Source of the DNA: Staphylococcus phage S6
Length of the DNA stretch: 64,000 bases
Direction: 5' to 3' (one strand)
Sequence record: LC680885.1
This document shows positions 1 to 64,000 of this stretch, one piece after another (position 1 is the stretch's first letter; every line of letters starts with the position of its first letter). A program made the position numbers and the translations under genes. Below the pieces are notes generated by a model. That model was given only the letters and a program-made list of their open reading frames with translations, had not been told where the DNA came from and did not search any database.

Positions 1-2
1 TG

Positions 3-131
3 CAAACTGGCATCGATATTCCTTCATTAGGATATAACCAAAAATTAGATGAAGCAACTATTATGAAAGCTAAAGAAAAAGAAATAGACTTAAATTATTT
101 TAGTTATATGAGTAATAGTTTAGTTAATTAA
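3..131 (+). CDS. 3' end of a CDS that begins upstream of the window (partial)
   Basis: Frame-3 open from window edge to TAA at 129-131; followed by a strong hairpin terminator. Confidence 0.3.
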   Translation, partial: QTGIDIPSLGYNQKLDEATIMKAKEKEIDLNYFSYMSNSLVN

Positions 132-139
132 TAATTATT

Positions 140-192
140 GCCATGTTAAGTTTATAGCTTAACATGGCTTTTATATATTTATTTTTTTTTTT
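140..192 (+). terminator. rho-independent terminator
   Basis: 11-bp stem gccatgttaag/cttaacatggc with 7-nt loop, followed by a 20-nt T-rich tract. Confidence 0.8.
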
Positions 193-221
193 ATAAAATA
201 AGATTGGAAGTGAAATGTTAG

Positions 222-1733
222 ATGAAAATAGATATGATCAACGTTGATCAAATTATTACAGCCTATGAAGCTAAAGAAGTTACCAATCCTATTTTCTTTG
301 ATTCAGGAACTTTACCTAAAGAAGACGGTTTATTCTCATATGAAATATTTGGTTTAATAGGTACTGATGAAAGAAAGAACAATGTGGGGTGGATTAATTT
401 AGGTGGTAAATACTTAAATCCTGTAGCGTATAAAGCTATGAAAGAATTAGATAAGAATATAGATTTATGTATTCAAGGATCTGATTACTTTAAAATTGAA
501 AAAGGACAATTAGTTCCAGATGAAAATGGTGAAACTGGATTAAATTTCCTATACGATAATTATGAAAATCTTAAATTTAGAAAAAATGATTCTCGTATCC
601 GAAATGAAAAAATTGATATGCTTAAAAATACTCCTAAAGATAGAATATTTACAGATAAATGGCTTGTAATACCTGCTTTCTATCGTGACTTTAACCCTAA
701 TGAAACTTCAGGAGAAATTCAAGATACTGAAGAAATAAATGATATGTATGCGAGTATTTTAAGATCTGTAGATTCAATTAGTTTTAACTCATTTGATTTT
801 GTAGCTAATACGACTAAATATAATATTCAAAATAAATTATTTGAAATATACGTTAAATTAACTTCAGGTGAACTATCAGGTAAAACTGGTATGATGCAAA
901 GAAATATTTTAGGTAAGACAGTAGATAATAGTACTCGTTCAGTTATTTCATCACCTAAAATCAATTCAAATAAATGGAATGAAATGCAAATTGAATTCGG
1001 TCAATTAGGTGTTCCATTAACTCAATTAGTAACATTGTTCTTACCTTTCTTTAGTAAATATATTATAGACTTTATTGAAATTCATAAAGATGCTTTCCAA
1101 ACTGCTACTGGAACTGATGAAAAGGAATTAACATTAGAAGAAGTATATGAACAATTTGATGATAAATCTATTAAGAATATGTTAGAATACTTTATTAAAG
1201 ACCCTAATGAAAGATTTAGTCCTATATATGTAAATGATAGACAAGGTAAACGTCATAAAGTTAAATTATTTGAAAATACTTTAGGTAGAACTTTTACTGT
1301 AATTGATTTACTTTATATAGCTGCTACAGAAATATGTGAAGATAAGTATGTGGTTTATTCAAGATATCCGATTGAAAATTTCTTGAATGTGGCTCCTGCT
1401 AAAATTAAAATACTAACTACAGTTGATACAATTCCAGAAATTACTTTAGATGATATTGTACTTAAAGATTATCCTAAAGTTGTTCATGAATATCCTGTTG
1501 ATGAAGATGTATTTATAGATACTGCTATTATACACAACAGTTATGCCGGAGCACTTGGTGCAGATTTTGACGGTGATATGATCTCTATTAGATCTTTATG
1601 GACAGTTGAAGCTAATAAAGAAGCTAATAAACTTCTTAATAAGAAAACTAACTATCTAAACTACACTGGTAATTCAGTACGTAATTTGGGTAACGAATCG
1701 GTACAAGCTTTATATTCATTAACTAAAGAATAA
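222..1733 (+). CDS. multisubunit RNA polymerase beta-prime, N-terminal fragment (through the catalytic Asp triad)
   Basis: ...ALGADFDGDMISIRSLW matches the universally conserved NADFDGD motif of RNAP beta-prime. NVGWINLGGKYLNPVAY resembles the beta-prime N-terminal GHxGxIxLAxPVxH segment. The ORF ends about 50 aa after DFDGD, like split beta-prime genes of phiKZ/AR9-like phages. Confidence 0.75.
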   Translation: MKIDMINVDQIITAYEAKEVTNPIFFDSGTLPKEDGLFSYEIFGLIGTDERKNNVGWINLGGKYLNPVAYKAMKELDKNIDLCIQGSDYFKIEKGQLVPDENGETGLNFLYDNYENLKFRKNDSRIRNEKIDMLKNTPKDRIFTDKWLVIPAFYRDFNPNETSGEIQDTEEINDMYASILRSVDSISFNSFDFVANTTKYNIQNKLFEIYVKLTSGELSGKTGMMQRNILGKTVDNSTRSVISSPKINSNKWNEMQIEFGQLGVPLTQLVTLFLPFFSKYIIDFIEIHKDAFQTATGTDEKELTLEEVYEQFDDKSIKNMLEYFIKDPNERFSPIYVNDRQGKRHKVKLFENTLGRTFTVIDLLYIAATEICEDKYVVYSRYPIENFLNVAPAKIKILTTVDTIPEITLDDIVLKDYPKVVHEYPVDEDVFIDTAIIHNSYAGALGADFDGDMISIRSLWTVEANKEANKLLNKKTNYLNYTGNSVRNLGNESVQALYSLTKE

Positions 1734-1745
1734 ATTTAAAAAAAT

Positions 1746-1786
1746 GAGGTAACGGACAATTATAGTTCGTTACCTCTATTATACTG
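1746..1786 (+). terminator. putative terminator hairpin
   Basis: 9-bp stem gaggtaacg/cgttacctc; weak U-tract. Confidence 0.45.
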
Positions 1787-1806
1787 CAAAAACGTATCTA
1801 ATGATA

Positions 1807-1833
1807 TTTTAAATTTATATTATAATTATGAAG
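1807..1833 (+). promoter_or_regulatory. variant copy of the conserved AT-rich promoter-like motif (TTTTAAATTTATATTATAATTATGAAG)
   Basis: Shares TTAAATTTATATTATAATTATGA(A/G)G with copies at 48751 and 22403; followed by perfect 19-nt palindrome gttgataattattatcaac (1833-1851) then an RBS. Confidence 0.5.
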
Positions 1834-1877
1834 TTGATAATTATTATCAACTAATTTAAATAAAAGGATGATTTAAT

Positions 1878-2177
1878 ATGAATGAAATTAAAATAATGGA
1901 TACTGAACTACTACAGGAAGCTGTAGAAGGAAAAGAGAATAACGGTGGAGGTTACGAACATACTCGTACCGTTTTCGAATTCCAAGGAAAACAAGGAGTT
2001 TTCGAAGACACTTCTTGTGGTGATTTCGGTAGCAGATTCTTCATGGAATGGGATGGAAAAATGGCTATGTGGGGAAGTATGATTGATGAAGAACTCGAAT
2101 ACAGTGAATTCGATGAACAAGAACAATCAGAACTTCTAAAGCATTTTAGAGTTCCTGTTTTTGAAGAAACAATCTAG
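1878..2177 (+). CDS. small acidic protein (99 aa), monocistronic
   Basis: ORF with RBS aaaggatg; Asp/Glu-rich; own promoter-like motif upstream and a strong terminator immediately downstream. Confidence 0.6.
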   Translation: MNEIKIMDTELLQEAVEGKENNGGGYEHTRTVFEFQGKQGVFEDTSCGDFGSRFFMEWDGKMAMWGSMIDEELEYSEFDEQEQSELLKHFRVPVFEETI

Positions 2178-2212
2178 GACATTAATGTCCTAGATTTCTT
2201 TTATTTTTTTTC
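2174..2212 (+). terminator. rho-independent terminator
   Basis: Perfect palindrome ctaggacattaatgtcctag overlapping the stop codon, followed by tttcttttatttttttt. Confidence 0.85.
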
Positions 2213-2235
2213 TAAAAATATTCTATTTTATGATT

Positions 2236-2254
2236 AAATATATATTATAAAAAT
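2236..2254 (+). promoter_or_regulatory. conserved 20-nt promoter-like motif AAATATATATTATAAAAAT
   Basis: Identical core to copies at 4894, 9894, 28825, 51727, 54577; about 80 nt upstream of the first gene of the paralog array. Confidence 0.55.
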
Positions 2255-2334
2255 AGATGCAATTAAATATATTGAAAGATGTTGTTTTATATGTAAAGTT
2301 TTAGAAGAATTTAATAAGGGAGCTGAAATAGATA

Positions 2335-2817
2335 ATGATATATTACAAAAATAAAGTAAATGGTGAAATATACGAAGTTAATGATATTCATAGAAAAGAT
2401 GATGCATTTTATTATGTGTTTGGTAATGAATTTAAAAAAGAAAGAATAGGATTATATGAATCAGTGGGTAAAAAAATTGATTTATTTGATAAAGATAAAG
2501 GACATAAAGAATTAAACTTCCAATTAAATTATGACTCATCTAGATTATTTTTAGTTACACATATGAAATATGATAATAATAATCCTTTTGCACCTAAAGC
2601 AGTAGATTTAAAGAATCAAAATTTTGTCGCATCCGATTCTTCAGAAGATCTTTACTATATATTATATAAAAGAATGTGTAATGCAATAGATATACCTTTA
2701 TTAGATTATAATGTATTATTAAAAGAATTTAATTTTGATAATGAAGATATATTTAAAATAATATCAGAAGATTGTAAAGAAGTAAAAGATTTTAAAATTA
2801 GAAATCTTTTTAAATAA
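2335..2817 (+). CDS. paralog-array protein (160 aa), divergent tail ...CKEVKDFKIRNLFK
   Basis: N-terminus MIYYKNKVNGEIYEVNDIHRKDDAFYYVF is nearly identical to ORF 3545; C-terminal tail is related to the array consensus. Confidence 0.6.
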   Translation: MIYYKNKVNGEIYEVNDIHRKDDAFYYVFGNEFKKERIGLYESVGKKIDLFDKDKGHKELNFQLNYDSSRLFLVTHMKYDNNNPFAPKAVDLKNQNFVASDSSEDLYYILYKRMCNAIDIPLLDYNVLLKEFNFDNEDIFKIISEDCKEVKDFKIRNLFK

Positions 2818-2832
2818 AAGGAGAAATTTTAA

Positions 2833-3534
2833 ATGGAAAATATTAAATTGTATAAAAATCTAGAAAACGGTGATAAATTTACTTTATCTAAAGATGAAAT
2901 TAATAATGGTAGATTTCTTTATAAAGTCATGAAACAAATAAAAAGTAATTTTTATCCATATTATAATTATGAAGACCAACCCATTACAACCAATGGAAAC
3001 TCTTATTTAATTAATAAACAACTGAATTTTCATTTTTATACACATTCTGATATTATTATAAATTTTAAAAATTTAATTGGAATAGATGAAGATATAATAA
3101 TTAAGAGTAATGAAAATAAAGAAAGAAATATTTCATCTTCAATTGTTTGTTTCTCTGATTCTAATACAAATAATGATAGAATTTATGAAAATATATTTCA
3201 AATTGTTTTGAACACAAAAAAGGCTAAGAAAATAAATCGTATGCTAGATAAATATAAAAGCGATAAATATGAAATATCTTCTTATACAATGGATAAAAAT
3301 GAAGTAATTTTTAAAGTTAGTTTCAAACAAGATTATTTGTCTGATAAGAGTAATGACGCTTATGATTCTCTAGATGAATTGATATATTATATGTTAAAGG
3401 ACCTTAGAATTAAGATCGACAATTCGTATATGTATTTTATGGATTATCTAAGATGGAATTTGGAATTTATTGCTGAAGAAATTACTGATAAGGAAGAAAT
3501 TAAAAAATACTTAATTAAAGAAAAATTTAAATAA
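2833..3534 (+). CDS. paralog-array protein (233 aa) with conserved C-terminal tail ITDKEEIKKYLIKEKFK
   Basis: RBS aaaggag 8 nt upstream; C-terminal tail motif shared by the array. Confidence 0.6.
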   Translation: MENIKLYKNLENGDKFTLSKDEINNGRFLYKVMKQIKSNFYPYYNYEDQPITTNGNSYLINKQLNFHFYTHSDIIINFKNLIGIDEDIIIKSNENKERNISSSIVCFSDSNTNNDRIYENIFQIVLNTKKAKKINRMLDKYKSDKYEISSYTMDKNEVIFKVSFKQDYLSDKSNDAYDSLDELIYYMLKDLRIKIDNSYMYFMDYLRWNLEFIAEEITDKEEIKKYLIKEKFK

Positions 3535-3544
3535 GGAAGTGTAA

Positions 3545-4036
3545 ATGGATATGATATATTACAAAAATAAAGTAAATGGTGAAATATATGAAGTTAATAA
3601 TATTCATAGAAAAGATGATGCATTTTATTATGTATTCAATAATGAATTTAAAAAAGAGAATTCGTCTTTTTATAAATCTTATGGTAAAAAGATTGATTTA
3701 TATGATGAAGACGTAGGAATTATAAAATTGGAGTTTTTCTTAATTTATGATTTTATTAATCTTCATTTAACTACACACTTTTCTTGGGATTTTAATAATA
3801 TTCCTTTTATACCTAAAAATATAGAATTAACAAATCAAAATTTTGTCATATCAGACTCTTCAATTGATCTTTATTATTTATTCTATAAAAGAATATGTGA
3901 TGTGATAGATATAAATATGGCACATTATAATATTCCATTAGGAAAATTTAATTTTGATAATGGAGATATATTTGAAATAATATCAGAAGATTGCAAAGAA
4001 GTAAAAGATCTTAAAGTTAGAAATCATTTTAGATAA
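3545..4036 (+). CDS. paralog-array protein (163 aa), duplicate of ORF 2335
   Basis: MIYYKNKVNGEIYEVNNIHRKDDAFYYVF... and tail CKEVKDLKVRNHFR are paralogous to 2335-2817. Confidence 0.6.
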   Translation: MDMIYYKNKVNGEIYEVNNIHRKDDAFYYVFNNEFKKENSSFYKSYGKKIDLYDEDVGIIKLEFFLIYDFINLHLTTHFSWDFNNIPFIPKNIELTNQNFVISDSSIDLYYLFYKRICDVIDINMAHYNIPLGKFNFDNGDIFEIISEDCKEVKDLKVRNHFR

Positions 4037-4050
4037 GGAGATTGATAAAT

Positions 4051-4227
4051 ATGAGAAAAGAAATTAGAAAAAATGAAAGTAAACAATTGACTTTACAAGA
4101 AAAATGGGAAATTGATGCAGAATTATACAGAGAGAAAAATAAAGACAAGAAAAAAATAAAAGGGCCAATTATAGGAAAGAAAGTTTCTAAAGAAGAAATG
4201 GAAAGAATCTTAAAAGGAGAAGAATAA
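4051..4227 (+). CDS. small basic protein (58 aa)
   Basis: ATG at 4051 sits 10 nt after GGAG; the ORF track's TTG start at 4042 is too close to the RBS. Confidence 0.4.
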   Translation: MRKEIRKNESKQLTLQEKWEIDAELYREKNKDKKKIKGPIIGKKVSKEEMERILKGEE

Positions 4228-4228
4228 A

Positions 4229-4882
4229 ATGTTTAATCACAATATCTTACTATATAAACCTATTAGCATTGATTATAATGATTTTATTGAGTTAAACAAA
4301 GAAAAATATAAAAATGATAGAGAATATATTAAAATGATAAATGTATTTAACTTAATGGAACTGTTAAAAATAGACTCTTTTAAAGATAAAACTTTCTTTG
4401 AAACTGAATGTAAATTAAAATTAAGAGGTTATGATGAATATAAAAATATAAAAGTGGTTTACAATCAATCATTAGACAGTGATCCAATATTCTCTAATTT
4501 AAAAAACTTTAATGCAGAATTAGATATTATAAGTAAAGAAAGAGATAATACTTATATGACTGAAGAATTATTATATGAATACAATATGATGAAAATGAGC
4601 ACATGTATAAATGATAAAGCTAACACTATTACAATTAAAATAAAAAATTTCATTAATTCAAATAAAGAAAATTTTAATAACGATTTTGAATTCCTTATTA
4701 AAGAATTTGAAAATAATTTATTAAAGAATTTAACAGACCTCCATAAATATGAAGACTTACAACTTCTAATTAATAGTGAATATCACAGTTTAAAAGATAT
4801 TAGTGTATATAATGAAAAAATATTTAGACCTGCTACTGATAAAGAGTTTAAGAATTATTTAGTTAAAAAAGGATTTAGATGA
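4229..4882 (+). CDS. paralog-array protein (217 aa), tail ...TDKEFKNYLVKKGFR
   Basis: RBS aaaggagaag; conserved C-terminal tail. Confidence 0.6.
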   Translation: MFNHNILLYKPISIDYNDFIELNKEKYKNDREYIKMINVFNLMELLKIDSFKDKTFFETECKLKLRGYDEYKNIKVVYNQSLDSDPIFSNLKNFNAELDIISKERDNTYMTEELLYEYNMMKMSTCINDKANTITIKIKNFINSNKENFNNDFEFLIKEFENNLLKNLTDLHKYEDLQLLINSEYHSLKDISVYNEKIFRPATDKEFKNYLVKKGFR

Positions 4883-4893
4883 AAATATGTATT

Positions 4894-4913
4894 AAATATA
4901 TATTATAAAAATG
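4894..4913 (+). promoter_or_regulatory. conserved promoter-like motif AAATATATATTATAAAAATG + 5'-UTR hairpin
   Basis: Exact 20-mer; immediately followed by 13-bp stem gagataatgaatt/aattcattatctc (4913-4943), then RBS taggagagtg. Confidence 0.55.
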
Positions 4914-4975
4914 AGATAATGAATTAATATAATTCATTATCTCTATATTAATTTAATTAGGAGAGTGAAAAAGAT

Positions 4976-5584
4976 ATGGATTTAAAAGAGAATAAATTTT
5001 ATTATAATAAAGATATTAATGAGCTTTTTATAATTGGTAAGGATGAAAGTGATATTAACGATAAGATAAATAAATTCTATTATAAAAAATTATTAGAAAA
5101 AAATTTAGATTATCATGGTTTAATTAATAATCTTTATTATAATAGAAATATAAATTTTGATTTAATGGATGATGACGATATATATTTTAGTAATATGTAT
5201 AATGGAATTAGAGAATATATTAAGGTGAGTTATGTAGAATTTTCATGTACAAATTTTGAAGATAATGAAGTAATATTACAGTTAGATACTTTTATTGATA
5301 AAAGCAATGATAAAAATCTTTTAGAAGTTCATAAAGATTCGCATGGTGTTACCATAACAATGGTAAAAGGTTTTTATGAAAAAGATCTTATAAATTATAA
5401 TGAATACAAAAATATTTTAGACAAATTATCTGATCTGTTTGACACAATGCTTAAAGAAGAAAATGATGGAAATATTAAAATCTTTATAAATGATATTGAT
5501 ATATTTGAACCTTATGCATATTTTAGAGAGTTAGAAGACGAAAGAGGAATTAAAAATATTTTGGTTAAGAAAAATTTTATATAA
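4976..5584 (+). CDS. paralog-array protein (202 aa), tail ...ELEDERGIKNILVKKNFI
   Basis: RBS taggagagtgaaaaagatATG; C-terminal tail family. Confidence 0.6.
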   Translation: MDLKENKFYYNKDINELFIIGKDESDINDKINKFYYKKLLEKNLDYHGLINNLYYNRNINFDLMDDDDIYFSNMYNGIREYIKVSYVEFSCTNFEDNEVILQLDTFIDKSNDKNLLEVHKDSHGVTITMVKGFYEKDLINYNEYKNILDKLSDLFDTMLKEENDGNIKIFINDIDIFEPYAYFRELEDERGIKNILVKKNFI

Positions 5585-5598
5585 AGGAGATAGATATA

Positions 5599-6219
5599 AT
5601 GGATGTAAATGAATATATAAATAATCATGATTTTTATAGAGTTGGGAATGACGGTCAAGTATTTGTATTTAATAAAGATATATCAAAAGATGAATTAAAT
5701 TCTAAAATATTTACTAAATTATTTTCATGCGAAAATATAGGAATTATACTGTCTGAATGTGGTCATTATATAATAGATGGAAATAATATATTCTTAAGAA
5801 ATAATGATAAAATATTATTAGTCGAAAATATGACTATTGATATAAGTTTATTTAAAGATGATCTAATTGAATTAAATTTTATATTAAATATTGAATCTGA
5901 TCTTTATTCAAAAATTGGTCCTTTTGAAAAAGATAATCATGATCCTTTTTATTATTATAATACTATTATTCAAATAGAAAATAAAGATAACTTTCAACAT
6001 GAATTAATTTCTCATATAACAAATCATTTTAATAAAATGAGTGATGTTGATTTAATGCTTTTAACTACTAAAAATGAAATTAGATTTAATAAAGATTATA
6101 GTATTAATAAAAAATGTATTGATTTTAAATGTAATTTTAATGAAATTTATAAAATATTTAATAAATTAGAAGATGAAAAAGAAATTAAGAAATATATAGT
6201 AAGAGAAAATTTTAAATAA
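5599..6219 (+). CDS. paralog-array protein (206 aa), tail ...LEDEKEIKKYIVRENFK
   Basis: RBS aaaggag; tail motif. Confidence 0.6.
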   Translation: MDVNEYINNHDFYRVGNDGQVFVFNKDISKDELNSKIFTKLFSCENIGIILSECGHYIIDGNNIFLRNNDKILLVENMTIDISLFKDDLIELNFILNIESDLYSKIGPFEKDNHDPFYYYNTIIQIENKDNFQHELISHITNHFNKMSDVDLMLLTTKNEIRFNKDYSINKKCIDFKCNFNEIYKIFNKLEDEKEIKKYIVRENFK

Positions 6220-6232
6220 GGATAGAATAAAT

Positions 6233-6796
6233 ATGAATTTAGATAATATTGTAATATTAAAAAAGAAAAATGATGGTAAATTTGACAATAACAAATTTAT
6301 AGAATTTAATCATAATAATATTAATAATGATGAAATATTAAGTCTTTCTTTAATTACTCTATATACGAGCGTGTATGCATTTTATATAAAAAGTGATGTA
6401 AAACCTGACAATTTTGTTAGTTATTTAGCTAATTTTTATTTAGAAATAGATGGGCATTTAAAAGGACCTTTAAATATAACACATGATGAAAATAATAGAA
6501 TACTTATAATTTATAAAGGAAGACTACCACAAGATATTTTTGAGATTAGAGAATTTAACGTAAATACTAAATTATATGCATACTTAATTAAAGGTGGTAA
6601 TTACAATACGGTAGAAGATGATCTAATCAAATCAATAATCAATGGTTCAGAGTATATAATAAATAATGAAAGAATTAAGCCAAAAATTATTATTAATGGA
6701 GCATATAAGGATATTACAAATGTATTAAATTATTTTGAAAAACTTACTGATGAAAAAGAAATTAAAAAATATCTAATTAAAAAAAATTTTAAGTAG
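6233..6796 (+). CDS. paralog-array protein (187 aa), tail ...LTDEKEIKKYLIKKNFK
   Basis: tail motif. Confidence 0.6.
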   Translation: MNLDNIVILKKKNDGKFDNNKFIEFNHNNINNDEILSLSLITLYTSVYAFYIKSDVKPDNFVSYLANFYLEIDGHLKGPLNITHDENNRILIIYKGRLPQDIFEIREFNVNTKLYAYLIKGGNYNTVEDDLIKSIINGSEYIINNERIKPKIIINGAYKDITNVLNYFEKLTDEKEIKKYLIKKNFK

Positions 6797-6813
6797 AATA
6801 AGGAGGATTAAAT

Positions 6814-7437
6814 TTGGATAAGTCATTATATGTATCGGATATATTCGATGAGAAAGTTATAGGAAGAAAGGATCTTAATAAAGATGAACTTTTTGATTTG
6901 TCATTTAATACAATTTTAAATAATTCTGCTGACACTAGATTTAATAAAGAAGGAATTAGGTTAATGTTATCATTTTCAAAAGGATTAATTTTAAAATTTG
7001 ATTATGCAGACAAATATTTTTATGTGAAAGATTTTATATTTTTAATAGAAAAAGTTGATGGTAACTATGAATTTAATTTTACATTAAGTATTCCAGAATT
7101 TGCAGACAGTGAAATTGAAATTGAATTAGGAATTTTTGAATCGGATAAAGGTCATAGAGAATTTTATTTTAATGATTTTTCTTATTATAAAGAAGGAAAA
7201 ACTTTATTAGAAAGAGCTAAAGAATATTTAATATACGATATTTTTAATAATTATGGTGTTATTTTTAGTATTTTTTCATTAAAAGACAAAAATAGAATTT
7301 TAACAGACGATAATTTTATCATAGATAATAATGATATAGATGAATTTTATAGTCTAAAAAATATAGATAACGTATTTAGAGAAGTAACAAACGAAAAAGA
7401 AATTAAAGAATACTTAGTTCAGAAAGGATTTAGATAA
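6814..7437 (+). CDS. paralog-array protein (207 aa), tail ...VTNEKEIKEYLVQKGFR
   Basis: TTG start 7 nt after AGGAGG; tail motif. Confidence 0.55.
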   Translation: MDKSLYVSDIFDEKVIGRKDLNKDELFDLSFNTILNNSADTRFNKEGIRLMLSFSKGLILKFDYADKYFYVKDFIFLIEKVDGNYEFNFTLSIPEFADSEIEIELGIFESDKGHREFYFNDFSYYKEGKTLLERAKEYLIYDIFNNYGVIFSIFSLKDKNRILTDDNFIIDNNDIDEFYSLKNIDNVFREVTNEKEIKEYLVQKGFR

Positions 7438-7438
7438 A

Positions 7439-8050
7439 ATGAAAATAGACTTAGAATCTTATGAATACTATTACCATGATGAAGAAAAAATATTAGTTCC
7501 AGTATCATTAGATATGAAGAAAGAAAATGCAAATGAGTTAATGACGTTTGAATATTATAAGAAAGTTTTTAAAAGTTTTAATCATAATATATTTCATAAA
7601 AGAATTCATGATGATAATATACTATTTAGTACTCGATTAAATAAAGTGATTAACAAAAGTACTGGTATATCAATACCTACTTATGATTTATATATACATT
7701 TTGAAATAGATAACTCATTAAATATTATTTCCTTAGAATTAAGTTTTTCAATGGATACAAATCACTTTGATTTATTTAGAACATTCTATAAAGATAAAAT
7801 AGAAGTTATAAATTTTTCAAAGACAGATTTTTTAAAATATAATCAAAATGTAGATAATTTAGAAGATAAAATGGCATGTCTATTAGCTAAATTATTCTTT
7901 GATATGCACAATGATGAAAATGAAGATATTGAAATATATGTAGACAATTTTTACCATGAATCACTAGACATAGCTAAGCCATATAAATATTTTAGATTGA
8001 TGGGAGAAAAAGAAATAAAAAATCTAGCAACTAAAAAAACTTTTAAATAA
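7439..8050 (+). CDS. paralog-array protein (203 aa), degenerate tail ...MGEKEIKNLATKKTFK
   Basis: ATG overlaps the previous stop (translational coupling); tail motif. Confidence 0.55.
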   Translation: MKIDLESYEYYYHDEEKILVPVSLDMKKENANELMTFEYYKKVFKSFNHNIFHKRIHDDNILFSTRLNKVINKSTGISIPTYDLYIHFEIDNSLNIISLELSFSMDTNHFDLFRTFYKDKIEVINFSKTDFLKYNQNVDNLEDKMACLLAKLFFDMHNDENEDIEIYVDNFYHESLDIAKPYKYFRLMGEKEIKNLATKKTFK

Positions 8051-8107
8051 TTTAATTAACTTTCTTTTATATTAATAAATACAATGAAAGAGAGTTGAAT
8101 ATAATAA

Positions 8108-8887
8108 ATGTCTGAAACTAATGAAATTGATTTAATATCACAAATCAATGATATGATGGATGAATATAAGATGTTAGTAAAATTTAAAGATAAAATGGAA
8201 AATAAAGAAATTCAATTAGAAAATCGTATACAGGATTTAACTAAGAATTTGAAATATCCTAAACATACATTCGTATCTAATATGGAAGCTAACATTATTA
8301 GTGTAGAAAAAGAAATTAAAGACACTATTATGCAAATGAAAAATGTTAAAAAAGATATTATTGACTTAACTATGAAAGCTCAGAAAATGGCTGAAGATGA
8401 TGAATCTGAAGATAATTATAAAACTCTTGCTAAAAATGTACTTAATGAGCTTAATAATATGTCTAATAAAGATATTTTAAACAGTATGATGGAACCTGAA
8501 GAAGTAAATGATGAAGATACTGATTTTAGTGAAGAATTAGATGCAAAATTGTCACAATTAGATGAAGAAGAGAAATCTATTAATAAAGAAGTAGATCAAA
8601 AAGAAGAATTGAGTCAAGAAATTAATGAACTAGATCAACAAGATTTATCTTCTATATTAAAAGTCTATAAAGGTACATTACAATTCTTTGTTGTAGGAGA
8701 TTCTCCTGAAGAATATGAATTAGTAGTTGCTGATATGGATATGAATATTATTGAAGAAGATGAAATGGAAGATGAATACCCAGAATTATTTACTATGACT
8801 AGAGATCTTATCTTTGAAGATGTTGAAGGTAATGATGAAATAGTTAAAGATGAATTTGGAAATATTTATCAAAAAGCAGAATTTTAA
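8108..8887 (+). CDS. acidic coiled-coil protein (259 aa), not an array member
   Basis: Glu/Asp-rich with heptad-like repeats; interrupts the paralog array. Confidence 0.55.
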   Translation: MSETNEIDLISQINDMMDEYKMLVKFKDKMENKEIQLENRIQDLTKNLKYPKHTFVSNMEANIISVEKEIKDTIMQMKNVKKDIIDLTMKAQKMAEDDESEDNYKTLAKNVLNELNNMSNKDILNSMMEPEEVNDEDTDFSEELDAKLSQLDEEEKSINKEVDQKEELSQEINELDQQDLSSILKVYKGTLQFFVVGDSPEEYELVVADMDMNIIEEDEMEDEYPELFTMTRDLIFEDVEGNDEIVKDEFGNIYQKAEF

Positions 8888-8897
8888 ATTATTTTAC

Positions 8898-8940
8898 CCC
8901 ATAATATATTAATACAATATATTATGGGTATTTATTATAT
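8898..8940 (+). terminator. terminator hairpin
   Basis: 12-bp stem cccataatatat/atatattatggg, followed by tatttattatat. Confidence 0.6.
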
Positions 8941-8956
8941 ATGAAGGCTATGTGTT

Positions 8957-9322
8957 ATGGGATTTGAGTTAACGATATATGGAATAAATAAAAGTAAGCA
9001 AAGAGATTTACAATGGTATATTAATCATCATAGATATACTAAAGAGAAGAATCATTTATTTGAATTGGAATTATATAAACCACATGAACTTTTTGATGTA
9101 TTAAAATATAAAGTAATTAATTATAAAAATGAAGATGGTTTTGATATTCAAGTAATAGATGAAAATACTTTAAAAGAGTTAATGGAAAATGAATTAAGAG
9201 AAAATAATTTTGAATATGGCTTAACTCAATATTATGAACTTATGACTGAAATATCCAGAAATAAATATTTTATAAATAATGATAAATTTGATTTTTACCT
9301 AATTTTAGATACATCATTTTAA
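8957..9322 (+). CDS. hypothetical protein (121 aa)
   Basis: ORF only; weak RBS. Confidence 0.45.
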   Translation: MGFELTIYGINKSKQRDLQWYINHHRYTKEKNHLFELELYKPHELFDVLKYKVINYKNEDGFDIQVIDENTLKELMENELRENNFEYGLTQYYELMTEISRNKYFINNDKFDFYLILDTSF

Positions 9323-9343
9323 TAATAGGAGAGTGAAATAGAT

Positions 9344-9469
9344 ATGTTAAAAAGATTATACAATTTATTAACTAAGAAAAAATTTGAAAGAAGATTATAC
9401 GACTTTAGATTTAATTATCAAGATCATGAACATTTAAATCAAGTTCATAGAGATTCAAATAATATTTAA
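9344..9469 (+). CDS. small basic protein (41 aa), not in the ORF track
   Basis: ATG is 12 nt after taggagagtg, the same initiation-region sequence as genes at 4976 and 54654. Confidence 0.4.
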   Translation: MLKRLYNLLTKKKFERRLYDFRFNYQDHEHLNQVHRDSNNI

Positions 9470-9488
9470 TATGAAAGGATGATTATTA

Positions 9489-9890
9489 ATGCTATCAGAA
9501 TACAGATTAAATTCAAGTAAAGAAGACATTAAACAGCTATTAAGAGATTATGGTTTTAAAAAAGATTCTTATACTAAAGCTTTATTATATAGAAAACGTG
9601 TAACTGACCCAAATGATATTTTATTTATAGTGGCCGAAGTAGTTATTGAAACTAATTCAGATCTAGTTAAATTAAATTACTATGATAGTAAACATAATAG
9701 ATTTAATCCTTCTAATGAATCACCAGAAGTTCAAAAAGGTTTAAGTATATTAGAAGATATGAAAGAAAAAGAATTATTAATTGAACCAGAGTTAACTCAA
9801 AATGAAGAAGAAAAAGAAGTTCTTGATAGACTTAAAGAACAACGTGAAGAAATGGAAAATGGTCAAGTATCACCCAATTCTGAAAATTAG
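9489..9890 (+). CDS. hypothetical protein (133 aa)
   Basis: RBS gaaaggatg; acidic C-terminus. Confidence 0.5.
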   Translation: MLSEYRLNSSKEDIKQLLRDYGFKKDSYTKALLYRKRVTDPNDILFIVAEVVIETNSDLVKLNYYDSKHNRFNPSNESPEVQKGLSILEDMKEKELLIEPELTQNEEEKEVLDRLKEQREEMENGQVSPNSEN

Positions 9891-9893
9891 AAT

Positions 9894-9913
9894 AAATATA
9901 TATTATAAAAATG
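9894..9913 (+). promoter_or_regulatory. conserved promoter-like motif AAATATATATTATAAAAATG + hairpin
   Basis: Exact 20-mer followed by 12-bp stem atcccaatacta/tagtattgggat (9916-9945), then RBS aaaggag. Confidence 0.55.
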
Positions 9914-9970
9914 TTATCCCAATACTATTAAATTAGTATTGGGATTATTATAATAAAAGGAGTTAAGTAA

Positions 9971-10747
9971 ATGGAGAAAATTAAAAAATACTACATTAGT
10001 AAATCGAAAGATGAATTTATGGAATTAACTTTCAATGAAAATGAAACACTCTATTTTGACTTTAAGTGGAAAGTTTTAAGTGAGCTATTCACTACAATGC
10101 AAATAAATTATAATAAGAGATTTCTTATATCTCATGAAGAACATGATGACAATGGTTTAGTTGGTCTTAGAATAAATTTCAATGCTTTTCCCACAGTTAA
10201 ATACAAATATAAGGGTAAGAAAAATAAAATGGAACTTCTTATATACGCTATAATACGCTTTAGTCTAAATGAAGAAGACGATAATTATATTAAGTTTAAA
10301 GCTGTTCCTTTATATAATAATAGTGAAATAGGGAAAAGATTATTTAGTAAAAGATCTGGTATATTTGATGATAATGGTGAACTAAATTTACCGCATGACT
10401 TTAATGAAGAAGTTATGATTCGTTTTTTAAAATATTTTAAAAGTCATATACAAAAAGGTAAAAGACCTTTAGAACTCAAGGATGATTTACACAAGATGTT
10501 TACTACTACAAATAAATTAATTTTTGAATTACTAGATCAGATACAAGATCATTCAGATATTGAATTTCTTATTGCACCCGATTGGGATTTTAGTGGTAAA
10601 GAAATGGAAAAAGAAAAAGGTTTTAGTTTTGAAAAAGAATATGATAAGTATATCAGTTTAAATGATTTCGATGTTGATGCATATTTTAGAGAAATAACTG
10701 ATGAGAAAGAGATTAAAAAATTTAAAGTTAAGAAAGGATTTTCCTAA
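9971..10747 (+). CDS. paralog-array protein (258 aa), tail ...ITDEKEIKKFKVKKGFS
   Basis: Tail motif; HSDIEFLIAPDWDFSG segment is paralogous to 12346 and 13144. Confidence 0.6.
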   Translation: MEKIKKYYISKSKDEFMELTFNENETLYFDFKWKVLSELFTTMQINYNKRFLISHEEHDDNGLVGLRINFNAFPTVKYKYKGKKNKMELLIYAIIRFSLNEEDDNYIKFKAVPLYNNSEIGKRLFSKRSGIFDDNGELNLPHDFNEEVMIRFLKYFKSHIQKGKRPLELKDDLHKMFTTTNKLIFELLDQIQDHSDIEFLIAPDWDFSGKEMEKEKGFSFEKEYDKYISLNDFDVDAYFREITDEKEIKKFKVKKGFS

Positions 10748-10748
10748 T

Positions 10749-11567
10749 ATGAAAAATAATACAAAATATTTTATAGATAAAAAAAGAGATGAATTAATTG
10801 AAATTGATAAAGAATATCTTAATCGATATGAGTATATTGCACACGTATTAACTGTCATTGATATGAATAAGCTTTTATATATTGAAGATCATGCTAGATC
10901 CTTTATAAATGGTATTAATATTGAAGAAAATGATGTGGGAAATGGATTGACTTTTAATAATATAGAAATTCATAATAATATCCATTTCAAAAATATAAAT
11001 AGTAAAAATAATGCGTATAAAAATTTTAATACCGATTTTTATATAAACTTCTTTATTGATAGAATGGATAAAGTTAAAACTCAGAATTTTAAGTTAAAAT
11101 TTAATTTTTATAATTCAATATATAAAGAATATTTTAATAAAATTACCAATAATTTATTAAATGAAGATAATTTAGTCAATGAAGGAGTAAATAAAGAAAT
11201 AAGATCTCTTATGAATTTTGAATTATTTAAAAAAGAGTTATATAATACTAAATACAATAATAGTGAATATTTAAATCTTTTTGAAAATTCATCATATATG
11301 AAGGACAATGTTATTGGATTTATAAATAAATTTGAAGGATTATTTTCTAGTGTAATATACCAAAATAACCTTAGTGTATTAATGACTCTTTATGAAATAA
11401 AATACATGTATGAAGATGACATAGATTTTTATATTAATTTTTATAATGAAAATTATGGTTTAGTTAATATATTAGAATTAATCGAAAGTGATGAAAATGA
11501 TTTATTTAAAGAAATTAAAACAGAAAAAGAAATGAAAGCGTTTAAAGTTAGAAAAGGATTCAAATAA
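10749..11567 (+). CDS. paralog-array protein (272 aa from ATG 10749), tail ...IKTEKEMKAFKVRKGFK
   Basis: Likely start is ATG 10749 (MKNNTKYF), 2 nt after the previous stop; the track's start at 10701 overlaps the upstream gene. Confidence 0.55.
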   Translation: MKNNTKYFIDKKRDELIEIDKEYLNRYEYIAHVLTVIDMNKLLYIEDHARSFINGINIEENDVGNGLTFNNIEIHNNIHFKNINSKNNAYKNFNTDFYINFFIDRMDKVKTQNFKLKFNFYNSIYKEYFNKITNNLLNEDNLVNEGVNKEIRSLMNFELFKKELYNTKYNNSEYLNLFENSSYMKDNVIGFINKFEGLFSSVIYQNNLSVLMTLYEIKYMYEDDIDFYINFYNENYGLVNILELIESDENDLFKEIKTEKEMKAFKVRKGFK

Positions 11568-11588
11568 TATAAAGAAAGGATTTTTGTA

Positions 11589-12329
11589 ATGGAATATAAT
11601 AATTACTATAGATATAAATTAGATGGAAAAATACTTCACTTTGATATGGATAGAACTGATTTACGTAGAGATAAATTGGCTGAAATATTTACTAAAGTTA
11701 AGATGGAATATATTTATAAAGATAAAAAAATGATTAAAAAAGCAAGAAACTTTATTTACCGATCTAATCTTTCTTTAGAGTATTCTCATTTTAAAGATAA
11801 AGTATTTGTAATCAAACAAATTTCTAAAATGCTAAGTAAAAACAATGTAAGGGATTTATTAATTTACGATACGGATCTTAGTTTAGAATTTAATTCTATT
11901 TTAGACGGTGGTATATTTAAAAAAGATTTTCCAGAAGGATCCTTTTATGAAAAAATAGAAAGTAATATGAATAGAAAATATTTAATTTTAAGTGATAATA
12001 TAAGACACACTAGTGAAAGTTTTGTTGATTTATATGATAAAGATTATATTTTAAATTTTGAAGAAGTAGAATTGCTAGTCAAAGAATTTAATAAAACTCT
12101 TTTAAATTATCTTATGGATTTAATGAGTTATGGAAATCTAGAATTAAAAGTTAGAAAATCGGAGTTAGCATATTTTATGACAGGAATATATACAAAAATG
12201 GAAGAAAACGAAGATAAGTTATTCCCTATATTTGATTATAAATTTTTACTTAATGAATCTGGATTATTTGAAGAGATTACAGATGAGAAAGTTATTAAAG
12301 AATATTTAGTGAAAAATAATTTTAAATAA
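11589..12329 (+). CDS. paralog-array protein (246 aa), tail ...ITDEKVIKEYLVKNNFK
   Basis: tail motif. Confidence 0.6.
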   Translation: MEYNNYYRYKLDGKILHFDMDRTDLRRDKLAEIFTKVKMEYIYKDKKMIKKARNFIYRSNLSLEYSHFKDKVFVIKQISKMLSKNNVRDLLIYDTDLSLEFNSILDGGIFKKDFPEGSFYEKIESNMNRKYLILSDNIRHTSESFVDLYDKDYILNFEEVELLVKEFNKTLLNYLMDLMSYGNLELKVRKSELAYFMTGIYTKMEENEDKLFPIFDYKFLLNESGLFEEITDEKVIKEYLVKNNFK

Positions 12330-12345
12330 AAAGGAGATCAATGTA

Positions 12346-13128
12346 ATGAGTATAAATAAAAGTCATAAAAAATATTTTTTGAGTAAAATGACAGATGATT
12401 TATTTGAAGTTACTAACTTATACAGATATAATATAAATGAAGATTATTTATATCTACCTCAATTACTTTCTAATTTACAAGTAAAAAGTAATGAAGAAAT
12501 AAATATACTTTCTGAAGAGATTGTTGGTAAAGATGATAATGGAGAGAATTTATGGTCAGGAACTATATCAGCTGGATATATTTTTCCAGTTATCAAATAT
12601 AATGTTAATAATAAAAAGACAACGAATATACTTATTATTGATTTTGATATTATTTTCAACGAATCAATAGAAAATGAAAACTATTTAAAAGTTAGAATTG
12701 AAAATCCATACTCTTCAGGTATAAATTCAATAATTTTTAATAGCGTTATTGGCAATATATTAGATGAATCCAATTCTTTAAAAGTACCTTTTAGATTTCA
12801 TATAAATAGCATGGAAGATTTAATATCAGATTTTAATAATGGTACAGAAAATGATTTTAGAAATAATAAAGATTTATACCAAATATTAGTTGAAGTAAAT
12901 AGTTCTATATTGGAAATTTTATCACAAATTAGAGATCATTTTGATATAGAATTCTTTGTATCAGATGGTTGTTTCTCGCACATACCAGAGAATGATAAAA
13001 GAGATAATGATGATATAGATGATAAATACTATAATTTATTTGACGAGTATAAAATGTCTGGAGTATTTGAAGAGATTACAGATGAAAAGATTATTAAAAA
13101 ATATTTAGTGAAAAATAATTTTAAATAA
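12346..13128 (+). CDS. paralog-array protein (260 aa), tail ...ITDEKIIKKYLVKNNFK
   Basis: RBS aaaggagat; paralog of 13144 (MSINKSHKKYFLSKMTDDLFEV vs MGVIKSNKKYFLCKINDELFEV). Confidence 0.6.
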   Translation: MSINKSHKKYFLSKMTDDLFEVTNLYRYNINEDYLYLPQLLSNLQVKSNEEINILSEEIVGKDDNGENLWSGTISAGYIFPVIKYNVNNKKTTNILIIDFDIIFNESIENENYLKVRIENPYSSGINSIIFNSVIGNILDESNSLKVPFRFHINSMEDLISDFNNGTENDFRNNKDLYQILVEVNSSILEILSQIRDHFDIEFFVSDGCFSHIPENDKRDNDDIDDKYYNLFDEYKMSGVFEEITDEKIIKKYLVKNNFK

Positions 13129-13143
13129 AAGGAGATTAATATA

Positions 13144-13941
13144 ATGGGTGTAATTAAAAGTAATAAAAAATACTTCCTATGTAAAATAAATGATGAATTA
13201 TTTGAAGTTGATAAGAACAATAGAGATTCATTTTTATATGACTATTTACCTTTAATAATAGCTGAAAAAATAATTAATTCAACTGAAAAAGATTCATATG
13301 AAACTAGTGCATTGGATGTTTATTATAAAAAAGAAGATAACATAATTGAAGGGAATTTAAAATTTTTAGCAAGATGTTTACTTCCCGTCCTGTATAATTT
13401 CAATAATAAAAATTCATTTAAAACAGTTATGACTATCGCAGATTTTAAATTTAAAAGAGATGCTAATAAATCTACTTTTAGTATAGATAAAAATAGTGTT
13501 AATGATAAAATACTATTTCAAATGAGACCTTTAGGAAATGAAATTGATGATATTTTATTTAATAGTATTATAAGTGACCTTTTAAATGAAAATGACGAAA
13601 TAGAAATGAAACAAATGTTATTAATTGGTAATTTTGAAAAATTGTTAAGTGAAATTGATAATCAAAATATAAAACATCATGATGATTTTAAAATTTTAAT
13701 CAAAGATATATTCAATATTTATCTTAATTTATTAAACTCATTAAGTCATCATTTTAATATTGAATTTTTCTTTTCTGAATCTTCTTTTCTAGACATGTTA
13801 AATATTTATGATTATGATATTATTAATAATAAAGATAGTTATAAAATAAATATTTTTGAAGATGATTTAGATGGAATATTTGAAGAGATTACAGATGAAA
13901 AATTTGTTAGAGAATATTTAGTGAAAAATAATTTCAAATAA
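13144..13941 (+). CDS. paralog-array protein (265 aa), tail ...ITDEKFVREYLVKNNFK
   Basis: RBS aaaggagat; paralog of 12346. Confidence 0.6.
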   Translation: MGVIKSNKKYFLCKINDELFEVDKNNRDSFLYDYLPLIIAEKIINSTEKDSYETSALDVYYKKEDNIIEGNLKFLARCLLPVLYNFNNKNSFKTVMTIADFKFKRDANKSTFSIDKNSVNDKILFQMRPLGNEIDDILFNSIISDLLNENDEIEMKQMLLIGNFEKLLSEIDNQNIKHHDDFKILIKDIFNIYLNLLNSLSHHFNIEFFFSESSFLDMLNIYDYDIINNKDSYKINIFEDDLDGIFEEITDEKFVREYLVKNNFK

Positions 13942-13997
13942 AATTAAAAATTTATAGTAACGGAAATATATTTATCAATAGGAGTTGAAACTGGATA

Positions 13998-16733
13998 ATG
14001 AAGATTAAAAGATTAAAGTTAAAGAATTTTATCGGTATTTATGCTGGTATGGGATTAAAAGAAGTTGAAATTGATTTTAGTAAAAGTAAAAATAATATGA
14101 TTATGCTTCTTGGAGATAACGCTTCAGGTAAGACGACAGTTATGTCTAATCTTAATCCATATAGAGAAACTAATGATCAACGTAAAACTATAGTATTAGA
14201 AGATGAAAAAGGTATAAAAGAGATTGATTATATTAAGGGTAATGATGTTTATGAAATTAAACATCATTATGGTAAAAACAGTTCTCAAAATAAATCATTC
14301 ATTAAGAAAAATGGTGAAGAACTTAATGAAAATGGTGGTATTAAATTATTCAATGAAATAGTAGATAAAGAATTAGGTGTATCTAAAGAATACTTTACTG
14401 TAGGTCGTTTAGGCGATAACGTATCAAACTTCATTGACTATACTACAGGTGATCGTAAATCATATATCAATAAATTTGTACCTAATATTGATAGATACTT
14501 AGAAGCTTATAAAGTAGCTAATGAGAAATTAAAAATTATTACTAAAGATTTAAAATCACTTAGATTTGATTTAGACAAATATAAAGAATTTGATGAAATC
14601 AAAAAAGAAAAAGAGAATTTAGAAACTTTAATTGATCAATTACAAAATGAACTTGATGAAGCTAATAAAGATAAAACAACTCATGAAACTAAAATGAATT
14701 CTATCATGGAAGATAAGTACAAAGAGATTCATCCAACTGAATATAAAAATCAATTAATTAATGAAATTAATGAACTTAATCAAGAATTAGAAAAAGAAAG
14801 AAAGTTAAAAGAAGATAATGAGAATTTAAATAAATATACTATTGAATCCGCTAATGAGAAAAAAGATAAAATAGATACTATATTAAATAATACTAATAAT
14901 GAGTTGACTTCTGTTGAAAAAGATAAAGAGAATAATCAAGATAAATTAGATGATTTAATCAGTAGAAAATCTAAAATAGAATCTCGTATGAATGCTATCA
15001 AATTTAATGAAGATTATGATGCTTCTGATGAAATTGATTCAATTCTTGAAGGATATAAAGAAGATTTAGAAGGTATTAAAGATGATGTAGATATTTCTAG
15101 AGGGTCTTTTGTAAGTGAATTCGGTTTACAAATTAAAGATAATATTAAAGAGGATTCATTAAGATTATATGTAAATGATTTAATTTCTAAGGTAGATAAT
15201 TTTAAAGAATTTATTAATGATAATGAATTTAAATATGGTTCTATTCGTGGAGATTTTGAAAGTGAAATTAAAGATAATAATGAAAAAATTTCTATGAACC
15301 AGAATGAATTTAATGAAATTAATACTAAGCTTAATCAAATTAAAGGCAAATCAGACTTATTAAAAATATTAGATCAAAAAGATCATGATCACTATAATGA
15401 ATGTGTATTTGTTCCTTTAGTAGCTGACTTTAAAGACAATGAATTTGATTCAATCTCTGAATTAGAAAATAAAGGTAATCAACTTTATAAAGATAATCAA
15501 GAATTAGAAAAAGATAATAAATTATTATCTAATCATATTGACTTATTACGTAAATTTAATGACATACTTACTAGTAGAAATAGTTTAATTGAATATATTG
15601 GTTTTGAAATGATTGATATTGATAGTATTGAAGAAATATTTACAAATGGTAATACATTCTCTAGTGAACTAAATAGACTTAATTCATTAATTGAAAAGAC
15701 AAATGAAATTCGTACTAATGAAACTAATAGAGATAAATTGACTATTGAATTAGAGAGAAAAGAAAATGCTCTTAAAGAAGATTATTCTAATAAGAAAATA
15801 TTAGATCAATATAAAGAAGATAAAGAAGATTTAGTTAAACAAATTGAAGAAATTAAAAATAAAAATAATGAAATTTCTGAGAATCTTAATTATCTTAATG
15901 GTCGTAAAGAAAAAGCAATTACTAACTTAAATATTATTAATGAATTTATTAATCTAACAGAGAGATCTGAAGAAATTAAATTAAAAATGAAAGATAAAAA
16001 TGATATAGTTGATGACATTGATAAGGATCTTTCAAAATTAAGTAATTTATATGAACTTAATCAAAAAGCAGACAATAAAATTCAATCTATTAAAGATAAT
16101 TTAACTATGAAGAAAAATGATTTAGAATCTACTAAAGAAAAATACTTTGCAGTTAATTCTATTATTACTAAGATTGATGAAATTGAATCAGTGTTATGGA
16201 AATATAATATGGTGGTAGATTCATTAAATCCTAAGAAAGACTCTATACCATTAATATTCATTACTAATTATCTTAAAGATATTGCAGTAAGTACTAATGA
16301 ATTACTTTCAGTTGCTTATAATAATTCATTTAAAATTGACTTTGACTTAACAGATAAAGATTTCTTTATTAATGTGTATAAAGGTAATGGAACTGAGCTG
16401 AAAGATATTAAAGAAGCTTCTCAAGGAGAAACAGCTTTAACTAATATTAGTTTATCTTTATCATTATTAAACAAAGTATCTCAAGATTATAATATTCTAT
16501 ATTTAGATGAAATGGATTCAACGTTAGATTCTAATAATAGAAGAAGATTTGTTGATGTAATTGATAGACAAATTGAATTAATGGGTCTAGAGCAAGTATT
16601 CTTAATTAGTCATAATGATGAATTCTATAGTGCTAATATTGACTTAATTTTACTTAAAGGATATGAAAGTAAAATTGATATTAATAATGAAGAAATGATG
16701 CAAGGTAAAAATGTATTATTTAAAGTAAACTAA
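13998..16733 (+). CDS. SbcC/Rad50-like recombination/repair ATPase (911 aa)
   Basis: N-terminal Walker A LLGDNASGKTT; about 600 aa of coiled coil; C-terminal ABC signature ASQGETALTNISLSLSL followed by Walker B/D-loop ILYLDEMDSTLD. Confidence 0.85.
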   Translation: MKIKRLKLKNFIGIYAGMGLKEVEIDFSKSKNNMIMLLGDNASGKTTVMSNLNPYRETNDQRKTIVLEDEKGIKEIDYIKGNDVYEIKHHYGKNSSQNKSFIKKNGEELNENGGIKLFNEIVDKELGVSKEYFTVGRLGDNVSNFIDYTTGDRKSYINKFVPNIDRYLEAYKVANEKLKIITKDLKSLRFDLDKYKEFDEIKKEKENLETLIDQLQNELDEANKDKTTHETKMNSIMEDKYKEIHPTEYKNQLINEINELNQELEKERKLKEDNENLNKYTIESANEKKDKIDTILNNTNNELTSVEKDKENNQDKLDDLISRKSKIESRMNAIKFNEDYDASDEIDSILEGYKEDLEGIKDDVDISRGSFVSEFGLQIKDNIKEDSLRLYVNDLISKVDNFKEFINDNEFKYGSIRGDFESEIKDNNEKISMNQNEFNEINTKLNQIKGKSDLLKILDQKDHDHYNECVFVPLVADFKDNEFDSISELENKGNQLYKDNQELEKDNKLLSNHIDLLRKFNDILTSRNSLIEYIGFEMIDIDSIEEIFTNGNTFSSELNRLNSLIEKTNEIRTNETNRDKLTIELERKENALKEDYSNKKILDQYKEDKEDLVKQIEEIKNKNNEISENLNYLNGRKEKAITNLNIINEFINLTERSEEIKLKMKDKNDIVDDIDKDLSKLSNLYELNQKADNKIQSIKDNLTMKKNDLESTKEKYFAVNSIITKIDEIESVLWKYNMVVDSLNPKKDSIPLIFITNYLKDIAVSTNELLSVAYNNSFKIDFDLTDKDFFINVYKGNGTELKDIKEASQGETALTNISLSLSLLNKVSQDYNILYLDEMDSTLDSNNRRRFVDVIDRQIELMGLEQVFLISHNDEFYSANIDLILLKGYESKIDINNEEMMQGKNVLFKVN

Positions 16734-16769
16734 AATTTGTTATTAAAAATTTGAGAGGAGTAGATCTAT

Positions 16770-17057
16770 TTGATTCTTAATGTTAATAAAACTTTAGATG
16801 CTAAATTGGAAAAAGAAATGCAGGATGATATTAGAACTGCATTCATTGATAGTACGTTATCACCAATCCTTTATAAAAAATTAGAAGATTTATGTGAAAT
16901 TCATGATAAAGATATAAAACTTTATTATAACCATGATATGATAGAATTTAAAGAATTAAGAAAAAGTTTGATTAGATTTTATAAAGAAAATAATTTAGAT
17001 GAAGACGAATTCATTATAAAGATTAAAAAAGAAGTTATTAAAGATACATTTAAATAG
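16770..17057 (+). CDS. hypothetical protein (95 aa)
   Basis: TTG start after gagagga RBS; C-terminus ...IIKIKKEVIKDTFK loosely resembles the array tail. Confidence 0.4.
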   Translation: MILNVNKTLDAKLEKEMQDDIRTAFIDSTLSPILYKKLEDLCEIHDKDIKLYYNHDMIEFKELRKSLIRFYKENNLDEDEFIIKIKKEVIKDTFK

Positions 17058-17074
17058 AAAAGGACGGTTTTATA

Positions 17075-17227
17075 TGGATAAAAAGAAATTATGGATATTG
17101 ACAGGTATAACTTTTTTAACATCTCTCACAGTAAATTTCATTATTTTATATTATAAAGATAAATATAAAATGGATGATATTGATACAGCAGAAGATCCAT
17201 TTATGAAAGGTCCATTATTTATATAAT
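17075..17227 (+). CDS. small membrane protein (50 aa), not in the ORF track
   Basis: MDKKKLWILTGITFLTSLTVNFIILYY... has one predicted TM helix; RBS aaaggacgg; followed by a strong terminator. Confidence 0.4.
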
Positions 17228-17235
17228 TTAAATAT

Positions 17236-17290
17236 TGCCAAACATTCTTTAAATAGAGTGTTTGGCATTTTATATTTTAATTTTTTATGA
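17236..17290 (+). terminator. rho-independent terminator
   Basis: 12-bp stem tgccaaacattc/gagtgtttggca, followed by ttttatattttaatttttt. Confidence 0.8.
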
Positions 17291-17349
17291 AATTTAAGTA
17301 ACGATTAAATTATCAAAGTAGCAATTGAATTGAGGAGTGTTCAAAGATA

Positions 17350-19071
17350 ATGGGTAGATTTATTAAATCAACATATTTAAATAAAAAAGAGACACATTCA
17401 GGAAAAGAAAAAGTAGTAATGGTAGTTAAAGAAGAAGACGGTAATAAAAAACATATGGAAATAACTGATCCAATGATGCATTATTATGTAACTAAAGATG
17501 AACATTGGTTACCACCTAATAAAATTGTAGGTTCTATTGAAAAAGATAAAGTAAGAACTGTTACTTGTAAGCATAAAGATATTATCAAATCAGTAGTTAA
17601 AGAAGCTGGTAATGCTCAAGATAAAGCAGAATATGATAGAATTATGAAATCAGGTAATTGGCAAGAATATAGAAAATTAAAAGATTTTCATTTATTAAAT
17701 AATGCTCATGGATCTGATATTAATATAGAAGATTATAATATTAATGAGTATATTAAAAAGAATTTAGATAGTAAAGTCGGTATAGATATATGTCTATTCG
17801 ATATTGAGGTTGATGGTTCTCAAGTAACAGGCTTCCCAGATCCTGAAAAGGCTGAAGCAGAGATAAATATTATAACTGTAGTGGATTGGAGTAAGAAAAA
17901 AGTATTAACATTCGCTCTTAAATATGACACTGATACTTATAGAGAAACTATGGAAGATCAGGATAAGTTAATTAAAGACTTAAATGAAATCTATAATAAT
18001 GAAAATAGTGAAATTGGTAAAGATTTAGGTTTAGAATTTGAAATATATGAATTAGATACAGAAATGCAAGTAATTAAATCTTTCTTATACTATATTAATG
18101 AAATTAGTAAACCTGATATATGTACAGCATGGAATCTAGATTATGACTTCCCTGCAATATTTGAACGTATTAGAGCTAATGGAGAAGATCCTGCAGATTA
18201 TTTCTGTTCTAAAGAATTTGAAGATAAGAAAGCATATTATAAATTAGATAAAAACGCTACAGATATGGCTAATAGATCTTCTACATTTGAGACTAATTCT
18301 TATACTAACTGGATTGACCAATTAGCTTTATATGCAAATATTAATAAACCTAATGGTGCTTTGGAATCAGTTAAGTTAAATGATATTGGAGAAAAAGAAG
18401 CGAGAGTTACTAAAGATGTTTATGAAGGTTCTATTTCTGATTTACATTTTAGAGATTATTACACATTTATACTTTATAATATTAAAGATACTGTATTAGC
18501 TGCATTAATTGAACATAACACTAATATGTTTGATTTATTATTCTCTATTGTAGATATGACTAGAACAAGACCTAGTAAAGCACTTAAGAAAACTATTTGT
18601 TTAAGAAATCGTAGTTCAGTATTCTTTGAAAATCAAGGATACGTATTAAGTAATAACCACTCAAAATTATTATCAGATCCGAATGCAGATAAAATTCGTG
18701 GTGGATTTGTAGCAGATATGATGTTAATTGAACGTAATGGTGATACATTAGTTAAAGGTAGAGATATTAGATCTAATAGATTATTTAGTAATGTTTGTGA
18801 CTTTGACTTGAGTGCTCTATATCCATCTATTATTAGAGCATATAATATAACACCTGAAGGACATGTGGGTAAAATGAATATTCTTGATAAAGATAGAATA
18901 ACAGTGCCTAAGTATGAGGAAGATAAAGATAACTATGATTTTAATACTGAATTCGTAAGTAAGTTTAACAGTCAAGATAGTGTTGCTTTTGCTCAAGAAT
19001 TTCATGGTTTACCTCCTCTTATTAAAGCATCTGATGACATTATTAAAGAATTAGAGGAGGAAATTGGTTAA
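17350..19071 (+). CDS. family-B DNA polymerase, N-terminal half (3'-5' exonuclease domain + polymerase motif A)
   Basis: Exo I CLFDIEVDG; motif A DFDLSALYPSIIRAYNITPEG (DxxSLYPS). The ORF stops about 80 aa after motif A without motif B/C. Confidence 0.8.
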   Translation: MGRFIKSTYLNKKETHSGKEKVVMVVKEEDGNKKHMEITDPMMHYYVTKDEHWLPPNKIVGSIEKDKVRTVTCKHKDIIKSVVKEAGNAQDKAEYDRIMKSGNWQEYRKLKDFHLLNNAHGSDINIEDYNINEYIKKNLDSKVGIDICLFDIEVDGSQVTGFPDPEKAEAEINIITVVDWSKKKVLTFALKYDTDTYRETMEDQDKLIKDLNEIYNNENSEIGKDLGLEFEIYELDTEMQVIKSFLYYINEISKPDICTAWNLDYDFPAIFERIRANGEDPADYFCSKEFEDKKAYYKLDKNATDMANRSSTFETNSYTNWIDQLALYANINKPNGALESVKLNDIGEKEARVTKDVYEGSISDLHFRDYYTFILYNIKDTVLAALIEHNTNMFDLLFSIVDMTRTRPSKALKKTICLRNRSSVFFENQGYVLSNNHSKLLSDPNADKIRGGFVADMMLIERNGDTLVKGRDIRSNRLFSNVCDFDLSALYPSIIRAYNITPEGHVGKMNILDKDRITVPKYEEDKDNYDFNTEFVSKFNSQDSVAFAQEFHGLPPLIKASDDIIKELEEEIG

Positions 19072-19853
19072 TGTCTATTATTATTGAAGAATCAAAAATA
19101 GTGAATAAATTAGTAATGACTTTTGAAGAAATATCTAAGCTATTCAATAATATTGTTGATGGAAGTAAGTATATTAGTTTAAATAAAAATATTATAACAA
19201 ATCATTCTAAGTCAGATGATAATCCTAATTCAGTTGAAGTGGAAATTATAGAAGATAATCCAATTTACGATTATCTTCTACCTATTGAAAATTGTGTTTT
19301 TAGTGTAGAAGACTTTATTGAAGTAAGAAAAAATAAGGGAGATAAAATTGTTAAAGTTGAATTTTTCAATGAAATCGATAATAGTGGTATTAAAATAACT
19401 AGAGAATCTGATTTAGAAACTACTATTAATGGTGATGAGTTTGATGAAGATTTATTAGATGAAGAATTAAATTATTCATTGGATGCTATTAATTATTTTA
19501 GTTCTTTTGAACCAAGTCTAAATTTCAAATTAGATAATGATAGTTTATTGGAAATTAAGGAAAGAAAACCTTCTGAGTTCTTTAAGTTTATATTCACTGA
19601 AGATGATGTTATTGTTAAAGATCCTTATTATATTTATAATGAAGAAGACTACCTTATTGATTTTAGAACTTCTAAAAAGTATTTATTAGGATTAAAATAT
19701 AAAAAGACTAAAGGAGAAACAGTTTGTCCATTAGTTAAAATAGATGTATACGCCCCAGAAACAACTGTATATAGTGAATTGATTATGATAAAATTTTCAA
19801 TTTACCAAGACAAATTTGTTGCAAAATTGAAGAATTTAGTTTATAATATATAA
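19071..19853 (+). CDS. hypothetical protein (260 aa), translationally coupled to the pol N-terminal gene
   Basis: ATG overlaps the upstream stop (TAATG); no recognisable polymerase motifs. Confidence 0.5.
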   Translation: MSIIIEESKIVNKLVMTFEEISKLFNNIVDGSKYISLNKNIITNHSKSDDNPNSVEVEIIEDNPIYDYLLPIENCVFSVEDFIEVRKNKGDKIVKVEFFNEIDNSGIKITRESDLETTINGDEFDEDLLDEELNYSLDAINYFSSFEPSLNFKLDNDSLLEIKERKPSEFFKFIFTEDDVIVKDPYYIYNEEDYLIDFRTSKKYLLGLKYKKTKGETVCPLVKIDVYAPETTVYSELIMIKFSIYQDKFVAKLKNLVYNI

Positions 19854-19917
19854 TGTGAAAAAATACTTATAAATTAAGAGAAAATTCTAAAAAGTATTGA
19901 AAAGGAGTGTTTTGAAT

Positions 19918-22362
19918 TTGGCTGATGAGAATAAAACTCAGAGAAGTATAAATAATCTCAACAGAGATATGGTCAGAGGATTAGGCGATGAAGAAAATCC
20001 TAAGAACTTATCTGACAATATAAATGATTTTGATGATAGGCTAAAAAAGATAAGACGTAAAAGTAATCATGGTAATAGTAATGGTGATATTCTATCTTTA
20101 GCATCTAAAGTAAACGGTAAAAGTAGAAATGTTAGAAAATCTAATACCGGTGATGATAAAAAAGATTTCATTAAAGATTTTATAGAAGAGAATATTGAAA
20201 ATCAAGATTTTTCATCTGAAATTGCTAGGGTGTCTAGATACGATGACTATAGAATTATAGATAAATTTATACCTGAAATATCAACAAGTATTGATGTATT
20301 CGCTACTTCTATTATTGCACCTGACGATACTTCTAAATTATCATTGATGTATCGTTATGGTGATACAAATAATAAAGATGAATCAGAAAATAAAGAAGTT
20401 TTAAATGAATTAGATAGAATTGTAAAGAAATACAATTTGGATAATTTAACATATACTTCTATCCGTGAAGGTTTATTATTAGGAGACGTATTCTATATCA
20501 TTAAAGATACTAAATCTGATTTTGAAGAAATACTTAATGAGAATGATGATGTATTAGGAAGAGAAACAAGAGAAGAACAAAAAGTGATTAATGAATCATT
20601 TATAGATCAGAATCTTAAAGAATCTGATTTAGATATTGTCATTAATGAATTTAATAATCAATTTGAAAAACCTATCAAAGATGAAGAGCAGTTAAATGAA
20701 CAAAGAGCTAATTTTAAAAATGAGATACTAAAGAGTATTAATGAAAATGTATCTTTCTTTGAAAATTCTTCTGAATTACTATCTGATATAGGTAAATACA
20801 AAGGTTCTAATGATTTACAAGCATTTTTAAATAAAGCAGATGACAAAAATAAATCTAGTAAATTAAAATCTGGTTCTGTATATTTCAGATCTGTTGAACC
20901 TGAAGATATGATTAAATTAGAAATTGATGGTATGTGTATTGGTTATCTTTATATTGAACCTGATTCTGGAACTGATTTAAGAGGTGGAGCTAATCCTCTA
21001 TTATCTGCTATGAATAATTTAATGGGAGACGGTTATCAGAAGCAAGGTCAAACAGGATCATTCTCAGGTGGTATGGGAGTTACTAACTTAGATCCTGTTA
21101 CTGGTAATGTTGCAGGAAATAATATGTCTAGTAATTCCAAAAATCCTAATTCAGGAATGAATGCTACATCTGGATCATATTATGAAAATGGAAATACTGT
21201 TATGGCGTATCAAGGTTTAGTTGATGTTATAGTTAAAGGTATATCTCAAAAAATCAATATGGACTTCATTAATAAAAATGATTCATTTAAAGATATCATA
21301 TATAGATTAATACGTAAGAATTATATTATTGAAAATGGTATTAAAATGACTTTCTTAGAAGCTGATGAAGTATTTCATCACAAATTAGACAGTCAAAAAA
21401 CTTATGGAGTTTCTAAACTTAATAAATCATTATTCTTTGCTAAATTATATTTAAGTACATTAATAACTACAATGATGGTTAAATTAAATCAATCAAGAGA
21501 TAGACGTGTATTTAGAGTTAATGCAGGTTTAGATGATGATTATGAGGGAACTGTAGAAGAAATAATTCGTAATGTAAGACAAAATGAAATGTCTACAGGT
21601 TTATTTGGTGATGGAACTTCAGTTCAAACATTGTTCAATCAAGTAGGTAACTTAGAAAACATGTACATTCCTCAAAATAAAGAAGGTACTTCACCTTTAG
21701 AAATAGATACAATTTCTGGTATCCAAGTTGATATTAATGATGAATTCTTAGAATGGCTTAAGAAATCAGTTATATCAGGTACAGGAGTTCCTTTAAACTA
21801 TATTGATGCTGAAACTGAAACTGATTATGCACGTTCATTATCAATGCAGAATAATAACTTTGTAAGACGTGTAGTTAACTATCAAAAATCTTTCGGGGAA
21901 TTCTATACTGAAGTTTTAAGAAAGCTTTACTATCTAGAAAATGTAAATAGCAAAGATAAAAAGTATAATGAAGAACTAAATAATAGACTACAAGAAATTG
22001 AAGCTTACTTCCCAGCACCTGTATTCTTAAACTTAGGAAACCTTAATGAAGAAGTTGGAGCTGTTACACAAATGATAGACTTCTTAGTTCCTTTATACAC
22101 TTCAGAAGCTACTGGTGACGAAGAAGAAGATGATAATGAAAAATTAAAACGTCTATTCCGTAAAGAATTAGTTCAACAAGAATTCATGTCTAATTTAGAT
22201 TATGATAGATACGAAGACATTATTAACAATATTAAAGATGAAATAAATAAAGATAAAAAGAAAAATGACATGGTAAATAGCAATAATGCTGATGAAGACG
22301 ATTTATCTTCTTCAGATGATTCTGAAAATAATTCAGACGATAATTTTGAGGATGATTTCTAA
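19918..22362 (+). CDS. large hypothetical protein (about 815 aa) with G/N/S-rich low-complexity middle and acidic C-terminus
   Basis: TTG 19918 lies 10 nt after aaaggag (the track starts at TTG 19897); contains ...MYRYGDTNNKDE..., which is not convincing as pol motif C. Confidence 0.5.
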   Translation: MADENKTQRSINNLNRDMVRGLGDEENPKNLSDNINDFDDRLKKIRRKSNHGNSNGDILSLASKVNGKSRNVRKSNTGDDKKDFIKDFIEENIENQDFSSEIARVSRYDDYRIIDKFIPEISTSIDVFATSIIAPDDTSKLSLMYRYGDTNNKDESENKEVLNELDRIVKKYNLDNLTYTSIREGLLLGDVFYIIKDTKSDFEEILNENDDVLGRETREEQKVINESFIDQNLKESDLDIVINEFNNQFEKPIKDEEQLNEQRANFKNEILKSINENVSFFENSSELLSDIGKYKGSNDLQAFLNKADDKNKSSKLKSGSVYFRSVEPEDMIKLEIDGMCIGYLYIEPDSGTDLRGGANPLLSAMNNLMGDGYQKQGQTGSFSGGMGVTNLDPVTGNVAGNNMSSNSKNPNSGMNATSGSYYENGNTVMAYQGLVDVIVKGISQKINMDFINKNDSFKDIIYRLIRKNYIIENGIKMTFLEADEVFHHKLDSQKTYGVSKLNKSLFFAKLYLSTLITTMMVKLNQSRDRRVFRVNAGLDDDYEGTVEEIIRNVRQNEMSTGLFGDGTSVQTLFNQVGNLENMYIPQNKEGTSPLEIDTISGIQVDINDEFLEWLKKSVISGTGVPLNYIDAETETDYARSLSMQNNNFVRRVVNYQKSFGEFYTEVLRKLYYLENVNSKDKKYNEELNNRLQEIEAYFPAPVFLNLGNLNEEVGAVTQMIDFLVPLYTSEATGDEEEDDNEKLKRLFRKELVQQEFMSNLDYDRYEDIINNIKDEINKDKKKNDMVNSNNADEDDLSSSDDSENNSDDNFEDDF

Positions 22363-22370
22363 TATTAACA

Positions 22371-22406
22371 TTTGAATAACGGATTAAATACAATTCGTTA
22401 TTCAAA
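22371..22406 (+). terminator. terminator hairpin
   Basis: 11-bp stem tttgaataacg/cgttattcaaa. Confidence 0.55.
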
Positions 22407-22423
22407 TTTATATTATATAAGTG
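22403..22423 (+). promoter_or_regulatory. variant promoter-like motif CAAATTTATATTATATAAGTG
   Basis: TTTATATTATA core shared with 1807 and 48751; 40 nt upstream of the beta-prime C-terminal gene. Confidence 0.45.
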
Positions 22424-22462
22424 TAGTACATAATATTTATTTATAAGGAGAATGAATTAGAT

Positions 22463-24376
22463 ATGACAAATGAAGAAATTGTTTTAGATTTAAAATTAGG
22501 TAAGTATAATGATTATTTACACTCAGATAATTATTTTGAAATTTTAGAAGATTTAAAGAAAGATATTATTAGTAATCCTCAAAAAAGAATGGAAGACTAT
22601 TTTGAAGACAATATATCTAAAAGTAATTATTTCACTTTATTAGTATTAGGTAAACCTTTTAGAGATATGAATAAAGAGTTTACGGAAGAATACTTAGTTA
22701 ATCCAACTGATATTGAAGATTATTATGATTATTTTGACAAAGTTGTTGTTAATTTTATTCATGAAGGACATGATCCAATAAAAGTTAGTCAATCTATTGC
22801 ATTTATTATTGATGAATTAACTATATTTTCAAATGAATATATTTTACCTTTAGATGGACCATCTATTTCATTATACGATATTATGAGATTGGCTAATGAA
22901 GATAAAGAAGTAGAAAAATTAATTAACTTTGATAAAGAAGATATTGACCCTAGCTTAAACTATCAGCAAATTATCAATGAAGTTCAAAAACCTAATATGC
23001 ATAAATTAATTGATCGTATTAAATCTGATAAAGAAAATGATTATAAAACTTTCTTACATTCAGGAACAGGTATTAATAAGATACAATTGAATGAGGTTTT
23101 AAGTTTCGTAGGATACAAACCAGATATTCGTGGCGATGTTGTAACTGATATTATTGATACCTCATTCATGCGTGGTTTAAAAGATACAACACAATTTGCT
23201 ATTGATGCAGAATCTTCATTAAACGCATTAATGAACTCTAAGAATAAAGTACGTGAATCAGGATACTTAAACCGTAAAATTACTTTATTAACTTCAGATT
23301 TAAAATTATCAGAAAATGAAGATTGTGAAAGTAAACATTTTGTTTACGTTAATATGAATAGTCAAGATAAATTAGATAGATTTAATGATAGATTCTATTA
23401 TGATGATACAGATCAAGAATTAAAATTAATTAATTCTAAAGAAGATAGTCATTTAATAGGACAGATTGTTCCATTACGTTCTCCTATTACATGTGCTGAA
23501 TCTAAAGGAAAAATATGTCAAACTTGTTATGGTAAACGTTTATATAACATTAATAGAAACTTATCTGTAGGTATATTAGCTACTTTAAGATTAACAGAAC
23601 CTATGACTCAAAAATTACTATCAACAAAACACTTACAAGCTGTACAGTTATCTGAATTCTCTTGGCCAGATATCTTTAAAGAACACTTTGAATTCTCTGG
23701 AGACAATATTGTTCCACGTAATGAAAAGACTAAGGTTATTATTGATGAAATGGTTATTAATGAAGATTATGAATATGGAAGATATAAAGCTAACAGTTTT
23801 AAATTTAAAGTAGGTACTAAAACTCATACTGTTAAATCACCTGTAACTCTTAAAATACCAGATCAAAATATTGAAACTATGGATAAGTTTTACGATGAAG
23901 ATGAAAATGCATTTATATTCAGTATGAAAGACTTAAAAGAGAATTTCTTATTCAATATTAAAATTAAAAATGAAGGTGTTGCTGACCCACTTCTTAAAAT
24001 ACGTTCTATATTAGAAAGTACTAAATACATTAGAAATGATTATGAAGAAAATAACTATCAAGCAATGTTCAATGATGTAACAGATTTATTACTTAAATCA
24101 GGTACAGACGTTATGAGTGTTCATTTAGAGACTATTATTAGAAACATGGTATTCTTAAATGAAGATTATAAAGAAAGAACTAAATATAGAGATCCTGAAT
24201 TTGAACCTGATATTGAATTGAAAAATGTAGGTAGTGCTATTTTAAGTTCACCTTCACCAGTTCAATCATTAATCTTTGAAAAGATTAAAGCTCAGTTAAG
24301 CACTGATGAAACTAATAACTTCTTCAGTAAAGATGGGGATTCAATGTTCGATCCGTTATTTGATTTTGATATTTAA
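22463..24376 (+). CDS. multisubunit RNA polymerase beta-prime, C-terminal fragment (bridge helix + region G)
   Basis: MRGLKDTTQFAIDAESSLNALMNSKNKVRESGYLNRKI resembles the bridge helix (G.[21 protein letters not shown]). RSPITCAESKGKICQTCYGKRL...GILATLRLTEPMTQKLLSTKHL matches the beta-prime C-terminal Zn site plus the SIGEPGTQLTMRTFH trigger-loop segment. Confidence 0.75.
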   Translation: MTNEEIVLDLKLGKYNDYLHSDNYFEILEDLKKDIISNPQKRMEDYFEDNISKSNYFTLLVLGKPFRDMNKEFTEEYLVNPTDIEDYYDYFDKVVVNFIHEGHDPIKVSQSIAFIIDELTIFSNEYILPLDGPSISLYDIMRLANEDKEVEKLINFDKEDIDPSLNYQQIINEVQKPNMHKLIDRIKSDKENDYKTFLHSGTGINKIQLNEVLSFVGYKPDIRGDVVTDIIDTSFMRGLKDTTQFAIDAESSLNALMNSKNKVRESGYLNRKITLLTSDLKLSENEDCESKHFVYVNMNSQDKLDRFNDRFYYDDTDQELKLINSKEDSHLIGQIVPLRSPITCAESKGKICQTCYGKRLYNINRNLSVGILATLRLTEPMTQKLLSTKHLQAVQLSEFSWPDIFKEHFEFSGDNIVPRNEKTKVIIDEMVINEDYEYGRYKANSFKFKVGTKTHTVKSPVTLKIPDQNIETMDKFYDEDENAFIFSMKDLKENFLFNIKIKNEGVADPLLKIRSILESTKYIRNDYEENNYQAMFNDVTDLLLKSGTDVMSVHLETIIRNMVFLNEDYKERTKYRDPEFEPDIELKNVGSAILSSPSPVQSLIFEKIKAQLSTDETNNFFSKDGDSMFDPLFDFDI

Positions 24377-24449
24377 AACAATATAATTCAACCAAACTTC
24401 TATTAACTTAGGAGTTTGGTTATATATAATAACTTTGGAGGTTTTTAAT

Positions 24450-24740
24450 ATGGAAAATATACCAGAATATAGTTTATTAGGGAAATATAATTTTAATTAT
24501 GATAAAGAGAAATTAATAATGTCTATAATAAAAAATTGTCATATTGTCTTTAACACTCTTAATGAGGATGGAGAAAGAGATATTTATTTATTATCTGATT
24601 TAGAAATTAGTGACGATGGAATATTTTCTTTTGTATTAACTAAAGATGATTTACCAGTATCAGTTCATAATTTCTCAATTAAAGAAGTATATAATTTTGA
24701 TGAACTTAATAAATTAATAGTGAAAGAAATTAATTCTTAA
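24450..24740 (+). CDS. hypothetical protein (96 aa)
   Basis: ATG 24450 sits 8 nt after GGAGG; the track start at 24435 is a TTG inside the RBS. Confidence 0.5.
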   Translation: MENIPEYSLLGKYNFNYDKEKLIMSIIKNCHIVFNTLNEDGERDIYLLSDLEISDDGIFSFVLTKDDLPVSVHNFSIKEVYNFDELNKLIVKEINS

Positions 24741-24807
24741 AAAATTAATTTTTTATAATAACTGATAGATATAAAATTTTAAAGCAAAAAGGAGAATTTA
24801 ATTTAAC

Positions 24808-25254
24808 ATGGAAATTTTCAAATTAAAAGAATTAGAAGGTAAACAAGAACAAACAATCGAATTAACTGGTGATGATAAAAACCTTAAAGAAATTAGAGAG
24901 GCATTCTTTAACAGTCAATCAGGTACTTATATGGTAAATAAAACTATCAATGACAATATTGAAGAGTTCTTCAAACATTCTGAAGACGGAGTAACTGTAG
25001 ATGATGTTTATAAACTTAATGTAATTGTTGAAGATGATAAACAAATTACTTTAGTTAAAGCTGAAAAAGATGATCAATTTAAGAAAGGTTGTTTCTACAT
25101 GGTATTTGACTTAATGGGTTCTGTACCTGTTTATACTGATTTAGAAAATCCTGAAGCTACATTTGATTTGTCTGGTATGTTTAAAGAAGATGGATTTAAT
25201 TTCTTTGAAACTATTGCAGAAGTATTCCCTACTACTATTGAGCTTAAACAATAA
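24808..25254 (+). CDS. hypothetical acidic protein (148 aa)
   Basis: RBS aaaggag 12 nt upstream. Confidence 0.55.
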   Translation: MEIFKLKELEGKQEQTIELTGDDKNLKEIREAFFNSQSGTYMVNKTINDNIEEFFKHSEDGVTVDDVYKLNVIVEDDKQITLVKAEKDDQFKKGCFYMVFDLMGSVPVYTDLENPEATFDLSGMFKEDGFNFFETIAEVFPTTIELKQ

Positions 25255-25271
25255 AGAAAGAAGCTGATAAT

Positions 25272-26819
25272 ATGGTAGTATTAAATGAAACAAGAAAAAT
25301 AAAAGTATCTGTATATCCTACTCGTATATTAGTTGAAAATTACGAGTTAGGATTTTGTTCTGCAATAGAAAGTTATCTATCAGTATGGGATAAAATATAT
25401 CATAAACATACTTATAAAGCTTTCAAATATGATGAAGAAAATAAAACTATATCTTTTCCAGCAGGTATTAATACTAAATTATTATTACAGTCATTAAAAA
25501 ATCATGGAGAAATTGATTATCAAGATTTTAGAGCAGTTGAAAATTTATTCTTTAAACCTAAGCCAAATTATGATGTTAAAATGAATTTTAAACCTAGAGA
25601 TCTTTTACAAAGAAAAGCTATAGAATTTTTAAATTCATTTAGTATATATGATCCATCAACACAAAAATTTCTTTCATTACAAACTGGTGAAGGTAAAACT
25701 TTCTGTGCTTTAAAATCAGTTATTGACAGAGAATTAGTACCTATGATTTTTGTTAATAACAATAAACTTAAAGAACAATGGGAAGAAAAAATAAAAGAGT
25801 ACACTAATGTTGATGATGAAAAGATATATGTGATTCAAGGGAGATCAAGTATTAATAAATTATTTAAAATGAAATCTAAAGAGAGAAATAAAATAGATTT
25901 CTATATAGTAATGTATAAAACGTTAAATTCTTTTATTCAAGAAGATGAAGAAAGATTACAAGAATTACTATTAAAAACTAAAGTAGGTATTAAAATATTT
26001 GATGAAGCACATTTAGATTTTCGAAGTTTAACTAATATTGATATACAAACAGATTTACCATCAATATACTTATCAGCTACACCTAGAAGATCTGACAAAT
26101 CAGAGAATATGGTATTTAGTAATATATTCTTAAAAACACCTATATTTAGTTCTGATAATTACGATAGACAAATCGCTAATAATAGAAAAATACCATCTAA
26201 ATATCATGATGTATTTATTATCAGATGGAATAGTAATCCTAAAGAAATTGAATTAGCTGATTTCATGAAAGCTTCTAAACGTAATGGTCTTAATGTAAAT
26301 CATTATAGTAAATACTTAATTGAAGAAGATAAAAGAAGAAAAGAATACTTTGATATTGTATTCAATATTATTAATAATGTCATTATGAAAGAAGAAGTTA
26401 AAAAGACTGTAGTTATGTTTAAATTAAAGAATATGATAGACGATTTTTATTCATATTTAGAAGATAAACTTGGACCTGAAGGATTAGAATTCTTAAACTG
26501 TATTAGATATTATGATGGTATTGATAAAGAAGAAAAAGATAAAGTATTAGAATCTAACTTAATTATTACTACTGATTTATCTTTAGGAACTGGAATAGAT
26601 ATACCTGATTTAAAAGCTGTAATTAATACAGTTCCTTTATCAAGTGAAAGTAAAGTAACTCAAATTATGGGTAGATTAAGATATATTGAAAATGAAAAAT
26701 TAATGTTCTTTGATCTAATTGATCATGGATTTAAGAAATTAGTTTCTCAAGGAAGTAATAGATTAAGAAATGTATATAAGAAGAAAGCTTTAAATATAAC
26801 TGATTTTAAAATTAAATAA
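25272..26819 (+). CDS. SF2 DEAH-box helicase
   Basis: Motif I LQTGEGKTF; motif II IFDEAH; motif III LSATP; motif VI QIMGRLRY. Confidence 0.8.
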   Translation: MVVLNETRKIKVSVYPTRILVENYELGFCSAIESYLSVWDKIYHKHTYKAFKYDEENKTISFPAGINTKLLLQSLKNHGEIDYQDFRAVENLFFKPKPNYDVKMNFKPRDLLQRKAIEFLNSFSIYDPSTQKFLSLQTGEGKTFCALKSVIDRELVPMIFVNNNKLKEQWEEKIKEYTNVDDEKIYVIQGRSSINKLFKMKSKERNKIDFYIVMYKTLNSFIQEDEERLQELLLKTKVGIKIFDEAHLDFRSLTNIDIQTDLPSIYLSATPRRSDKSENMVFSNIFLKTPIFSSDNYDRQIANNRKIPSKYHDVFIIRWNSNPKEIELADFMKASKRNGLNVNHYSKYLIEEDKRRKEYFDIVFNIINNVIMKEEVKKTVVMFKLKNMIDDFYSYLEDKLGPEGLEFLNCIRYYDGIDKEEKDKVLESNLIITTDLSLGTGIDIPDLKAVINTVPLSSESKVTQIMGRLRYIENEKLMFFDLIDHGFKKLVSQGSNRLRNVYKKKALNITDFKIK

Positions 26820-26839
26820 TGAAAGGTTGTTGAGGTATT

Positions 26840-27550
26840 GTGTCCATTATATCTCGTGGAGAGGCTATTGATAATTATCAATACCTCAATGAATTATTTA
26901 TAAGTTTTAGAAAAGAAATTAATGAATTTTTATCTAGTGAGATATTTAAGATTAATCATACTGATTTTAAAAACTCTATTATAGGTAGTGTTAATTCAGA
27001 ATTTAAAGTTAAGGAAGAAAAAGATTCAATATGCTTATTATTAGAAGATAAATTTATTGAATTCGACCTTTATGAAGGATTTATTATCCTTTACAACTTT
27101 AAAGAGAATATTAGTTTAATGAAAGAAAAAATTGATATCCAAAAATCTATAATAGAAAATAAATTAGATACTAGATATAATTCTAATAATAAACTTAAAA
27201 ATAAGAATAAAAAGCTTAATAATGAAATAACTGAAAAGAATAATGAACTTAATGAAAGAATTAAATTAGGTGTTTTAACTAATGCATTACTAAATATGTT
27301 AAGAATGCCCAATTCATTTAAATTAAAAGAAGAAATAGATGAACTTAATAAAAGTATTGAGAAAAATAATCTAATTATAGAGAATAATGATAGTAATATA
27401 AAATTATTAGAAGAAGATAAGAAAGATATTAGTAAATATGATTTTAGGTTTGCCAATGATAAATATCTATTCAATAAGATTAGTGAGTTTGTACAGTACT
27501 TTAAAAACGAATATGGTTTTGAATTTTATATTAAAAATGATACTATATAA
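26840..27550 (+). CDS. hypothetical coiled-coil protein (236 aa)
   Basis: ORF with GTG start; start uncertain. Confidence 0.45.
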   Translation: MSIISRGEAIDNYQYLNELFISFRKEINEFLSSEIFKINHTDFKNSIIGSVNSEFKVKEEKDSICLLLEDKFIEFDLYEGFIILYNFKENISLMKEKIDIQKSIIENKLDTRYNSNNKLKNKNKKLNNEITEKNNELNERIKLGVLTNALLNMLRMPNSFKLKEEIDELNKSIEKNNLIIENNDSNIKLLEEDKKDISKYDFRFANDKYLFNKISEFVQYFKNEYGFEFYIKNDTI

Positions 27551-27561
27551 GGAGTAAATAT

Positions 27562-28218
27562 ATGAATAGAGAATTAAGCAAATTAAGTTTAGAAGAGTTG
27601 AATGATTTAAAAGAAGAAATCAATAGATTTTTCAATAATGATTTATTTAAATTTCCAAGAAAAGGACTTGTAGAACATTTAACTTTACCTGTAGAACATT
27701 ATAATCTTTTAATAAGAAATATAATAGAAGATAGTGAATTGAAATTTACTTTTGTTGGTGCTGATATGATTATTTTTGATTTAAATGATTTGAAGGTGAA
27801 GATGTCTAATAAATATAAACATAACCTTCAATTAGCCAAAAAATCTCTATACTATAATTATGACGGTTTTTCAGATAGAGAAAGACTTTCAGATGTAATA
27901 AAAAACGAAAAAGAGTTAATAGAAGAAAGGTTTTTATTTGAAAATAATATAAAAGCTATTAATAATGAAATATCAAATATAGAGAATAAATTTGGTATTA
28001 AATTTATTTTTAGTGAAAATTTTGAAGGATACGAAATAGAAATAAATGAAAAATCTGATGAAGCAGAAATTTATATTTTAAAAAATAAAGAAGAAACTGA
28101 AAAAGATAATATAATTGAAGATAATAAAGTTACTAAAGAAAGTAATGAACATGAAATTACACATAGTAAAAAAGATTCTTTAATTAAAAGAATAATTAAG
28201 AGAGTGGTGAAATTTTAA
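27562..28218 (+). CDS. hypothetical protein (218 aa)
   Basis: RBS taaggag 8 nt upstream. Confidence 0.55.
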   Translation: MNRELSKLSLEELNDLKEEINRFFNNDLFKFPRKGLVEHLTLPVEHYNLLIRNIIEDSELKFTFVGADMIIFDLNDLKVKMSNKYKHNLQLAKKSLYYNYDGFSDRERLSDVIKNEKELIEERFLFENNIKAINNEISNIENKFGIKFIFSENFEGYEIEINEKSDEAEIYILKNKEETEKDNIIEDNKVTKESNEHEITHSKKDSLIKRIIKRVVKF

Positions 28219-28818
28219 ATGACTGAAGAAAAATTACCTGCATTAAATATTATTGCTTCTGCAGTAACTACTACACCTAAGACTAATACAGAGTTTATTA
28301 ATATGACATTTATGGTGGATAATCCTAAATTTAAAGATATGTATTTAGAATTTTCTGACATTGATTTATCAGAAGTATTTAAAAACGAAATGCTTAAAGA
28401 AGCTTATGAAAACGGTCAATTAGCAGAGTATACTAAAATTGATCAGACTTTAGATAATTACAATATTAGAATGATTAAAGATGATACAGTTATACAAATA
28501 CAACGTATTAGAGATTACTTTGAAGAATTATCTGAATATGCTGATAAATTAATATTCTGGGTTGATGAGATTACTTTATGGTCTCAGTTAATAGAATTAG
28601 TTTATGGAGGTTCATCAGATAACACATATGAATTACCTTCATATATTGACTTCCAACCTATTGACATAAAATCAGTAGTTAGAATGTCAGCTATAAGAGA
28701 TAATGATTATTCATATGCAGAAGAATTAATGGGAACAAGTGAATCACTAACAGATTCATCTTTATCAATTTCATCATTCTTATTAACATTCATTAAAAAT
28801 GCTGGAATATTAAAATAA
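28219..28818 (+). CDS. hypothetical protein (199 aa)
   Basis: ATG overlaps upstream stop (TAAATG). Confidence 0.5.
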   Translation: MTEEKLPALNIIASAVTTTPKTNTEFINMTFMVDNPKFKDMYLEFSDIDLSEVFKNEMLKEAYENGQLAEYTKIDQTLDNYNIRMIKDDTVIQIQRIRDYFEELSEYADKLIFWVDEITLWSQLIELVYGGSSDNTYELPSYIDFQPIDIKSVVRMSAIRDNDYSYAEELMGTSESLTDSSLSISSFLLTFIKNAGILK

Positions 28819-28824
28819 ATTTTT

Positions 28825-28844
28825 AAATATATATTATAAAGATG
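28825..28844 (+). promoter_or_regulatory. conserved promoter-like motif AAATATATATTATAAAGATG + hairpin
   Basis: 19/20 match to consensus; followed by 11-bp palindrome tattaataata-gaa-tattattaata (28845-28869). Confidence 0.5.
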
Positions 28845-28900
28845 TATTAATAATAGAATATTATTAATATAAATAATTTAAATGGAGAGTGTCAGATATT

Positions 28901-30145
28901 ATGTTAACAAATTTTAAAGATCATTTACACAGAGGCGGAAACCTTTCAGTTTCAATTTATACTTTATTTACTAGAAAGAATAAAAATACTGGTAATGCTA
29001 TTCATGGTGAATATATTAATACGTATCAATCAAGTCAATATAACAATGTACCTTTCTTAAGTGAAATTGAAAATAATGGTAATCATTATATTTCTTTCTC
29101 TTATAACAAATTTCAACAAGGTCAAGCACCTATTCGTGAAGATGTATTAATTAGTTATCCACATTTACAAGAATTTAATAATTTCTTAAAAGCAACTTAT
29201 ACAAGTATTAGTGAGAATTTTAATAATATTTTCTCTAATAATCAAGTTAATCCAGATTACCAACAACATATTTGGCAATCACCAAAATTAGTGTCTGGTA
29301 AAGAAATTGCTATTGCTCCTGCAGTAATTCAAAATAATAGAACTAATAATTTTGAAATTGGTTTTAATATTATGGTAAATGATACTAATAAATATGATTT
29401 TGTATCAGCTAATACATTTATCAGTTTAGTTAATTTATTAGTTAGAATTACTAATGATCCATTAACATTCAGAAATCAATGTGTACAAGCTGAAATGCAA
29501 GCTAAAGAAATTGAAAATAATCAGTTATTAAAAGGGTTATTAAGAGCTCAAGGTTTACCTACAGACATGAGTAATCATCATATGGATGAAAAATCAGCTC
29601 AAGGTAATGCTCCACGTAATAATAACTTTAATAATAACAATGGTGGAGGTTTCAATAACAATAATCAATTCGGTAATTTTGGTGGTAATAACGGAAATTT
29701 TAACCAAGCTCCACAACAAAATAAATTTAATCAACAACAATCTAATAACCAATCTCAAGGAAATTCTTTTGGAAATTTTAATCAACCTCAACAACAACAG
29801 AATCAACAATCGGTACAACAGAATGACAATCCTTTCAATGTGAGTCCGCAACAATCAGCACCACAACAAAGTAATAGTAGTAATCCATTTGATGTTGGTC
29901 AAACGGATCAAATTAGTGATGATGATTTACCATTTGAAACTAAAGGAACTCCACAACAAGATGATAGACAAATTGATAAATCTAACATGTTTAAAGATGC
30001 TGAAGTTAACAAAGAATCAGGTTCTTTAGAAGACTTATCAAATACCGTAAATAATGAAAGTGAAGGTAAAGCTAGTTCTTTACTAGACGATTTCATTAAA
30101 AAAGGTAAAGAATCAGAACAAGAAGATGACGATTTAGGAATTTAA
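28901..30145 (+). CDS. SSB-like protein candidate: globular N-domain + Q/N/G-rich disordered linker + acidic DDDLPF motif
   Basis: ATG 28901 is 13 nt after tggagagtg (the track uses GTG 28889). Low-complexity stretch NNFNNNNGGGFNNNNQFGNFGGNNGNFNQAPQQ...QQQQNQQ is followed by ISDDDLPF, and the protein ends EQEDDDLGI. Bacterial SSBs carry a similar linker ending in DDDIPF. Confidence 0.45.
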   Translation: MLTNFKDHLHRGGNLSVSIYTLFTRKNKNTGNAIHGEYINTYQSSQYNNVPFLSEIENNGNHYISFSYNKFQQGQAPIREDVLISYPHLQEFNNFLKATYTSISENFNNIFSNNQVNPDYQQHIWQSPKLVSGKEIAIAPAVIQNNRTNNFEIGFNIMVNDTNKYDFVSANTFISLVNLLVRITNDPLTFRNQCVQAEMQAKEIENNQLLKGLLRAQGLPTDMSNHHMDEKSAQGNAPRNNNFNNNNGGGFNNNNQFGNFGGNNGNFNQAPQQNKFNQQQSNNQSQGNSFGNFNQPQQQQNQQSVQQNDNPFNVSPQQSAPQQSNSSNPFDVGQTDQISDDDLPFETKGTPQQDDRQIDKSNMFKDAEVNKESGSLEDLSNTVNNESEGKASSLLDDFIKKGKESEQEDDDLGI

Positions 30146-30156
30146 GAATTAAATAA

Positions 30157-30212
30157 TATATGATCTAATATGGATAAACATCTGTATTAGATCATATATA
30201 CCTTTTATTTTT
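30157..30212 (+). terminator. rho-independent terminator
   Basis: 14-bp stem tatatgatctaata/tattagatcatata, followed by ccttttattttttat. Confidence 0.85.
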
Positions 30213-30244
30213 TATAAAAAATAAATAAAGTGAGTGAATATTAT

Positions 30245-31081
30245 ATGGCAAATAAAAAGGATCTAAGTGAGTTAGAAAGAATTATAAGTAGTATGGACAC
30301 TATTGATGTTAGAGAAGTTTTTAAAGATGTAAGAAGTTCAGATAATGTTAATGAAGAAGATGATTTAAATTCATCTAAATATAAAGGTGATATTAAAGGT
30401 TTAGTAACTAAAGAAGAGTATGAAAGTCTTCCATATTTAGGTAAACGTGTTATTCAGTTTATGGAAAATATTGCAGCTGATAAAGAAAATTTAGACTTTG
30501 AATCTTATTTTGAAAGATATGCAAAAGCATATGGTAAAGATGAAATTGATTCATTTAAAAACACTATGTATAGACTTAAAAGTAGTAAGGTTTTTACAAT
30601 ACAATCATTAATGACAATTACTGAAGCTATTGATTATAAAGTTCATATAATAACTGAAGAATTTAAAGGTATGGATGAATTAAGATTATATGAACCTAAA
30701 CGTAAAGTTAAATCTTCTAGATTTATGGGTAAATTAAAATTTGATTTAATGCCAGATGTTATATATGAAGACTTTATATTAGAGTTTGTAGAGTTTTTAG
30801 AAGAATTAGGAAAAGAAGGATATACTTTTGAGATGTTATTCGGAGAACTTGAAAATACTTCTGATGAGAAAAATCCTATAAGTAAAATTAAATCATCTAT
30901 GGATAAAATGATTAAGCAAGGTAAACTTACTTGGAAGACTATGGAAACTATAACAGAATCTTTAGGTATGAATATTAAAGTTGATTTTATAAAAGAAGTT
31001 ATTGATACTGATGAAGTCAATAAAATTGATGCTTCTAATCAAATACAACTAGAAGATGATAATATAATTCATAAGAAATAA
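30245..31081 (+). CDS. hypothetical protein (about 278 aa)
   Basis: ATG 30245 (MANKKDLSELER...); the track starts at GTG 30230; start uncertain. Confidence 0.5.
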   Translation: MANKKDLSELERIISSMDTIDVREVFKDVRSSDNVNEEDDLNSSKYKGDIKGLVTKEEYESLPYLGKRVIQFMENIAADKENLDFESYFERYAKAYGKDEIDSFKNTMYRLKSSKVFTIQSLMTITEAIDYKVHIITEEFKGMDELRLYEPKRKVKSSRFMGKLKFDLMPDVIYEDFILEFVEFLEELGKEGYTFEMLFGELENTSDEKNPISKIKSSMDKMIKQGKLTWKTMETITESLGMNIKVDFIKEVIDTDEVNKIDASNQIQLEDDNIIHKK

Positions 31082-31088
31082 AATATAT

Positions 31089-31140
31089 CCCCTAACCTTA
31101 TTAATTTAAGGTTAGGGGAATTTATATCATTTTTTTTTTA
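31089..31140. terminator. bidirectional terminator (CCCTAACC hairpin family) between convergent genes
   Basis: cccctaacctt-attaattt-aaggttagggg with an A-tract 5' and T11 3'. Confidence 0.8.
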
Positions 31141-32568
31141 TTCTGTTGTAGTTTCTTCTGGAGTTTCTTCTACTTGTGAAGTAGAAATAGTAACACTAAC
31201 ATCTTTACTTACACTATCAGAAGTGACTTTAACTTTAGCAGTTCCTGCAGCTTTAGCAGTTACAAGACCACTGTTGTTAACTGAAGCATACTCAGATCCT
31301 TCAGTAATAGAGTAACTTACAGAGTTTGTAGATGGTTGAATTTTAACGTCTAACTGTTGAGTTGATTCTGCATCTATGTTAACTTCTTCTGGAGTAACAG
31401 TTAGACTCTTAGTCTTTAAACGGCTTACATTAACCTCTACATTTTTAGAAACATCATCTGATTTAACTGTAACGTTTGCAGTTCCTTCAGAAATACCAGT
31501 AATATTTCCGTTATTATCAACTGAAGCAAATTCAGAACCGTCTTTTAATTCAAAGCTTACTTTTCTTCCTTCTGGTTCAGTAGTAACCTCTAATTTCTGA
31601 GTTTGTTCTGCTTCAATATTAACTGTCTCTGGAGTAACAGTTATACTTTTAGTTTGATTAATGCTTTCAAATTTTCCATCTTTAGGATCATAAACAGAAT
31701 ATTCAATTTTCTTATCAATTTCGTTTTGTATAGTTTCCTCATCTAAAATGCGGATATTGAAATTAACAATATTGTCTTGAATACTTCTCTCAATTACTTT
31801 AACTAAAATTTCACCAGTCTTACTAAAGAATAATAAACGATTTTTATCTGCTTGATATCTAGCATAACTTTCATCACTAACATTTACAGATAATAATTGT
31901 AATAGATTTTCTTTAGCTACAGGAGTGACTTCTTTAGTATCGAAATCTTTATAACCTAAGATTTTATCTAAAGGTAAAGCAGATTCTTTAAGAACGTTAA
32001 TATCTTGTTGTAATTGAACAAGGCGACCTGTAAATTTACCATATTCTTTAACTTTAATAAAGACTGAATCTTTAACACGTTCAAATAAGTTTTTATGACC
32101 TTCAGAAATAGCGATATCATAATTTTCTGAAGCATCTTTAGGGAAGTATAATTTAAGTTCATATTCTTCATTAACTTCTAAATCAGAAGTAGGTAAACTT
32201 AAGATTTCAGATTTAATATCTTTAGCAGTATAAGTTTTAACTACAGACTTATCTGAAAGTTTGATTAAGTCAAATTTTAATAATCCTAATACATCACGAG
32301 CATCTACAGGATTAATATAGAAAGGTACATTAATAAACTTACCAGTTTCTCCTTCAGATTTGAAGTAAACTGTTCTTCTATCATATTTAATTTTACCAGT
32401 TTCAGGAAGAGGTTGAACATCAGTAACAGTCCAACCAGCTTGTTTTAAGCTAGCTAGATCATTACTAGAAAGAATAACGTTTTCACGAGGTCCACGTTCA
32501 CCTAATCCTAAAAATGGAATTAATTTTTCATCTAATAATTTTACTTTAAAGTAGTTAGTAGTAGCCAT
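31138..32568 (-). CDS. virion structural protein with two C-terminal bacterial Ig-like (Big_2) domains
   Basis: Two tandem segments of about 80 aa (TVTPETVNIEAEQTQKLEV...GTANVTVKSDDVSKNVEVNV and TVTPEEVNIDAESTQQLDV...GTAKVKVTSDSVSKDVSVTI) are typical Big_2; RBS aaaggaaag. Confidence 0.6.
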   Translation of the reverse strand: MATTNYFKVKLLDEKLIPFLGLGERGPRENVILSSNDLASLKQAGWTVTDVQPLPETGKIKYDRRTVYFKSEGETGKFINVPFYINPVDARDVLGLLKFDLIKLSDKSVVKTYTAKDIKSEILSLPTSDLEVNEEYELKLYFPKDASENYDIAISEGHKNLFERVKDSVFIKVKEYGKFTGRLVQLQQDINVLKESALPLDKILGYKDFDTKEVTPVAKENLLQLLSVNVSDESYARYQADKNRLLFFSKTGEILVKVIERSIQDNIVNFNIRILDEETIQNEIDKKIEYSVYDPKDGKFESINQTKSITVTPETVNIEAEQTQKLEVTTEPEGRKVSFELKDGSEFASVDNNGNITGISEGTANVTVKSDDVSKNVEVNVSRLKTKSLTVTPEEVNIDAESTQQLDVKIQPSTNSVSYSITEGSEYASVNNSGLVTAKAAGTAKVKVTSDSVSKDVSVTISTSQVEETPEETTTE

Positions 32569-32591
32569 TCTTAGAATTCACTTTCCTTTCT

Positions 32592-33140
32592 TTATTTTTC
32601 TAATAGTAAATCAATTAAATCTTGTTTACGAGCATTTTTATTATACTCAATTTCTTTAGAATCTAATTCTTCTTTAAGCTCAGCTACAGTGAATTCATTT
32701 AAATCTTCTTCTGTAACTTCGACTTCTTCAGAACCTTGTTCTTCTACTTTTTCTTCGTTAGTAGGAGCTTCTTCAGAACTTTGTTCTTCTTTAGTTTCTT
32801 CTTTTACTTCGTCTGATACTTCGCTATCTGTTCCTTCATCCACTTGCTTCTCTTCGCTGCTGCTTTCATCATTGCTCTGTTCCTCTTGTGATTGCGTATC
32901 ATTTGATTCAGAAACTGCTTCATTTTTATCTTCACTCTTATTTTCTTTTTTATTTGATTTATCGCTTGGATATACATAGTCTTCATCAACAATTGTTACT
33001 TGTAAACCTAAACGTCTAAATAAACGAATTTGTGAACCTGAAGCACGGAAAGGTTTAACAAAAGGACCTTTACCTTTACCAGGCACAAATGCTTTTTCAT
33101 TAATAATAATGAAATTATTATCTTCATTGAAATTTAACAT
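32592..33140 (-). CDS. hypothetical protein (182 aa) with N-terminal PGKGxGPxxKP motif, acidic low-complexity middle and C-terminal SAP/Rho-N-like motif
   Basis: N-terminus FVPGKGKGPFVKPF is shared with the tail fibre ORF 35195-37534 (YIPGKGMGPINKPY). C-terminus TVAELKEELDSKEIEYNKNARKQDLIDLL is SAP/Rho-N-like. Confidence 0.5.
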   Translation of the reverse strand: MLNFNEDNNFIIINEKAFVPGKGKGPFVKPFRASGSQIRLFRRLGLQVTIVDEDYVYPSDKSNKKENKSEDKNEAVSESNDTQSQEEQSNDESSSEEKQVDEGTDSEVSDEVKEETKEEQSSEEAPTNEEKVEEQGSEEVEVTEEDLNEFTVAELKEELDSKEIEYNKNARKQDLIDLLLEK

Positions 33141-33212
33141 AAATTAGTAATCTCCTTTACCATATTTTATTTTATAAATAAAAGTTAAGGAAGGATCTTA
33201 TAAAAATCCTTC

Positions 33213-33500
33213 TTAACTAAATGTTCCCCATGCGTTACCAATACGTTGTCCTTTACCATTTGATTTACCAATTGGCACGTATACATATTGTCCTTTAAAT
33301 TTACCTGAAACCCAGATAAGACCATCAAAGTCTTGGATTTCTTCGTATTTAATAGAGTCGCCTTTTTTCATGAATGGACCTGTAGGCCATCCAGTCCATG
33401 GACCATTTTTACGAGTAATAATTCCTGAAGCAACATTACATTTGAAAGTAGCTTTTTCAGTTTTCCATAGAATACCTGCTGAATTACGTTTCCATTTAGC
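33213..33500 (-). repeat. direct repeat copy A (SH3b-coding segment)
   Basis: About 280 bp at about 85% identity to 34176-34462. Confidence 0.8.
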
Positions 33501-34010
33501 AGATGTAACAGCTTTCTTAGGAGCTGCTTTCTTAACTACTTTTTTCTTAGGAGCTGCTTTCTTAGTAGTTGCTTTTTTAGTAGCTGTACTACTAAAGGCT
33601 GGACGAATTACTCCCCAAAATCCTGTATAATCATGGAATACTTTAGCTGCAGGTGAACCATTGCTACCTGCGTTAAACCAGTTCTGGTCAATTGAATAGA
33701 AATTGTTTAAGTTAGCTGAAGTGATAATACCTGTATGACCATAAACATCATATGGAGGATTAGCCCAAATAGCTATATCTCCTGGTTGAGGTAAGAATGA
33801 TGGAGTATTTTTAATAAGTTTCCATCCTGAAGGCATTGTATTACTTTTAAGATCTTTAGCGTTACCCCAAGGCCAGAATTTTCCATCAGTTAAATAATTA
33901 CAATAACCGATAGTCAAATCCATACATTGAGCTCCATAAGCTCCATCCATGTCAAGTCTACGACCAATACGATTATTAACCCAATTCAAAGCTTGAGTTT
34001 TAGTTTTCAT
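33213..34010 (-). CDS. cell-wall hydrolase: CHAP peptidase domain + SH3b (SH3_5) cell-wall-binding domain
   Basis: CHAP catalytic Cys/His context (GAYGAQCMDL...YGHTGII); C-terminal WKRNSAGILWKTEKATFKC...GKFKGQYVYVP is the SH3b fold seen in staphylococcal phage lysins. Confidence 0.85.
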   Translation of the reverse strand: MKTKTQALNWVNNRIGRRLDMDGAYGAQCMDLTIGYCNYLTDGKFWPWGNAKDLKSNTMPSGWKLIKNTPSFLPQPGDIAIWANPPYDVYGHTGIITSANLNNFYSIDQNWFNAGSNGSPAAKVFHDYTGFWGVIRPAFSSTATKKATTKKAAPKKKVVKKAAPKKAVTSAKWKRNSAGILWKTEKATFKCNVASGIITRKNGPWTGWPTGPFMKKGDSIKYEEIQDFDGLIWVSGKFKGQYVYVPIGKSNGKGQRIGNAWGTFS

Positions 34011-34107
34011 ATTTTATTCAAACCCTTTCGATAAATTTTCTTTATTTCTTTATATTTAGTTGTTCTTTTATAAAAATAATATGTTTCATAATAGTATAAA
34101 AATAAAT

Positions 34108-34140
34108 ACCCTAACGAATCTTTAATATGATCGTTAGGGT
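34108..34140 (-). terminator. terminator hairpin (CCCTAAC family variant) downstream of the amidase gene
   Basis: accctaacga-atctttaatatga-tcgttagggt. Confidence 0.6.
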
Positions 34141-34175
34141 ATATAAAATTATAATTTAAATTATAGAATCATTTA

Positions 34176-34462
34176 TTAGCTAAATGTTCCCCATGCTGGA
34201 CCAATACGTTTACCGTTACCATTTGATTTACCTACTGGTACGTATACATATTGTCCCTTAAATTTACCTGAAACCCAAATATATCCGTTAAAATCTTGGA
34301 TTTCATCATATTTAATAGTATCACCTTTAGACATACGAGGACCTTGAGGCCATCCAGTCCATGGACCATTTTTACGAGTAATAATTCCTACAGATACACC
34401 ACATTTGAAAGTAGCTTTTTCAGTTTTCCATAGAATACCTGCTGAATTACGTTTCCAAGTAG
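34176..34462 (-). repeat. direct repeat copy B (SH3b-coding segment)
   Basis: See copy A. Confidence 0.8.
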
Positions 34463-35126
34463 TTGAAGTTTCAGTACTTGTTTTCTTAGGTTTAGCAGGT
34501 GCTTTAGTTTTAGTAGTAGATTTAGTTGCTGTTGAAGTTTTAGCTGTAGAAGTAGCACCATTTTTCATATAAGCTAGAACCTTTTTATCTACATTAGAAA
34601 CACTACGAGACATACCGCATGCAGCTAATAAGTTACCTGGATCTTGTTTGTCTGCTTGGATATCTTGATGCCCTGGCATATTTGTACTTGCATTAATTTT
34701 ATATTCTTTACATAAGAAAGCAAGAACACGACAATAGTTATCAAATGATTTTAATGAACGACTTCTATTAGAGAAGTAACATCCTTCAACACCAATAGCA
34801 CCATCATTAGCATCAATACCATACCAAGAATTATCAGTAGGTGTATTGTACATAACATGCCATGCTTTTTCATCTAAAGGAACACAGATAATACATTCTT
34901 TATCATCAACAAAGATATGAGCTGACGCTGTATAGTTCCAATCAATATTATATGTGTTACGGTAATAATCAACATTATTTTGAGCTGTTGTATTAGGGTT
35001 TCCTGTGTCATGAGCAACAATAAATTTAGGTCCGTTAAGCTTGTCTCCAGCTCTACGAGTACCTATTGGTAAAAAATCAGTATAAACAGGAACACCGTTC
35101 CATGTACCGATATGTTTTTTAGCCAT
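34176..35126 (-). CDS. cell-wall hydrolase: Amidase_2 (N-acetylmuramoyl-L-alanine amidase, PGRP-type) + SH3b domain
   Basis: FIVAHDTGNPN...AHIFVDD...GHQDIQADKQDPGN is amidase_2-like. C-terminal SH3b is about 85% identical in nucleotides to the SH3b of ORF 33213-34010. RBS aggagg. Confidence 0.85.
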   Translation of the reverse strand: MAKKHIGTWNGVPVYTDFLPIGTRRAGDKLNGPKFIVAHDTGNPNTTAQNNVDYYRNTYNIDWNYTASAHIFVDDKECIICVPLDEKAWHVMYNTPTDNSWYGIDANDGAIGVEGCYFSNRSRSLKSFDNYCRVLAFLCKEYKINASTNMPGHQDIQADKQDPGNLLAACGMSRSVSNVDKKVLAYMKNGATSTAKTSTATKSTTKTKAPAKPKKTSTETSTTWKRNSAGILWKTEKATFKCGVSVGIITRKNGPWTGWPQGPRMSKGDTIKYDEIQDFNGYIWVSGKFKGQYVYVPVGKSNGNGKRIGPAWGTFS

Positions 35127-35194
35127 AAAAAATTTCCTCCTTGATATTTATATTACTAATTAAAGTAATTTCTATATTTAAGTGTTCTATATTT

Positions 35195-37534
35195 TTAATA
35201 CTTGATTTCTGTAGATACGATTAATTTATTTTGGTATCTTCCACCTCTAGTGTAAACTTTACTATCAGTGTCACCTACATTAATACTATTTTCAGATCCA
35301 TAACCTATACATTCATCTAAGAATAAATTACTACCTGATGAAGCTTGGAAGTCTTTTCCTTGATAACTTTCAAATGCAATACAACCTAAATTCCATGATT
35401 GCGTGTCTGCATTTACATCAGCTACATTACCTCCATCATTTCTTCCATATATACCATTTATTCTAATGATTTTTAATCCATCATGAGTAGTTGATCCGTT
35501 ATTTGATTTAACACCATTCAATCCTTTATCGGTTCCATTATCCATACCTATACAATTAATTTCTATTATATTAGGTTTAGAACCATCGGCTCCAATATGA
35601 TAATTTAAACCATCAAAACTATTATAATTACCTTTACAGCTATCAAGAATAATATCTTTACCACCAACAATAGCAAGACCATTGTAACTTGAAGCGGAAT
35701 GATAAAAATTACATTTCTTAAAGAATGCACTGTTATTTGAAGTTAAATTCAATTCAACACAGTTTCTTCCACCATATATATTTAAATTTTCAAAATATAT
35801 ATTTGAAGCTAGACTTGTTAACTGTATATTTGAAGAAGATATTAAAGGTATTACATTACTATTTGAAGGTTTATTATCATTAATATTTGAATAAACTTTA
35901 GTGCCATCAGTAAACCATGAATTAGGCGTGTTTTCAACTTCATCAATACTATTTACTTTCTTTATATCAATACTATTATCTAGAGTTACAACTTTATCGG
36001 TAGAAGATCTACTAAATTCATAAGTTCTATTTTTATCAGAAGTTAGTGTCCATGAAGGTTCATCAGCCATAATAATATTCACATTATTACCTGTACCTAT
36101 TATATTAATGCTTTTATTAAAGGCTTTTGTAATTAATGCACCACCAATTCTAAAATAATTGCCATCAGCAACCATAATTGTATCATTATCATTGACTTTA
36201 GGTATTACTACTTTAAAAGATTTAAATGGGGTTTCTTTAGATAAACCATCATTAGAATCATTACCATTAACAGCATCTAAGTAGTAAGTAGTTCCTCCTG
36301 ATAATCTATTAGTAGTTATATCATATTTCACTCCAAAAGTACCTTTTCCATCAGTAACAATTCTATTTTTTAATATTTCATTACCATAATTGAAATCATT
36401 AGGTTTTCTAACTGTTATTGGAAGAGTAGGTGCATAATTACCATCAAGACCGGGTAAACCTTGTAGACCTTGAGTTCCAATCTTACCTGTATCACCTTTT
36501 AACCCATTTAATTGTTCTTCAGTAAAATCAGAGTACTCGAAAGGATCTCCTTTTTCACCTTTTAATAGATCTAATTGTTCTTGAGTGAAATCGGAATATT
36601 CAAAAGGGTCACCTTTTTCACCTTTTAACTCAGATAACTGTTCTTCAGTAAAATCAGAGTACTCGAAAGGATCTCCTTTTAATCCATTTAACTGCTCTTC
36701 AGTAAAATCAGAGTATTTGAAGGGGTCGCCTTTAGGACCTTGTATACCTGGATCACCTTCATACATTTCGGCATTTTCTATCATATAATTCTTAAGATTT
36801 TCTTTATAATCTAATAAATTATTTTCAAAATCATCTATTTTATTATTAAATGAATCTTGTGAAGTTTTTAATTCTTCAGATTTATCTTTTATAAGATTTA
36901 ATTTTTCTTCAACCTTAATTACATCATTTTCCATGTTCTTAACATAATTTGTAGTCTCACTAAGTTTTTCCATTTCATCATTAAGACTCATTGTATTGTT
37001 ATAATTACTATTGAATTGTTCTCTTACAGTTTCAAAATCAGTTAAAGTATCTTTCATACTACTTAATTTATTATTCATATCTTCTATTGTTGAAATTACA
37101 TCTTCTTTTTCAGATTGGAGGTCTAATTTTTTATCTTCAATACTATATTTAAAACTATCTAGCTCACTCAAATATGAATTAAGATTATCATCATCAATTA
37201 AATTTTCTTTAATTAAGTTAAGTTTTTCTTCCGCTTTTCCATTAATATTATCTATATCATTAGATATTATTTTTATCTGTTTAAAAGCTTCATTTACTTG
37301 AAGATACTTTTGTTTTATAAAATCTTCAATAGAGAAATAATCAGCTACGTCATATTCTCCATCTGAATTTAGATCAACATATTCATTTTTATTTACCTTT
37401 ACATATTGAATATTCATTAAATCATAATAATCTAATGTATTTCTATCAACATAATAAGGTTTATTTATAGGTCCCATACCTTTACCCGGAATATAAGTTT
37501 TTTGAGGAACTATAATTAGTACACTATCTTCCAT
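35195..37534 (-). CDS. tail fibre / tailspike protein (779 aa): N-terminal anchor motif, coiled coil, collagen-like and tandem 16-18 aa repeats, C-terminal right-handed beta-helix
   Basis: GDPGIQGPKGDPF...GDTGKIGTQGLQGLPGLDGN (Gly-X-Y). Four to five copies of DPFEYSDFTEEQL(N/S)(G/E)LKG. The C-terminal 350 aa have pectate-lyase-like repeats (NLNIYGGRNC...GLAIVGGKDIILDSC...). Strong RBS aaaggagtgg. Confidence 0.75.
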   Translation of the reverse strand: MEDSVLIIVPQKTYIPGKGMGPINKPYYVDRNTLDYYDLMNIQYVKVNKNEYVDLNSDGEYDVADYFSIEDFIKQKYLQVNEAFKQIKIISNDIDNINGKAEEKLNLIKENLIDDDNLNSYLSELDSFKYSIEDKKLDLQSEKEDVISTIEDMNNKLSSMKDTLTDFETVREQFNSNYNNTMSLNDEMEKLSETTNYVKNMENDVIKVEEKLNLIKDKSEELKTSQDSFNNKIDDFENNLLDYKENLKNYMIENAEMYEGDPGIQGPKGDPFKYSDFTEEQLNGLKGDPFEYSDFTEEQLSELKGEKGDPFEYSDFTQEQLDLLKGEKGDPFEYSDFTEEQLNGLKGDTGKIGTQGLQGLPGLDGNYAPTLPITVRKPNDFNYGNEILKNRIVTDGKGTFGVKYDITTNRLSGGTTYYLDAVNGNDSNDGLSKETPFKSFKVVIPKVNDNDTIMVADGNYFRIGGALITKAFNKSINIIGTGNNVNIIMADEPSWTLTSDKNRTYEFSRSSTDKVVTLDNSIDIKKVNSIDEVENTPNSWFTDGTKVYSNINDNKPSNSNVIPLISSSNIQLTSLASNIYFENLNIYGGRNCVELNLTSNNSAFFKKCNFYHSASSYNGLAIVGGKDIILDSCKGNYNSFDGLNYHIGADGSKPNIIEINCIGMDNGTDKGLNGVKSNNGSTTHDGLKIIRINGIYGRNDGGNVADVNADTQSWNLGCIAFESYQGKDFQASSGSNLFLDECIGYGSENSINVGDTDSKVYTRGGRYQNKLIVSTEIKY
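36505..36740 (-). repeat. tandem DNA repeat (4 units of 54-63 bp) inside the tail-fibre gene
   Basis: ttcttcagtaaaatcagagtactcgaaaggatctcctttt recurs at about 36518, 36641 and 36697, with a diverged copy at 36578. Confidence 0.8.
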
Positions 37535-37567
37535 ACTATATTTCCACTCCTTTAAATTTGATCTGTA

Positions 37568-37660
37568 AAATCCCCCTAATATATTTTTAAATCGATGATT
37601 ATTCTATTCTTATAATTATTGGCTCATCGTTTAAAGTTATATATTAGGGGAACTAATTTT
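37568..37660. repeat. large nested imperfect palindrome in the intergenic region
   Basis: tccccctaatatat ... atatattagggga outer stem encloses an inner aaatcgatga...tcatcgttt stem. Confidence 0.5.
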
Positions 37661-37713
37661 AGTCGAAAAAACTAACGAAAATTAATTTTTATTATATAAT
37701 AATGTTATAAATT

Positions 37714-39639
37714 TTAACCATTAATAATTTTAAAAATATTTTCGTTTAATAAATCTCTTTCTAATCTACTTTCTTCAGAAAGTTTTTCCATCAATTCTTC
37801 TTCTGTATATTCATCAAAAGATACAGAATTATATCCATTAATAGAAATAGAAGATTCATTAACTTGAATTGATTTATTTACATTTAGATCATTAATGCTT
37901 TCTTCTAAGAATTTTTTAAGGCGTGTTTCATCTCTATTAGGTACATTTTCATAGGCTTCAAACACTATATCTTCATAGTATTCTTCTAATGATTCTTCAA
38001 AACCTTCATAAAGTGAATCATCTTTATTTTTTAATTGGAAATTAATATCTTCTTCTAGCAATTCTAAATTAACTTCTTCAGATAATCTTTCTTTAACATC
38101 TTCGTTAACTTCATCTAAAGGATTAAGATAATTTTCTAATAAACCTGATTCTGATTCATTATTAACACGTTGAATTGTATTCATATTGAATTCTTTTTCT
38201 AAGTTTTCTAAAGTTATTTCATTATCTGTATAGAATTCTTTAAGAACTTTATTTACTTTAGGTTCAACTACAATAACTTTCTTAAATCCTAAACCGAAAT
38301 CAACTTTATCAACTAATAATGAAGAAGGATTATATACTTTAGGAACTTCATCCATATAAGATTCTTTACTAATAACGATATCAACACGTTTACCTAAAGA
38401 TTCAGATAAAGCATTTGTATATCTAATTAAGTCTTTAATTGTGTAAGTTTCATTAACTTCTTCTTCATTAATAACTTTAGTTTTAAATTCAATATCAGTA
38501 GATCCACAATTTTCACATACTAATTCATCTTCATTAACGTTAGGATCAACTGTTTCTTGAACTCCACATTCGTTACAAATTACTTCTCCAACTTCTTTAG
38601 AACCTTTTAAGGCTTCTTCAAGTTCTTCATTACAATTCTCACATACTAATTCATTTGATTCATTCATTGTTAGATTGCTTCCACAATTTTCACAAACAGC
38701 TTTTCCATTTTCAATTTTACCAGTTTCACTTAAAATACGTCTAACAGTTTCAATTGATTCATTAGTAACAAAAATCTGTTTTTCATTTTCGTTCTCTAAT
38801 TTAAATGTATTTAATAGAGTTTCATGAATTTTCTCTGCATGATTTTTAAAAGATTTAACTACAGCAAAATCAGAATCTTCTCTCATATATACATATGGGA
38901 AAGCTTGATTGTTTTTATCATCAACATAATTTTCATTAGCAATTATATTTTGTTTTTCAGTATTAACTTCTTTAGATTCTGGAGTACCAATAGCATATCC
39001 TACTTCAGCAGGAGTGTCTAATATTCCATTTTTTAAATCTACAAAAGTAAATTCAGGTGCTGGATCTTTATCGTATAAATAAGTTTCAGTAACTGCTCCT
39101 CCAACACTTGGAGAACCATTTGCAGCAGACAAACCTCCATCACTAACAGAACTTGCATTGGTATTTGCATTAGAAGTACTTACTGAATAAGTCGCATGTG
39201 GACCAAAAGTAGTAGGAACCATCATTTGAGAATCTAAGAATTTAGCTCTTAATTCAGAATATCCTGGTTGTTTCTTATCTTCATCATCGTCTTCTTTTTC
39301 ATCTTCGAATAAATAATCTTCTTCAACAGAAATTTCAGGATCTGAATTAGCTACATCAGTAATGATAACTTCATCTTTATCAGCCACGATTGGTTGATCG
39401 TAATCAGGATGATCCGAATCAATTACTTGAACATCGTCTTCATCTTCAGCATCTTCAATTTCATCAAGATCATCAGATTCCTCATCATCAATTTCTTCTT
39501 CATCTTCATTAATTATTTCGTTAAACATTTCTTCTAATTCTTCATCATCTTCAGGAATATCACGTTTTAATTCTTCATTTTCATCATCATTTAAATCATC
39601 TTCAAATAATAACATATCATTTTTATTTTCTTCAGACAT
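37714..39639 (-). CDS. hypothetical protein (641 aa): extremely acidic N-terminus plus four CxxC zinc-ribbon motifs
   Basis: N-terminal 120 aa are over 50% D/E. CENCGSNLTMNESNELVCENCN and ICNECG...LVCENCGS are zinc ribbons paralogous to the one in ORF 41615. RBS aaggagg. Confidence 0.55.
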   Translation of the reverse strand: MSEENKNDMLLFEDDLNDDENEELKRDIPEDDEELEEMFNEIINEDEEEIDDEESDDLDEIEDAEDEDDVQVIDSDHPDYDQPIVADKDEVIITDVANSDPEISVEEDYLFEDEKEDDDEDKKQPGYSELRAKFLDSQMMVPTTFGPHATYSVSTSNANTNASSVSDGGLSAANGSPSVGGAVTETYLYDKDPAPEFTFVDLKNGILDTPAEVGYAIGTPESKEVNTEKQNIIANENYVDDKNNQAFPYVYMREDSDFAVVKSFKNHAEKIHETLLNTFKLENENEKQIFVTNESIETVRRILSETGKIENGKAVCENCGSNLTMNESNELVCENCNEELEEALKGSKEVGEVICNECGVQETVDPNVNEDELVCENCGSTDIEFKTKVINEEEVNETYTIKDLIRYTNALSESLGKRVDIVISKESYMDEVPKVYNPSSLLVDKVDFGLGFKKVIVVEPKVNKVLKEFYTDNEITLENLEKEFNMNTIQRVNNESESGLLENYLNPLDEVNEDVKERLSEEVNLELLEEDINFQLKNKDDSLYEGFEESLEEYYEDIVFEAYENVPNRDETRLKKFLEESINDLNVNKSIQVNESSISINGYNSVSFDEYTEEELMEKLSEESRLERDLLNENIFKIING

Positions 39640-39659
39640 TTTTAAATATCCTCCTTAAA

Positions 39660-40928
39660 TTATTTTCTAAAAGTTCCTTCAATACTATCTTTAATAATAA
39701 ATAATATACACGGAAGTAATACATAATCTTCCATATTCATATCATATTTATCATCATAGTAATTAAACACTTTACTTAATATTTTTTCTTCTATCTTTTC
39801 ATCATTCATATACATTGAGATTAATTTATATCTATCATCAAAGTAAGTTAAACTTTTAGTGCCTTGATAGTCTTCATTAACTTCATTAATCTTAGTTAAA
39901 TTACTCAATTCTATAAAATCGTTTAATCCATCTAATACTTCAGTGTCTTCTATACTTTTATGAACGAAGCTTATTTCTTTATACTTCTCTCTAAACATTT
40001 TTAAGAAATTATCCTTAGTGTCATTAAGAGTAATAACATTAGGTAAAGTCTTTTTATCCTTTAATTTTTCATATAGAGAGAATTTATAATTCTTTTGATT
40101 TATTCTTTCATTCTTAGGATTTTTATCTTTATAAGGTAATATATTAGAAAGATAAGTACTAGATTTTACTAATAGATTATTGTCATAAATAAATCTGGAT
40201 AAATTCAAATCAATATATTTAGTTGATGCGACTGCACTAAATTCATCTTCATAGTAAATAAAAGTATTTAATGAAGAATTATAGAAATGATCAATAAATA
40301 TTTGTGAAAATTCATCAGCGTATTTAATGCTATGATTGACTTGATAGAAATCTTCTTCTAGTATCAATGATTTATTATCTGTTCCAATATTGGAAAATAC
40401 TGTTCTATATACGTTTGATACCTGATTTTCAATATCTTCTGTATTAACATTAAAATTCTGATATTGTATTTTATAGTAAGCGGAATTCTCTAATGAACTC
40501 ATTTCTACATTAGTTACACGATATATTCTACTAGTTGCATTTTCTTTAGACTGATATTGAAATACAATAAAATCATCTGGTAAAGGTTCAATAGTACCTG
40601 GCAATATAACTGCTTCAGATTCTAAATCTTTTTCAGTTCCCCATTCCTCATCCCATTCAATTGTAGGATTCATTTCAGCTACGTTATACAAAGGGAAGTC
40701 TTTTAATTTATTATATTTCAAAGGAGAATTATCTCCAATAATTTCTTCAACATTATCTAGTGAACGATCAGAGGTAGATTTCTCATGATCTTTACTATAG
40801 TATGTAACAAAACTAGGAGCACCTGCTTGAAACTTACTATATTTTTCTGTACCGGATAAATATGAGGATACGTAACTATTTACAATATCTTTTGGTTGTA
40901 ATTCATCATTTGATATAAATGTACCCAT
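39660..40928 (-). CDS. hypothetical protein (422 aa)
   Basis: ORF with RBS gtgaggat. Confidence 0.5.
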   Translation of the reverse strand: MGTFISNDELQPKDIVNSYVSSYLSGTEKYSKFQAGAPSFVTYYSKDHEKSTSDRSLDNVEEIIGDNSPLKYNKLKDFPLYNVAEMNPTIEWDEEWGTEKDLESEAVILPGTIEPLPDDFIVFQYQSKENATSRIYRVTNVEMSSLENSAYYKIQYQNFNVNTEDIENQVSNVYRTVFSNIGTDNKSLILEEDFYQVNHSIKYADEFSQIFIDHFYNSSLNTFIYYEDEFSAVASTKYIDLNLSRFIYDNNLLVKSSTYLSNILPYKDKNPKNERINQKNYKFSLYEKLKDKKTLPNVITLNDTKDNFLKMFREKYKEISFVHKSIEDTEVLDGLNDFIELSNLTKINEVNEDYQGTKSLTYFDDRYKLISMYMNDEKIEEKILSKVFNYYDDKYDMNMEDYVLLPCILFIIKDSIEGTFRK

Positions 40929-41004
40929 ATATTCTCATTATCCTCACTTTCTTTATTAAATTTCGTATATGGTATTGTTATCTTTGAATTTTGTTTTAAT
41001 ATAA

Positions 41005-41048
41005 TAATCCCAATACCTTAATATTATATTAATAGGTATTGGGATAAA
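41005..41048 (-). terminator. terminator-like hairpin
   Basis: atcccaatacct/aggtattgggat 12-bp stem; same stem family as the hairpin at 9916. Confidence 0.5.
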
Positions 41049-41063
41049 ATATTTTATAAAAAA

Positions 41064-41573
41064 TTAAAGACCAAATTCTTTATCTAAAGATTCTTCTAAA
41101 GAACTAATATCTTCATTAGTTTGTTCTTCTTCTTTAACAGCTTCAAATAAGCTAAATAAAGCTTCTTCAACAGGACTTACAACTGAATCAATTTTATTTT
41201 CCATAGCTTCATTTAATTTAGTAGGTAATTTTTTGAATAGAGCAATGTATTTCTTTTCATTATTTCTAGCCCAAGCTTCTGCTTTTTTAGGACTTTGGAA
41301 AGCACATACTCGAATAAAACGATTTAAAATAGATGTTTTACCTTTAGCATCAATTACTCTGTAAGTAAATATAACTGTTCCATCTTCATGAGCATCTAAA
41401 GCAAATTCATTTTCATCAAATTTTTTACCTTTAGCGATAACTTTAGCTTTCTTTTTAGTAGCACGTGCTATGAATTTTTCCTCTGTATCTTTATCAGAAG
41501 GGTTTACCATTTTTCTTAATGTATCCTTCACATTAGCTTCATTTAATAATGTTTCTTGTAAAAAATCTTCCAT
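41064..41573 (-). CDS. hypothetical protein (169 aa), paralog of the C-terminal domain of ORF 41615
   Basis: ...AFQSPKKAEAWARNNEKKYIALFKKLP is paralogous to ...RFKEAQKWVQSNGNKFVSIFKKAP; ends ...SLEESLDKEFGL. Confidence 0.5.
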   Translation of the reverse strand: MEDFLQETLLNEANVKDTLRKMVNPSDKDTEEKFIARATKKKAKVIAKGKKFDENEFALDAHEDGTVIFTYRVIDAKGKTSILNRFIRVCAFQSPKKAEAWARNNEKKYIALFKKLPTKLNEAMENKIDSVVSPVEEALFSLFEAVKEEEQTNEDISSLEESLDKEFGL

Positions 41574-41614
41574 AATTATAATTCCTACTTTCGTAATTTA
41601 TTTTTCTATATAAT

Positions 41615-42643
41615 TTAGTTTAGTTTAAATTCCTCATCTAATATTTTTTCTAAATTTTCAATAACTTTATCATCTTCATCAATTTCAGGTTTCTTATCAG
41701 GAGCTTTCTTGAAGATAGATACAAATTTATTTCCATTACTTTGAACCCATTTTTGTGCTTCTTTGAAACGATCTGCAACTATTCCAATAGGTATTCTTCG
41801 AATTTTATCTTTACCTTTATATTTAACAGGTACTTCTAAAGCAGCGTTTTTACCACCAGTACGTTTGGCTACTACTACAACATTACTTGAATCAATCCTA
41901 ATACCTTTACTTTTAGCTTTTATTTTAAAATTCATACAAGCTTTAGCAAAATCCGCTTCAAGCGTATCAGGCTCAACAATTCCTTCTTGAACTGCAACGT
42001 CTGAAGTATTACCACAATCTTCACATACTAATTGTCCTGATTCATTTGGAGACATTTTAGATCCACATTCTTCACAAATAGGTTCTTCTTTATCAGTATC
42101 AATATCTCTTTTTAATTCTTCATTTAATTTTTTCTTACTATTTTTCAATTTCTCTTTATATTCTGCAATCTTTCTTTTTTTCTCTTTTTTATCTTTAGTA
42201 TTTTTAATATCTTCAATATCTTTTCGAAGTTCTAATTTTAATTTATCCTTCTTAATTCTACTTTCAGCAGCTTTTTTAGCTTCATCTGAAGGTTTCATCT
42301 TTTTAAGTTCAGGAAAAACTAATGACTTATTTTTATTCATTATTCTTTCATACTGTCCACCTGAAGCAATAGTTCTATTAATTCTAACTACAGCAAAATC
42401 TCTTTCTGTATTTTCTCCACTAACTAGATTTTTACATTTTACTTCTAAGTTTATATTAGTTCCCATATAAACAAATTTAATAGGTTGGAAGTTAGCATAT
42501 CCTTGTTTTGTTAAACCATCTATCCCTTTTTGATATTGGTTTATGATAACACCTATCATGCTTTTAAAAAAATCTTGTTCTGGATCTTCATTAACTAAAT
42601 TAAATTCTTTGTCTAGAGATTCTTCTAAAGATTTCAAATCCAT
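41615..42643 (-). CDS. hypothetical protein (342 aa) with zinc ribbon
   Basis: Begins MDLKSLEESLDKEFNL (the same peptide that ends ORF 41064); PICEECGSKMSPNESGQLVCEDCG zinc ribbon. Confidence 0.5.
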   Translation of the reverse strand: MDLKSLEESLDKEFNLVNEDPEQDFFKSMIGVIINQYQKGIDGLTKQGYANFQPIKFVYMGTNINLEVKCKNLVSGENTERDFAVVRINRTIASGGQYERIMNKNKSLVFPELKKMKPSDEAKKAAESRIKKDKLKLELRKDIEDIKNTKDKKEKKRKIAEYKEKLKNSKKKLNEELKRDIDTDKEEPICEECGSKMSPNESGQLVCEDCGNTSDVAVQEGIVEPDTLEADFAKACMNFKIKAKSKGIRIDSSNVVVVAKRTGGKNAALEVPVKYKGKDKIRRIPIGIVADRFKEAQKWVQSNGNKFVSIFKKAPDKKPEIDEDDKVIENLEKILDEEFKLN

Positions 42644-42710
42644 TATATTTTCCTCATTTCTATTTATTTTATTAATATTAATGTGTTAAAATAATGATTT
42701 ATTAAAAATA

Positions 42711-42739
42711 ACCCTAACCAAAGTATAAATGGTTAGGGT
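42711..42739 (-). terminator. terminator hairpin (CCCTAACC family) downstream of the RNAP beta gene
   Basis: accctaacc-aaagtataaat-ggttagggt; U-rich on the minus strand. Confidence 0.65.
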
Positions 42740-42747
42740 ATATAATA

Positions 42748-45700
42748 TTAAAGCATATCTTTTACTTTACGTTTTAATTCTATTAAAGCTTTATTAGTTG
42801 CCAGCATTAAATAAATATCAGTAGTCATACGAGATACGATACTTAATGGAGAGAATATAGCTTCAATTTCTTCGTCAGGTCTATATTCTGCATAAGGAGA
42901 TTCATTAGGAGGAGTAACATCAGCAATAACTGTTTTACATGCACCGTAGAAACTGATCTTATCACCAATACTCATATCATCTTCATACTCTGTGAAGATT
43001 TCAATAAGCACTCCATCTACTTTCTCACCTTTAATTTTCTCACTATTAATTTTCTCTACAGCTGGAATATCTACATCTAATCCAGGTAATGTAGATTTAT
43101 TATCTTTAACTGCATTTTTGTATTCTCTATATTTACTTTTAGATTTATTAATATAACTATTAACTAATTTAGCTAATGTAGGAGACATATTTTCAATATC
43201 ATCATTATAATAGATATTTACTTTTTTAATTTCTCCAGTATATTTAGATCTAACAGCTCTATTAGAAATATCTTGTATTTCTTGTTCGAATTCAGAACCG
43301 ATTTTATCTAATAAAGAACCAATACCTTCATCATCAAATGAATTCTCAAATATCATTAATGGGTCTCCTGTACGTACATTTTGACCTTCTTTAACAATAT
43401 ATTGAATATTCGTACTAGAAGCTAAGTTGACTGTTTTCTTCATAGTAACTTTAGTTGACATTGCTTCAGACATACTATTAGAAATAATAGAACTATCTTC
43501 GTACGTGCCATAGCTTGAAGCAACTGCAACTTTAGATAATTTACCAGCAGCAAATTGAATATCATTATTACTGCCAGATCCTGCAAAGTAACTATCATTT
43601 TTAGCCAATACTTGTCCTTTATTAAATTTCTTACCTACTTCAAATTGTGGAGTAAGTTTATTATTTTGATAGAAACCACCATTAGAGTTTTTAGCAAGTT
43701 TTTCAGATATATCAATTACATCTTTATCTCCATTAATGTATTCAACAAGCATTAATCCTGTTTTCTCATTAACAGAAGTTACTTTCCCATCTTCTTTAGC
43801 TTTAAAAGCAAAAGTATCTGAAATTTGATAGGCTAAAGATTTATCTACACCAGATCCAACTAATGGACGGTCATTTGTTTTAGTAGCGATTAAATGTTTA
43901 GCTTGGGTACCTGTCATTCCTATTCTCGGACTATCTGCATGTCTACTAGTATATGGGTTCAATAATTCTAATGGAGTATATAAAGCTGTATCACTTACAT
44001 CTTTTTTACTACCATCAGTATATCCACGAGTAGATTTAATCTGTGTATCATATGAAAGTTGTCTAACTATACCTACTTTATTACTGTCAGGTGTGCTTAT
44101 TCCTAATATACCTTGCATACTTTCATCATAAGAACGAATATCAGGTTCATATGATTGTTCAGAGTTACGTCCAGCAGGACCTTTAAATGTAACAGAAGTC
44201 ATCTTATCTATTTCTAAGTTAGGGTTTAAATCAGATACTTCATCTACTGTAGGTTGTTCCATAATAGTTTTAATTAATTGATCTTGTTTAACTGAAATAT
44301 TCTTAGGATTTTTATTATTATAAGAATCTGAATATTCTTTATAAGCATTTGCCATCATTTTATACAATAATGCGTTAATTTGCTCTGGTCCACGTACACG
44401 ATAAATTCCCATATCATTATGATCTCTAGCCGATACATCTTCTAACATCGTATTAGCTAATAGTAATAATTCAACCATATTATCAGGAAGTTTTAAATCT
44501 CTTAATACTTCTTTAGTAATAGGATCCATTGCTAAATCCATAGTATTTTTAATACCTTTACCAACATTACGACTGTAGAATTTATCATTGAAATATTCTA
44601 AGTAAGGTGTTTCAGTTTCAAAATCACTGAAATTGTATTGTGAAGTAGGTAATACAGTTAATCCAGACATTAATAAATCAAATCTTAATTTATCAGTAGA
44701 GTATATTAAATAACCGTCTTGGAATTTAATCTTATTCTTTTTATCATGAATGCTAATTCTTTCATTCTCAGTAGTAAATTTATAATCAACTTCATAAAGA
44801 TCAAGAATATTAGTTAAACCTTTATAGAAACCTAATAATAGAATTGTAGGTACTAGTTTATTAGTAATTTTAACACGTGAAAATGCCATCGTCTTATTAG
44901 ATTGAATATTCTTACTGAATTTCTTATCAATAACTCCAAAGTCAACTTCATTATCTAGTTTATCAATAATGTAATCAAATATATTTACTTCCATAGATTT
45001 AATATTAGATTTACTACATTCATACATAACAGATTCTGTTTTATCTGCTAATATTAATTTAGATTTATTAATATTATAACCAATAGGGAAATATTTATCT
45101 TGATCATAATCAATCTTAGATAAACTAGCACTATCAGAAATCATACCTAATAAACTTCTTTGGTTGAATTCAAGTACATTAGTACCATCTTGGAAATTTA
45201 ATATATTTCTAGATAAACTATTATAGATAACTGAAGTTACATATTTATTATTGATTAAAGAAGCATTACCCTTTTTAACAGATAAGTTAGATTTATTTTC
45301 AATATAATCTATAACTTGATCATCTTCAATAACTTTCTTAATCCATTCAGTTTCAGCATTTTCTTTATAACCGAATTTTTCTATAATGAATTTATTATAG
45401 TTAGTTGTAATCCAAACAGTATCAGGTTTATATTTAACGATTGGCCACATCATTAATTGTTTAGTTAATACTTTTTTACCGCCATTAAGTTTCATATATT
45501 TGCCGTCAATAACTTTAGGAACATCAAATTTAACATTATGAGTTAAACCATCTGGACTTCTAAATTGGACTTTAACTGTATTTTTTAATGACTGACTATC
45601 TGAATTATCTTCAATATTCATTTTATTAATAAATACCGGAATATCTTCATTGTCATTAAAGCTTTTCATTATATCAATAAAGTCTTTATTAAATGTTTTT

Positions 45701-47001
45701 TGCATATAAGAGATATCAAAATCATTAGAAGCAATGTTATTAATAGTCTCTTCATTGATATTATTAATATTTTCATTAATTTCTCTATCGATTAATTTAT
45801 CTTCAGAAAAACTAAAATCTTCTAAATCATTAAGGTATTCATCTTGTTTCTTAGATAAAGCTAATATCTTTTTAGTATTTTTAAGAGCTTCATCACCAAT
45901 GCTAGATTTATTTTTAATATTTCTTTTAATTGATTTAAATGAATCATTCTTGTCTAATACATCTGAATATAAAGTTTCTGTATCAATATCAATTAAATCT
46001 TTATTATCATTTAATTCTTTTTCAATTATCATAGCTATATTATATTCATCATCAACATCCATTTCAGTATTGTCTAATGATCTAATATAACTTATTGTAG
46101 AATCTATTTTATTAGATATTTTTTCTAACTGTTCATCATTTTCATATTCAACTTCATCATTCTGAGCTTCGATAGGATCAATTGTTCCTACATTATCAAA
46201 TGCTTTCTTTTTAATTACTCCATCTACAGCTTCAGTATTATCATCATCTTCAACTTTACTAATTTCATCAGTATCCAATGCTTGTGTATTAGTGTCAATG
46301 ATTCTTCTTAATCTTTGTCTAAGTCTCATATTAAGTTTATTATAATCTTTGTAATCAAATTTAAACATTATTCCATTATCTAATGAGACAAATAATAAAT
46401 CAACATTTTGATTTTCACCATGAGGTAATTCTTCTTGATTCTTAATCATCATGAATAAGCTTGACATGAAATCTTTTGTATTAGGTCTAATAGCTTGTTG
46501 AGAAGGTTTATTATATCCATCAACATTAATTACATAAAGTAAATTATTATAATCTTCTGTATTATTTAAAGAGTTAAAAGTTGATTTAATTGAATTTAAT
46601 ACTGTATTAAAGTTTTTAGTCATTAATGATTTATCTTCTAAATCAATAAATTTAGTTGAATCAACAATATAGTTTCTACCTTTAAATAATTTCTCATTTC
46701 TTTCAACTCTATACTGTTTATAAGATTTAGATTTAATTTCTTTTTGATAATCTGTTATATTCGTTAATAATCTAGTTCTTCTATTTTGAGTTCTATACAA
46801 TCTTGGTGTATAGATATTCTTGAAATTCTGATGATATAATAATCCACTATTTAAGAAATCAGTAAATGAATTTTCTTTAAAACCTTTATAAATAACTAAC
46901 TGGTCTTTTTTCTTATCTTTGATTTCTTCATCAATAGCTTTAATTTTATATCCAGATATTGAATAGAATTTAAGATTTTTTAATCTATTAAGATATTTCA
47001 A
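42748..47001 (-). CDS. multisubunit RNA polymerase beta subunit-like (1417 aa, apparently unsplit)
   Basis: GPAGRNSEQSYEPDIRSYDESMQGILGISTPDSNKVGIVRQLSYDTQIKSTRGY aligns with bacterial beta [46 protein letters not shown]. Near the C-terminus GDKISFYGACKTVIADVTPPNESPYAEY...IFSPLSIVSRM aligns with GDKMAGRHGNKGVISKI...PY...LNPLGVPSRM. Confidence 0.8.
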   Translation of the reverse strand: MKYLNRLKNLKFYSISGYKIKAIDEEIKDKKKDQLVIYKGFKENSFTDFLNSGLLYHQNFKNIYTPRLYRTQNRRTRLLTNITDYQKEIKSKSYKQYRVERNEKLFKGRNYIVDSTKFIDLEDKSLMTKNFNTVLNSIKSTFNSLNNTEDYNNLLYVINVDGYNKPSQQAIRPNTKDFMSSLFMMIKNQEELPHGENQNVDLLFVSLDNGIMFKFDYKDYNKLNMRLRQRLRRIIDTNTQALDTDEISKVEDDDNTEAVDGVIKKKAFDNVGTIDPIEAQNDEVEYENDEQLEKISNKIDSTISYIRSLDNTEMDVDDEYNIAMIIEKELNDNKDLIDIDTETLYSDVLDKNDSFKSIKRNIKNKSSIGDEALKNTKKILALSKKQDEYLNDLEDFSFSEDKLIDREINENINNINEETINNIASNDFDISYMQKTFNKDFIDIMKSFNDNEDIPVFINKMNIEDNSDSQSLKNTVKVQFRSPDGLTHNVKFDVPKVIDGKYMKLNGGKKVLTKQLMMWPIVKYKPDTVWITTNYNKFIIEKFGYKENAETEWIKKVIEDDQVIDYIENKSNLSVKKGNASLINNKYVTSVIYNSLSRNILNFQDGTNVLEFNQRSLLGMISDSASLSKIDYDQDKYFPIGYNINKSKLILADKTESVMYECSKSNIKSMEVNIFDYIIDKLDNEVDFGVIDKKFSKNIQSNKTMAFSRVKITNKLVPTILLLGFYKGLTNILDLYEVDYKFTTENERISIHDKKNKIKFQDGYLIYSTDKLRFDLLMSGLTVLPTSQYNFSDFETETPYLEYFNDKFYSRNVGKGIKNTMDLAMDPITKEVLRDLKLPDNMVELLLLANTMLEDVSARDHNDMGIYRVRGPEQINALLYKMMANAYKEYSDSYNNKNPKNISVKQDQLIKTIMEQPTVDEVSDLNPNLEIDKMTSVTFKGPAGRNSEQSYEPDIRSYDESMQGILGISTPDSNKVGIVRQLSYDTQIKSTRGYTDGSKKDVSDTALYTPLELLNPYTSRHADSPRIGMTGTQAKHLIATKTNDRPLVGSGVDKSLAYQISDTFAFKAKEDGKVTSVNEKTGLMLVEYINGDKDVIDISEKLAKNSNGGFYQNNKLTPQFEVGKKFNKGQVLAKNDSYFAGSGSNNDIQFAAGKLSKVAVASSYGTYEDSSIISNSMSEAMSTKVTMKKTVNLASSTNIQYIVKEGQNVRTGDPLMIFENSFDDEGIGSLLDKIGSEFEQEIQDISNRAVRSKYTGEIKKVNIYYNDDIENMSPTLAKLVNSYINKSKSKYREYKNAVKDNKSTLPGLDVDIPAVEKINSEKIKGEKVDGVLIEIFTEYEDDMSIGDKISFYGACKTVIADVTPPNESPYAEYRPDEEIEAIFSPLSIVSRMTTDIYLMLATNKALIELKRKVKDML

Positions 47002-47461
47002 TTATGCCATTCCTTTCCGTATTTAATTTTATTGATTAATATATTTATATTACTTTTATTTTATAATATTATTCAATAAATTTCCTATATACAATAGTTT
47101 TGATTACTATCATTATGTATTTTAATTGGATTTATAAAAATAAAATAACGAACTATGTGAGTTATTTTTAAATACATTTTTATGAAATAAAAATGTGTAC
47201 TATCCCCTCATAATATTTTAATTTATATAAATATACTATAAGAATAGTATATTTATTATTATAATATTTTATTATAATATAATTATAATATTCCGGACAC
47301 TTTCAAATTTTTTATCACATAATGGTACAAATTTATAATTTTTTAAATAATTAATATAAAAATATTTATTAACTTCATACATATTGTTTAATTATATAAA
47401 AATTATAAAATACTCAGTAACATCTAAATATCAATAAAATAATGAAAGAAGTGAAAATAAA
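47002..47461. promoter_or_regulatory. 460-bp AT-rich divergent intergenic region between RNAP beta (minus) and the beta-prime C-like gene (plus)
   Basis: ATTATAATA-type repeats (47251-47290); no ORF. Confidence 0.4.
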
Positions 47462-48688
47462 TTGGCTAATATGAATTATGAAAATAAAACACTTAATGAA
47501 AAAGAAGTATCGACATTATTAAGTGTTGGTAAAGATGACATTACATTAGACAAGTTAAAAGAATTATTTGCTTTTAGACAAAATACAGAACCAATGTATA
47601 ATCCAACGGATAAATTTACATTAAAGAAAGATCTAGTCTATAATAAAAAAGATGAAAAAACTACTGTAGGTAGATATATATTTAATAAATTTATTTTAGA
47701 TAATAAAATTGGACCGATTATAGGCTATATGAATCGTGATATGGGCGGTTCTGGAGTAGGTAAACTTCAATCTGATTTATCAAATTTATTACTTAATGAT
47801 ATTATTACTACACAAGAAATGTCAAATTATATCGATAAATTACAATGGTTAGGTTTCTCTATAGCCAGTTTTATTAATTCTAGTCTAACTACTACAATGA
47901 TGACTGCTACTGAAAAAGTTAAACAGAAAAAAGAAGAGTTATTAGTTAAATATGAAAAAGCATTGAATACTCCTGGAGAGGAATTAAATGCAATATCAGT
48001 TATTGAAAAAGAATTAATCAATTTAAGTAAAGAAGAATTAAAAGGTTTAGCTGATTTAGATATTTATGATAGTGGTTCACGTGGTTCATTCGGCAATAAC
48101 TATAAATTAACTGCATTAATTCGTGGAGCAAATAAAAACTTTGCTGATCCAAGTAAAATTAGAATTGCTAAAAGCTCACTAGCTGAAGGAATTGATCCTA
48201 ATGAACTTTATATGTTTGGAGATATTATGACTGCAGGTTCAGCTGGACGTGCACTAGGTACTCAAGAAGGAGGGTATCAGGCTAAGCAACTAATGTCGGC
48301 CTTCCAAACAACTGTTTTAGATAAAAAAGGTTCTGACTGTAGAACAAATCATTTCCTTAAATTAATATTAGATAAATCAAACGCATCATTAATGATGTAT
48401 AGATATTTTAAAGATAATAACGCAAGATCAGGTCAATTAGTTTTATTAACTCCTGAAAATGTAGATGATTACATGGGTAGAGTTTTAGAATTTAGAAGTC
48501 CTATGTATTGTGCAAGTGAAGATATTTGTAGTAAATGTGCAGGAGAATTACCATATAAATTAGGAATTGAAAATATTGGTCTATTAGTTAACCAAGTTGC
48601 TCAAGCAATCGTAACAAGTTCAATGAAATCTTTCCATGATATGACGATTAAACAAAATGAAATAGATATAGAAAGTTATATAGAATAA
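47462..48688 (+). CDS. second multisubunit RNAP beta-prime C-terminal-like protein (408 aa)
   Basis: GSAGRALGTQEGGYQAKQLMSAFQT is a bridge-helix-like segment. RSPMYCASEDICSKCAGELPYKLGIENIGLLVNQVAQAIVTSSMKSFHD is a region-G-like segment paralogous to ORF 22463. Start could be TTG 47462 or ATG 47471. Confidence 0.7.
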   Translation: MANMNYENKTLNEKEVSTLLSVGKDDITLDKLKELFAFRQNTEPMYNPTDKFTLKKDLVYNKKDEKTTVGRYIFNKFILDNKIGPIIGYMNRDMGGSGVGKLQSDLSNLLLNDIITTQEMSNYIDKLQWLGFSIASFINSSLTTTMMTATEKVKQKKEELLVKYEKALNTPGEELNAISVIEKELINLSKEELKGLADLDIYDSGSRGSFGNNYKLTALIRGANKNFADPSKIRIAKSSLAEGIDPNELYMFGDIMTAGSAGRALGTQEGGYQAKQLMSAFQTTVLDKKGSDCRTNHFLKLILDKSNASLMMYRYFKDNNARSGQLVLLTPENVDDYMGRVLEFRSPMYCASEDICSKCAGELPYKLGIENIGLLVNQVAQAIVTSSMKSFHDMTIKQNEIDIESYIE

Positions 48689-48695
48689 CATAGAT

Positions 48696-48737
48696 AGGAT
48701 AACAATCATTAAATTGATTGTTATCCTTATTTTATTG
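48696..48737 (+). terminator. rho-independent terminator
   Basis: 12-bp stem aggataacaatc/gattgttatcct, followed by tattttatt. Confidence 0.75.
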
Positions 48738-48750
48738 GATTAAATCGTTC

Positions 48751-48776
48751 TTTAAATTTATATTATAATTATGAGG
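48751..48776 (+). promoter_or_regulatory. variant promoter-like motif TTTAAATTTATATTATAATTATGAGG
   Basis: 24/26 identical to the copy at 1807. Confidence 0.5.
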
Positions 48777-48844
48777 TGAATGATGTGTATTAATGTGATA
48801 TACTTATAATTATAAAAATAAATTTAATGGAGATGAAATGGATA

Positions 48845-50920
48845 ATGTTAGGTAAAGAAATAATGAGAAGATCTGAAATAATTTACGATGATACGGATAT
48901 AAAAACTGTTTTAAATTTAGATCCGGATAAAGATTACATAAATGAAGAAGAGGATATCGAATATATCTGTCCTAAACATGGTAAACAAAAAAGAAAAATA
49001 AAACAACATTTAGAAAAGAAAGGTTGTTTCGAGTGTCAATACGATAATAAGTCTAAAAAGACTAAAGGTAAAGATTTATTAGGAGAGTTTTACAAAAGAT
49101 TTGGAGAAGATGTTTTTGATTATCCAGATATAGAAGAAGATCGTGTATATTCATCTAGAGAAAAAATAAAGATAGTTTGTTTTAAACATGGAGAGTTCAC
49201 TAGACAAATTAGAGAACATAATACAAAAGCTAAAATATGTGATAAATGTAAATTAGAGGATGGAGGAAAAGATTTTAAAAAGAAACAATTTAAAGAAAGA
49301 TTGAGAAATGAAAATTATGAAATGTATAAGATTACCGATTTTTCTGAGACTGTATTTGAAGGGTTAACTAATTTTATGTATGTTAGATGTAAAAAACATG
49401 ATACGATTAACAAAATACAACCTAGATCATTACTAAGTAAGAATAGTAATGGGTGTTCAAAATGTAGAAGTGAAAAACTATTAAAAAGTAGAAGATCTAA
49501 TAACAAGGTATATAACGTGGAAGATATTTTTAACATATATAAACAAAAAGGAAATCTTTTAAATACTGCGACTAAATATCTTGAAAATTTAAATCTCGAA
49601 CAAAGAAAAGAGTTATTCTTAATGATATCCAAACATAATTTTGGAAATAAGTATGACTATTCTTTAATAGAAAAAGAAAAAAATAATTTTAAATCTAGAG
49701 ATAAAGTAACACTAATATGTAAAGAACATAATGTCGAATTTAAACAAAATATATCACACCACTATAAAGGTAGGTTAGGTTGTGATAAGTGTAAAAAGGA
49801 TAATGTGTCTAAAAGTATATCTGACTCATACAGATTTTCTAAAAGAACAGATATAAAACCTGAAGAATTAATAAAAGAAGTGGATAATGAAAATTTCAAA
49901 GATAATGAGATAAGAAAAATAGTGAGATTAATGAATTTTGAAGATAAAGGAAAATATTACAGATTATTAGGGAAAAAGATTAAGGGAGATAAATATAACT
50001 ATGATAAATTAGTGTATAACGGTGATAGTGTTCAGGTAACTATAACATGTAAAAAACATGGAGATTTTAAACAGGTAATATACGATCACTTTTTCCAAGA
50101 TCATAATTGTAATAAATGTTCAAAGATCGTATCCAAACAAGAACTTAAATTAAGTAATGATTTGGAAAAATATTTTACAGTTAAAAATTCTTTAAGAAGA
50201 ATATTTGAGGATAAAAGAAAAGAAATTGATATATTTATCAAAGATATTAATTTAGGTATAGAGATAAATGGTCTAAGATGGCATTCAAATGATATAAAAA
50301 AGGAGGATGAAAATAATTTTGCAAGATACCATCAATTTAGTAAAATGAATGAATCTGAATGTTTAGGTATAAAATTATTAAACTTCTATGACGATGAAAT
50401 AAATATAAAGAAAAATGAAATTTCTTATTCTAAAATAATGAAAGAAATTTTATTATTTAATAATTCCTTTAATATTAAAAATATAGATTTAAAAGATTTA
50501 GAGATGAAAAAGATATCTTATAATTTCATAAAGAAATTTTATAAGAAACATTCACTAGAATTCTTTAATGAAGAAGATAAAAATTATAGAGGAATATTCT
50601 ATAAAGGTTATATAGTTTCCGTATTCTCATTTAATAATAAGAACGAATGTCATAACTATAGCACGAATTACAATTTAAATGAAGATATTGATTTAATATT
50701 AGATGCTTACCCTAATACCATTTTTAATATTAGATCAGATTCTTATAATAGATATAAATTTCAAGATTATGGGTTCATTACAATAAATAAAACTCTACCG
50801 CAATATAGAAATTTCAATAAAAAAGGTTTAACTAAAAATAGATATAAAAGATTAGAAAAGAGGGATACTAATAATCCTAATAGAATTTATGATTGTGGTA
50901 GAACTATCATGATTTACTAA
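48845..50920 (+). CDS. homing-endonuclease-like protein: 5 Zn-finger-like repeats + Vsr/DUF559-like PD-(D/E)xK nuclease domain
   Basis: Five repeats of C(P/K)KHG.F...H...C..C; then IDIFIKDINLGIEINGLRWHS (DUF559/Vsr-like ...IE(V/I)xG..H); C-terminal domain paralogous to ORF 51794. ATG 48845 is 12 nt after GGAG (the track starts at 48827). Confidence 0.6.
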   Translation: MLGKEIMRRSEIIYDDTDIKTVLNLDPDKDYINEEEDIEYICPKHGKQKRKIKQHLEKKGCFECQYDNKSKKTKGKDLLGEFYKRFGEDVFDYPDIEEDRVYSSREKIKIVCFKHGEFTRQIREHNTKAKICDKCKLEDGGKDFKKKQFKERLRNENYEMYKITDFSETVFEGLTNFMYVRCKKHDTINKIQPRSLLSKNSNGCSKCRSEKLLKSRRSNNKVYNVEDIFNIYKQKGNLLNTATKYLENLNLEQRKELFLMISKHNFGNKYDYSLIEKEKNNFKSRDKVTLICKEHNVEFKQNISHHYKGRLGCDKCKKDNVSKSISDSYRFSKRTDIKPEELIKEVDNENFKDNEIRKIVRLMNFEDKGKYYRLLGKKIKGDKYNYDKLVYNGDSVQVTITCKKHGDFKQVIYDHFFQDHNCNKCSKIVSKQELKLSNDLEKYFTVKNSLRRIFEDKRKEIDIFIKDINLGIEINGLRWHSNDIKKEDENNFARYHQFSKMNESECLGIKLLNFYDDEINIKKNEISYSKIMKEILLFNNSFNIKNIDLKDLEMKKISYNFIKKFYKKHSLEFFNEEDKNYRGIFYKGYIVSVFSFNNKNECHNYSTNYNLNEDIDLILDAYPNTIFNIRSDSYNRYKFQDYGFITINKTLPQYRNFNKKGLTKNRYKRLEKRDTNNPNRIYDCGRTIMIY

Positions 50921-50923
50921 TAT

Positions 50924-50972
50924 AATACAGTGACATTAATTTGTCACTGTATTATAATTATTTTTTTTTTTA
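50924..50972 (+). terminator. rho-independent terminator
   Basis: 12-bp stem aatacagtgaca/tgtcactgtatt, followed by T13. Confidence 0.85.
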
Positions 50973-51065
50973 TTTAGGATTTATAAATAACTATTTTAAT
51001 ATAGTAATAGATATATTTCTATTTACTATATTCGTAAATTCTTTTTCTTACTCAATCTCGTAATT

Positions 51066-51110
51066 TGTTTTGCGTCAAGCAGGTTACATGGGCCTCCTAC
51101 CCGTATAATA
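51066..51110 (+). promoter_or_regulatory. possible host sigma-A-type promoter (perfect TATAAT) upstream of tRNA genes
   Basis: ttacat...gggcctcctacccgTATAATattg; GC-rich island unusual for this genome; -35 element poor. Confidence 0.3.
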
Positions 51111-51160
51111 TTGTACTACACCTAAGTGGATCATAGAAAATGGTCCACTTTGTTTATCAT

Positions 51161-51232
51161 TGTCCCATAGCTCAACGGTAGAGCGATCGGCTGTTAACCG
51201 GTTTGTTGAAAGTTCGAATCTTTCTGGGACAG
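51161..51232 (+). tRNA. tRNA-Asn (anticodon GUU)
   Basis: Manual cloverleaf: acceptor tgtccca/tgggaca; D arm gctc/gagc; anticodon arm atcgg-cuGUUaa-ccggt; T arm gaaag-TTCGAAT-ctttc; discriminator g; no encoded CCA. Confidence 0.8.
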
Positions 51233-51237
51233 CTTAT

Positions 51238-51308
51238 GTTCTTGTTGCTACTGGTTAAAGCATATCGAGTAAATCGGTATTTTGTGAGTTCGACTCTCAC
51301 CAAGAACA
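51238..51308 (+). tRNA. tRNA-like gene with non-canonical anticodon loop (AGUAAAU; nominal anticodon UAA)
   Basis: Acceptor gttcttg/caagaac; T arm gtgag-TTCGACT-ctcac; anticodon stem tatcg/cggta. The loop lacks U33 and the variable arm is short (type I), so identity is uncertain. Confidence 0.5.
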
Positions 51309-51677
51309 CGCCAATAGGATTAATCATCCTTACACTAAGGCTGCAGACTTAGTGTGAATAAAATACAGTATGAGTTATATGCCACTCTTATACTGTTAGA
51401 TTCAACTAATGCTAAGGCATATCATTAGTTGTAAAAATTTAAAACTTATATCTAATTTACGTTTAGTTATTAGATTGTATTTTTGTTAAAGAGGACTTAT
51501 TTTACTTAATTGTAATAAGTATCTGACTTTAACTTAATTGGTTTTCTAGTTTTGACCCTAACAATAAAAAACTAGACTATTAAATATTTTATTTCTTTTT
51601 AGCTCACAACTTAAAAGAAAAACTAGGTGGATCATTTTATGCTTTTTTGATCGACTAAAAACTAATAAAGCACCCTT

Positions 51678-51708
51678 ACCCTAACCTCATTAATTTGAAG
51701 GTTAGGGT
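51678..51708 (+). terminator. CCCTAACC-family hairpin
   Basis: accctaacct-cattaatttga-aggttagggt, followed by tattttata. Confidence 0.55.
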
Positions 51709-51726
51709 TATTTTATACATAGTTTT

Positions 51727-51746
51727 AAATATATATTATAAAAATG
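51727..51746 (+). promoter_or_regulatory. conserved promoter-like motif AAATATATATTATAAAAATG
   Basis: Exact 20-mer, 48 nt upstream of ORF 51794. Confidence 0.55.
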
Positions 51747-51793
51747 AGATATAATTGTCTCAAATACTTTTATAATATGGAGATGAAAAAGAT

Positions 51794-53743
51794 ATGATAG
51801 GTTCAAAGATTAGAAAATCATTAAATGAAAAATTTGGTTATCATTATAAGTTTTTATTAGAAGATTTTAAGAAAGATTATGATTTAAATAATGATACAAT
51901 TATGGTAACTAAAGAAGCTAGTGACATCACAAAAGAATATAAAATAAAATCATTAAAGTATACTAAAGACATTGAAAAATTAGACAAAGACTTTAAGAAA
52001 GAGGAAGAAGAATTAAATATTAGAAAATCTAGAATTTTTAATTTAGATGAATTAGGTTTAGATGAAGACCTTAGAAACATCTGTAAGTATATAGACAGCA
52101 CTACTAAATTAAAAGTAAAAGTTAGAGAGTATAAAAAAGAAAGTAAAGAAAATATTGAATTCTTTTACAAAAATTTTGCTAATTATACTTATAATAGTGT
52201 AATATATGATATGAGTCAGTTTAAGCCATCAACAATTAGATCTAACCAGAAAGTTATATGTAGAAAACATGGTCCTTTCTTTACCACTCCAGTAGATTTC
52301 TTTATAAAGAAAAAAGGATGTCCGGTGTGTGAAAAAGAAACGGAAGAAGAAAAGAAAGATACTAGTTGGAAGGATGAATTCATAGAAAATAAAAATGAAA
52401 AAATATATCAAGAAGTAAAGGAAGAGAAAGAAAAGGAAAATAAAAAATCTAAAAAAGAAAAGGTAGATGTGAAAAAAGAAAATAAAAAACTTTTAGATGA
52501 AGTATTAAATCCACCTGAATTAGGATATTATAGAGAACCGGATAAGATACCTAATACTGAAAAAGAAAATGAGAGATTCTTGAAGAGTATTAAAGAAATA
52601 GATAGTAAATTTGAAGAACCTAAAGAAGTTGAAGAACCAAAGGAAATTGTTAAACCTAAATTAAATAAAAAGACAGTTGATCAAATAATAGGAGACGATA
52701 ATACTAATCTAAGCAGAAAAATTAGATATATAAATAAAAATATTTATACAGAAAATGAAAGACAAGATTTCTATAAAAAATTAACTGACCGCAAACATGG
52801 TAAAAATAAATATAAGATTGATAAATTTAGACCTAAGACAGTTAAAGAAAAACAAGAAGTAATTTGTCTTAAGCATGGTCCTTTTAAAGTAACAGCTGAA
52901 GAATTATTAATTAGAGGTAGACAGTGCCCTAAATGTTCTTCTACTAGTACTTCTATAACAGAAACTTTTGTAAGAGAATATATTCAGAGTTTAGATTTTG
53001 AAGTTAATAATTATGAAATAGAAGATTTAATCAAACCTTATGGCGTTGATATAGTTATTGAAAATTTAAAATTGGCTATTGAAGTTCAAGGTATCAAATA
53101 TCATTCATCTGAAACACGATCAGAGGCTTCAAATAAATATCATCAATTAAGAAAATTAAAAATGCTAGAAAATAAAGGTTATCGTTTATTGAATATATAC
53201 GATGATGAAATTCCTAATAAGAATAAAGGAATTGGTTGGGATAAATTTGGTAGATTCTTATCTGAATTAATGATGTTTGATAAAAGATTTGATATTGAAG
53301 AAATGGATACTAATTCAATAAAAATAGATACAATTAGTTATTACAAATTCAGAGAATTCTTTGAAAACTCTAGACAAGAATTTGTTACTGGTGATACAGA
53401 ATATAAAGGAGTGGTTTATAAGAATAAATTAATTTCAGTATTCTCTTATAATAAAGAAACACGAGAATGTCATAACTATCATACTATGACAAATAATAAA
53501 TTTGATTTAGAATTAATTAATAGAAAATACAAAGATTTAAAATTTATAGTTAAAAGAGATTCTTATGTGGCGTATAAAATGAAAAGTCATGATATGTTAC
53601 CAATAGCAGAAACGGAACCTGATTTCTGTAACTTTTCAAAGACTAATGGAAATAGAAAAAATAACTATATAAGACAAAAAAGAAAGGATGAAAATGATAA
53701 AAACAAAGTATATAACTGTGGAAATATAATTTTTGTATTTTAA
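51794..53743 (+). CDS. homing-endonuclease-like protein: 2 Zn-finger-like repeats + Lys/Glu-rich linker + Vsr/DUF559-like nuclease domain
   Basis: VICRKHGPFFTTPVDFFIKKKGCPVCE and VICLKHGPFKVTAEELLIRGRQCPKCS; VDIVIENLKLAIEVQGIKYHS; paralog of ORF 48845. Confidence 0.6.
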   Translation: MIGSKIRKSLNEKFGYHYKFLLEDFKKDYDLNNDTIMVTKEASDITKEYKIKSLKYTKDIEKLDKDFKKEEEELNIRKSRIFNLDELGLDEDLRNICKYIDSTTKLKVKVREYKKESKENIEFFYKNFANYTYNSVIYDMSQFKPSTIRSNQKVICRKHGPFFTTPVDFFIKKKGCPVCEKETEEEKKDTSWKDEFIENKNEKIYQEVKEEKEKENKKSKKEKVDVKKENKKLLDEVLNPPELGYYREPDKIPNTEKENERFLKSIKEIDSKFEEPKEVEEPKEIVKPKLNKKTVDQIIGDDNTNLSRKIRYINKNIYTENERQDFYKKLTDRKHGKNKYKIDKFRPKTVKEKQEVICLKHGPFKVTAEELLIRGRQCPKCSSTSTSITETFVREYIQSLDFEVNNYEIEDLIKPYGVDIVIENLKLAIEVQGIKYHSSETRSEASNKYHQLRKLKMLENKGYRLLNIYDDEIPNKNKGIGWDKFGRFLSELMMFDKRFDIEEMDTNSIKIDTISYYKFREFFENSRQEFVTGDTEYKGVVYKNKLISVFSYNKETRECHNYHTMTNNKFDLELINRKYKDLKFIVKRDSYVAYKMKSHDMLPIAETEPDFCNFSKTNGNRKNNYIRQKRKDENDKNKVYNCGNIIFVF

Positions 53744-53749
53744 ATAATA

Positions 53750-53800
53750 ACCCTAACCTTATTAATTTAAGGTTAGGGTATTTTATATTTTTTTTTTATT
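53750..53800. terminator. bidirectional terminator (CCCTAACC hairpin family)
   Basis: accctaacctt-attaattt-aaggttagggt, followed by T-tract; near-identical to 31089 and 58689. Confidence 0.8.
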
Positions 53801-54479
53801 GAATTATCTTATTTGGTTTAACTTCACTTTTCATTTTGATTTCAGTTTTAACTTTGTCAAGAACTTCTGATTCATATAAAGAAGGATCTTCTTCATATTT
53901 TTTAGTCATCTTCTTAACAGCTTCTAATTTATTTTCTAATGGTGCTTCTAATTCTACTTGATTAAATAACCCTTCAAAATTACCGAAAACAAATTCTTCA
54001 TTTAATGGAATAAACAGATCTCCATTGTGTGCTAACTCATGAGCAGTATAAGACAAAGGTACAATTCCTATATTACCCTCAAAATGTATTTTAATAACAT
54101 CTTCAGCTATTTTAAAACTTTCATATGATTTTTTATACTCATAATTAGTTTTAAGTTTTTCTCTGTAGCTAGACACTATATCATATAAAGACAATGGGTA
54201 GTGGTGCATTTCTATAGTTAATCGCTTATCATCATTTATATCAACTTCTGGTATAAACTTACATTTAGTAAGATCCATTTCTGTTTTCAAAGCTTTAATA
54301 AATGATTTGTATTCATATGAGCTTCTAACTATTTTTTCAATATATTTATTAAATGTCTCTTCAGACTTTATATCATCTTCATTATTATACATTTCAAATT
54401 TCTTTGTTTCATCTACATTTAATTCTATTGTTTCGATTAATTTTGGAAGGTCTTTTTTATCTACTTTTGGCATTTGCAT
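53796..54479 (-). CDS. hypothetical protein (227 aa); contains an HExxH-like motif
   Basis: LSYTAHELAHNGDLF; RBS agaaagaagg. Confidence 0.45.
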   Translation of the reverse strand: MQMPKVDKKDLPKLIETIELNVDETKKFEMYNNEDDIKSEETFNKYIEKIVRSSYEYKSFIKALKTEMDLTKCKFIPEVDINDDKRLTIEMHHYPLSLYDIVSSYREKLKTNYEYKKSYESFKIAEDVIKIHFEGNIGIVPLSYTAHELAHNGDLFIPLNEEFVFGNFEGLFNQVELEAPLENKLEAVKKMTKKYEEDPSLYESEVLDKVKTEIKMKSEVKPNKIIQ

Positions 54480-54576
54480 AGATTTAATACCTTCTTTCTA
54501 ATTTTCTTTTATCTATATTAGTATAATTAAATGTTATGAATATTTTTTAGTCTTTATGCGTTTCATGTAAATTTTT

Positions 54577-54596
54577 AAATATATATTATAAAAGTG
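54577..54596 (+). promoter_or_regulatory. conserved promoter-like motif AAATATATATTATAAAAGTG
   Basis: 19/20 match; 58 nt upstream of ORF 54654. Confidence 0.5.
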
Positions 54597-54653
54597 AAGT
54601 ACTAATTAGCTAATAGTATTTCATAAAAATTACACTAGGAGAGTGAATCGGAT

Positions 54654-56738
54654 ATGAGTAGAATAATACTAAAGAAAAACAACTTGTCAGAAGAAAATAT
54701 CAGTTTAAAGGAGGTTAAACGTTGGTTTAAGAAAGAAATAGATTTTAATCAACCATCTAAAATGATAAATGATAAAAATTATGTAAATAATGTAAATAAT
54801 CTTTTTGATGGTGTTATTAATACTATGAAAGAAAATAAAATAACAGATACAATGTTTAGATTTATTTCCAATGATAATAATGAAGATACTAGAAATATTT
54901 TTATTATTTATTCAATTGATAGTATTCCTTTTGTTACTAGAGTATATGGACCAAAAATGAATCTTAAAGATAAAAATAGTGATGTAAATGTAAACGCATT
55001 ATTAAAATTTGTTAAATCAAGCATCATTGACAATTTAATGATTTACAAATTTTATAAAACTACAGATTTTAGTTTCCATAAAAAACTAAGTAGTTTCGGT
55101 AATTATGAAAGAAATACATTATATGATTTAATTGCTGAAATTAATAAAGATGCTATTATTGCAGCATATAAAGAACTAAGTGTGGATAATTTAGGTAGTT
55201 ACTTAATTTCATTAGACAATGAGGAACTACTAAATAAATCTTATGATGCAATTAATTATTTTGATTTACTAATGGATGCTAATATAAATGTTAGAAGTAA
55301 AGAAGGTAAATTGATTCAAAAGATTGACAGAAATGATATATTTTCAAATAGAACATATTCTGAAGTGTTTACATTTAGTCAACGTTCAGATTATTATTTC
55401 GCTAGTAATCCATTATTCAATATTCCAAAAGTAAGTGATGTAAGGGATGATACTAGAGTAGATTTATTTATATGTACAAATGGAAAAGAACAAAAAATAA
55501 GAGATACAAGTGTCTTAACTAGAGAAAATTTATATTTCAATCCATTTAGACAACGATTCTTGTCAGTTAGCTATGAACATCCTATTAGAGAGACATTGAT
55601 ATATGATTTATTCTTAAGTTTCTTCGGTATAGAAAATATTGAAAATACTTTAAAGAGATTTACATTTGAACTTCTTCAAGGTGTTTATTCAGGAATATAT
55701 TCTAAAGGGAATGTTAATGAAATTACTTCAAAATCATATTTATTAAATTCAGAAAATAAACGTGGATATACTAAGAAGAAGAAAAATGAGTATCCATTAA
55801 AAATGAACATATCAGAAACGTTAAGCACTAGTACTCATATAGTAGGATATACTTTATTCAATAACTTCTTATTTGAATATATACAGTCAAGTAATAAAAC
55901 TATAAAACTTGATGATTTTAATGTTATAAAATTAATGAAATTCATTACTTTTGAAAATAATAACACTGATTTTAATGAAGATATTAAAAATGTCTTTACG
56001 TCAAGAAAAGATATATTTAATGGTAATAAACGTATTAATACATCTTCGCATAGATATACAAATCTAAAACTAGGTTTAGAATCTTCATTAAATACAATAT
56101 TTAATGAGGATAAAAATTATATTGATGCATTTACTAATCAATATCAAAATATAATTGAAGGAAAATATACATTTTCTAAACCTGAAAAAGAAAGTATTAT
56201 TGAAATCAATAATGAAGATGAATTAAAAGAAATGCAGGAAGAAATTAAATCAAAAGATTCTAATATAGAACATGTAGAAGAAACTAAAGAAGAAACTAAA
56301 AATGATAAAAAAGAGGAGAAATTAAATATGTCATATCAAATTATTAAAGAAAATAAATTTACTAAAGATGTATCATTTAAATATGCAGGTTCTACACATA
56401 GAATTGATAAAATTCGCAAAGGTGATATTGAATTAGAAATTGCTAAACGTAAATTATTCATTAATAAATTAATTAATGATAATACTAAATTTGCTTTCGT
56501 AGATAGCGTAGAGTTCTCGGATAGTCATACTATTAAAGTTACTAATATTGATGGTGAAGTTCAATTTGTTAGTGATTATGTTGATGTTCTTGAAGGAACA
56601 GATACTTTAGAAGAAATTAGAATTAAAGTTACTAATAAAGATTTAGATAGTGATGAAAATTTAGTTAAATTAATTACTGGTGAAGAAACTGATATTAATT
56701 CTTTAGATGAAGAAATCTTAGATTCATTTATGGTTTAA
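54654..56738 (+). CDS. hypothetical protein (694 aa)
   Basis: RBS taggagagtg 12 nt upstream; Lys/Glu-rich segment near residue 500-560. Confidence 0.55.
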   Translation: MSRIILKKNNLSEENISLKEVKRWFKKEIDFNQPSKMINDKNYVNNVNNLFDGVINTMKENKITDTMFRFISNDNNEDTRNIFIIYSIDSIPFVTRVYGPKMNLKDKNSDVNVNALLKFVKSSIIDNLMIYKFYKTTDFSFHKKLSSFGNYERNTLYDLIAEINKDAIIAAYKELSVDNLGSYLISLDNEELLNKSYDAINYFDLLMDANINVRSKEGKLIQKIDRNDIFSNRTYSEVFTFSQRSDYYFASNPLFNIPKVSDVRDDTRVDLFICTNGKEQKIRDTSVLTRENLYFNPFRQRFLSVSYEHPIRETLIYDLFLSFFGIENIENTLKRFTFELLQGVYSGIYSKGNVNEITSKSYLLNSENKRGYTKKKKNEYPLKMNISETLSTSTHIVGYTLFNNFLFEYIQSSNKTIKLDDFNVIKLMKFITFENNNTDFNEDIKNVFTSRKDIFNGNKRINTSSHRYTNLKLGLESSLNTIFNEDKNYIDAFTNQYQNIIEGKYTFSKPEKESIIEINNEDELKEMQEEIKSKDSNIEHVEETKEETKNDKKEEKLNMSYQIIKENKFTKDVSFKYAGSTHRIDKIRKGDIELEIAKRKLFINKLINDNTKFAFVDSVEFSDSHTIKVTNIDGEVQFVSDYVDVLEGTDTLEEIRIKVTNKDLDSDENLVKLITGEETDINSLDEEILDSFMV

Positions 56739-56782
56739 TAAAATTAACAAATGCTAAAAACTTTTTAATTATCTATTAAAAT

Positions 56783-56822
56783 GAAGAGAGTTTAAATACT
56801 CTCTTCTTTATTTTTTTTTTTA
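56783..56822 (+). terminator. rho-independent terminator
   Basis: gaagagag-tttaaata-ctctcttc, followed by tttatttttttttttt. Confidence 0.8.
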
Positions 56823-56864
56823 TAACTTTTAGGGACGTGTATAAGATTGATAGACTTTAAAAAA

Positions 56865-57458
56865 ATGCTTAAAGAGAATGCTAGGAACATAGAAATTTAT
56901 TGTGATGGAGCAATAAAAGGTGTTAAATCTAAAGGAACTAAATATGGAGGTTTAGGTATTATACCTGTTGAAGATGATATATTTGATTATCTTGCAATAC
57001 CTTATATAGGAGAAGATTTAACTAATAATAAATTAGAAATACTATCAGTACTATTTTCAATAATGTTTGCTATGGATTCTTGTGATCATAAAGGTAAAAT
57101 TAATATTAATATAAAATCAGACAGTCAATATGTAGTTAATAGTTACAATAAATATATTGATAATTGGATTGAAAATGGATGGAAAACTAATTCTGGATCT
57201 GATGTTAAAAATATAGAATTATGGGAATTAATGAATAGAATTAAATCTTATGTAAATAGAAATAGATATAAATATTATATTGATGTTCAATGGACTAAAG
57301 GACATAGTAATGAAAAATATAATGATTTAGCTGATGAATATGCAGTAAAAGCTAAAATGGAAGCTATAGAAAATAATGACAGTGCTTTTTCTATAGAATA
57401 TGCTATTGATAAAGCTAATAAATTTATAACTAAATTAGAAAAGAAAGAGGTATTGTAA
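56865..57458 (+). CDS. ribonuclease HI
   Basis: IEIYCDGA (D), NNKLEILSV (E), KSDSQYVVNS (D), WTKGHSNEKYNDLADEYA (H, D) match the RNase H catalytic DEDD plus His. ATG 56865 gives MLKENARNIEIYCDGA, similar to E. coli MLKQVEIFTDGS; the track starts at TTG 56847. Confidence 0.8.
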   Translation: MLKENARNIEIYCDGAIKGVKSKGTKYGGLGIIPVEDDIFDYLAIPYIGEDLTNNKLEILSVLFSIMFAMDSCDHKGKININIKSDSQYVVNSYNKYIDNWIENGWKTNSGSDVKNIELWELMNRIKSYVNRNRYKYYIDVQWTKGHSNEKYNDLADEYAVKAKMEAIENNDSAFSIEYAIDKANKFITKLEKKEVL

Positions 57459-58013
57459 ATGGCAACTAAAATAGATTTTAATAATGAAGACGATTATAAT
57501 GATGTATTAAATATAAATGATTGGAATAGACTATGTATGGACTTCTGTATTAGATCTGCTAGTATTAGTAAATGTGCTGCTAAACAAGTCAGCTCAATTG
57601 TAGCTGATAAAGATTCTATATTTTCTCTTGGAGTAAATGGTTCTTTTCCGGGTAAACTAAATTGTAATGAAATATTTAAAAAAGAAGATGGAATTTGGTA
57701 TGTAAAAGATCTTAATGAAGAAACTAATTTAATTGAATGGGTTAAATGTGAAGATCAAGAACAACATCATAAATGGTCTTTATTAAATGAAGTTCATGCT
57801 GAAATAAATGCTTTATCTAAAATGAATAAAAAAGGTATTTCTACTGAAGGGTTAGACTTATATTGTACTCACTCACCATGTTATAATTGTGCTAAAAGTA
57901 TAATTGCTGCTGGAATTAAAAATGTCTATTTTAATGAATTATATGATGGTTATGAAGATGTTATGGAATTATTAGTTTCAAATAATGTTAACTTCATTAA
58001 AGTGGAGGTCTAG
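57459..58013 (+). CDS. dCMP deaminase (CDA superfamily)
   Basis: Zinc-binding motifs HAEINAL ... PCYNCAKSI with about 29-aa spacing, typical of dCMP deaminase/ComEB. Confidence 0.7.
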   Translation: MATKIDFNNEDDYNDVLNINDWNRLCMDFCIRSASISKCAAKQVSSIVADKDSIFSLGVNGSFPGKLNCNEIFKKEDGIWYVKDLNEETNLIEWVKCEDQEQHHKWSLLNEVHAEINALSKMNKKGISTEGLDLYCTHSPCYNCAKSIIAAGIKNVYFNELYDGYEDVMELLVSNNVNFIKVEV

Positions 58014-58017
58014 AATT

Positions 58018-58197
58018 ATGTCTTGGTTACCTCTATCAATATTTATATTTATAGGAATATTACTTATTTTATCAACAAATGAAACAAAAAGAATGGTAAG
58101 AACTGAAAAATTGAAAGAAGAAAAAGATTATTTAAAAAGACAAAGATTTAACAATTTAAGGAACAGTCAAAGAAAGCGAGGAAAAAATAGATGTTAG
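58018..58197 (+). CDS. small membrane protein (59 aa)
   Basis: ATG 58018 is 9 nt after GGAGG; one TM helix (LPLSIFIFIGILLILS) then a basic tail. Confidence 0.45.
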   Translation: MSWLPLSIFIFIGILLILSTNETKRMVRTEKLKEEKDYLKRQRFNNLRNSQRKRGKNRC

Positions 58198-58682
58198 ATA
58201 ATGTAATTATACTTAGTGTTTTATCTATAGCATTCTTTTTAACTACTTTAACATTTATATTTTTAACAATTCATTTTAGAAAAGAATTAGTTAAAAATAT
58301 TAAAATGAATAAAAATTATAGAGATAAAATAGCTATTTTAGAAAAGCAAACAACTGGAAAAGATGTATTAGATTCATTAAATTCTATGATCGATGAGTTT
58401 TTAAAACCTACTTATGATTTAACTATAGAAGAAACATACATGGATTTAAAATTAGACAATCCTCTAGTTTCAACTAGAAATATAACTATATCTGAACAAA
58501 GAAAAAATGTTATACTTGAAGATGTATTTGAGAAATTCATGAATTATTTATCCGATGATTTTAAAAATAAATTATCTTTGATATATAAGGAAGATGAAAT
58601 AGAGAATATTGTACTAGATATAATGTACTATAAATTAACTGTATATATAAAAGAACGTAATGAGTTACAAAAAAATTCTTAA
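58191..58682 (+). CDS. membrane-anchored protein (163 aa)
   Basis: N-terminal TM helix VIILSVLSIAFFLTTLTFIFLTI; RBS gaggaaaaaatag. Confidence 0.5.
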   Translation: MLDNVIILSVLSIAFFLTTLTFIFLTIHFRKELVKNIKMNKNYRDKIAILEKQTTGKDVLDSLNSMIDEFLKPTYDLTIEETYMDLKLDNPLVSTRNITISEQRKNVILEDVFEKFMNYLSDDFKNKLSLIYKEDEIENIVLDIMYYKLTVYIKERNELQKNS

Positions 58683-58688
58683 AAATAT

Positions 58689-58740
58689 CCCCTAACCTTA
58701 AATTAATAAGGTTAGGGGTTTATATTATTTTTTTTTTTAT
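58689..58740. terminator. bidirectional terminator (CCCTAACC hairpin family)
   Basis: cccctaacctta-aattaa-taaggttagggg, followed by tttatattatttttttttttt. Confidence 0.8.
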
Positions 58741-59504
58741 AATAAAACATTTATTAAATCTGTTAAAAATCTCAATTGATTTTTATAAGATAAATCTTCA
58801 ATTCTTACTTCTTCATCAATATCATCTTCAATATACATTTCCAATGTATCCATTTCAATGATATATTTATTTTCAATTATATCTTTATAATAACCAGAAG
58901 TTAAATTATAATTAATCATATTATCTTTAAATAATAAAAGTTTCTTATACAAATCCATTTTATCTTTCTTTTTATCTTCCCAAAGACACTCTATTAAAAA
59001 TTTAAACATGTAATCCATATGATGTTCCTTAACGCCATTTTGATAACCTTTTACATCTATTTTATTTTGATATAAGTTTATATAGTGTTCTTTACCTAAT
59101 ACATTTATATAATTATCATACTCTTCACTTTCAGCAAATCTAACATGTTTTGATATCTTTAAATTATTACATTTCTTACCAATAACAAATATAGCATCTT
59201 TTTTAATACTTAAAATATCACTATCTTTAAGATTATTATTCTCTATAAAGATTTTTCTAGCTATCTTAAAACCATTCATTAAAACTTCATTCATTTTTTT
59301 ATTACTTCTCAACATTTTACCAATAATAACATTTCTTTCATATTTCTGAGTATTTCTTAATTTATTATATTGTTCTTCATTAAGATAACCTGAATCATAT
59401 AATATATTCATACCAGCTGATTTAATATCATATTCAGTAATTACAGTATCTTTAATATATCTTACGTCTGATGTGTAATTAGTTTTCATGTATAAATTAG
59501 ACAC
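58737..59504 (-). CDS. hypothetical protein (255 aa)
   Basis: GTG start 8 nt after GGAGG. Confidence 0.5.
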   Translation of the reverse strand: MSNLYMKTNYTSDVRYIKDTVITEYDIKSAGMNILYDSGYLNEEQYNKLRNTQKYERNVIIGKMLRSNKKMNEVLMNGFKIARKIFIENNNLKDSDILSIKKDAIFVIGKKCNNLKISKHVRFAESEEYDNYINVLGKEHYINLYQNKIDVKGYQNGVKEHHMDYMFKFLIECLWEDKKKDKMDLYKKLLLFKDNMINYNLTSGYYKDIIENKYIIEMDTLEMYIEDDIDEEVRIEDLSYKNQLRFLTDLINVLL

Positions 59505-59575
59505 TGCAATTACCTCCTCTATAATATTTTAATAAACCAATTACTATTTAAAAATACATTAGCTAAGCAATTCAT

Positions 59576-59710
59576 TTATAATCCTCCTATATAATCATCG
59601 CCAGCCTCTTTACTAATTTCATATTCTCTCTCAATATCTTCTTCTGATTTACCTTGTAATCCTTCTGCAACTTCACCATATTCATCAAGTAAAAAATCTA
59701 AAAATCCCAT
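59576..59710 (-). CDS. small acidic protein (44 aa), not in the ORF track
   Basis: ATG preceded by gaggagg; MGFLDFLLDEYGEVAEGLQGKSEEDIEREYEISKEAGDDYIGGL. Confidence 0.35.
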   Translation of the reverse strand: MGFLDFLLDEYGEVAEGLQGKSEEDIEREYEISKEAGDDYIGGL

Positions 59711-59754
59711 TATAAAACCTCCTCAAAATTGTAATCTAATTATCTTCGTAAATT

Positions 59755-60315
59755 TTAATTCTTAACAAAGTTATGTTTCATCAATGTCTTAATAAATTCT
59801 TTATTAGTTAACCAATCTCCAGTATTATTAACTACTTCAAGATCAGTTACTTCATCTAAATCTTTCTTTTCTTTCTCTAAATCTTCTTTATTTCTTCCTT
59901 CACGTTTAACTTGATTCTTTTCATTAACTACTTGAATAGTAATGATGTCAGAATCTTCACCATATTTCTCTTTAATATCTCTTACAGAAGCATCTCTGCC
60001 TTCTCTATTTACAATAATAATATTTACATTATAAATACCATTTTGTGGATATTCTAAACTTTGATCAATTGTACCGTAATAATTTTCATAGAAATTAGTC
60101 TTAGCTATTAAATTACCTTTCATATCATCATATTCTTCTTTATTTAAGAATACATAATCTACGCCATTTTTCTCATCTTCTCTTTGCTTTCTAGTAGTTA
60201 CTTGATCTAATTTTTTAAAGAATAAATGAGGATAATCTTTTTGATCTGATAAATTATTTGCCAATACAGTCTTTCCTGAACCTGATACACCACATAATAA
60301 GATAAACTTTTTCAT
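59755..60315 (-). CDS. guanylate-kinase-fold nucleoside monophosphate kinase
   Basis: P-loop LCGVSGSGKT; QVTTRKQREDEKNGVDYVFL resembles GMP kinase (S)ATTR...E.DG.DY.F; RBS GGAGG. Confidence 0.55.
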   Translation of the reverse strand: MKKFILLCGVSGSGKTVLANNLSDQKDYPHLFFKKLDQVTTRKQREDEKNGVDYVFLNKEEYDDMKGNLIAKTNFYENYYGTIDQSLEYPQNGIYNVNIIIVNREGRDASVRDIKEKYGEDSDIITIQVVNEKNQVKREGRNKEDLEKEKKDLDEVTDLEVVNNTGDWLTNKEFIKTLMKHNFVKN

Positions 60316-60391
60316 AACTAGAAACGACCTCCAAATTTTATTATCTAATATTATTTGGTTTTCTATATTTTTTAGAAAAATTCGTTATAAA

Positions 60392-61123
60392 TTATGATTT
60401 AATTCCATCAGATTCTCTTAATTTATCAATTAATTCTATAAATTCATTGTATTTCTTATCTACAATTTTAAGATAATTATATTGAGAATTAGAAGCAACT
60501 TCATCTTTTTTCTTTTCTTTTAATTCATCACGTTTTTGGTAGTGATTATTTTTACCTTTAATTTCTATTAATAAATTAAAATCAGGAAGATAAAAATCAG
60601 GCATGTAGAAATGTTTCTTATTAGCAAACGTATAAGGAATAGCTATATTAGAAGGAGATAATACATTATTAGATTTAAAATCCATTTGTTTATCTAAGAA
60701 TTCTAAGAAATCTTTTTCATAAGATCCAACATATTGAGTAGGTAAACCTTTACCAGAACTCCAATGATATTTACCTGAAATTCTTCTATTTTCTAACATT
60801 TTATTTTGCATTTCAGGGTCATTTAATAAAGTAGTCTTACCGTATTTTTTATTCATTCTATCTTTAAATTGTTGTCTATATTTATCTTTACATACTTTAT
60901 CATGTACACGTTCATACTTTTCAGTTTGTTCATTAAATTTAGTAGGTTTACCGCATATAATGCACGTACCATGTGTTTTCTTATTTCTGAAATTAAAATA
61001 TACATTAGCTGCAGATAATTCACCTAATTCTTTTTCATGAAATTTCTCCATATGATTATAAAGACCTTTTTTATCTACATATTTCTTTGTACAGAATGGA
61101 CATTTATGATATTTTGTAGCCAT
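60392..61123 (-). CDS. homing-endonuclease-like protein: N-terminal C2H2/Zn fingers + Vsr/DUF559-like nuclease domain
   Basis: YHKCPFCTKKYVDKKGLYNHMEKFH; GTCIICGKPTKF; C-terminal MPDFYLPDFNLLIEIKGKNNHYQ (DUF559-like ...DF..P...L.IE..G..H). Confidence 0.55.
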   Translation of the reverse strand: MATKYHKCPFCTKKYVDKKGLYNHMEKFHEKELGELSAANVYFNFRNKKTHGTCIICGKPTKFNEQTEKYERVHDKVCKDKYRQQFKDRMNKKYGKTTLLNDPEMQNKMLENRRISGKYHWSSGKGLPTQYVGSYEKDFLEFLDKQMDFKSNNVLSPSNIAIPYTFANKKHFYMPDFYLPDFNLLIEIKGKNNHYQKRDELKEKKKDEVASNSQYNYLKIVDKKYNEFIELIDKLRESDGIKS

Positions 61124-61302
61124 TATTAATTTTCACCGTTCTTTCATTATCATTATTTAAGTATAAATGCTTGTTTCTATTGTTTTGTTATAAAAAATTA
61201 AGAACGCATTTATTTATAAATATAATATTATATAGTACATTAATTGAAAGTTGGTGATAGCTAATCGCTAATAAAAAGAAACATTTTAGAAATGAAATAT
61301 TC

Positions 61303-61704
61303 ATGGCTCAAAATATCTATAATCGTCAACATATGTTAGAAGATATGGAAGCTATGGGTCAAACAATCCAGAATTTAATTATAATGAAAAAAGGAACTTA
61401 TCCTAATACTCCAAATTTAGGAGTAGGAATAGAAGATTATTTATTTGAAATACTAGATAACGAAACTATATCTGATATTACTAGTAATATTAATAATCAG
61501 ATAAGTCAATATATAGTATCTTCTTCTGTTAATATAGATGTTAAAGTAATACAATTAAAAAATAGTAATGCAAATTTAAATAGTTTAAAAATTGACGTTA
61601 CATTATCAGATACAATTGATATTTCTAACGTACAAAGTTTTTCTTATGTGTTTGCGGCTAATATGTTAACTAGGAAAATGGTAACTAAACTTGTCTTAAG
61701 CTAA
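61303..61704 (+). CDS. baseplate wedge protein, gp25/GPW family
   Basis: GQTIQNLIIMKKGTYPNTPNLGVGIEDYLFE matches the conserved core of T4 gp25 / P2 gpW-like baseplate proteins. Confidence 0.65.
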   Translation: MAQNIYNRQHMLEDMEAMGQTIQNLIIMKKGTYPNTPNLGVGIEDYLFEILDNETISDITSNINNQISQYIVSSSVNIDVKVIQLKNSNANLNSLKIDVTLSDTIDISNVQSFSYVFAANMLTRKMVTKLVLS

Positions 61705-61746
61705 GACTTTAAAAATAATAAAAGAAAAGAATGGAGAAATAGATAA

Positions 61747-63258
61747 ATGGTAAAAAAAGCAGATAACAATGAACTTAATGATTTTATGTCTGAAGAAGAA
61801 TTAAATGAAGTTAGTCAAGGTTCTTCTAATAATGATGAGAAACAAGAACAGAAACAAAGTACTCAAAAACAACAACATAATAAAAATAATCAAGGTAATA
61901 AAAAGAAAAATAACAATCGCAGAAGAAATAATAATAAACATAATCAACAAGATAAGAAACAAAATCAAAATAGCAAATCAGCAATTCCAACTCAAAGAAA
62001 CAAAGACAATCAAACTATGATGAGTGCTAGTGTTGATAGTGATAATCAACAAGAACAAGCTAAAACAGATCATATTAATTTAGATGGTCCTCAACCAGGC
62101 GAAGGTTTTGTTGACTATGAAAACTTAACTTCATATGGATTTAATGAAGGAAAATCAAATGAAGATACTTCTAGCATGACATTATCTGATTTTGAAGAAC
62201 AACAAGAACAAAAAGCTAAAAAAGATTATGAAAATCAAAAAGCTATTAGTGAAATTGAAAGTATTAGCAGTGATGAAAGAGCTAATCTATTAAATAATAT
62301 TAATGTAGATTTAGATAATATTGAAATTATTTCTGACATTGATTATGATATTGATAAAGAAAACACTAATTTCGTATTAAATAGTAAAGCAACTCATCAA
62401 GTTGTATTACCACAATCAGCATACATTGCTCATATGGAAAGTTTACGTAACCAAGAGATTTTATCTATTGCTGAATCTATTGATGATGATTACAATGCAA
62501 TGTTAAAACGTTATCAATTATACTTCCATAAAATGAATACAAATTCATTAGGAATTAATAACTTCCAAGATTTCGCTAGATTAACTTCTGTATATGATGT
62601 TAGTACTATTGAATACGGATTATACAATATTTCATTCCCTGGTGAAACTAAATTTGATATTAGATGTGGTAGCTGTAAAGCTGAATTAAAAGACGTTAAA
62701 GTTTCTAATGATCAATTAATGTCATTTAAAGATGAAGATGCTTTCGATCATGTTACTAAAAATGTTAAGAATATCACTAGTGTTGATGAAAATAAAGAAC
62801 ACTCATTAATTTATACTGAACAACGTATTGCTTTAAGAGATTCTAAAATTATCTTTGAAATTGTAACACCTACTGTTGAAAAACACTTAAGAGTTTTAGG
62901 TAGTATCCATATGGACGGTTTAACTGAAGATGAATCAGAAAGATTTAAACAAAATGCCACAGCTTTAATGCATGTTAAAAATGTTTATATCCCTGACTTA
63001 AAAACACTTAAAGAAGGACAAAAACCTAAGTTCCGTAAATTAAGTGAAGATAACATGAAAGATAAAATGAAAATTATTGAAAATCTTTCTATTCGTGATG
63101 GACATCAATTAACTGATGCTATTTATGATCGTGTTAATAAACATGCTATTGAATATGCTATTAAAGGTGCAAACTGTCCTAATTGTGGAGAAGATTTAGG
63201 TAAAATTGATATTGACATGAGTGAAATGCTTTTTCGGGAAGCGCTGCATTTGGTTTAG
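61747..63258 (+). CDS. putative baseplate/structural protein with K/N/Q-rich N-terminal low-complexity region; apparently interrupted by a -1 frame change near 63230
   Basis: RBS GGAG 12 nt upstream; follows the gp25-like gene; reading frame continues in the -1 frame from 63225 to 63524. Confidence 0.5.
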   Translation: MVKKADNNELNDFMSEEELNEVSQGSSNNDEKQEQKQSTQKQQHNKNNQGNKKKNNNRRRNNNKHNQQDKKQNQNSKSAIPTQRNKDNQTMMSASVDSDNQQEQAKTDHINLDGPQPGEGFVDYENLTSYGFNEGKSNEDTSSMTLSDFEEQQEQKAKKDYENQKAISEIESISSDERANLLNNINVDLDNIEIISDIDYDIDKENTNFVLNSKATHQVVLPQSAYIAHMESLRNQEILSIAESIDDDYNAMLKRYQLYFHKMNTNSLGINNFQDFARLTSVYDVSTIEYGLYNISFPGETKFDIRCGSCKAELKDVKVSNDQLMSFKDEDAFDHVTKNVKNITSVDENKEHSLIYTEQRIALRDSKIIFEIVTPTVEKHLRVLGSIHMDGLTEDESERFKQNATALMHVKNVYIPDLKTLKEGQKPKFRKLSEDNMKDKMKIIENLSIRDGHQLTDAIYDRVNKHAIEYAIKGANCPNCGEDLGKIDIDMSEMLFREALHLV

Positions 63259-63524
63259 TAACAACGACCAACTCCAAGCAGTATAGAAAAAAGGTCTTTG
63301 ATGATGCAGCGTATATAGCATATTTGCTTGATTTATTTGAAGGACGTTTATCTTTTAATGAAATTCTTAATATGGAATTAAATATATTAAATTCTATGGT
63401 TAAAGCCAAAGAAAAAGAAATGAAAAATAAACGTATGCAACAACAAAAATTAGAATCTGCTCAAAGAAGAGATTTTAATAATGGAATGCCTAAAGTAGAA
63501 CTACCAAGACATTTAAATAATTAA
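63225..63524 (+). CDS. probable continuation of ORF 61747-63258 in the -1 frame (frameshift, indel or pseudogene)
   Basis: Open frame overlaps the end of the upstream ORF by 34 nt; the junction sits at a T5 run (63230-63234) in an unusually GC-rich patch; no RBS for an independent start. Confidence 0.35.
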   Translation, partial: NAFSGSAAFGLVTTTNSKQYRKKVFDDAAYIAYLLDLFEGRLSFNEILNMELNILNSMVKAKEKEMKNKRMQQQKLESAQRRDFNNGMPKVELPRHLNN

Positions 63525-63552
63525 AAAAGAAATGAAAGGAGCTGACTATTGA

Positions 63553-63846
63553 TTGGTTACTAATACTAAAGATAGTCAGAAAATCCTTCATATTTATGAT
63601 TCTCTTGTTGAAGATGATGATAATATTTTATCATCTCTATGTCATTCTAATAAAGGTTTAGTATTTGTAAATCTTTTATATGACCTAGATTATAAAATTA
63701 AAGAAGGATTTTCTAAGAACTATAATGAATTTGATTACATTATTTTGGAAACAGAAGATAAAGAAAAATTAAAAGAAAAAGTTTCATATATAAAAAATTT
63801 AAAATTTGAAGACAACAAGAATAGTATAAGAATTTCAATTGTATAA
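63553..63846 (+). CDS. hypothetical protein (97 aa)
   Basis: TTG start 11 nt after aaaggag. Confidence 0.4.
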   Translation: MVTNTKDSQKILHIYDSLVEDDDNILSSLCHSNKGLVFVNLLYDLDYKIKEGFSKNYNEFDYIILETEDKEKLKEKVSYIKNLKFEDNKNSIRISIV

Positions 63847-63863
63847 AGTGAGGTCTAAAAAGA

Positions 63864-64000
63864 ATGTTAGATAAGAATAAAGAAAAGAAGAAATTAGTTT
63901 CAAATATTGTAGATGAGGATTCATATAAAGATATAGCTGAATTAACTATTGATACTATTTCAAATACGTTAATGAAATCATTAGGTTATTTCGGATCTAC
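63864..64000 (+). CDS. 5' end of a CDS continuing beyond the window
   Basis: ATG after gtgaggt; MLDKNKEKKKLVSNIVDEDSYKDIAELTIDTISNTLMKSLGYFGS... Confidence 0.45.
   Translation, partial: MLDKNKEKKKLVSNIVDEDSYKDIAELTIDTISNTLMKSLGYFGS

What the first reader, a model, noticed from the sequence alone, without database searches (positions are those of the whole stretch)
1807..54596. Perfectly conserved 20-nt intergenic motif AAATATATATTATAAAAATG (plus variant TTAAATTTATATTATAATTATGAGG) upstream of many plus-strand genes, each followed by a 5'-UTR hairpin
Exact or 19/20 copies occur at 2236, 4894, 9894, 28825, 51727 and 54577; variant copies occur at 1807, 22403 and 48751. Each sits 55-80 nt upstream of a start codon, frequently just after a terminator. 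It is usually followed immediately by a stable hairpin (e.g. 4913-4943, 9916-9945, 1833-1851, 28845-28869) and then a strong RBS.

None is seen upstream of the minus-strand structural/late genes. The TATATTAT core resembles the AT-rich early promoters reported for virion-packaged multisubunit RNAPs of phiKZ-like (TATATTAC) and AR9-like phages, consistent with the RNAP genes in this window. The constant hairpin after the motif suggests a structured 5' end of early transcripts.
Basis: partly seen in the sequence, partly recalled or inferred. Interest (0 to 1): 0.7.

Follow-up and report, generated by a model that had tools for sequence, protein, structure and literature searches.

The report
Jumbo-phage early promoters with 5' hairpins
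The repeated AT-rich 20-mer is the already known early promoter of AR9-like jumbo phages. What appears unreported is that in the Staphylococcus lineage most transcripts from it would begin, at the first base, with a hairpin that probably shields the 5' end from RNA decay.

Summary
Nine plus-strand, intergenic copies of AAAT[A/T]TATATTAT-N6-G/A occur in the window, against about one expected by chance. None lies in coding DNA, although only 8.6% of the window is non-coding.

The window comes from a Staphylococcus jumbo phage (96-99% identical to vB_SauM-UFV_DC4, about 92% to MarsHill). The motif is letter for letter the experimentally mapped early promoter of Bacillus phage AR9, AAATATATATTAT-(6N)-G(+1), which the virion RNA polymerase uses. 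It was already reported upstream of 29 MarsHill genes, so the promoter is known.

The hairpin part seems to be new, and it is robust.
- Six of the nine window sites, and 17 of 29 sites across phage SA1, are followed by a stem-loop.
- Among 47 unique Staphylococcus-phage promoters, folding energy peaks exactly when the folded segment starts at the predicted +1.
- Stem sequences differ between promoters and show compensatory changes.
- G·U pairs favour the sense RNA (24 versus 4).
- AR9 and BpSp promoters, and the late-type AACA-N6-TA sites in this window, have no such hairpin.

The most likely role, inferred and not shown, is a 5'-terminal stabiliser that blocks RppH and RNase J. The main rivals are an antisense terminator and a polymerase-linked role.

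The parts
1811..1830 (+). Early-promoter motif AAATTTATATTATAATTATG (variant with T at position 5). Predicted +1 is G1830. It lies upstream of ORF 1878-2177.
   Evidence: Conserved in DC4, MarsHill and SA1 while the flanks vary.
1832..1852 (+). 5' stem-loop of the predicted transcript (+3 to +23, 9 bp).
   Evidence: -7.6 kcal/mol, z = -2.8. The SA1 ortholog has a different stem (AGAAGT/ACTTCT) at the same place.
2236..2255 (+). Early-promoter motif AAATATATATTATAAAAATA, with A rather than G at predicted +1. No hairpin follows. It lies just after a terminator at 2171-2196.
   Evidence: z = +0.25. The 20-mer is identical in DC4, MarsHill and SA1.
4894..4913 (+). Early-promoter motif, exact 20-mer. 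Predicted +1 is G4913. It lies upstream of ORF 4976-5584.
   Evidence: In MarsHill a 26-nt deletion removes this promoter but leaves the hairpin.
4913..4943 (+). 5' stem-loop starting at +1 (14 bp). Member of the GAGRTAATGA...TCATTAYCTC subfamily.
   Evidence: -15.3 kcal/mol, z = -5.3. Covariation in the subfamily.
9894..9913 (+). Early-promoter motif, exact 20-mer. Predicted +1 is G9913. It heads the operon 9971-17226.
9916..9945 (+). 5' stem-loop (+4 to +33, 12 bp).
   Evidence: -16.9 kcal/mol, z = -5.3. The SA1 ortholog carries a compensatory C-G to U-A change. The Machias GenBank record labels this hairpin a 'terminator'.
22404..22423 (+). Early-promoter motif AAATTTATATTATATAAGTG upstream of the non-virion RNAP beta' gene (22463-24376). 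No hairpin follows. It abuts the terminator-like hairpin 22374-22403 of the portal gene.
   Evidence: AR9 has an annotated early promoter before the homologous g154.
28825..28844 (+). Early-promoter motif (19/20). Predicted +1 is G28844.
28844..28870 (+). 5' stem-loop starting at +1 (11 Watson-Crick pairs plus 1 G·U).
   Evidence: -6.9 kcal/mol, z = -2.5. It is remodelled but retained in SA1 and MarsHill, and lost in Machias.
48754..48773 (+). Early-promoter motif (variant). It heads a 697-aa zinc-ribbon ORF in a segment absent from MarsHill. Only a weak hairpin follows (48780-48807).
   Evidence: z = -1.2.
51727..51746 (+). Early-promoter motif, exact 20-mer, directly after a terminator hairpin. 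Predicted +1 is G51746.
51746..51761 (+). Short 5' stem-loop starting at +1 (6 bp).
   Evidence: -7.0 kcal/mol for the 45-mer, z = -1.5. The SA1 ortholog has an 11-bp hairpin here.
54577..54596 (+). Early-promoter motif (19/20) in a divergent intergenic region. Predicted +1 is G54596.
54596..54622 (+). 5' stem-loop starting at +1 (9 bp including one G·U).
   Evidence: -7.8 kcal/mol, z = -2.75. The SA1 ortholog keeps the stem with changed bases.
34053..34064 (-). Late-promoter-like AACA-N6-TA site, an example of a set. The others are at 35175, 37695, 40968, 42676, 54524, 61164 and 61178 on the minus strand, and 47419 on the plus strand. They lie upstream of genes that carry no early motif.
   Evidence: 8 sites in 7 of 12 gaps upstream of minus-strand genes, against 2.2 expected (P about 0.001). 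Their 5' ends are unstructured.

Best explanation
The 20-mers are early promoters of the AR9/PBS1 type. The phage's virion-packaged multisubunit RNA polymerase would read the AT-rich block AAAT(A/T)TATATTAT and start at the G six bases downstream, which is the last base of the 20-mer. This drives nine plus-strand early or continuously expressed transcription units in the window.

The minus-strand block (lysis genes, virion RNAP subunits) instead carries AR9-type late-promoter-like sites (AACA-N6-TA).

In the Staphylococcus jumbo-phage lineage, and not in the Bacillus relatives examined, most early transcripts are built so that the first transcribed bases (G-A-G/A...) pair into a 6-15 bp stem-loop. 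This leaves zero to three unpaired 5' nucleotides. An unstructured linker of about 15-30 nt and a strong extended Shine-Dalgarno sequence follow.

The most likely function of this 5'-terminal stem-loop is to protect early phage mRNAs from 5'-end-dependent decay in the Gram-positive host. That pathway removes the triphosphate with RppH, which needs at least 2 unpaired 5' nucleotides, and then degrades the RNA with the 5' exonuclease RNase J1/J2.

Shown here: the motif, its placement, its identity with the AR9 consensus, the position, sense-strand specificity and covariation of the hairpins, and their absence from AR9, BpSp and the late-type sites.
Inferred: the start site, the early timing, and the stabiliser function.
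For: Promoter:
- Identity with the AR9 consensus, whose start sites were mapped experimentally.
- The same motif was reported in MarsHill.
- 9 of 9 core hits are intergenic and co-oriented with the downstream gene.
- The motif is invariant across DC4, MarsHill, Machias and SA1 while the flanks diverge.
- RNAP domains are present and the window is collinear with annotated virion and non-virion RNAP genes.
- The promoter before non-virion RNAP beta' is orthologous to one in AR9.
- SA1 RNA-seq classes fit. SbcC, DNA polymerase, non-virion RNAP beta' and the helicase are 'middle'. The lysins and virion RNAP subunits are 'late'.
- Host sigma-70-like sites are not enriched (210 found, 193 expected).

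Hairpin:
- 6 of 9 window sites and 17 of 29 SA1 sites fall in the most stable 5% of genomic 40-mers. 14 of those 17 SA1 stems start exactly at +1.
- Over 47 unique promoters, mean folding energy is -6.9 kcal/mol when the 30-nt segment starts at the predicted start site, against about -0.7 in the flanks.
- Of 29 promoters with a hairpin on either strand, the sense RNA is the more stable in 28. G·U pairs number 24 in the sense fold and 4 in the antisense fold (binomial P = 7e-4). Over all 47 promoters, Wilcoxon P = 3e-8.
- Orthologs show compensatory or remodelled stems. In one subfamily 3 of 12 pairs change on both sides and 100% of cells stay paired.
- None of 16 AR9 sites and none of 13 BpSp sites reaches that threshold.
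- Late-type sites are unstructured.
- There is no U-tract after the stem in 21 of 27 hairpins, and the stems are only 25% G+C.

Function by analogy: in Bacilli a hairpin at or near the 5' end stabilises long downstream mRNA, and RppH needs at least 2 unpaired nucleotides (PMC3997798). The phage T7 gene 10 5' stem-loop stabilises mRNA (PMC6146998).
Against: - No transcript 5' ends or half-lives are available for any Staphylococcus jumbo phage. The +1 position is transferred from AR9.
- Two or three of the nine window promoters, and roughly a third to 40% in relatives, lack a strong hairpin, so it is not obligatory.
- The exact +1 register is equally predicted by the antisense-terminator rival, because the complement of the A-rich spacer is a U-tract.
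- Staphylococcus spacers are A-richer than those of the Bacillus phages (64% versus 49% A).
- One stem sequence (GAGGTAATGAC...) also serves as a terminator-like hairpin elsewhere in SA1. This hints at spread of the palindromes by duplication.
- Why AR9 and BpSp manage without hairpins is unexplained.
Confidence: 0.55

Rival explanations
1. The hairpin plus the complement of the A-rich promoter spacer (CAUUUUUAUAAUAUAU...) forms an intrinsic terminator on the opposite strand. It would stop antisense or convergent transcription at the head of each early operon. On this view the sense-strand hairpin is incidental.
For: - The terminator scan flags 9945..9916 and 4943..4913 on the minus strand.
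- The Staphylococcus spacer consensus AAAAAT is A-richer than in the Bacillus phages.
- The same palindrome acts as a terminator-like element between convergent genes in SA1.
- AR9 is reported to make antisense transcripts.
- This model also predicts a stem abutting +1.
Against: - The sense RNA is more stable than the antisense RNA in 28 of 29 cases.
- G·U pairs, which become C·A mismatches in the antisense RNA, number 24 versus 4.
- Most of these promoters sit inside long same-strand gene arrays with no nearby minus-strand promoter.
- The stems are AT-rich (25% G+C), unlike the clear terminators of these genomes.
Confidence: 0.12
2. The hairpin serves the virion RNA polymerase itself, co-transcriptionally. 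The nascent 5' hairpin would aid release from the strongly bound AT-rich promoter, prevent an extended RNA:DNA hybrid on the AT-rich (probably dU-containing) template, or act as a promoter-proximal pause or attenuator.
For: - The hairpins are restricted to early-promoter transcripts and absent from late-type sites.
- Their register relative to +1 is strict.
- The structure is at the RNA level and specific to the sense strand.
Against: - AR9 and BpSp polymerases use the same promoter without any hairpin.
- A third or more of the Staphylococcus-phage promoters lack one.
- A stem that closes at +16 to +37 forms after promoter escape would normally be complete (general knowledge of multisubunit RNAPs; inference).
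- No U-tract for attenuation follows 21 of 27 hairpins.
Confidence: 0.15
3. The stem-loop is a recognition or regulatory element. It could be a binding site for a phage or host protein, for example to mark early phage mRNAs for selective translation or survival during host shut-off. It could also be a translational control element.
For: - One subfamily keeps a 10-bp outer stem sequence, GAGRTAATGA/TCATTAYCTC, followed by TAATAT.
- The promoter-proximal genes share an unusually uniform initiation region, GGAG(A/G)(G)TGAAA-NN-GATATG.
Against: - Across promoters the stem and loop sequences are otherwise unrelated, and only the structure and its position are shared.
- The hairpin does not overlap or pair with the ribosome-binding site.
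Confidence: 0.1
4. The palindromes have no function of their own. They are carried along when promoter cassettes duplicate, or they are small palindromic repeats that spread through intergenic DNA.
For: - Promoter plus leader cassettes are near-duplicates in places (window 1811 versus MarsHill 188200; the GAGGTAATGA group).
- In MarsHill a hairpin persists after its promoter was deleted.
Against: - 27 unique hairpin sequences share only their position and structure.
- There are compensatory changes and full pairing.
- There is a G·U strand asymmetry.
- The energy peak sits sharply at the start site.
- The hairpins are absent from late-type sites and from the Bacillus relatives.
Confidence: 0.05
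5. The 20-mer is not a promoter. It would be some other cis element, such as a regulator or replication-protein binding site, or a host sigma-A promoter variant.
For: The motif contains TATATTAT, which resembles an extended -10 element. No direct transcript data exist for this phage.
Against: - All 13 specified core bases, the spacing and the start base match experimentally mapped AR9 early promoters.
- Every copy is co-oriented with and upstream of a gene.
- No -35 partner is present and sigma-70-type sites show no enrichment.
Confidence: 0.03

Closest known systems
Early (virion RNA polymerase) promoters of Bacillus phage AR9/PBS1: AAATATATATTAT-(6N)-G(+1) (Lavysh et al. 2017, PMC5312081). 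The same motif was predicted upstream of 29 genes of Staphylococcus phage MarsHill (bioRxiv 10.1101/2020.12.14.422802).
   Same: The core is the same 13-mer, with the same tolerated A/T at position 5, the same 6-nt spacer and the same G at the start position. Placement is intergenic and co-oriented. The phage type is the same, with split virion and non-virion multisubunit RNAPs. Both have a promoter before the non-virion RNAP beta' gene.
   Different: In the Staphylococcus phages the spacer has its own consensus (AAAAAT) and the leaders are longer (40-80 nt, against about 25-45 nt in most AR9 sites examined). Most transcripts would start with a stem-loop. None of 16 AR9 sites and none of 13 BpSp sites has one in the stable tail.
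5'-terminal stem-loop mRNA stabilisers: E. coli ompA and papA leaders, the phage T7 gene 10 leader, and 5' hairpin or 'roadblock' stabilisers in Bacillus subtilis (reviewed in PMC3997798; T7g10 in PMC6146998).
   Same: A hairpin sits at the very 5' end with few or no unpaired nucleotides. It lies upstream of and apart from the ribosome-binding site. The host is Gram-positive, where decay depends strongly on the 5' end (RppH, RNase J).
   Different: Here the hairpin is a class-wide feature tied to one promoter type of one phage lineage (tens of different stems), not a property of a single leader. Stabilisation has not been measured.
AR9 late (non-virion RNA polymerase) promoters: AACA-(6N)-TA/G.
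   Same: The motif is enriched, in the correct orientation and mostly 33-55 nt from the start codon (161 nt at 37695), upstream of the minus-strand genes that lack the early motif.
   Different: These sites are only predicted here and the motif is short. Their leaders are unstructured, in contrast to the early class.
Hairpin promoters of coliphage N4 virion RNA polymerase.
   Same: Both involve a virion-packaged polymerase, early genes, and an inverted repeat next to the start site.
   Different: The N4 hairpin is a DNA structure upstream of +1 that a single-subunit polymerase recognises (my own knowledge, not checked in papers here). In this window the repeat lies downstream of +1, behaves as sense-strand RNA, and is dispensable in relatives that use the same promoter.

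Membership tests
AR9-type early (virion RNAP) promoter | Consensus AAATATATATTAT, a 6-nt spacer, then G at +1. | tested here: met
   Nine sites match AAAT[AT]TATATTAT-N6-[GA]. Six carry the exact 13-mer. Three carry T at position 5, as do AR9 sites 11189, 17247 and 133388. Eight of nine have G at +1.
AR9-type early (virion RNAP) promoter | Intergenic, upstream of and co-oriented with genes; over-represented. | tested here: met
   9 of 9 sites are intergenic and co-oriented, with 8.6% of the window non-coding. Eleven hits against 1.1 expected.
AR9-type early (virion RNAP) promoter | [quoted passage not shown] | tested here: met
   Pfam finds Rpb1 domains in 222-1733 and 22463-24376. The window is collinear with MarsHill genes annotated as virion RNAP beta' (222-1733, 47462-48688), virion RNAP beta (42748-47001) and non-virion RNAP beta'. 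tblastn links the non-virion beta' to AR9, PBS1 and phiR1-37.
AR9-type early (virion RNAP) promoter | Primary transcripts start at the G, appear early, and do not depend on new protein synthesis or host RNAP. | not testable with these tools
   No 5'-end data are available for this phage. Indirect support comes from stems that begin exactly at that G and from SA1 RNA-seq gene classes that are compatible.
5'-terminal stem-loop mRNA stabiliser | A stable stem-loop at the extreme 5' end with no more than about 2-3 unpaired nucleotides. | tested here: met
   Assuming the AR9 start site, stems start at +1 (four sites), +3 and +4 in the window, and at +1 in 14 of 17 SA1 cases. The energy peak is at offset 0.
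5'-terminal stem-loop mRNA stabiliser | The structure is selected at the RNA level on the transcribed strand. | tested here: met
   The sense RNA is more stable than the antisense RNA in 28 of 29 cases. G·U pairs number 24 versus 4. Compensatory changes are seen.
5'-terminal stem-loop mRNA stabiliser | Removing the stem shortens mRNA half-life, and the effect depends on RppH, RNase J or RNase Y. | not testable with these tools
   This needs reporter and half-life experiments in S. aureus.
Intrinsic (rho-independent) terminator | A G+C-rich stem followed directly by a U-tract on the transcribed strand. | tested here: not met
   On the sense strand the hairpins average 25% G+C, and a T-run of 4 or more follows only 6 of 27. 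A U-rich tail does follow on the antisense strand, but the pairing is weaker there.
N4-type hairpin promoter | A DNA hairpin upstream of +1 that the polymerase needs for recognition. | tested here: not met
   The repeat is downstream of +1. It is absent from AR9 and BpSp, which share the promoter. The strand asymmetry points to RNA.
AR9-type late (non-virion RNAP) promoter (for the genes without the early motif) | AACA-(6N)-TA/G a short distance upstream of late genes, co-oriented with them. | tested here: met
   Eight sites lie in 7 of 12 gaps upstream of minus-strand genes, against 2.2 expected (P about 0.001). One site lies in the opposite orientation. Leaders are mostly 33-55 nt. Function was not tested.

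The most novel reading that the evidence does not exclude
The 5' stem-loop could be a lineage-specific 'self' mark of early mRNAs made by the virion polymerase. On this reading it is not merely a passive block to RppH and RNase J. It would let early phage messages survive, or be translated selectively, while the phage or the host drives global 5'-end-dependent mRNA destruction. Alternatively, it could be needed by the Staphylococcus-phage virion RNAP itself. Either reading would tie a structural RNA feature to a non-canonical viral polymerase class.
Probability: 0.12. Interest if true: 0.7.

Novelty: new variant of a known kind. Interest (0 to 1): 0.42.

Why it matters
The promoter itself adds nothing new. 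It confirms that this Staphylococcus jumbo phage uses the AR9 two-polymerase, two-promoter scheme.

The hairpin finding gives a concrete, testable hypothesis about post-transcriptional control in jumbo phages. A whole temporal class of transcripts, defined by one viral polymerase, would carry a built-in 5' cap-like structure in one host lineage and not in the closest Bacillus relatives.

If the hairpins are stabilisers, three consequences follow. They would explain how AU-rich early messages survive in a host rich in RNase J and RNase Y. They would provide compact promoter-plus-leader cassettes for engineering staphylococcal phages. They would also correct annotation errors, since at least one of these hairpins is deposited as a 'terminator'. 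Finally, their exact register offers sequence-only support for the start site in phages that lack transcript maps.

Tried and rejected
- **IMG/VR pattern scan.** An exact-pattern scan for AAATATATATTAT-N6-G returned 120 stretches, almost all single chance hits in AT-rich contigs. It was not used.
- **Search for uncultured relatives.** The search for related loci with the non-virion RNAP beta' protein and with a 4-sequence alignment found no relatives in viral contigs. The phylogenetic spread of the hairpins beyond cultured phages is therefore untested.
- **Listeria phage LPJP1.** This is the closest non-Staphylococcus relative by RNAP beta' (36% identity). It has many TATATTAT cores but not the extended consensus, so early promoters could not be called with confidence. 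The result is inconclusive.
- **SA1 RNA-seq paper.** Its per-gene table is not held, so only genes named in the text could be matched to classes.
- **Rfam.** Nothing matched except tRNA.
- **Host-type promoters.** Sigma-70-type promoters are not enriched, so they were rejected as an explanation.
- **Sense-strand terminator, DNA cruciform, N4-like hairpin promoter.** All rejected on tail composition, strand asymmetry and absence from AR9 and BpSp.
- **RNase III site.** Considered unlikely because the stems are only 6-15 bp. This is inference and was not tested.
- **Other core hits.** TATATTAT hits at 8917, 30153 and 58719 are parts of terminator hairpins, not promoters.

Full report
**What the window is.** Megablast of the first 25 kb hits only Staphylococcus jumbo phages. 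Identity is 96.6% to vB_SauM-UFV_DC4, about 92% to MarsHill and Madawaska, and about 83% to Machias, SA1 and PB50. The whole window is collinear with MarsHill 109,833-175,093. G+C is 20-32%. MarsHill's annotation places several genes here: virion RNAP beta' (window 222-1733 and 47462-48688), virion RNAP beta (42748-47001, minus strand), non-virion RNAP beta' (22463-24376), DNA polymerase, portal, an amidase, RNase H and dCMP deaminase. Pfam confirms Rpb1 domains in 222-1733 and 22463-24376. tblastn links the non-virion beta' to Listeria phage LPJP1, Bacillus phages BpSp, PBS1 and AR9, and Yersinia phage phiR1-37. This is an AR9/PBS1-like phage with two multisubunit RNA polymerases.

**Checking the observation.** The 20-mer AAATATATATTATAAAAATG has 11 matches within 3 mismatches, against 1.1 expected and at most 5 in 100 shuffles. 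Nine are on the plus strand, at 1811, 2236, 4894, 9894, 22404, 28825, 48754, 51727 and 54577. The two minus-strand hits are three-mismatch matches inside ORFs and lack the core. The core AAAT[AT]TATATTAT occurs exactly nine times, always plus-strand and intergenic, although only 8.6% of the window is non-coding. Other TATATTAT hits in intergenic DNA (8917, 30153, 58719) are arms of terminator hairpins. Motif-to-start-codon distances are 59-99 nt rather than 55-80. Three of the nine sites directly follow a terminator-like hairpin.

**What the motif is.** AR9 early promoters were defined by dRNA-seq and primer extension as AAATATATATTAT-(6N)-G(+1). There are 41 such start sites, they are active 5 min after infection, and they are insensitive to chloramphenicol. 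They are therefore assigned to the injected virion RNAP (PMC5312081). The window's 20-mer is that consensus plus a spacer, and its last base is the AR9 start position. AR9's own GenBank record annotates these promoters. The MarsHill genome paper already reported the motif upstream of 29 MarsHill genes. I find 29 canonical sites in SA1. In four-genome alignments of the intergenic regions the motif is invariant while the flanks diverge. The terminator abutting site 22404 shows its own compensatory change. The promoter at 22404 precedes the non-virion RNAP beta' gene, as in AR9 g154. Host sigma-70-type sites are not enriched (210 found, 193 ± 13 expected).

**The genes without the motif.** The AR9 late consensus AACA-(6N)-TA/G occurs 8 times in 7 of the 12 gaps upstream of minus-strand genes. 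This compares with 2.2 expected (P about 0.001) and one occurrence in the opposite orientation. The sites are mostly 33-55 nt from the start codon. One more lies before the plus-strand virion RNAP beta' gene, at 47419. SA1 RNA-seq, as far as the text names genes, agrees. The orthologs of the SbcC-like ATPase, DNA polymerase, non-virion RNAP beta' and helicase are 'middle'. The lysins and virion RNAP subunits are 'late' (ORF numbering matched). The absence of the early motif from the minus strand is a local effect. In MarsHill and SA1 it occurs on both strands, co-oriented with the downstream gene wherever one is identifiable.

**The hairpins.** I folded +1 to +45 of each predicted transcript.

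| Promoter | Stem-loop | Energy (kcal/mol) | z-score |
|---|---|---|---|
| 4894 | 4913-4943 | -15.3 | -5.3 |
| 9894 | 9916-9945 | -16.9 | -5.3 |
| 1811 | 1832-1852 | -7.6 | -2.8 |
| 54577 | 54596-54622 | -7.8 | -2.75 |
| 28825 | 28844-28870 | -6.9 | -2.5 |
| 51727 | 51746-51761 | -7.0 | -1.5 |
| 48754 | weak, starts at +8 | -5.6 | -1.2 |
| 2236 | none | - | +0.25 |
| 22404 | none | - | -0.3 |

Only 4.9% of random 40-mers from the window are as stable as the six best (binomial P about 1e-6).

I then enlarged the sample. The whole SA1 genome has 29 canonical sites. Seventeen are in the most stable 5% of genomic 40-mers, where 1.5 are expected, and 14 of those 17 stems begin exactly at +1. MarsHill (100 kb) and Machias (50 kb) behave alike. 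Over 47 unique Staphylococcus-phage promoters, the mean folding energy of a 30-nt segment is about -0.7 kcal/mol everywhere from -60 to +69. The exception is a sharp minimum of -6.9 when the segment starts at the predicted start site.

The stems are 6-15 bp (mean 10.9), the loops 3-9 nt, and G+C is 25%. A T-run of 4 or more follows in only 6 of 27 cases. An unstructured linker and a strong ribosome-binding site follow.

**Is the structure selected, and on which strand?** The 27 unique strong hairpins share position and shape but not sequence. Orthologs show several kinds of change:
- the SA1 copy of the 9894 stem has a C-G to U-A exchange;
- the SA1 copy of the 1811 stem is an unrelated 6-bp helix at the same place;
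- the 28825 and 51727 stems are remodelled but kept.

One subfamily, GAGRTAATGA...TCATTAYCTC, comprises window 4913, Machias 6438 and four SA1 copies (three at early promoters and one terminator-like copy). In it all 72 cells are paired, 3 of 12 pairs change on both sides, and no shuffle out of 500 reaches the observed score. The sample is only six sequences.

To avoid choosing hairpins by their sense-strand energy, I took every promoter with a hairpin on either strand. The sense RNA is the more stable in 28 of 29. G·U pairs number 24 in the sense fold and 4 in the antisense fold, where composition predicts a ratio of 1.24 to 1 (P = 7e-4). Over all 47 promoters, Wilcoxon P = 3e-8. This argues for an RNA structure on the transcript, not a DNA cruciform.

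**Where the hairpins are absent.** None of 16 AR9 motif sites and none of 13 BpSp motif sites reaches the same threshold. Their leaders are short and unstructured, and their metaprofile is flat. The late-type sites in the window also have unstructured starts, from 0 to -3.7 kcal/mol. The hairpin is therefore specific both to the early class and, among the phages I could examine, to the Staphylococcus lineage. None of the MarsHill, DC4, PALS2 or SA1 papers mentions a hairpin or stem-loop. A wider text search found no description either. The AR9 paper notes only an unexplained 5'-UTR sequence motif. I cannot exclude a report in literature that is not held.

**How it most likely works.** In Bacilli a hairpin at or near the 5' end stabilises long downstream mRNA. 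RppH needs at least two unpaired 5' nucleotides, and RNase J1 then degrades from a monophosphate 5' end (PMC3997798). The T7 gene 10 leader stem-loop is a phage precedent (PMC6146998). A stem that starts at +1 to +4, stands clear of the ribosome-binding site and varies freely in sequence is what a generic 5'-end shield should look like. I therefore favour a stabiliser role for early phage messages. This step is inferred. The start site is transferred from AR9, and no half-life data exist.

**Rivals.** The strongest rival is that the hairpin, together with the complement of the A-rich spacer (CAUUUUUAUAAUAU...), forms a terminator for the opposite strand. The scan tool flags two such cases. The Staphylococcus spacer is A-richer than in the Bacillus phages (64% versus 49% A). 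The same palindrome serves as a terminator-like hairpin between convergent genes in SA1. This model also predicts the +1 register. The strand asymmetry and the position of most promoters inside long same-strand arrays speak against it as the main function. A role for the virion polymerase itself, a protein-binding role, and neutral spread of palindromes are each possible but less supported; details are in the rivals section.

**Verdict.** The promoter is already known, including in a sister phage. The class-wide, lineage-specific 5'-terminal stem-loop appears to be undescribed. It is a moderate and readily testable addition, a new variant of a known kind and not a new kind of element.

Noticed in passing
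window 48689-51233: This segment is absent from MarsHill, where window 48688 maps to 162049 and window 51234 to 162282. It carries its own early-promoter copy (48754), a 697-aa ORF with weak zinc-ribbon/treble-clef matches (DUF4379, Zn_ribbon_HMPTM) and tRNA-Asn. It may be an inserted or mobile gene cassette.
   Followed up: partly
window 51161-51233 and 51238-51309: tRNA-Asn (GUU) is called by ARAGORN and Rfam. Immediately downstream is a tRNA-like sequence with a 7-bp acceptor-like stem and a T-arm-like GTGAGTTCGACTCTCAC. Neither tool calls it a tRNA at threshold. Its only sub-threshold Rfam hit is to a family that also hits the tRNA-Asn region on the antisense strand. SA1 has tRNA-Ser at this locus. 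The remainder of 50921-51726 is about 800 nt of non-coding, G+C-richer DNA.
   Followed up: partly
window 34053, 35175, 37695, 40968, 42676, 54524, 61164, 61178 (minus strand); 47419 (plus strand): AR9-type late-promoter-like sites (AACA-N6-TA), often of the form AACA-N4-AATA. They are enriched upstream of the genes that lack the early motif and are followed by short unstructured leaders. The MarsHill paper says a late motif could not be found de novo.
   Followed up: yes
window 4958-4978, 22443-22465, 51774-51796, 54633-54656, 48827-48850, 28879-28903; many SA1 promoter-proximal genes: The first gene after an early promoter usually has a very uniform initiation region, GGAG(A/G)(G)TGAAA-NN-GATA(A)TG. 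This looks like an extended Shine-Dalgarno sequence (compare GGAGGTGA, complementary to the 16S rRNA 3' end) plus a conserved GATATG. It implies that the true starts of ORFs 28889 and 48827 are probably the ATGs at 28901 and 48848. Internal operon genes are less uniform.
   Followed up: partly
L002 16470-16530 (MarsHill 116,470-116,530), ortholog of window 4883-4975: MarsHill has a 26-nt deletion that removes the early promoter but keeps the hairpin and leader, with one stem mismatch. SA1 has AAGT instead of AAAT in the motif at this site. This looks like promoter loss in progress.
   Followed up: partly
SA1 157142-157170 (L133 7142-7170), SA1 about 52385-52415, and SA1 22626, 63837, 70500: The same palindrome, GAGGTAATGAC...GTCATTACCTC, is used at +1 of three early promoters and as terminator-like hairpins. 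One of those lies between convergent genes. This suggests that hairpin modules are copied around the genome.
   Followed up: partly
L127 10478-10510 (Machias 122,478-122,510): The GenBank record annotates the +1 hairpin of the 9894-orthologous promoter as a 'terminator', only 9 nt before the annotated ribosome-binding site of the next gene. This is probably an annotation artefact of terminator-finding software.
   Followed up: yes
window 222-1733 versus MarsHill 110,055-113,191: The virion RNAP beta' gene is uninterrupted in the window. In MarsHill it is split by introns, one of which carries a homing endonuclease gene, and in Machias it is also split into three exons. The window-MarsHill alignment breaks at 1382/1700.
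   Followed up: no
window 4976-8050 and 9971-13941: Two tandem arrays of similar-sized ORFs (about 200 aa and about 250-290 aa) each follow an early promoter with a strong hairpin. They may be paralogous early gene families; BpSp annotates 'tryptophan repeat gene family' arrays in comparable positions.
   Followed up: no

Follow-up and report, generated by a model that had tools for sequence, protein, structure and literature searches.

The gene array and its promoters

The analysed window, 64,000 nucleotides of Staphylococcus phage S6 (LC680885.1), derives from an AR9/PBS1-like Staphylococcus jumbo phage, with PALS_2 and UFV_DC4 as the nearest relatives. Positions 2335-13941 held the predicted tandem array, and all 14 family ORFs were found at their predicted starts on the + strand, where all the features described below also lie. 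The array is flanked by a virion-RNA-polymerase subunit gene on one side and, on the other, by an SbcC-like gene annotated "virion associated" in sister phages. The array proteins are 160-272 aa long, soluble and mostly acidic, and no long hydrophobic stretch was seen in any of them. The net charge of the bodies is negative in 14/14 members (-3 to -23), and the C-terminal tail is basic. The genes are tightly packed, 1-21 nt apart with larger gaps only at promoter sites, and AAGGAG-type ribosome-binding sites follow the stop codons.

The array comprises three gene blocks, each with an exact AR9-type early promoter ahead of it. The promoter-like motif noted at 2236, 4894 and 9894 proved to be the same 13-mer, AAATATATATTAT, exact at all three sites. 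The first promoter (P1, 2236-2248) follows a terminator-like hairpin (2171-2196) that closes the upstream gene (1878-2177), and its predicted +1 at 2255 is A, not the consensus G. In this block, members 1 (2335-2817, 160 aa) and 3 (3545-4036, 163 aa) are paralogues of 68% identity with divergent tails ending in SEDCKEVKDFKIRNLFK and KEVKDLKVRNHFR, respectively. Member 2 (2833-3534, 233 aa, tail EEITDKEEIKKYLIKEKFK) lies between them. A basic, non-family ORF of 61 aa (4042-4227), kept as a 58-aa CDS in sister phages, precedes member 4 (4229-4882, 217 aa, tail ATDKEFKNYLVKKGFR).

The second promoter (P2, 4894-4906) matches the consensus exactly, with +1 = G at 4913. A 14-bp stem-loop (4913-4943) begins at this predicted +1 and, with its T-run, also scores as a terminator for the P1 block. 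Five members follow: member 5 (4976-5584, 202 aa, tail FRELEDERGIKNILVKKNFI), member 6 (5599-6219, 206 aa, tail LEDEKEIKKYIVRENFK), member 7 (6233-6796, 187 aa, tail LTDEKEIKKYLIKKNFK), member 8 (6814-7437, 207 aa, TTG start, tail VTNEKEIKEYLVQKGFR) and member 9 (7439-8050, 203 aa, tail LMGEKEIKNLATKKTFK), which is related to member 5 (29% identity, alignment A4). The K-G codons of member 8 (AAAGGA) double as the ribosome-binding site of the abutting member 9.

Unrelated genes interrupt the array at 8108-9890, as predicted, and the 61-aa ORF breaks it at a second place. The gene at 8108-8887 encodes an acidic protein of 259 aa homologous (31% over 213 aa, E 2e-6) to g142, one of the abundant late genes of AR9. 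A terminator-like hairpin (8898-8928) lies 3' of it, and two small genes at 8957-9322 (121 aa) and 9489-9890 (133 aa) fill the rest of the interval (8957-9890) with conservation at the level of core genes. The third promoter (P3, 9894-9906) is again an exact consensus (+1 = G at 9913), and a 12-bp stem-loop (9916-9945) occurs at +4 of its transcript. Member 10 (9971-10747, 258 aa, tail FREITDEKEIKKFKVKKGFS) forms a BLAST group with member 13 (12346-13128, 260 aa, tail FEEITDEKIIKKYLVKNNFK) and member 14 (13144-13941, 265 aa, tail FEEITDEKFVREYLVKNNFK). Member 11 (10749-11567, 272 aa, tail FKEIKTEKEMKAFKVRKGFK) starts at the ATG directly after the preceding stop, not at the overlapping upstream ATG at 10701. 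Ahead of member 12 (11589-12329, 246 aa, tail FEEITDEKVIKEYLVKNNFK) lies a relic tail end, AAGAAAGGATTTTTGTAA (K K G F L stop, 11572-11589).

In AR9, the early promoter consensus AAATATATATTAT-(6N)-G+1 is used by the virion RNA polymerase (Lavysh et al. 2017, PMC5312081), and the same motif has been reported ahead of 29 MarsHill genes. The late motif AACA-N6-TA was not seen in the intergenic regions of the array. From the promoter identity with a Bacillus phage, we predict that the array genes are early and non-structural and that the injected virion polymerase transcribes them as soon as infection begins. Late expression could also arise through read-through or unrecognised late promoters; the core neighbours g142, the vRNAP β'-N gene g145 and SbcC g139 are late in AR9.

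Conserved termini and predicted fold

The array ORFs end with a 17-residue tail, ...F.E(I/L)TDEKEIKxYLVKxNFK-COOH. All 633 ORFs obtained from the window in six frames were scanned with an HMM built from the C-terminal 20 residues. The scan recovered 12 array ORFs at i-E values of 1e-7 to 2e-11, and the pair at 2335 and 3545, originally described as having related tails, at 0.03-0.12. No ORF outside the array carried the tail in this search; the next best match (0.36) was not C-terminal. The tail is thus far beyond chance and exclusive to the array within the window. The final position of the tail is variable (K, R, S, I, E, L), and the distance from F to the stop codon and the reading frame are invariant. 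The last 12 residues carry a net charge of +1 to +4, with I/Y/L/V/F interspersed.

Synonymous sites of the paralogue tails are saturated (pS 0.57 versus pN 0.26). Where a tail residue is identical between two members, the codon is also identical 67% of the time, and codon usage predicts 69%. Because the synonymous sites are saturated and codon sharing lies at expectation, these comparisons strongly support a tail that is maintained by selection for its amino acids and not for an RNA element or ribosome-binding site. The pN of tails is also far below pS between orthologues. Tails are far more constrained than bodies, whose dN/dS in orthologue comparisons was 0.2-0.8 (mostly 0.3-0.65); the flanking core genes gave 0.05-0.15 against MarsHill and up to 0.35 against the more distant PB50. 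The high body values would fit diversifying selection and would equally fit relaxed constraint.

The tail is not, as had been proposed, the only feature that holds the family together. The members also have in common an N-terminal motif, (K)YY/YF-x-K-x-x-(D/G)-E-(L/I)-x-E-(V/I) (alignment A1), which corresponds to an aromatic β-hairpin. The bodies are mostly unalignable, as first noted: hhalign connected only two pairs of subgroups, joined the member 11 body to the group of members 10, 13 and 14 (95%), and detected no similarity between the bodies of the member 5 and member 13 subgroups (probability 0.2%). They do not appear to be unrelated domains, however. The AlphaFold models of member 5 (md8c352e00cf8, pLDDT 83, pTM 0.81) and member 13 (m14c208299f43, pLDDT 82, pTM 0.84), which rest on shallow alignments of 13-22 sequences, had the same element order, ββ-α-β5/6-α-β-(α)-β-α. 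The strand and helix of the tail were modelled at pLDDT 76-90 and appear to pack against the body. When BFVD was searched with these structures, the only significant neighbours of each model were family members of other subgroups, among them a 206-aa member (TM 0.60) and members of 200, 215, 223, 265, 245 and 202 aa (probability 0.87-1.0). The Foldseek scores include amino-acid similarity from the conserved ends, and TM-scores across subgroups were only 0.25-0.60. Since the predicted element order recurs across unalignable subgroups and the N-terminal motif accompanies the tail, the models indicate that the array is one very divergent paralogous family, not a set of different effectors with a common tag. 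Profile searches of Pfam, PHROGs and NCBIfam gave no match to any known family, in agreement with the view of a diversifying, unrecognised group; the family is undescribed and unannotated.

Distribution and exchange of cassettes

Searches of 5.8 billion proteins turned up only 16-19 clusters, and 1.84 billion representatives yielded 19; every one carries both the N-terminal motif and the tail. The named sources are all Staphylococcus jumbo phages; the others are related metagenomic fragments from sequence archives. A tblastn search with an array member found the family in only 9 phage records, all Staphylococcus jumbo phages, and matched no Bacillus phage record. No member is present at the syntenic locus of either AR9 or Listeria phage LPJP1. 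These searches strongly support a family confined to the Staphylococcus jumbo-phage group, as would result from lineage-specific tandem expansion.

The tail also occurs outside the array. The genome of PALS_2, a near-identical phage, has 26 ORFs that terminate in it at HMM E<1e-3, or 37 when a loose pattern is applied, with a 4.4-fold enrichment of F at position -2. These 37 all lie on the + strand, which is early and non-structural, against none of 63 ORFs on the - strand (p = 4e-5), where the structural blocks are located. We infer that the family reaches well beyond the array, with the tail ending at least 26 non-structural proteins in PALS_2. The N-terminal motif and the tail co-occur there (odds ratio 10, p = 2e-8). 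A few of the tail-bearing proteins, which range from 75 to 395 aa, lack the motif and are too small for the ~200-aa fold, such as the 75-aa PALS2_183, and so the tail may be a portable module.

Across ten genomes the family has about 7 to 15 copies, the kind of variation that the proposed synteny comparison was meant to reveal. Orthologue identities are mosaic: member 4 is 100% identical in Madawaska and 44% in MarsHill beside 97% identical flanks, a pattern that points to an allele swap. Gene gains, losses and allele swaps break in the tail or just past the N-terminal motif, 30-71 nt ahead of stop codons or 53-65 nt past start codons. The 12346 cassette lies between direct repeats of ~150 nt (tail, ribosome-binding site and N-terminus), ~90% identical by eye after allowing a 2-3 nt offset, and PALS_2 lacks exactly this unit. 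UFV_DC4 has one extra member beyond member 14. The relic at 11572-11589 equals the final 18 nt of an alternative allele present in PALS_2, Machias and AH12, and is evidently a recombination scar.

Interpretation and comparison with known systems

The explanation that we favour, at slightly better than even confidence, is a lineage-specific tandem expansion of one divergent family of early host-directed effectors with a constant N- and C-terminal module. Each protein starts with the aromatic β-hairpin motif, continues in an α/β body that evolves fast, and closes with a basic strand-helix tail ending F-x-COOH. The virion RNA polymerase injected with the phage would read the promoters of the three blocks straight after infection. 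The conserved gene ends (tail, ribosome-binding site and N-terminal codons) act as homology patches, at which recombination removes, duplicates and exchanges entire cassettes between related phages. The products are probably host-manipulating proteins that would act early in takeover or anti-defence. The variable body may engage changing host targets, and the constant module may be a common structural clasp or bind one common partner.

A tentative alternative, possible but distinctly less probable, is that the tail works as an independent docking or sorting signal at the C-terminus of unrelated bodies, read by one phage or host receptor (an AAA+ unfoldase/protease, a chaperone, or a site of assembly or export), with the array merely the largest group of clients or adaptors. 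The wide size range of tail carriers in PALS_2 would fit this, as would the carriers there that lack the N-terminal motif and have a clearly different, coiled-coil-like make-up, the much stronger constraint on the tail than on the bodies, and its strictly C-terminal position with F at -2, basic on acidic bodies. Candidate receptors are annotated in the phage: a MoxR-like AAA+ ATPase, a metallopeptidase and GroEL. However, about half of the tail-bearing proteins also have the N-terminal motif and the subgroups share a predicted fold, so that common descent would explain most occurrences. The modelled packing of the tail on the body and the variable last residue, unusual for carboxylate-reading domains, also argue against an independent address. 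The same packing counts against a membrane or nucleic-acid anchor like the C-terminal amphipathic helices of MinD and FtsA, which we consider very unlikely. Such an anchor could use the basic, partly hydrophobic C-terminal helix to tether the acidic, soluble bodies to nucleic acid or to the anionic membrane of the Gram-positive host, but its hydrophobic residues (I, Y-L-V, F) spread over ~200 degrees on a helical wheel read by eye instead of lining one face, and the contiguous Y-L-V resembles a buried segment.

The original prediction had also listed virion-packaged proteins among its candidates. A capsid-targeting tail on proteins ejected with the DNA has the hypervariable internal-protein loci of T4 as precedent, and the position of the array between the virion-RNA-polymerase subunit and SbcC-like genes would suit it. 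This reading is nevertheless improbable. The AR9-type early promoter ahead of each block, with no late consensus between the genes, favours early host-directed functions, and the tail ORFs of PALS_2 avoid the structural blocks. Published LC-MS of the UFV_DC4 virion, a very shallow survey of 15 proteins, included none from UFVDC4_00025-00042. Least credible of all is a nucleotide-level origin, in which a DNA or RNA signal at the gene ends (ribosome-binding context, terminator or recombination site) or gene conversion that keeps tandem copies alike preserves the tail. The tail does stop 1-21 nt short of the next start codon, AAAGGA (K-G) is the next gene's ribosome-binding site in two junctions, recombination breakpoints fall in tails, and tail DNA is 90-94% identical in the three most recent paralogues. 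This origin is largely refuted by the synonymous-site saturation and by codon sharing at expectation. Mean tail DNA identity is only 63% while frame and F-to-stop distance stay fixed, and the same peptide recurs at dispersed loci with other codons and other downstream contexts.

Several known systems resemble an early effector family of this kind. The ankyrin/PRANC-type families of poxviruses are host-range proteins with variable target-binding bodies and rapid gain and loss between strains, in which a short conserved C-terminal motif plugs the proteins into one common cellular machine. The likeness to these and other large-virus multigene families is a functional analogy only: the present host is bacterial, and Pfam searches found no ankyrin or F-box-like domains. 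The internal proteins and hyperplastic regions of T4 are hypervariable, recombination-prone loci for small, non-essential host-conflict proteins, and likewise carry a short conserved terminal peptide on otherwise divergent proteins. In T4 that signal is an N-terminal packaging peptide that the prohead protease cleaves, whereas here the peptide is C-terminal, the promoters are early and there is no sign of packaging. Among jumbo phages, Bacillus phage G has ~35 copies of a zinc-ribbon protein, a lineage-specific expansion (Iyer et al. 2021, PMC7824862). It is similar in having dozens of small-protein paralogues in a giant genome of one lineage, with a function presumed to be regulatory or conflict-related at most. 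The AR9/PBS1 phages share the two multisubunit RNA polymerases, the syntenic locus from vRNAP β'-N to SbcC and, in their early genes, the identical promoter AAATATATATTAT-N6-G found before each block. The AR9 locus differs in holding only about 3 kb of late genes and none of the family. This comparison indicates that insertion and expansion of the early cassettes took place only in the Staphylococcus clade.

Array genes and their conserved termini

All 14 tandem open reading frames (ORFs) of the array (2335-13941; members are named by their start coordinates) were found on the + strand with the predicted C-terminal ends, and every one is annotated as "hypothetical protein". The genes are tightly packed and coupled, as originally proposed, with intergenic gaps of 1-21 nt and AAGGAG-like ribosome-binding sites directly 3' of the stop codons. 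The interruption of the array by non-family genes at 8108-9890 was borne out (there are three of them), and a 61-aa ORF at 4042-4227, omitted from the original prediction, has to be added. A profile built from the last 20 residues retrieved 12 array members from the 633 six-frame ORFs of the window (i-E 1e-7 to 2e-11); the pair 2335/3545 gave weak matches, and there was no other C-terminal match among these ORFs. A 97-aa + strand ORF just after the SbcC-like gene (16764-17057) ends in a tail-like ...KIKKEVIKDTFK that scores below the HMM threshold, and its counterparts in related Staphylococcus jumbo phages end in ...KVKNAFI (MarsHill), ...VVKNAFK (PALS_2) and ...TVTNTFM (SA1).

The members had been described as held together only by the tail. 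This is not the case, since an N-terminal motif, (K)YY/YF-x-K-x-x-(D/G)-E-(L/I)-x-E-(V/I), is also common to them. The family is clearly defined by an N-terminal aromatic hairpin together with the C-terminal ...EKE(I/Y)KxxxVKxNFK tail.

Conservation of the tail might simply reflect nucleotide constraints imposed by the downstream ribosome-binding site, an explanation raised with the original prediction. Codon statistics ruled this out, because synonymous codons vary freely in the tails (ACT/ACA, GAA/GAG, TTA/CTA/TTG, GTT/GTA/GTG, TAT/TAC) and pS reached 0.57 against a pN of 0.26 (Nei-Gojobori, last 20 codons, ten members aligned without gaps). When two tails carried the same residue, they used the same codon in 67% of cases, compared with 69% predicted from the codon usage of the window alone. 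The mean DNA identity of the tails was 63%, with values of 90-94% only in the recent trio 11589/12346/13144 and the pair 2335/3545. Both termini are conserved at the peptide level. A small overlap of functions exists where genes abut: in the pairs 6814->7439 and 9971->10749, the Lys-Gly codons AAAGGA also serve as the ribosome-binding site of the next gene.

Body fold and cassette turnover

With the tails removed, the bodies of 119 members from ten genomes fell into 12 main BLAST groups and three singletons. Comparison of the tail-less bodies by hhalign yielded two links, one between the groups of 12346 and 10749 (95%) and one between those of 5599 and 6814 (87%), and all other pairs remained below 20%; the method is too insensitive on such shallow, AT-rich alignments to settle body homology. 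Structural models were obtained for 12346 (pLDDT 82, pTM 0.84, 22-sequence alignment) and 4976 (pLDDT 83, pTM 0.81, 13-sequence alignment). The order of elements was identical in the two models. An N-terminal β-hairpin and a helix come first, followed by an antiparallel meander of five or six strands and a long helix; a strand, a short helix, another strand and the C-terminal helix complete the chain. Within the tail, F-x-E-I formed the last strand and EKEIKKYLVK the C-terminal helix.

Searched against BFVD, the 12346 model matched its own group first and then proteins of 202, 245 and 215 aa (probability 0.87-1.0). The 4976 model matched a 206-aa protein (TM 0.60), followed by proteins of 200, 215, 223, 265 and 264 aa. 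By length and percent identity, these targets were assigned to other subgroups from PALS_2, MarsHill, Machias and SA1. The matches were reciprocal across at least seven subgroups (probability 0.87-1.0, TM 0.25-0.60), and neither model had a significant BFVD match besides family members. No sequence-profile or fold match linked the family to any PDB chain. The fold comparison proposed with the original prediction gave the same element order in the two models, and hhalign connected only two subgroup pairs. The common element order and the reciprocal matches across subgroups contradict the view of the bodies as unrelated domains. For the same reasons we conclude that the members probably belong to a single, highly divergent family whose fold is without recognisable relatives, a conclusion drawn from models with shallow alignments and from Foldseek scores that derive partly from the conserved termini.

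Identity between orthologues was mosaic along the array. For member 4229, identity was 100% with Madawaska and 44% with MarsHill; for 4976, it was 100% with UFV_DC4 and 72% with PALS_2. SbcC, DNA polymerase and β' showed 95-100% identity in the closest relatives (UFV_DC4, PALS_2, Madawaska, MarsHill and LY01). Compared with the flanking core genes, the bodies evolve several times faster. Their dN/dS values were 0.2-0.8, most of them 0.3-0.65; for the core genes and the three genes that interrupt the array, the values were 0.05-0.15 in comparison with MarsHill and reached 0.35 with PB50, which is more distant. In the tails of the same genes, pN between orthologues lay far below pS.

The variation in copy number sought by synteny was present. 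PALS_2 is without 12346, its array being shorter by exactly one repeat unit, and UFV_DC4 has an additional member inserted at the tail of 13144. The 12346 cassette is flanked by two repeats of ~150 nt comprising the tail, the ribosome-binding site and the N-terminal codons (~90% identical by eye, allowing a 2-3 nt offset). High-identity blocks between genomes stop 30-71 nt before stop codons or 53-65 nt after start codons. A relic tail of 18 nt, AAGAAAGGATTTTTGTAA (K K G F L stop), separates two members at 11572-11589. It corresponds to the end of an alternative allele (...KVKKGFS stop) found in PALS_2, Machias and AH12, and MarsHill and LY01 carry the same scar. The conserved ends therefore serve as recombination patches for cassette turnover. 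Recombination exploits the conservation of the ends and does not explain it.

Genomic setting and predicted early expression

By megablast, bases 1-20000 matched solely nine Staphylococcus jumbo phages: PALS_2 (95% identity), UFV_DC4 (97%), MarsHill and Madawaska (91%), PB50, Machias, SA1 and AH12 (83-85%), and LY01. These phages are relatives of the Bacillus phages AR9 and PBS1. They have two multisubunit RNA polymerases and, in a DNA of 20-27% GC in the window, a syntenic order of virion RNA polymerase (vRNAP) β'-N, SbcC-like ATPase, DNA polymerase and portal genes. The array is flanked by the vRNAP β'-N gene (222-1733, PHROG 2986) and the SbcC-like gene (13998-16733, PHROG 77).

Mobile-element polymorphism was observed around the array. 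PALS_2 carries a 1.7-kb insertion after its vRNAP β'-N gene (569-aa ORF PALS2_199; L002 9771-11480) that is absent from the window (~1724-1733). The DNA polymerase gene of the window (17350-19071) is intact, and HNH/homing-endonuclease inserts split the copies of PALS_2, PB50, Machias, Madawaska and LY01. Elsewhere, two neighbouring paralogous - strand ORFs (33213-34013 and 34176-35147) have the C-terminus GKFKGQYVYVP.GKSNG.G.RIG.AWGTFS in common; in PALS_2 the corresponding ORFs carry an amidase lysin annotation, and the title of the SA1 paper also notes two lysins. The window has one + strand tRNA gene (51161-51232; Rfam, 67.7 bits), at a place equivalent to an annotated tRNA-Asn of PALS_2, and according to the MarsHill paper tRNAs are degenerating in this clade.

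The promoter-like motif noted at 2236, 4894 and 9894 is real. All three sites are exact copies of the AR9 early-promoter 13-mer AAATATATATTAT, and the array has no long intergenic gaps other than those in which they lie. [quoted passage not shown] At the spacing of 6 nt, the +1 base is G for 4894 and 9894 and A for 2236. Three further exact 13-mers occur in the window (28825, 51727 and 54577), and the MarsHill authors reported the same motif upstream of 29 genes. Because the promoters are exact AR9-type early ones and no AACA-N6-TA late motif was seen in the intergenic DNA of the array, the array is predicted to be expressed early. Tail-bearing genes on the + strand lay no nearer to early promoters than the remaining genes of that strand (p = 0.33), and a sigma-70-type promoter scan was uninformative in this 21% GC DNA (179 matches vs 162 expected).

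As a caveat to the early prediction, the conserved neighbours are late genes in AR9, namely g142, g145 and g139. The first is the homologue of 8108-8887 (31% identity, E 2e-6), which encodes an acidic 259-aa protein inside the array. AR9 g142 has an AACA-N6-TA promoter and is among the most abundant late transcripts (FPKM 0.76, 166 and 7042 at 5, 20 and 40 min). The gap upstream of 8108-8887 has TACA in place of AACA.

Five of the six exact early promoters of the window are followed by a stem-loop whose first base lies no more than 3 nt from the predicted +1 (4913-4943, 9916-9945, 28844-28870, 51746-51761 and 54596-54622). The hairpins with T-runs at 4913 and 9916 also score as intrinsic terminators of the preceding block. 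In Firmicutes, 5'-terminal hairpins shield mRNAs from RNase J1. The AR9 paper describes an unexplained motif in early 5' UTRs (PMC5312081).

Extent of the family and possible roles

The tail had not been recognised from any described family, and the curated collections agreed. For all 14 members, the best E values were 0.05 in Pfam-A, 0.002 in PHROGs v4 (single-member matches only) and 0.013 in NCBIfam 20, none of them significant; ten additional tail-bearing PALS_2 proteins were likewise without a match. Searches of 5.8 billion proteins (word-indexed) and 1.84 billion representatives (full HMMER) returned the same family only, the named matches all coming from Staphylococcus jumbo phages and the remainder being unnamed archive fragments. 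Among 50,697 phage records searched by tblastn, only nine had the family. In IMG/VR, degenerate patterns for the tail and the N-terminus matched 143 times, about the chance number by a rough estimate, and none of the matches was confirmed. In AR9 and Listeria phage LPJP1, the syntenic locus has no family member. On the basis of these searches, it is restricted to this phage clade. It is unmentioned in the MarsHill/Madawaska/Machias, UFV_DC4 and PALS2 genome papers, a 2021 jumbo-phage comparative study and a 2026 review.

The tail extends beyond the array in PALS_2, whose genome was assembled from seven pieces before the search. The tail HMM (E<1e-3) found 26 ORFs, of which 13 belong to the array. 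Among the 13 others are six tandem ORFs of ~150 aa (PALS2_076-081), PALS2_124-126, 191-193, 196, 070 and 183. A loose tail pattern raised the count to 37, all on the + strand (37/37, against 0/63 - strand ORFs, structural blocks included; p = 4e-5). At the C-terminus of PALS_2 ORFs, F at -2 is enriched 4.4-fold (56/252), V at -6 3.4-fold and K at -1 2.7-fold. An aromatic pair in the first 18 residues co-occurs with the tail (odds ratio 10, p = 2e-8). PALS2_188 (687 aa; L013 30376-32439, outside the window) has the annotation "RNA polymerase omega subunit family" and a tail-like C-terminus, ...YLVSRIFI. It has no homologue beyond the nine Staphylococcus jumbo phages (29-36% identity in Machias and SA1), and the annotation looks wrong. 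Its candidacy as a conserved core protein with an acquired tail was rejected, as it is clade-restricted and highly variable.

The finding is real and the family undescribed: a clade-specific, tandemly expanded, fast-evolving family behind an early-promoter consensus, with cassette turnover through its conserved ends. The members are soluble, without hydrophobic segments, and have acidic bodies and a basic tail, which points to a cytoplasmic location. A role in host takeover or anti-defence seems probable. Packaging into the virion, also offered originally, is the least supported option. Packaged cargo needs late expression with the head genes, but the array is preceded by early promoters only, as judged by promoter inference, and none of the tail ORFs of PALS_2 falls in the - strand structural blocks. 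Published virion LC-MS of UFV_DC4 contains none of UFVDC4_00025-42, but its depth is very low (15 proteins, 26 peptides).

The tail helix may be either a constant structural module clasping the N-terminal hairpin or a docking peptide for a common partner. The tail may also be a portable module, since some PALS_2 tail proteins have no aromatic pair and are too short to contain the fold (PALS2_183, 75 aa). We regard it as rather unlikely that the tail is a portable C-terminal address on ~15% of phage proteins, early and non-structural, recognised by a single receptor, with the arrays as an adaptor library. If it were, the receptor might be phage- or host-encoded, such as an AAA+ unfoldase/protease, a chaperonin or a replication-factory scaffold. 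The adaptors would bring many host proteins, such as defence factors, to one machine, and recombination through the tag would drive cassette shuffling.

Staphylococcus jumbo phages are therapy candidates able to transduce host DNA, and most of their genes have no known function. About 14 genes of the window, and 26-37 per genome in relatives, are now gathered into one family. Fast bodies, a predicted early class and cassette turnover are hallmarks of host-conflict genes, so that new anti-defence or host-shut-off functions directed at S. aureus should be sought here first. The invariant tail (...TDEKEIKKYLVKKNFK) offers an experimental handle, as partner bait or transplantable tag, and a simple sequence-based rule by which these genes can be recognised when new isolates are annotated.

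Poxvirus ANK/PRANC adaptors have ankyrin repeats and a C-terminal PRANC/F-box-like domain, whereas the array members have no Pfam match at all. Were the tail such a portable address, the family would be a bacterial-virus counterpart of the F-box/PRANC adaptor families. The array itself is one example of the lineage-specific multigene families that large viruses carry in their hyperplastic regions, and its unusual feature is an invariant C-terminal tail on a sizeable share of the predicted early proteome.
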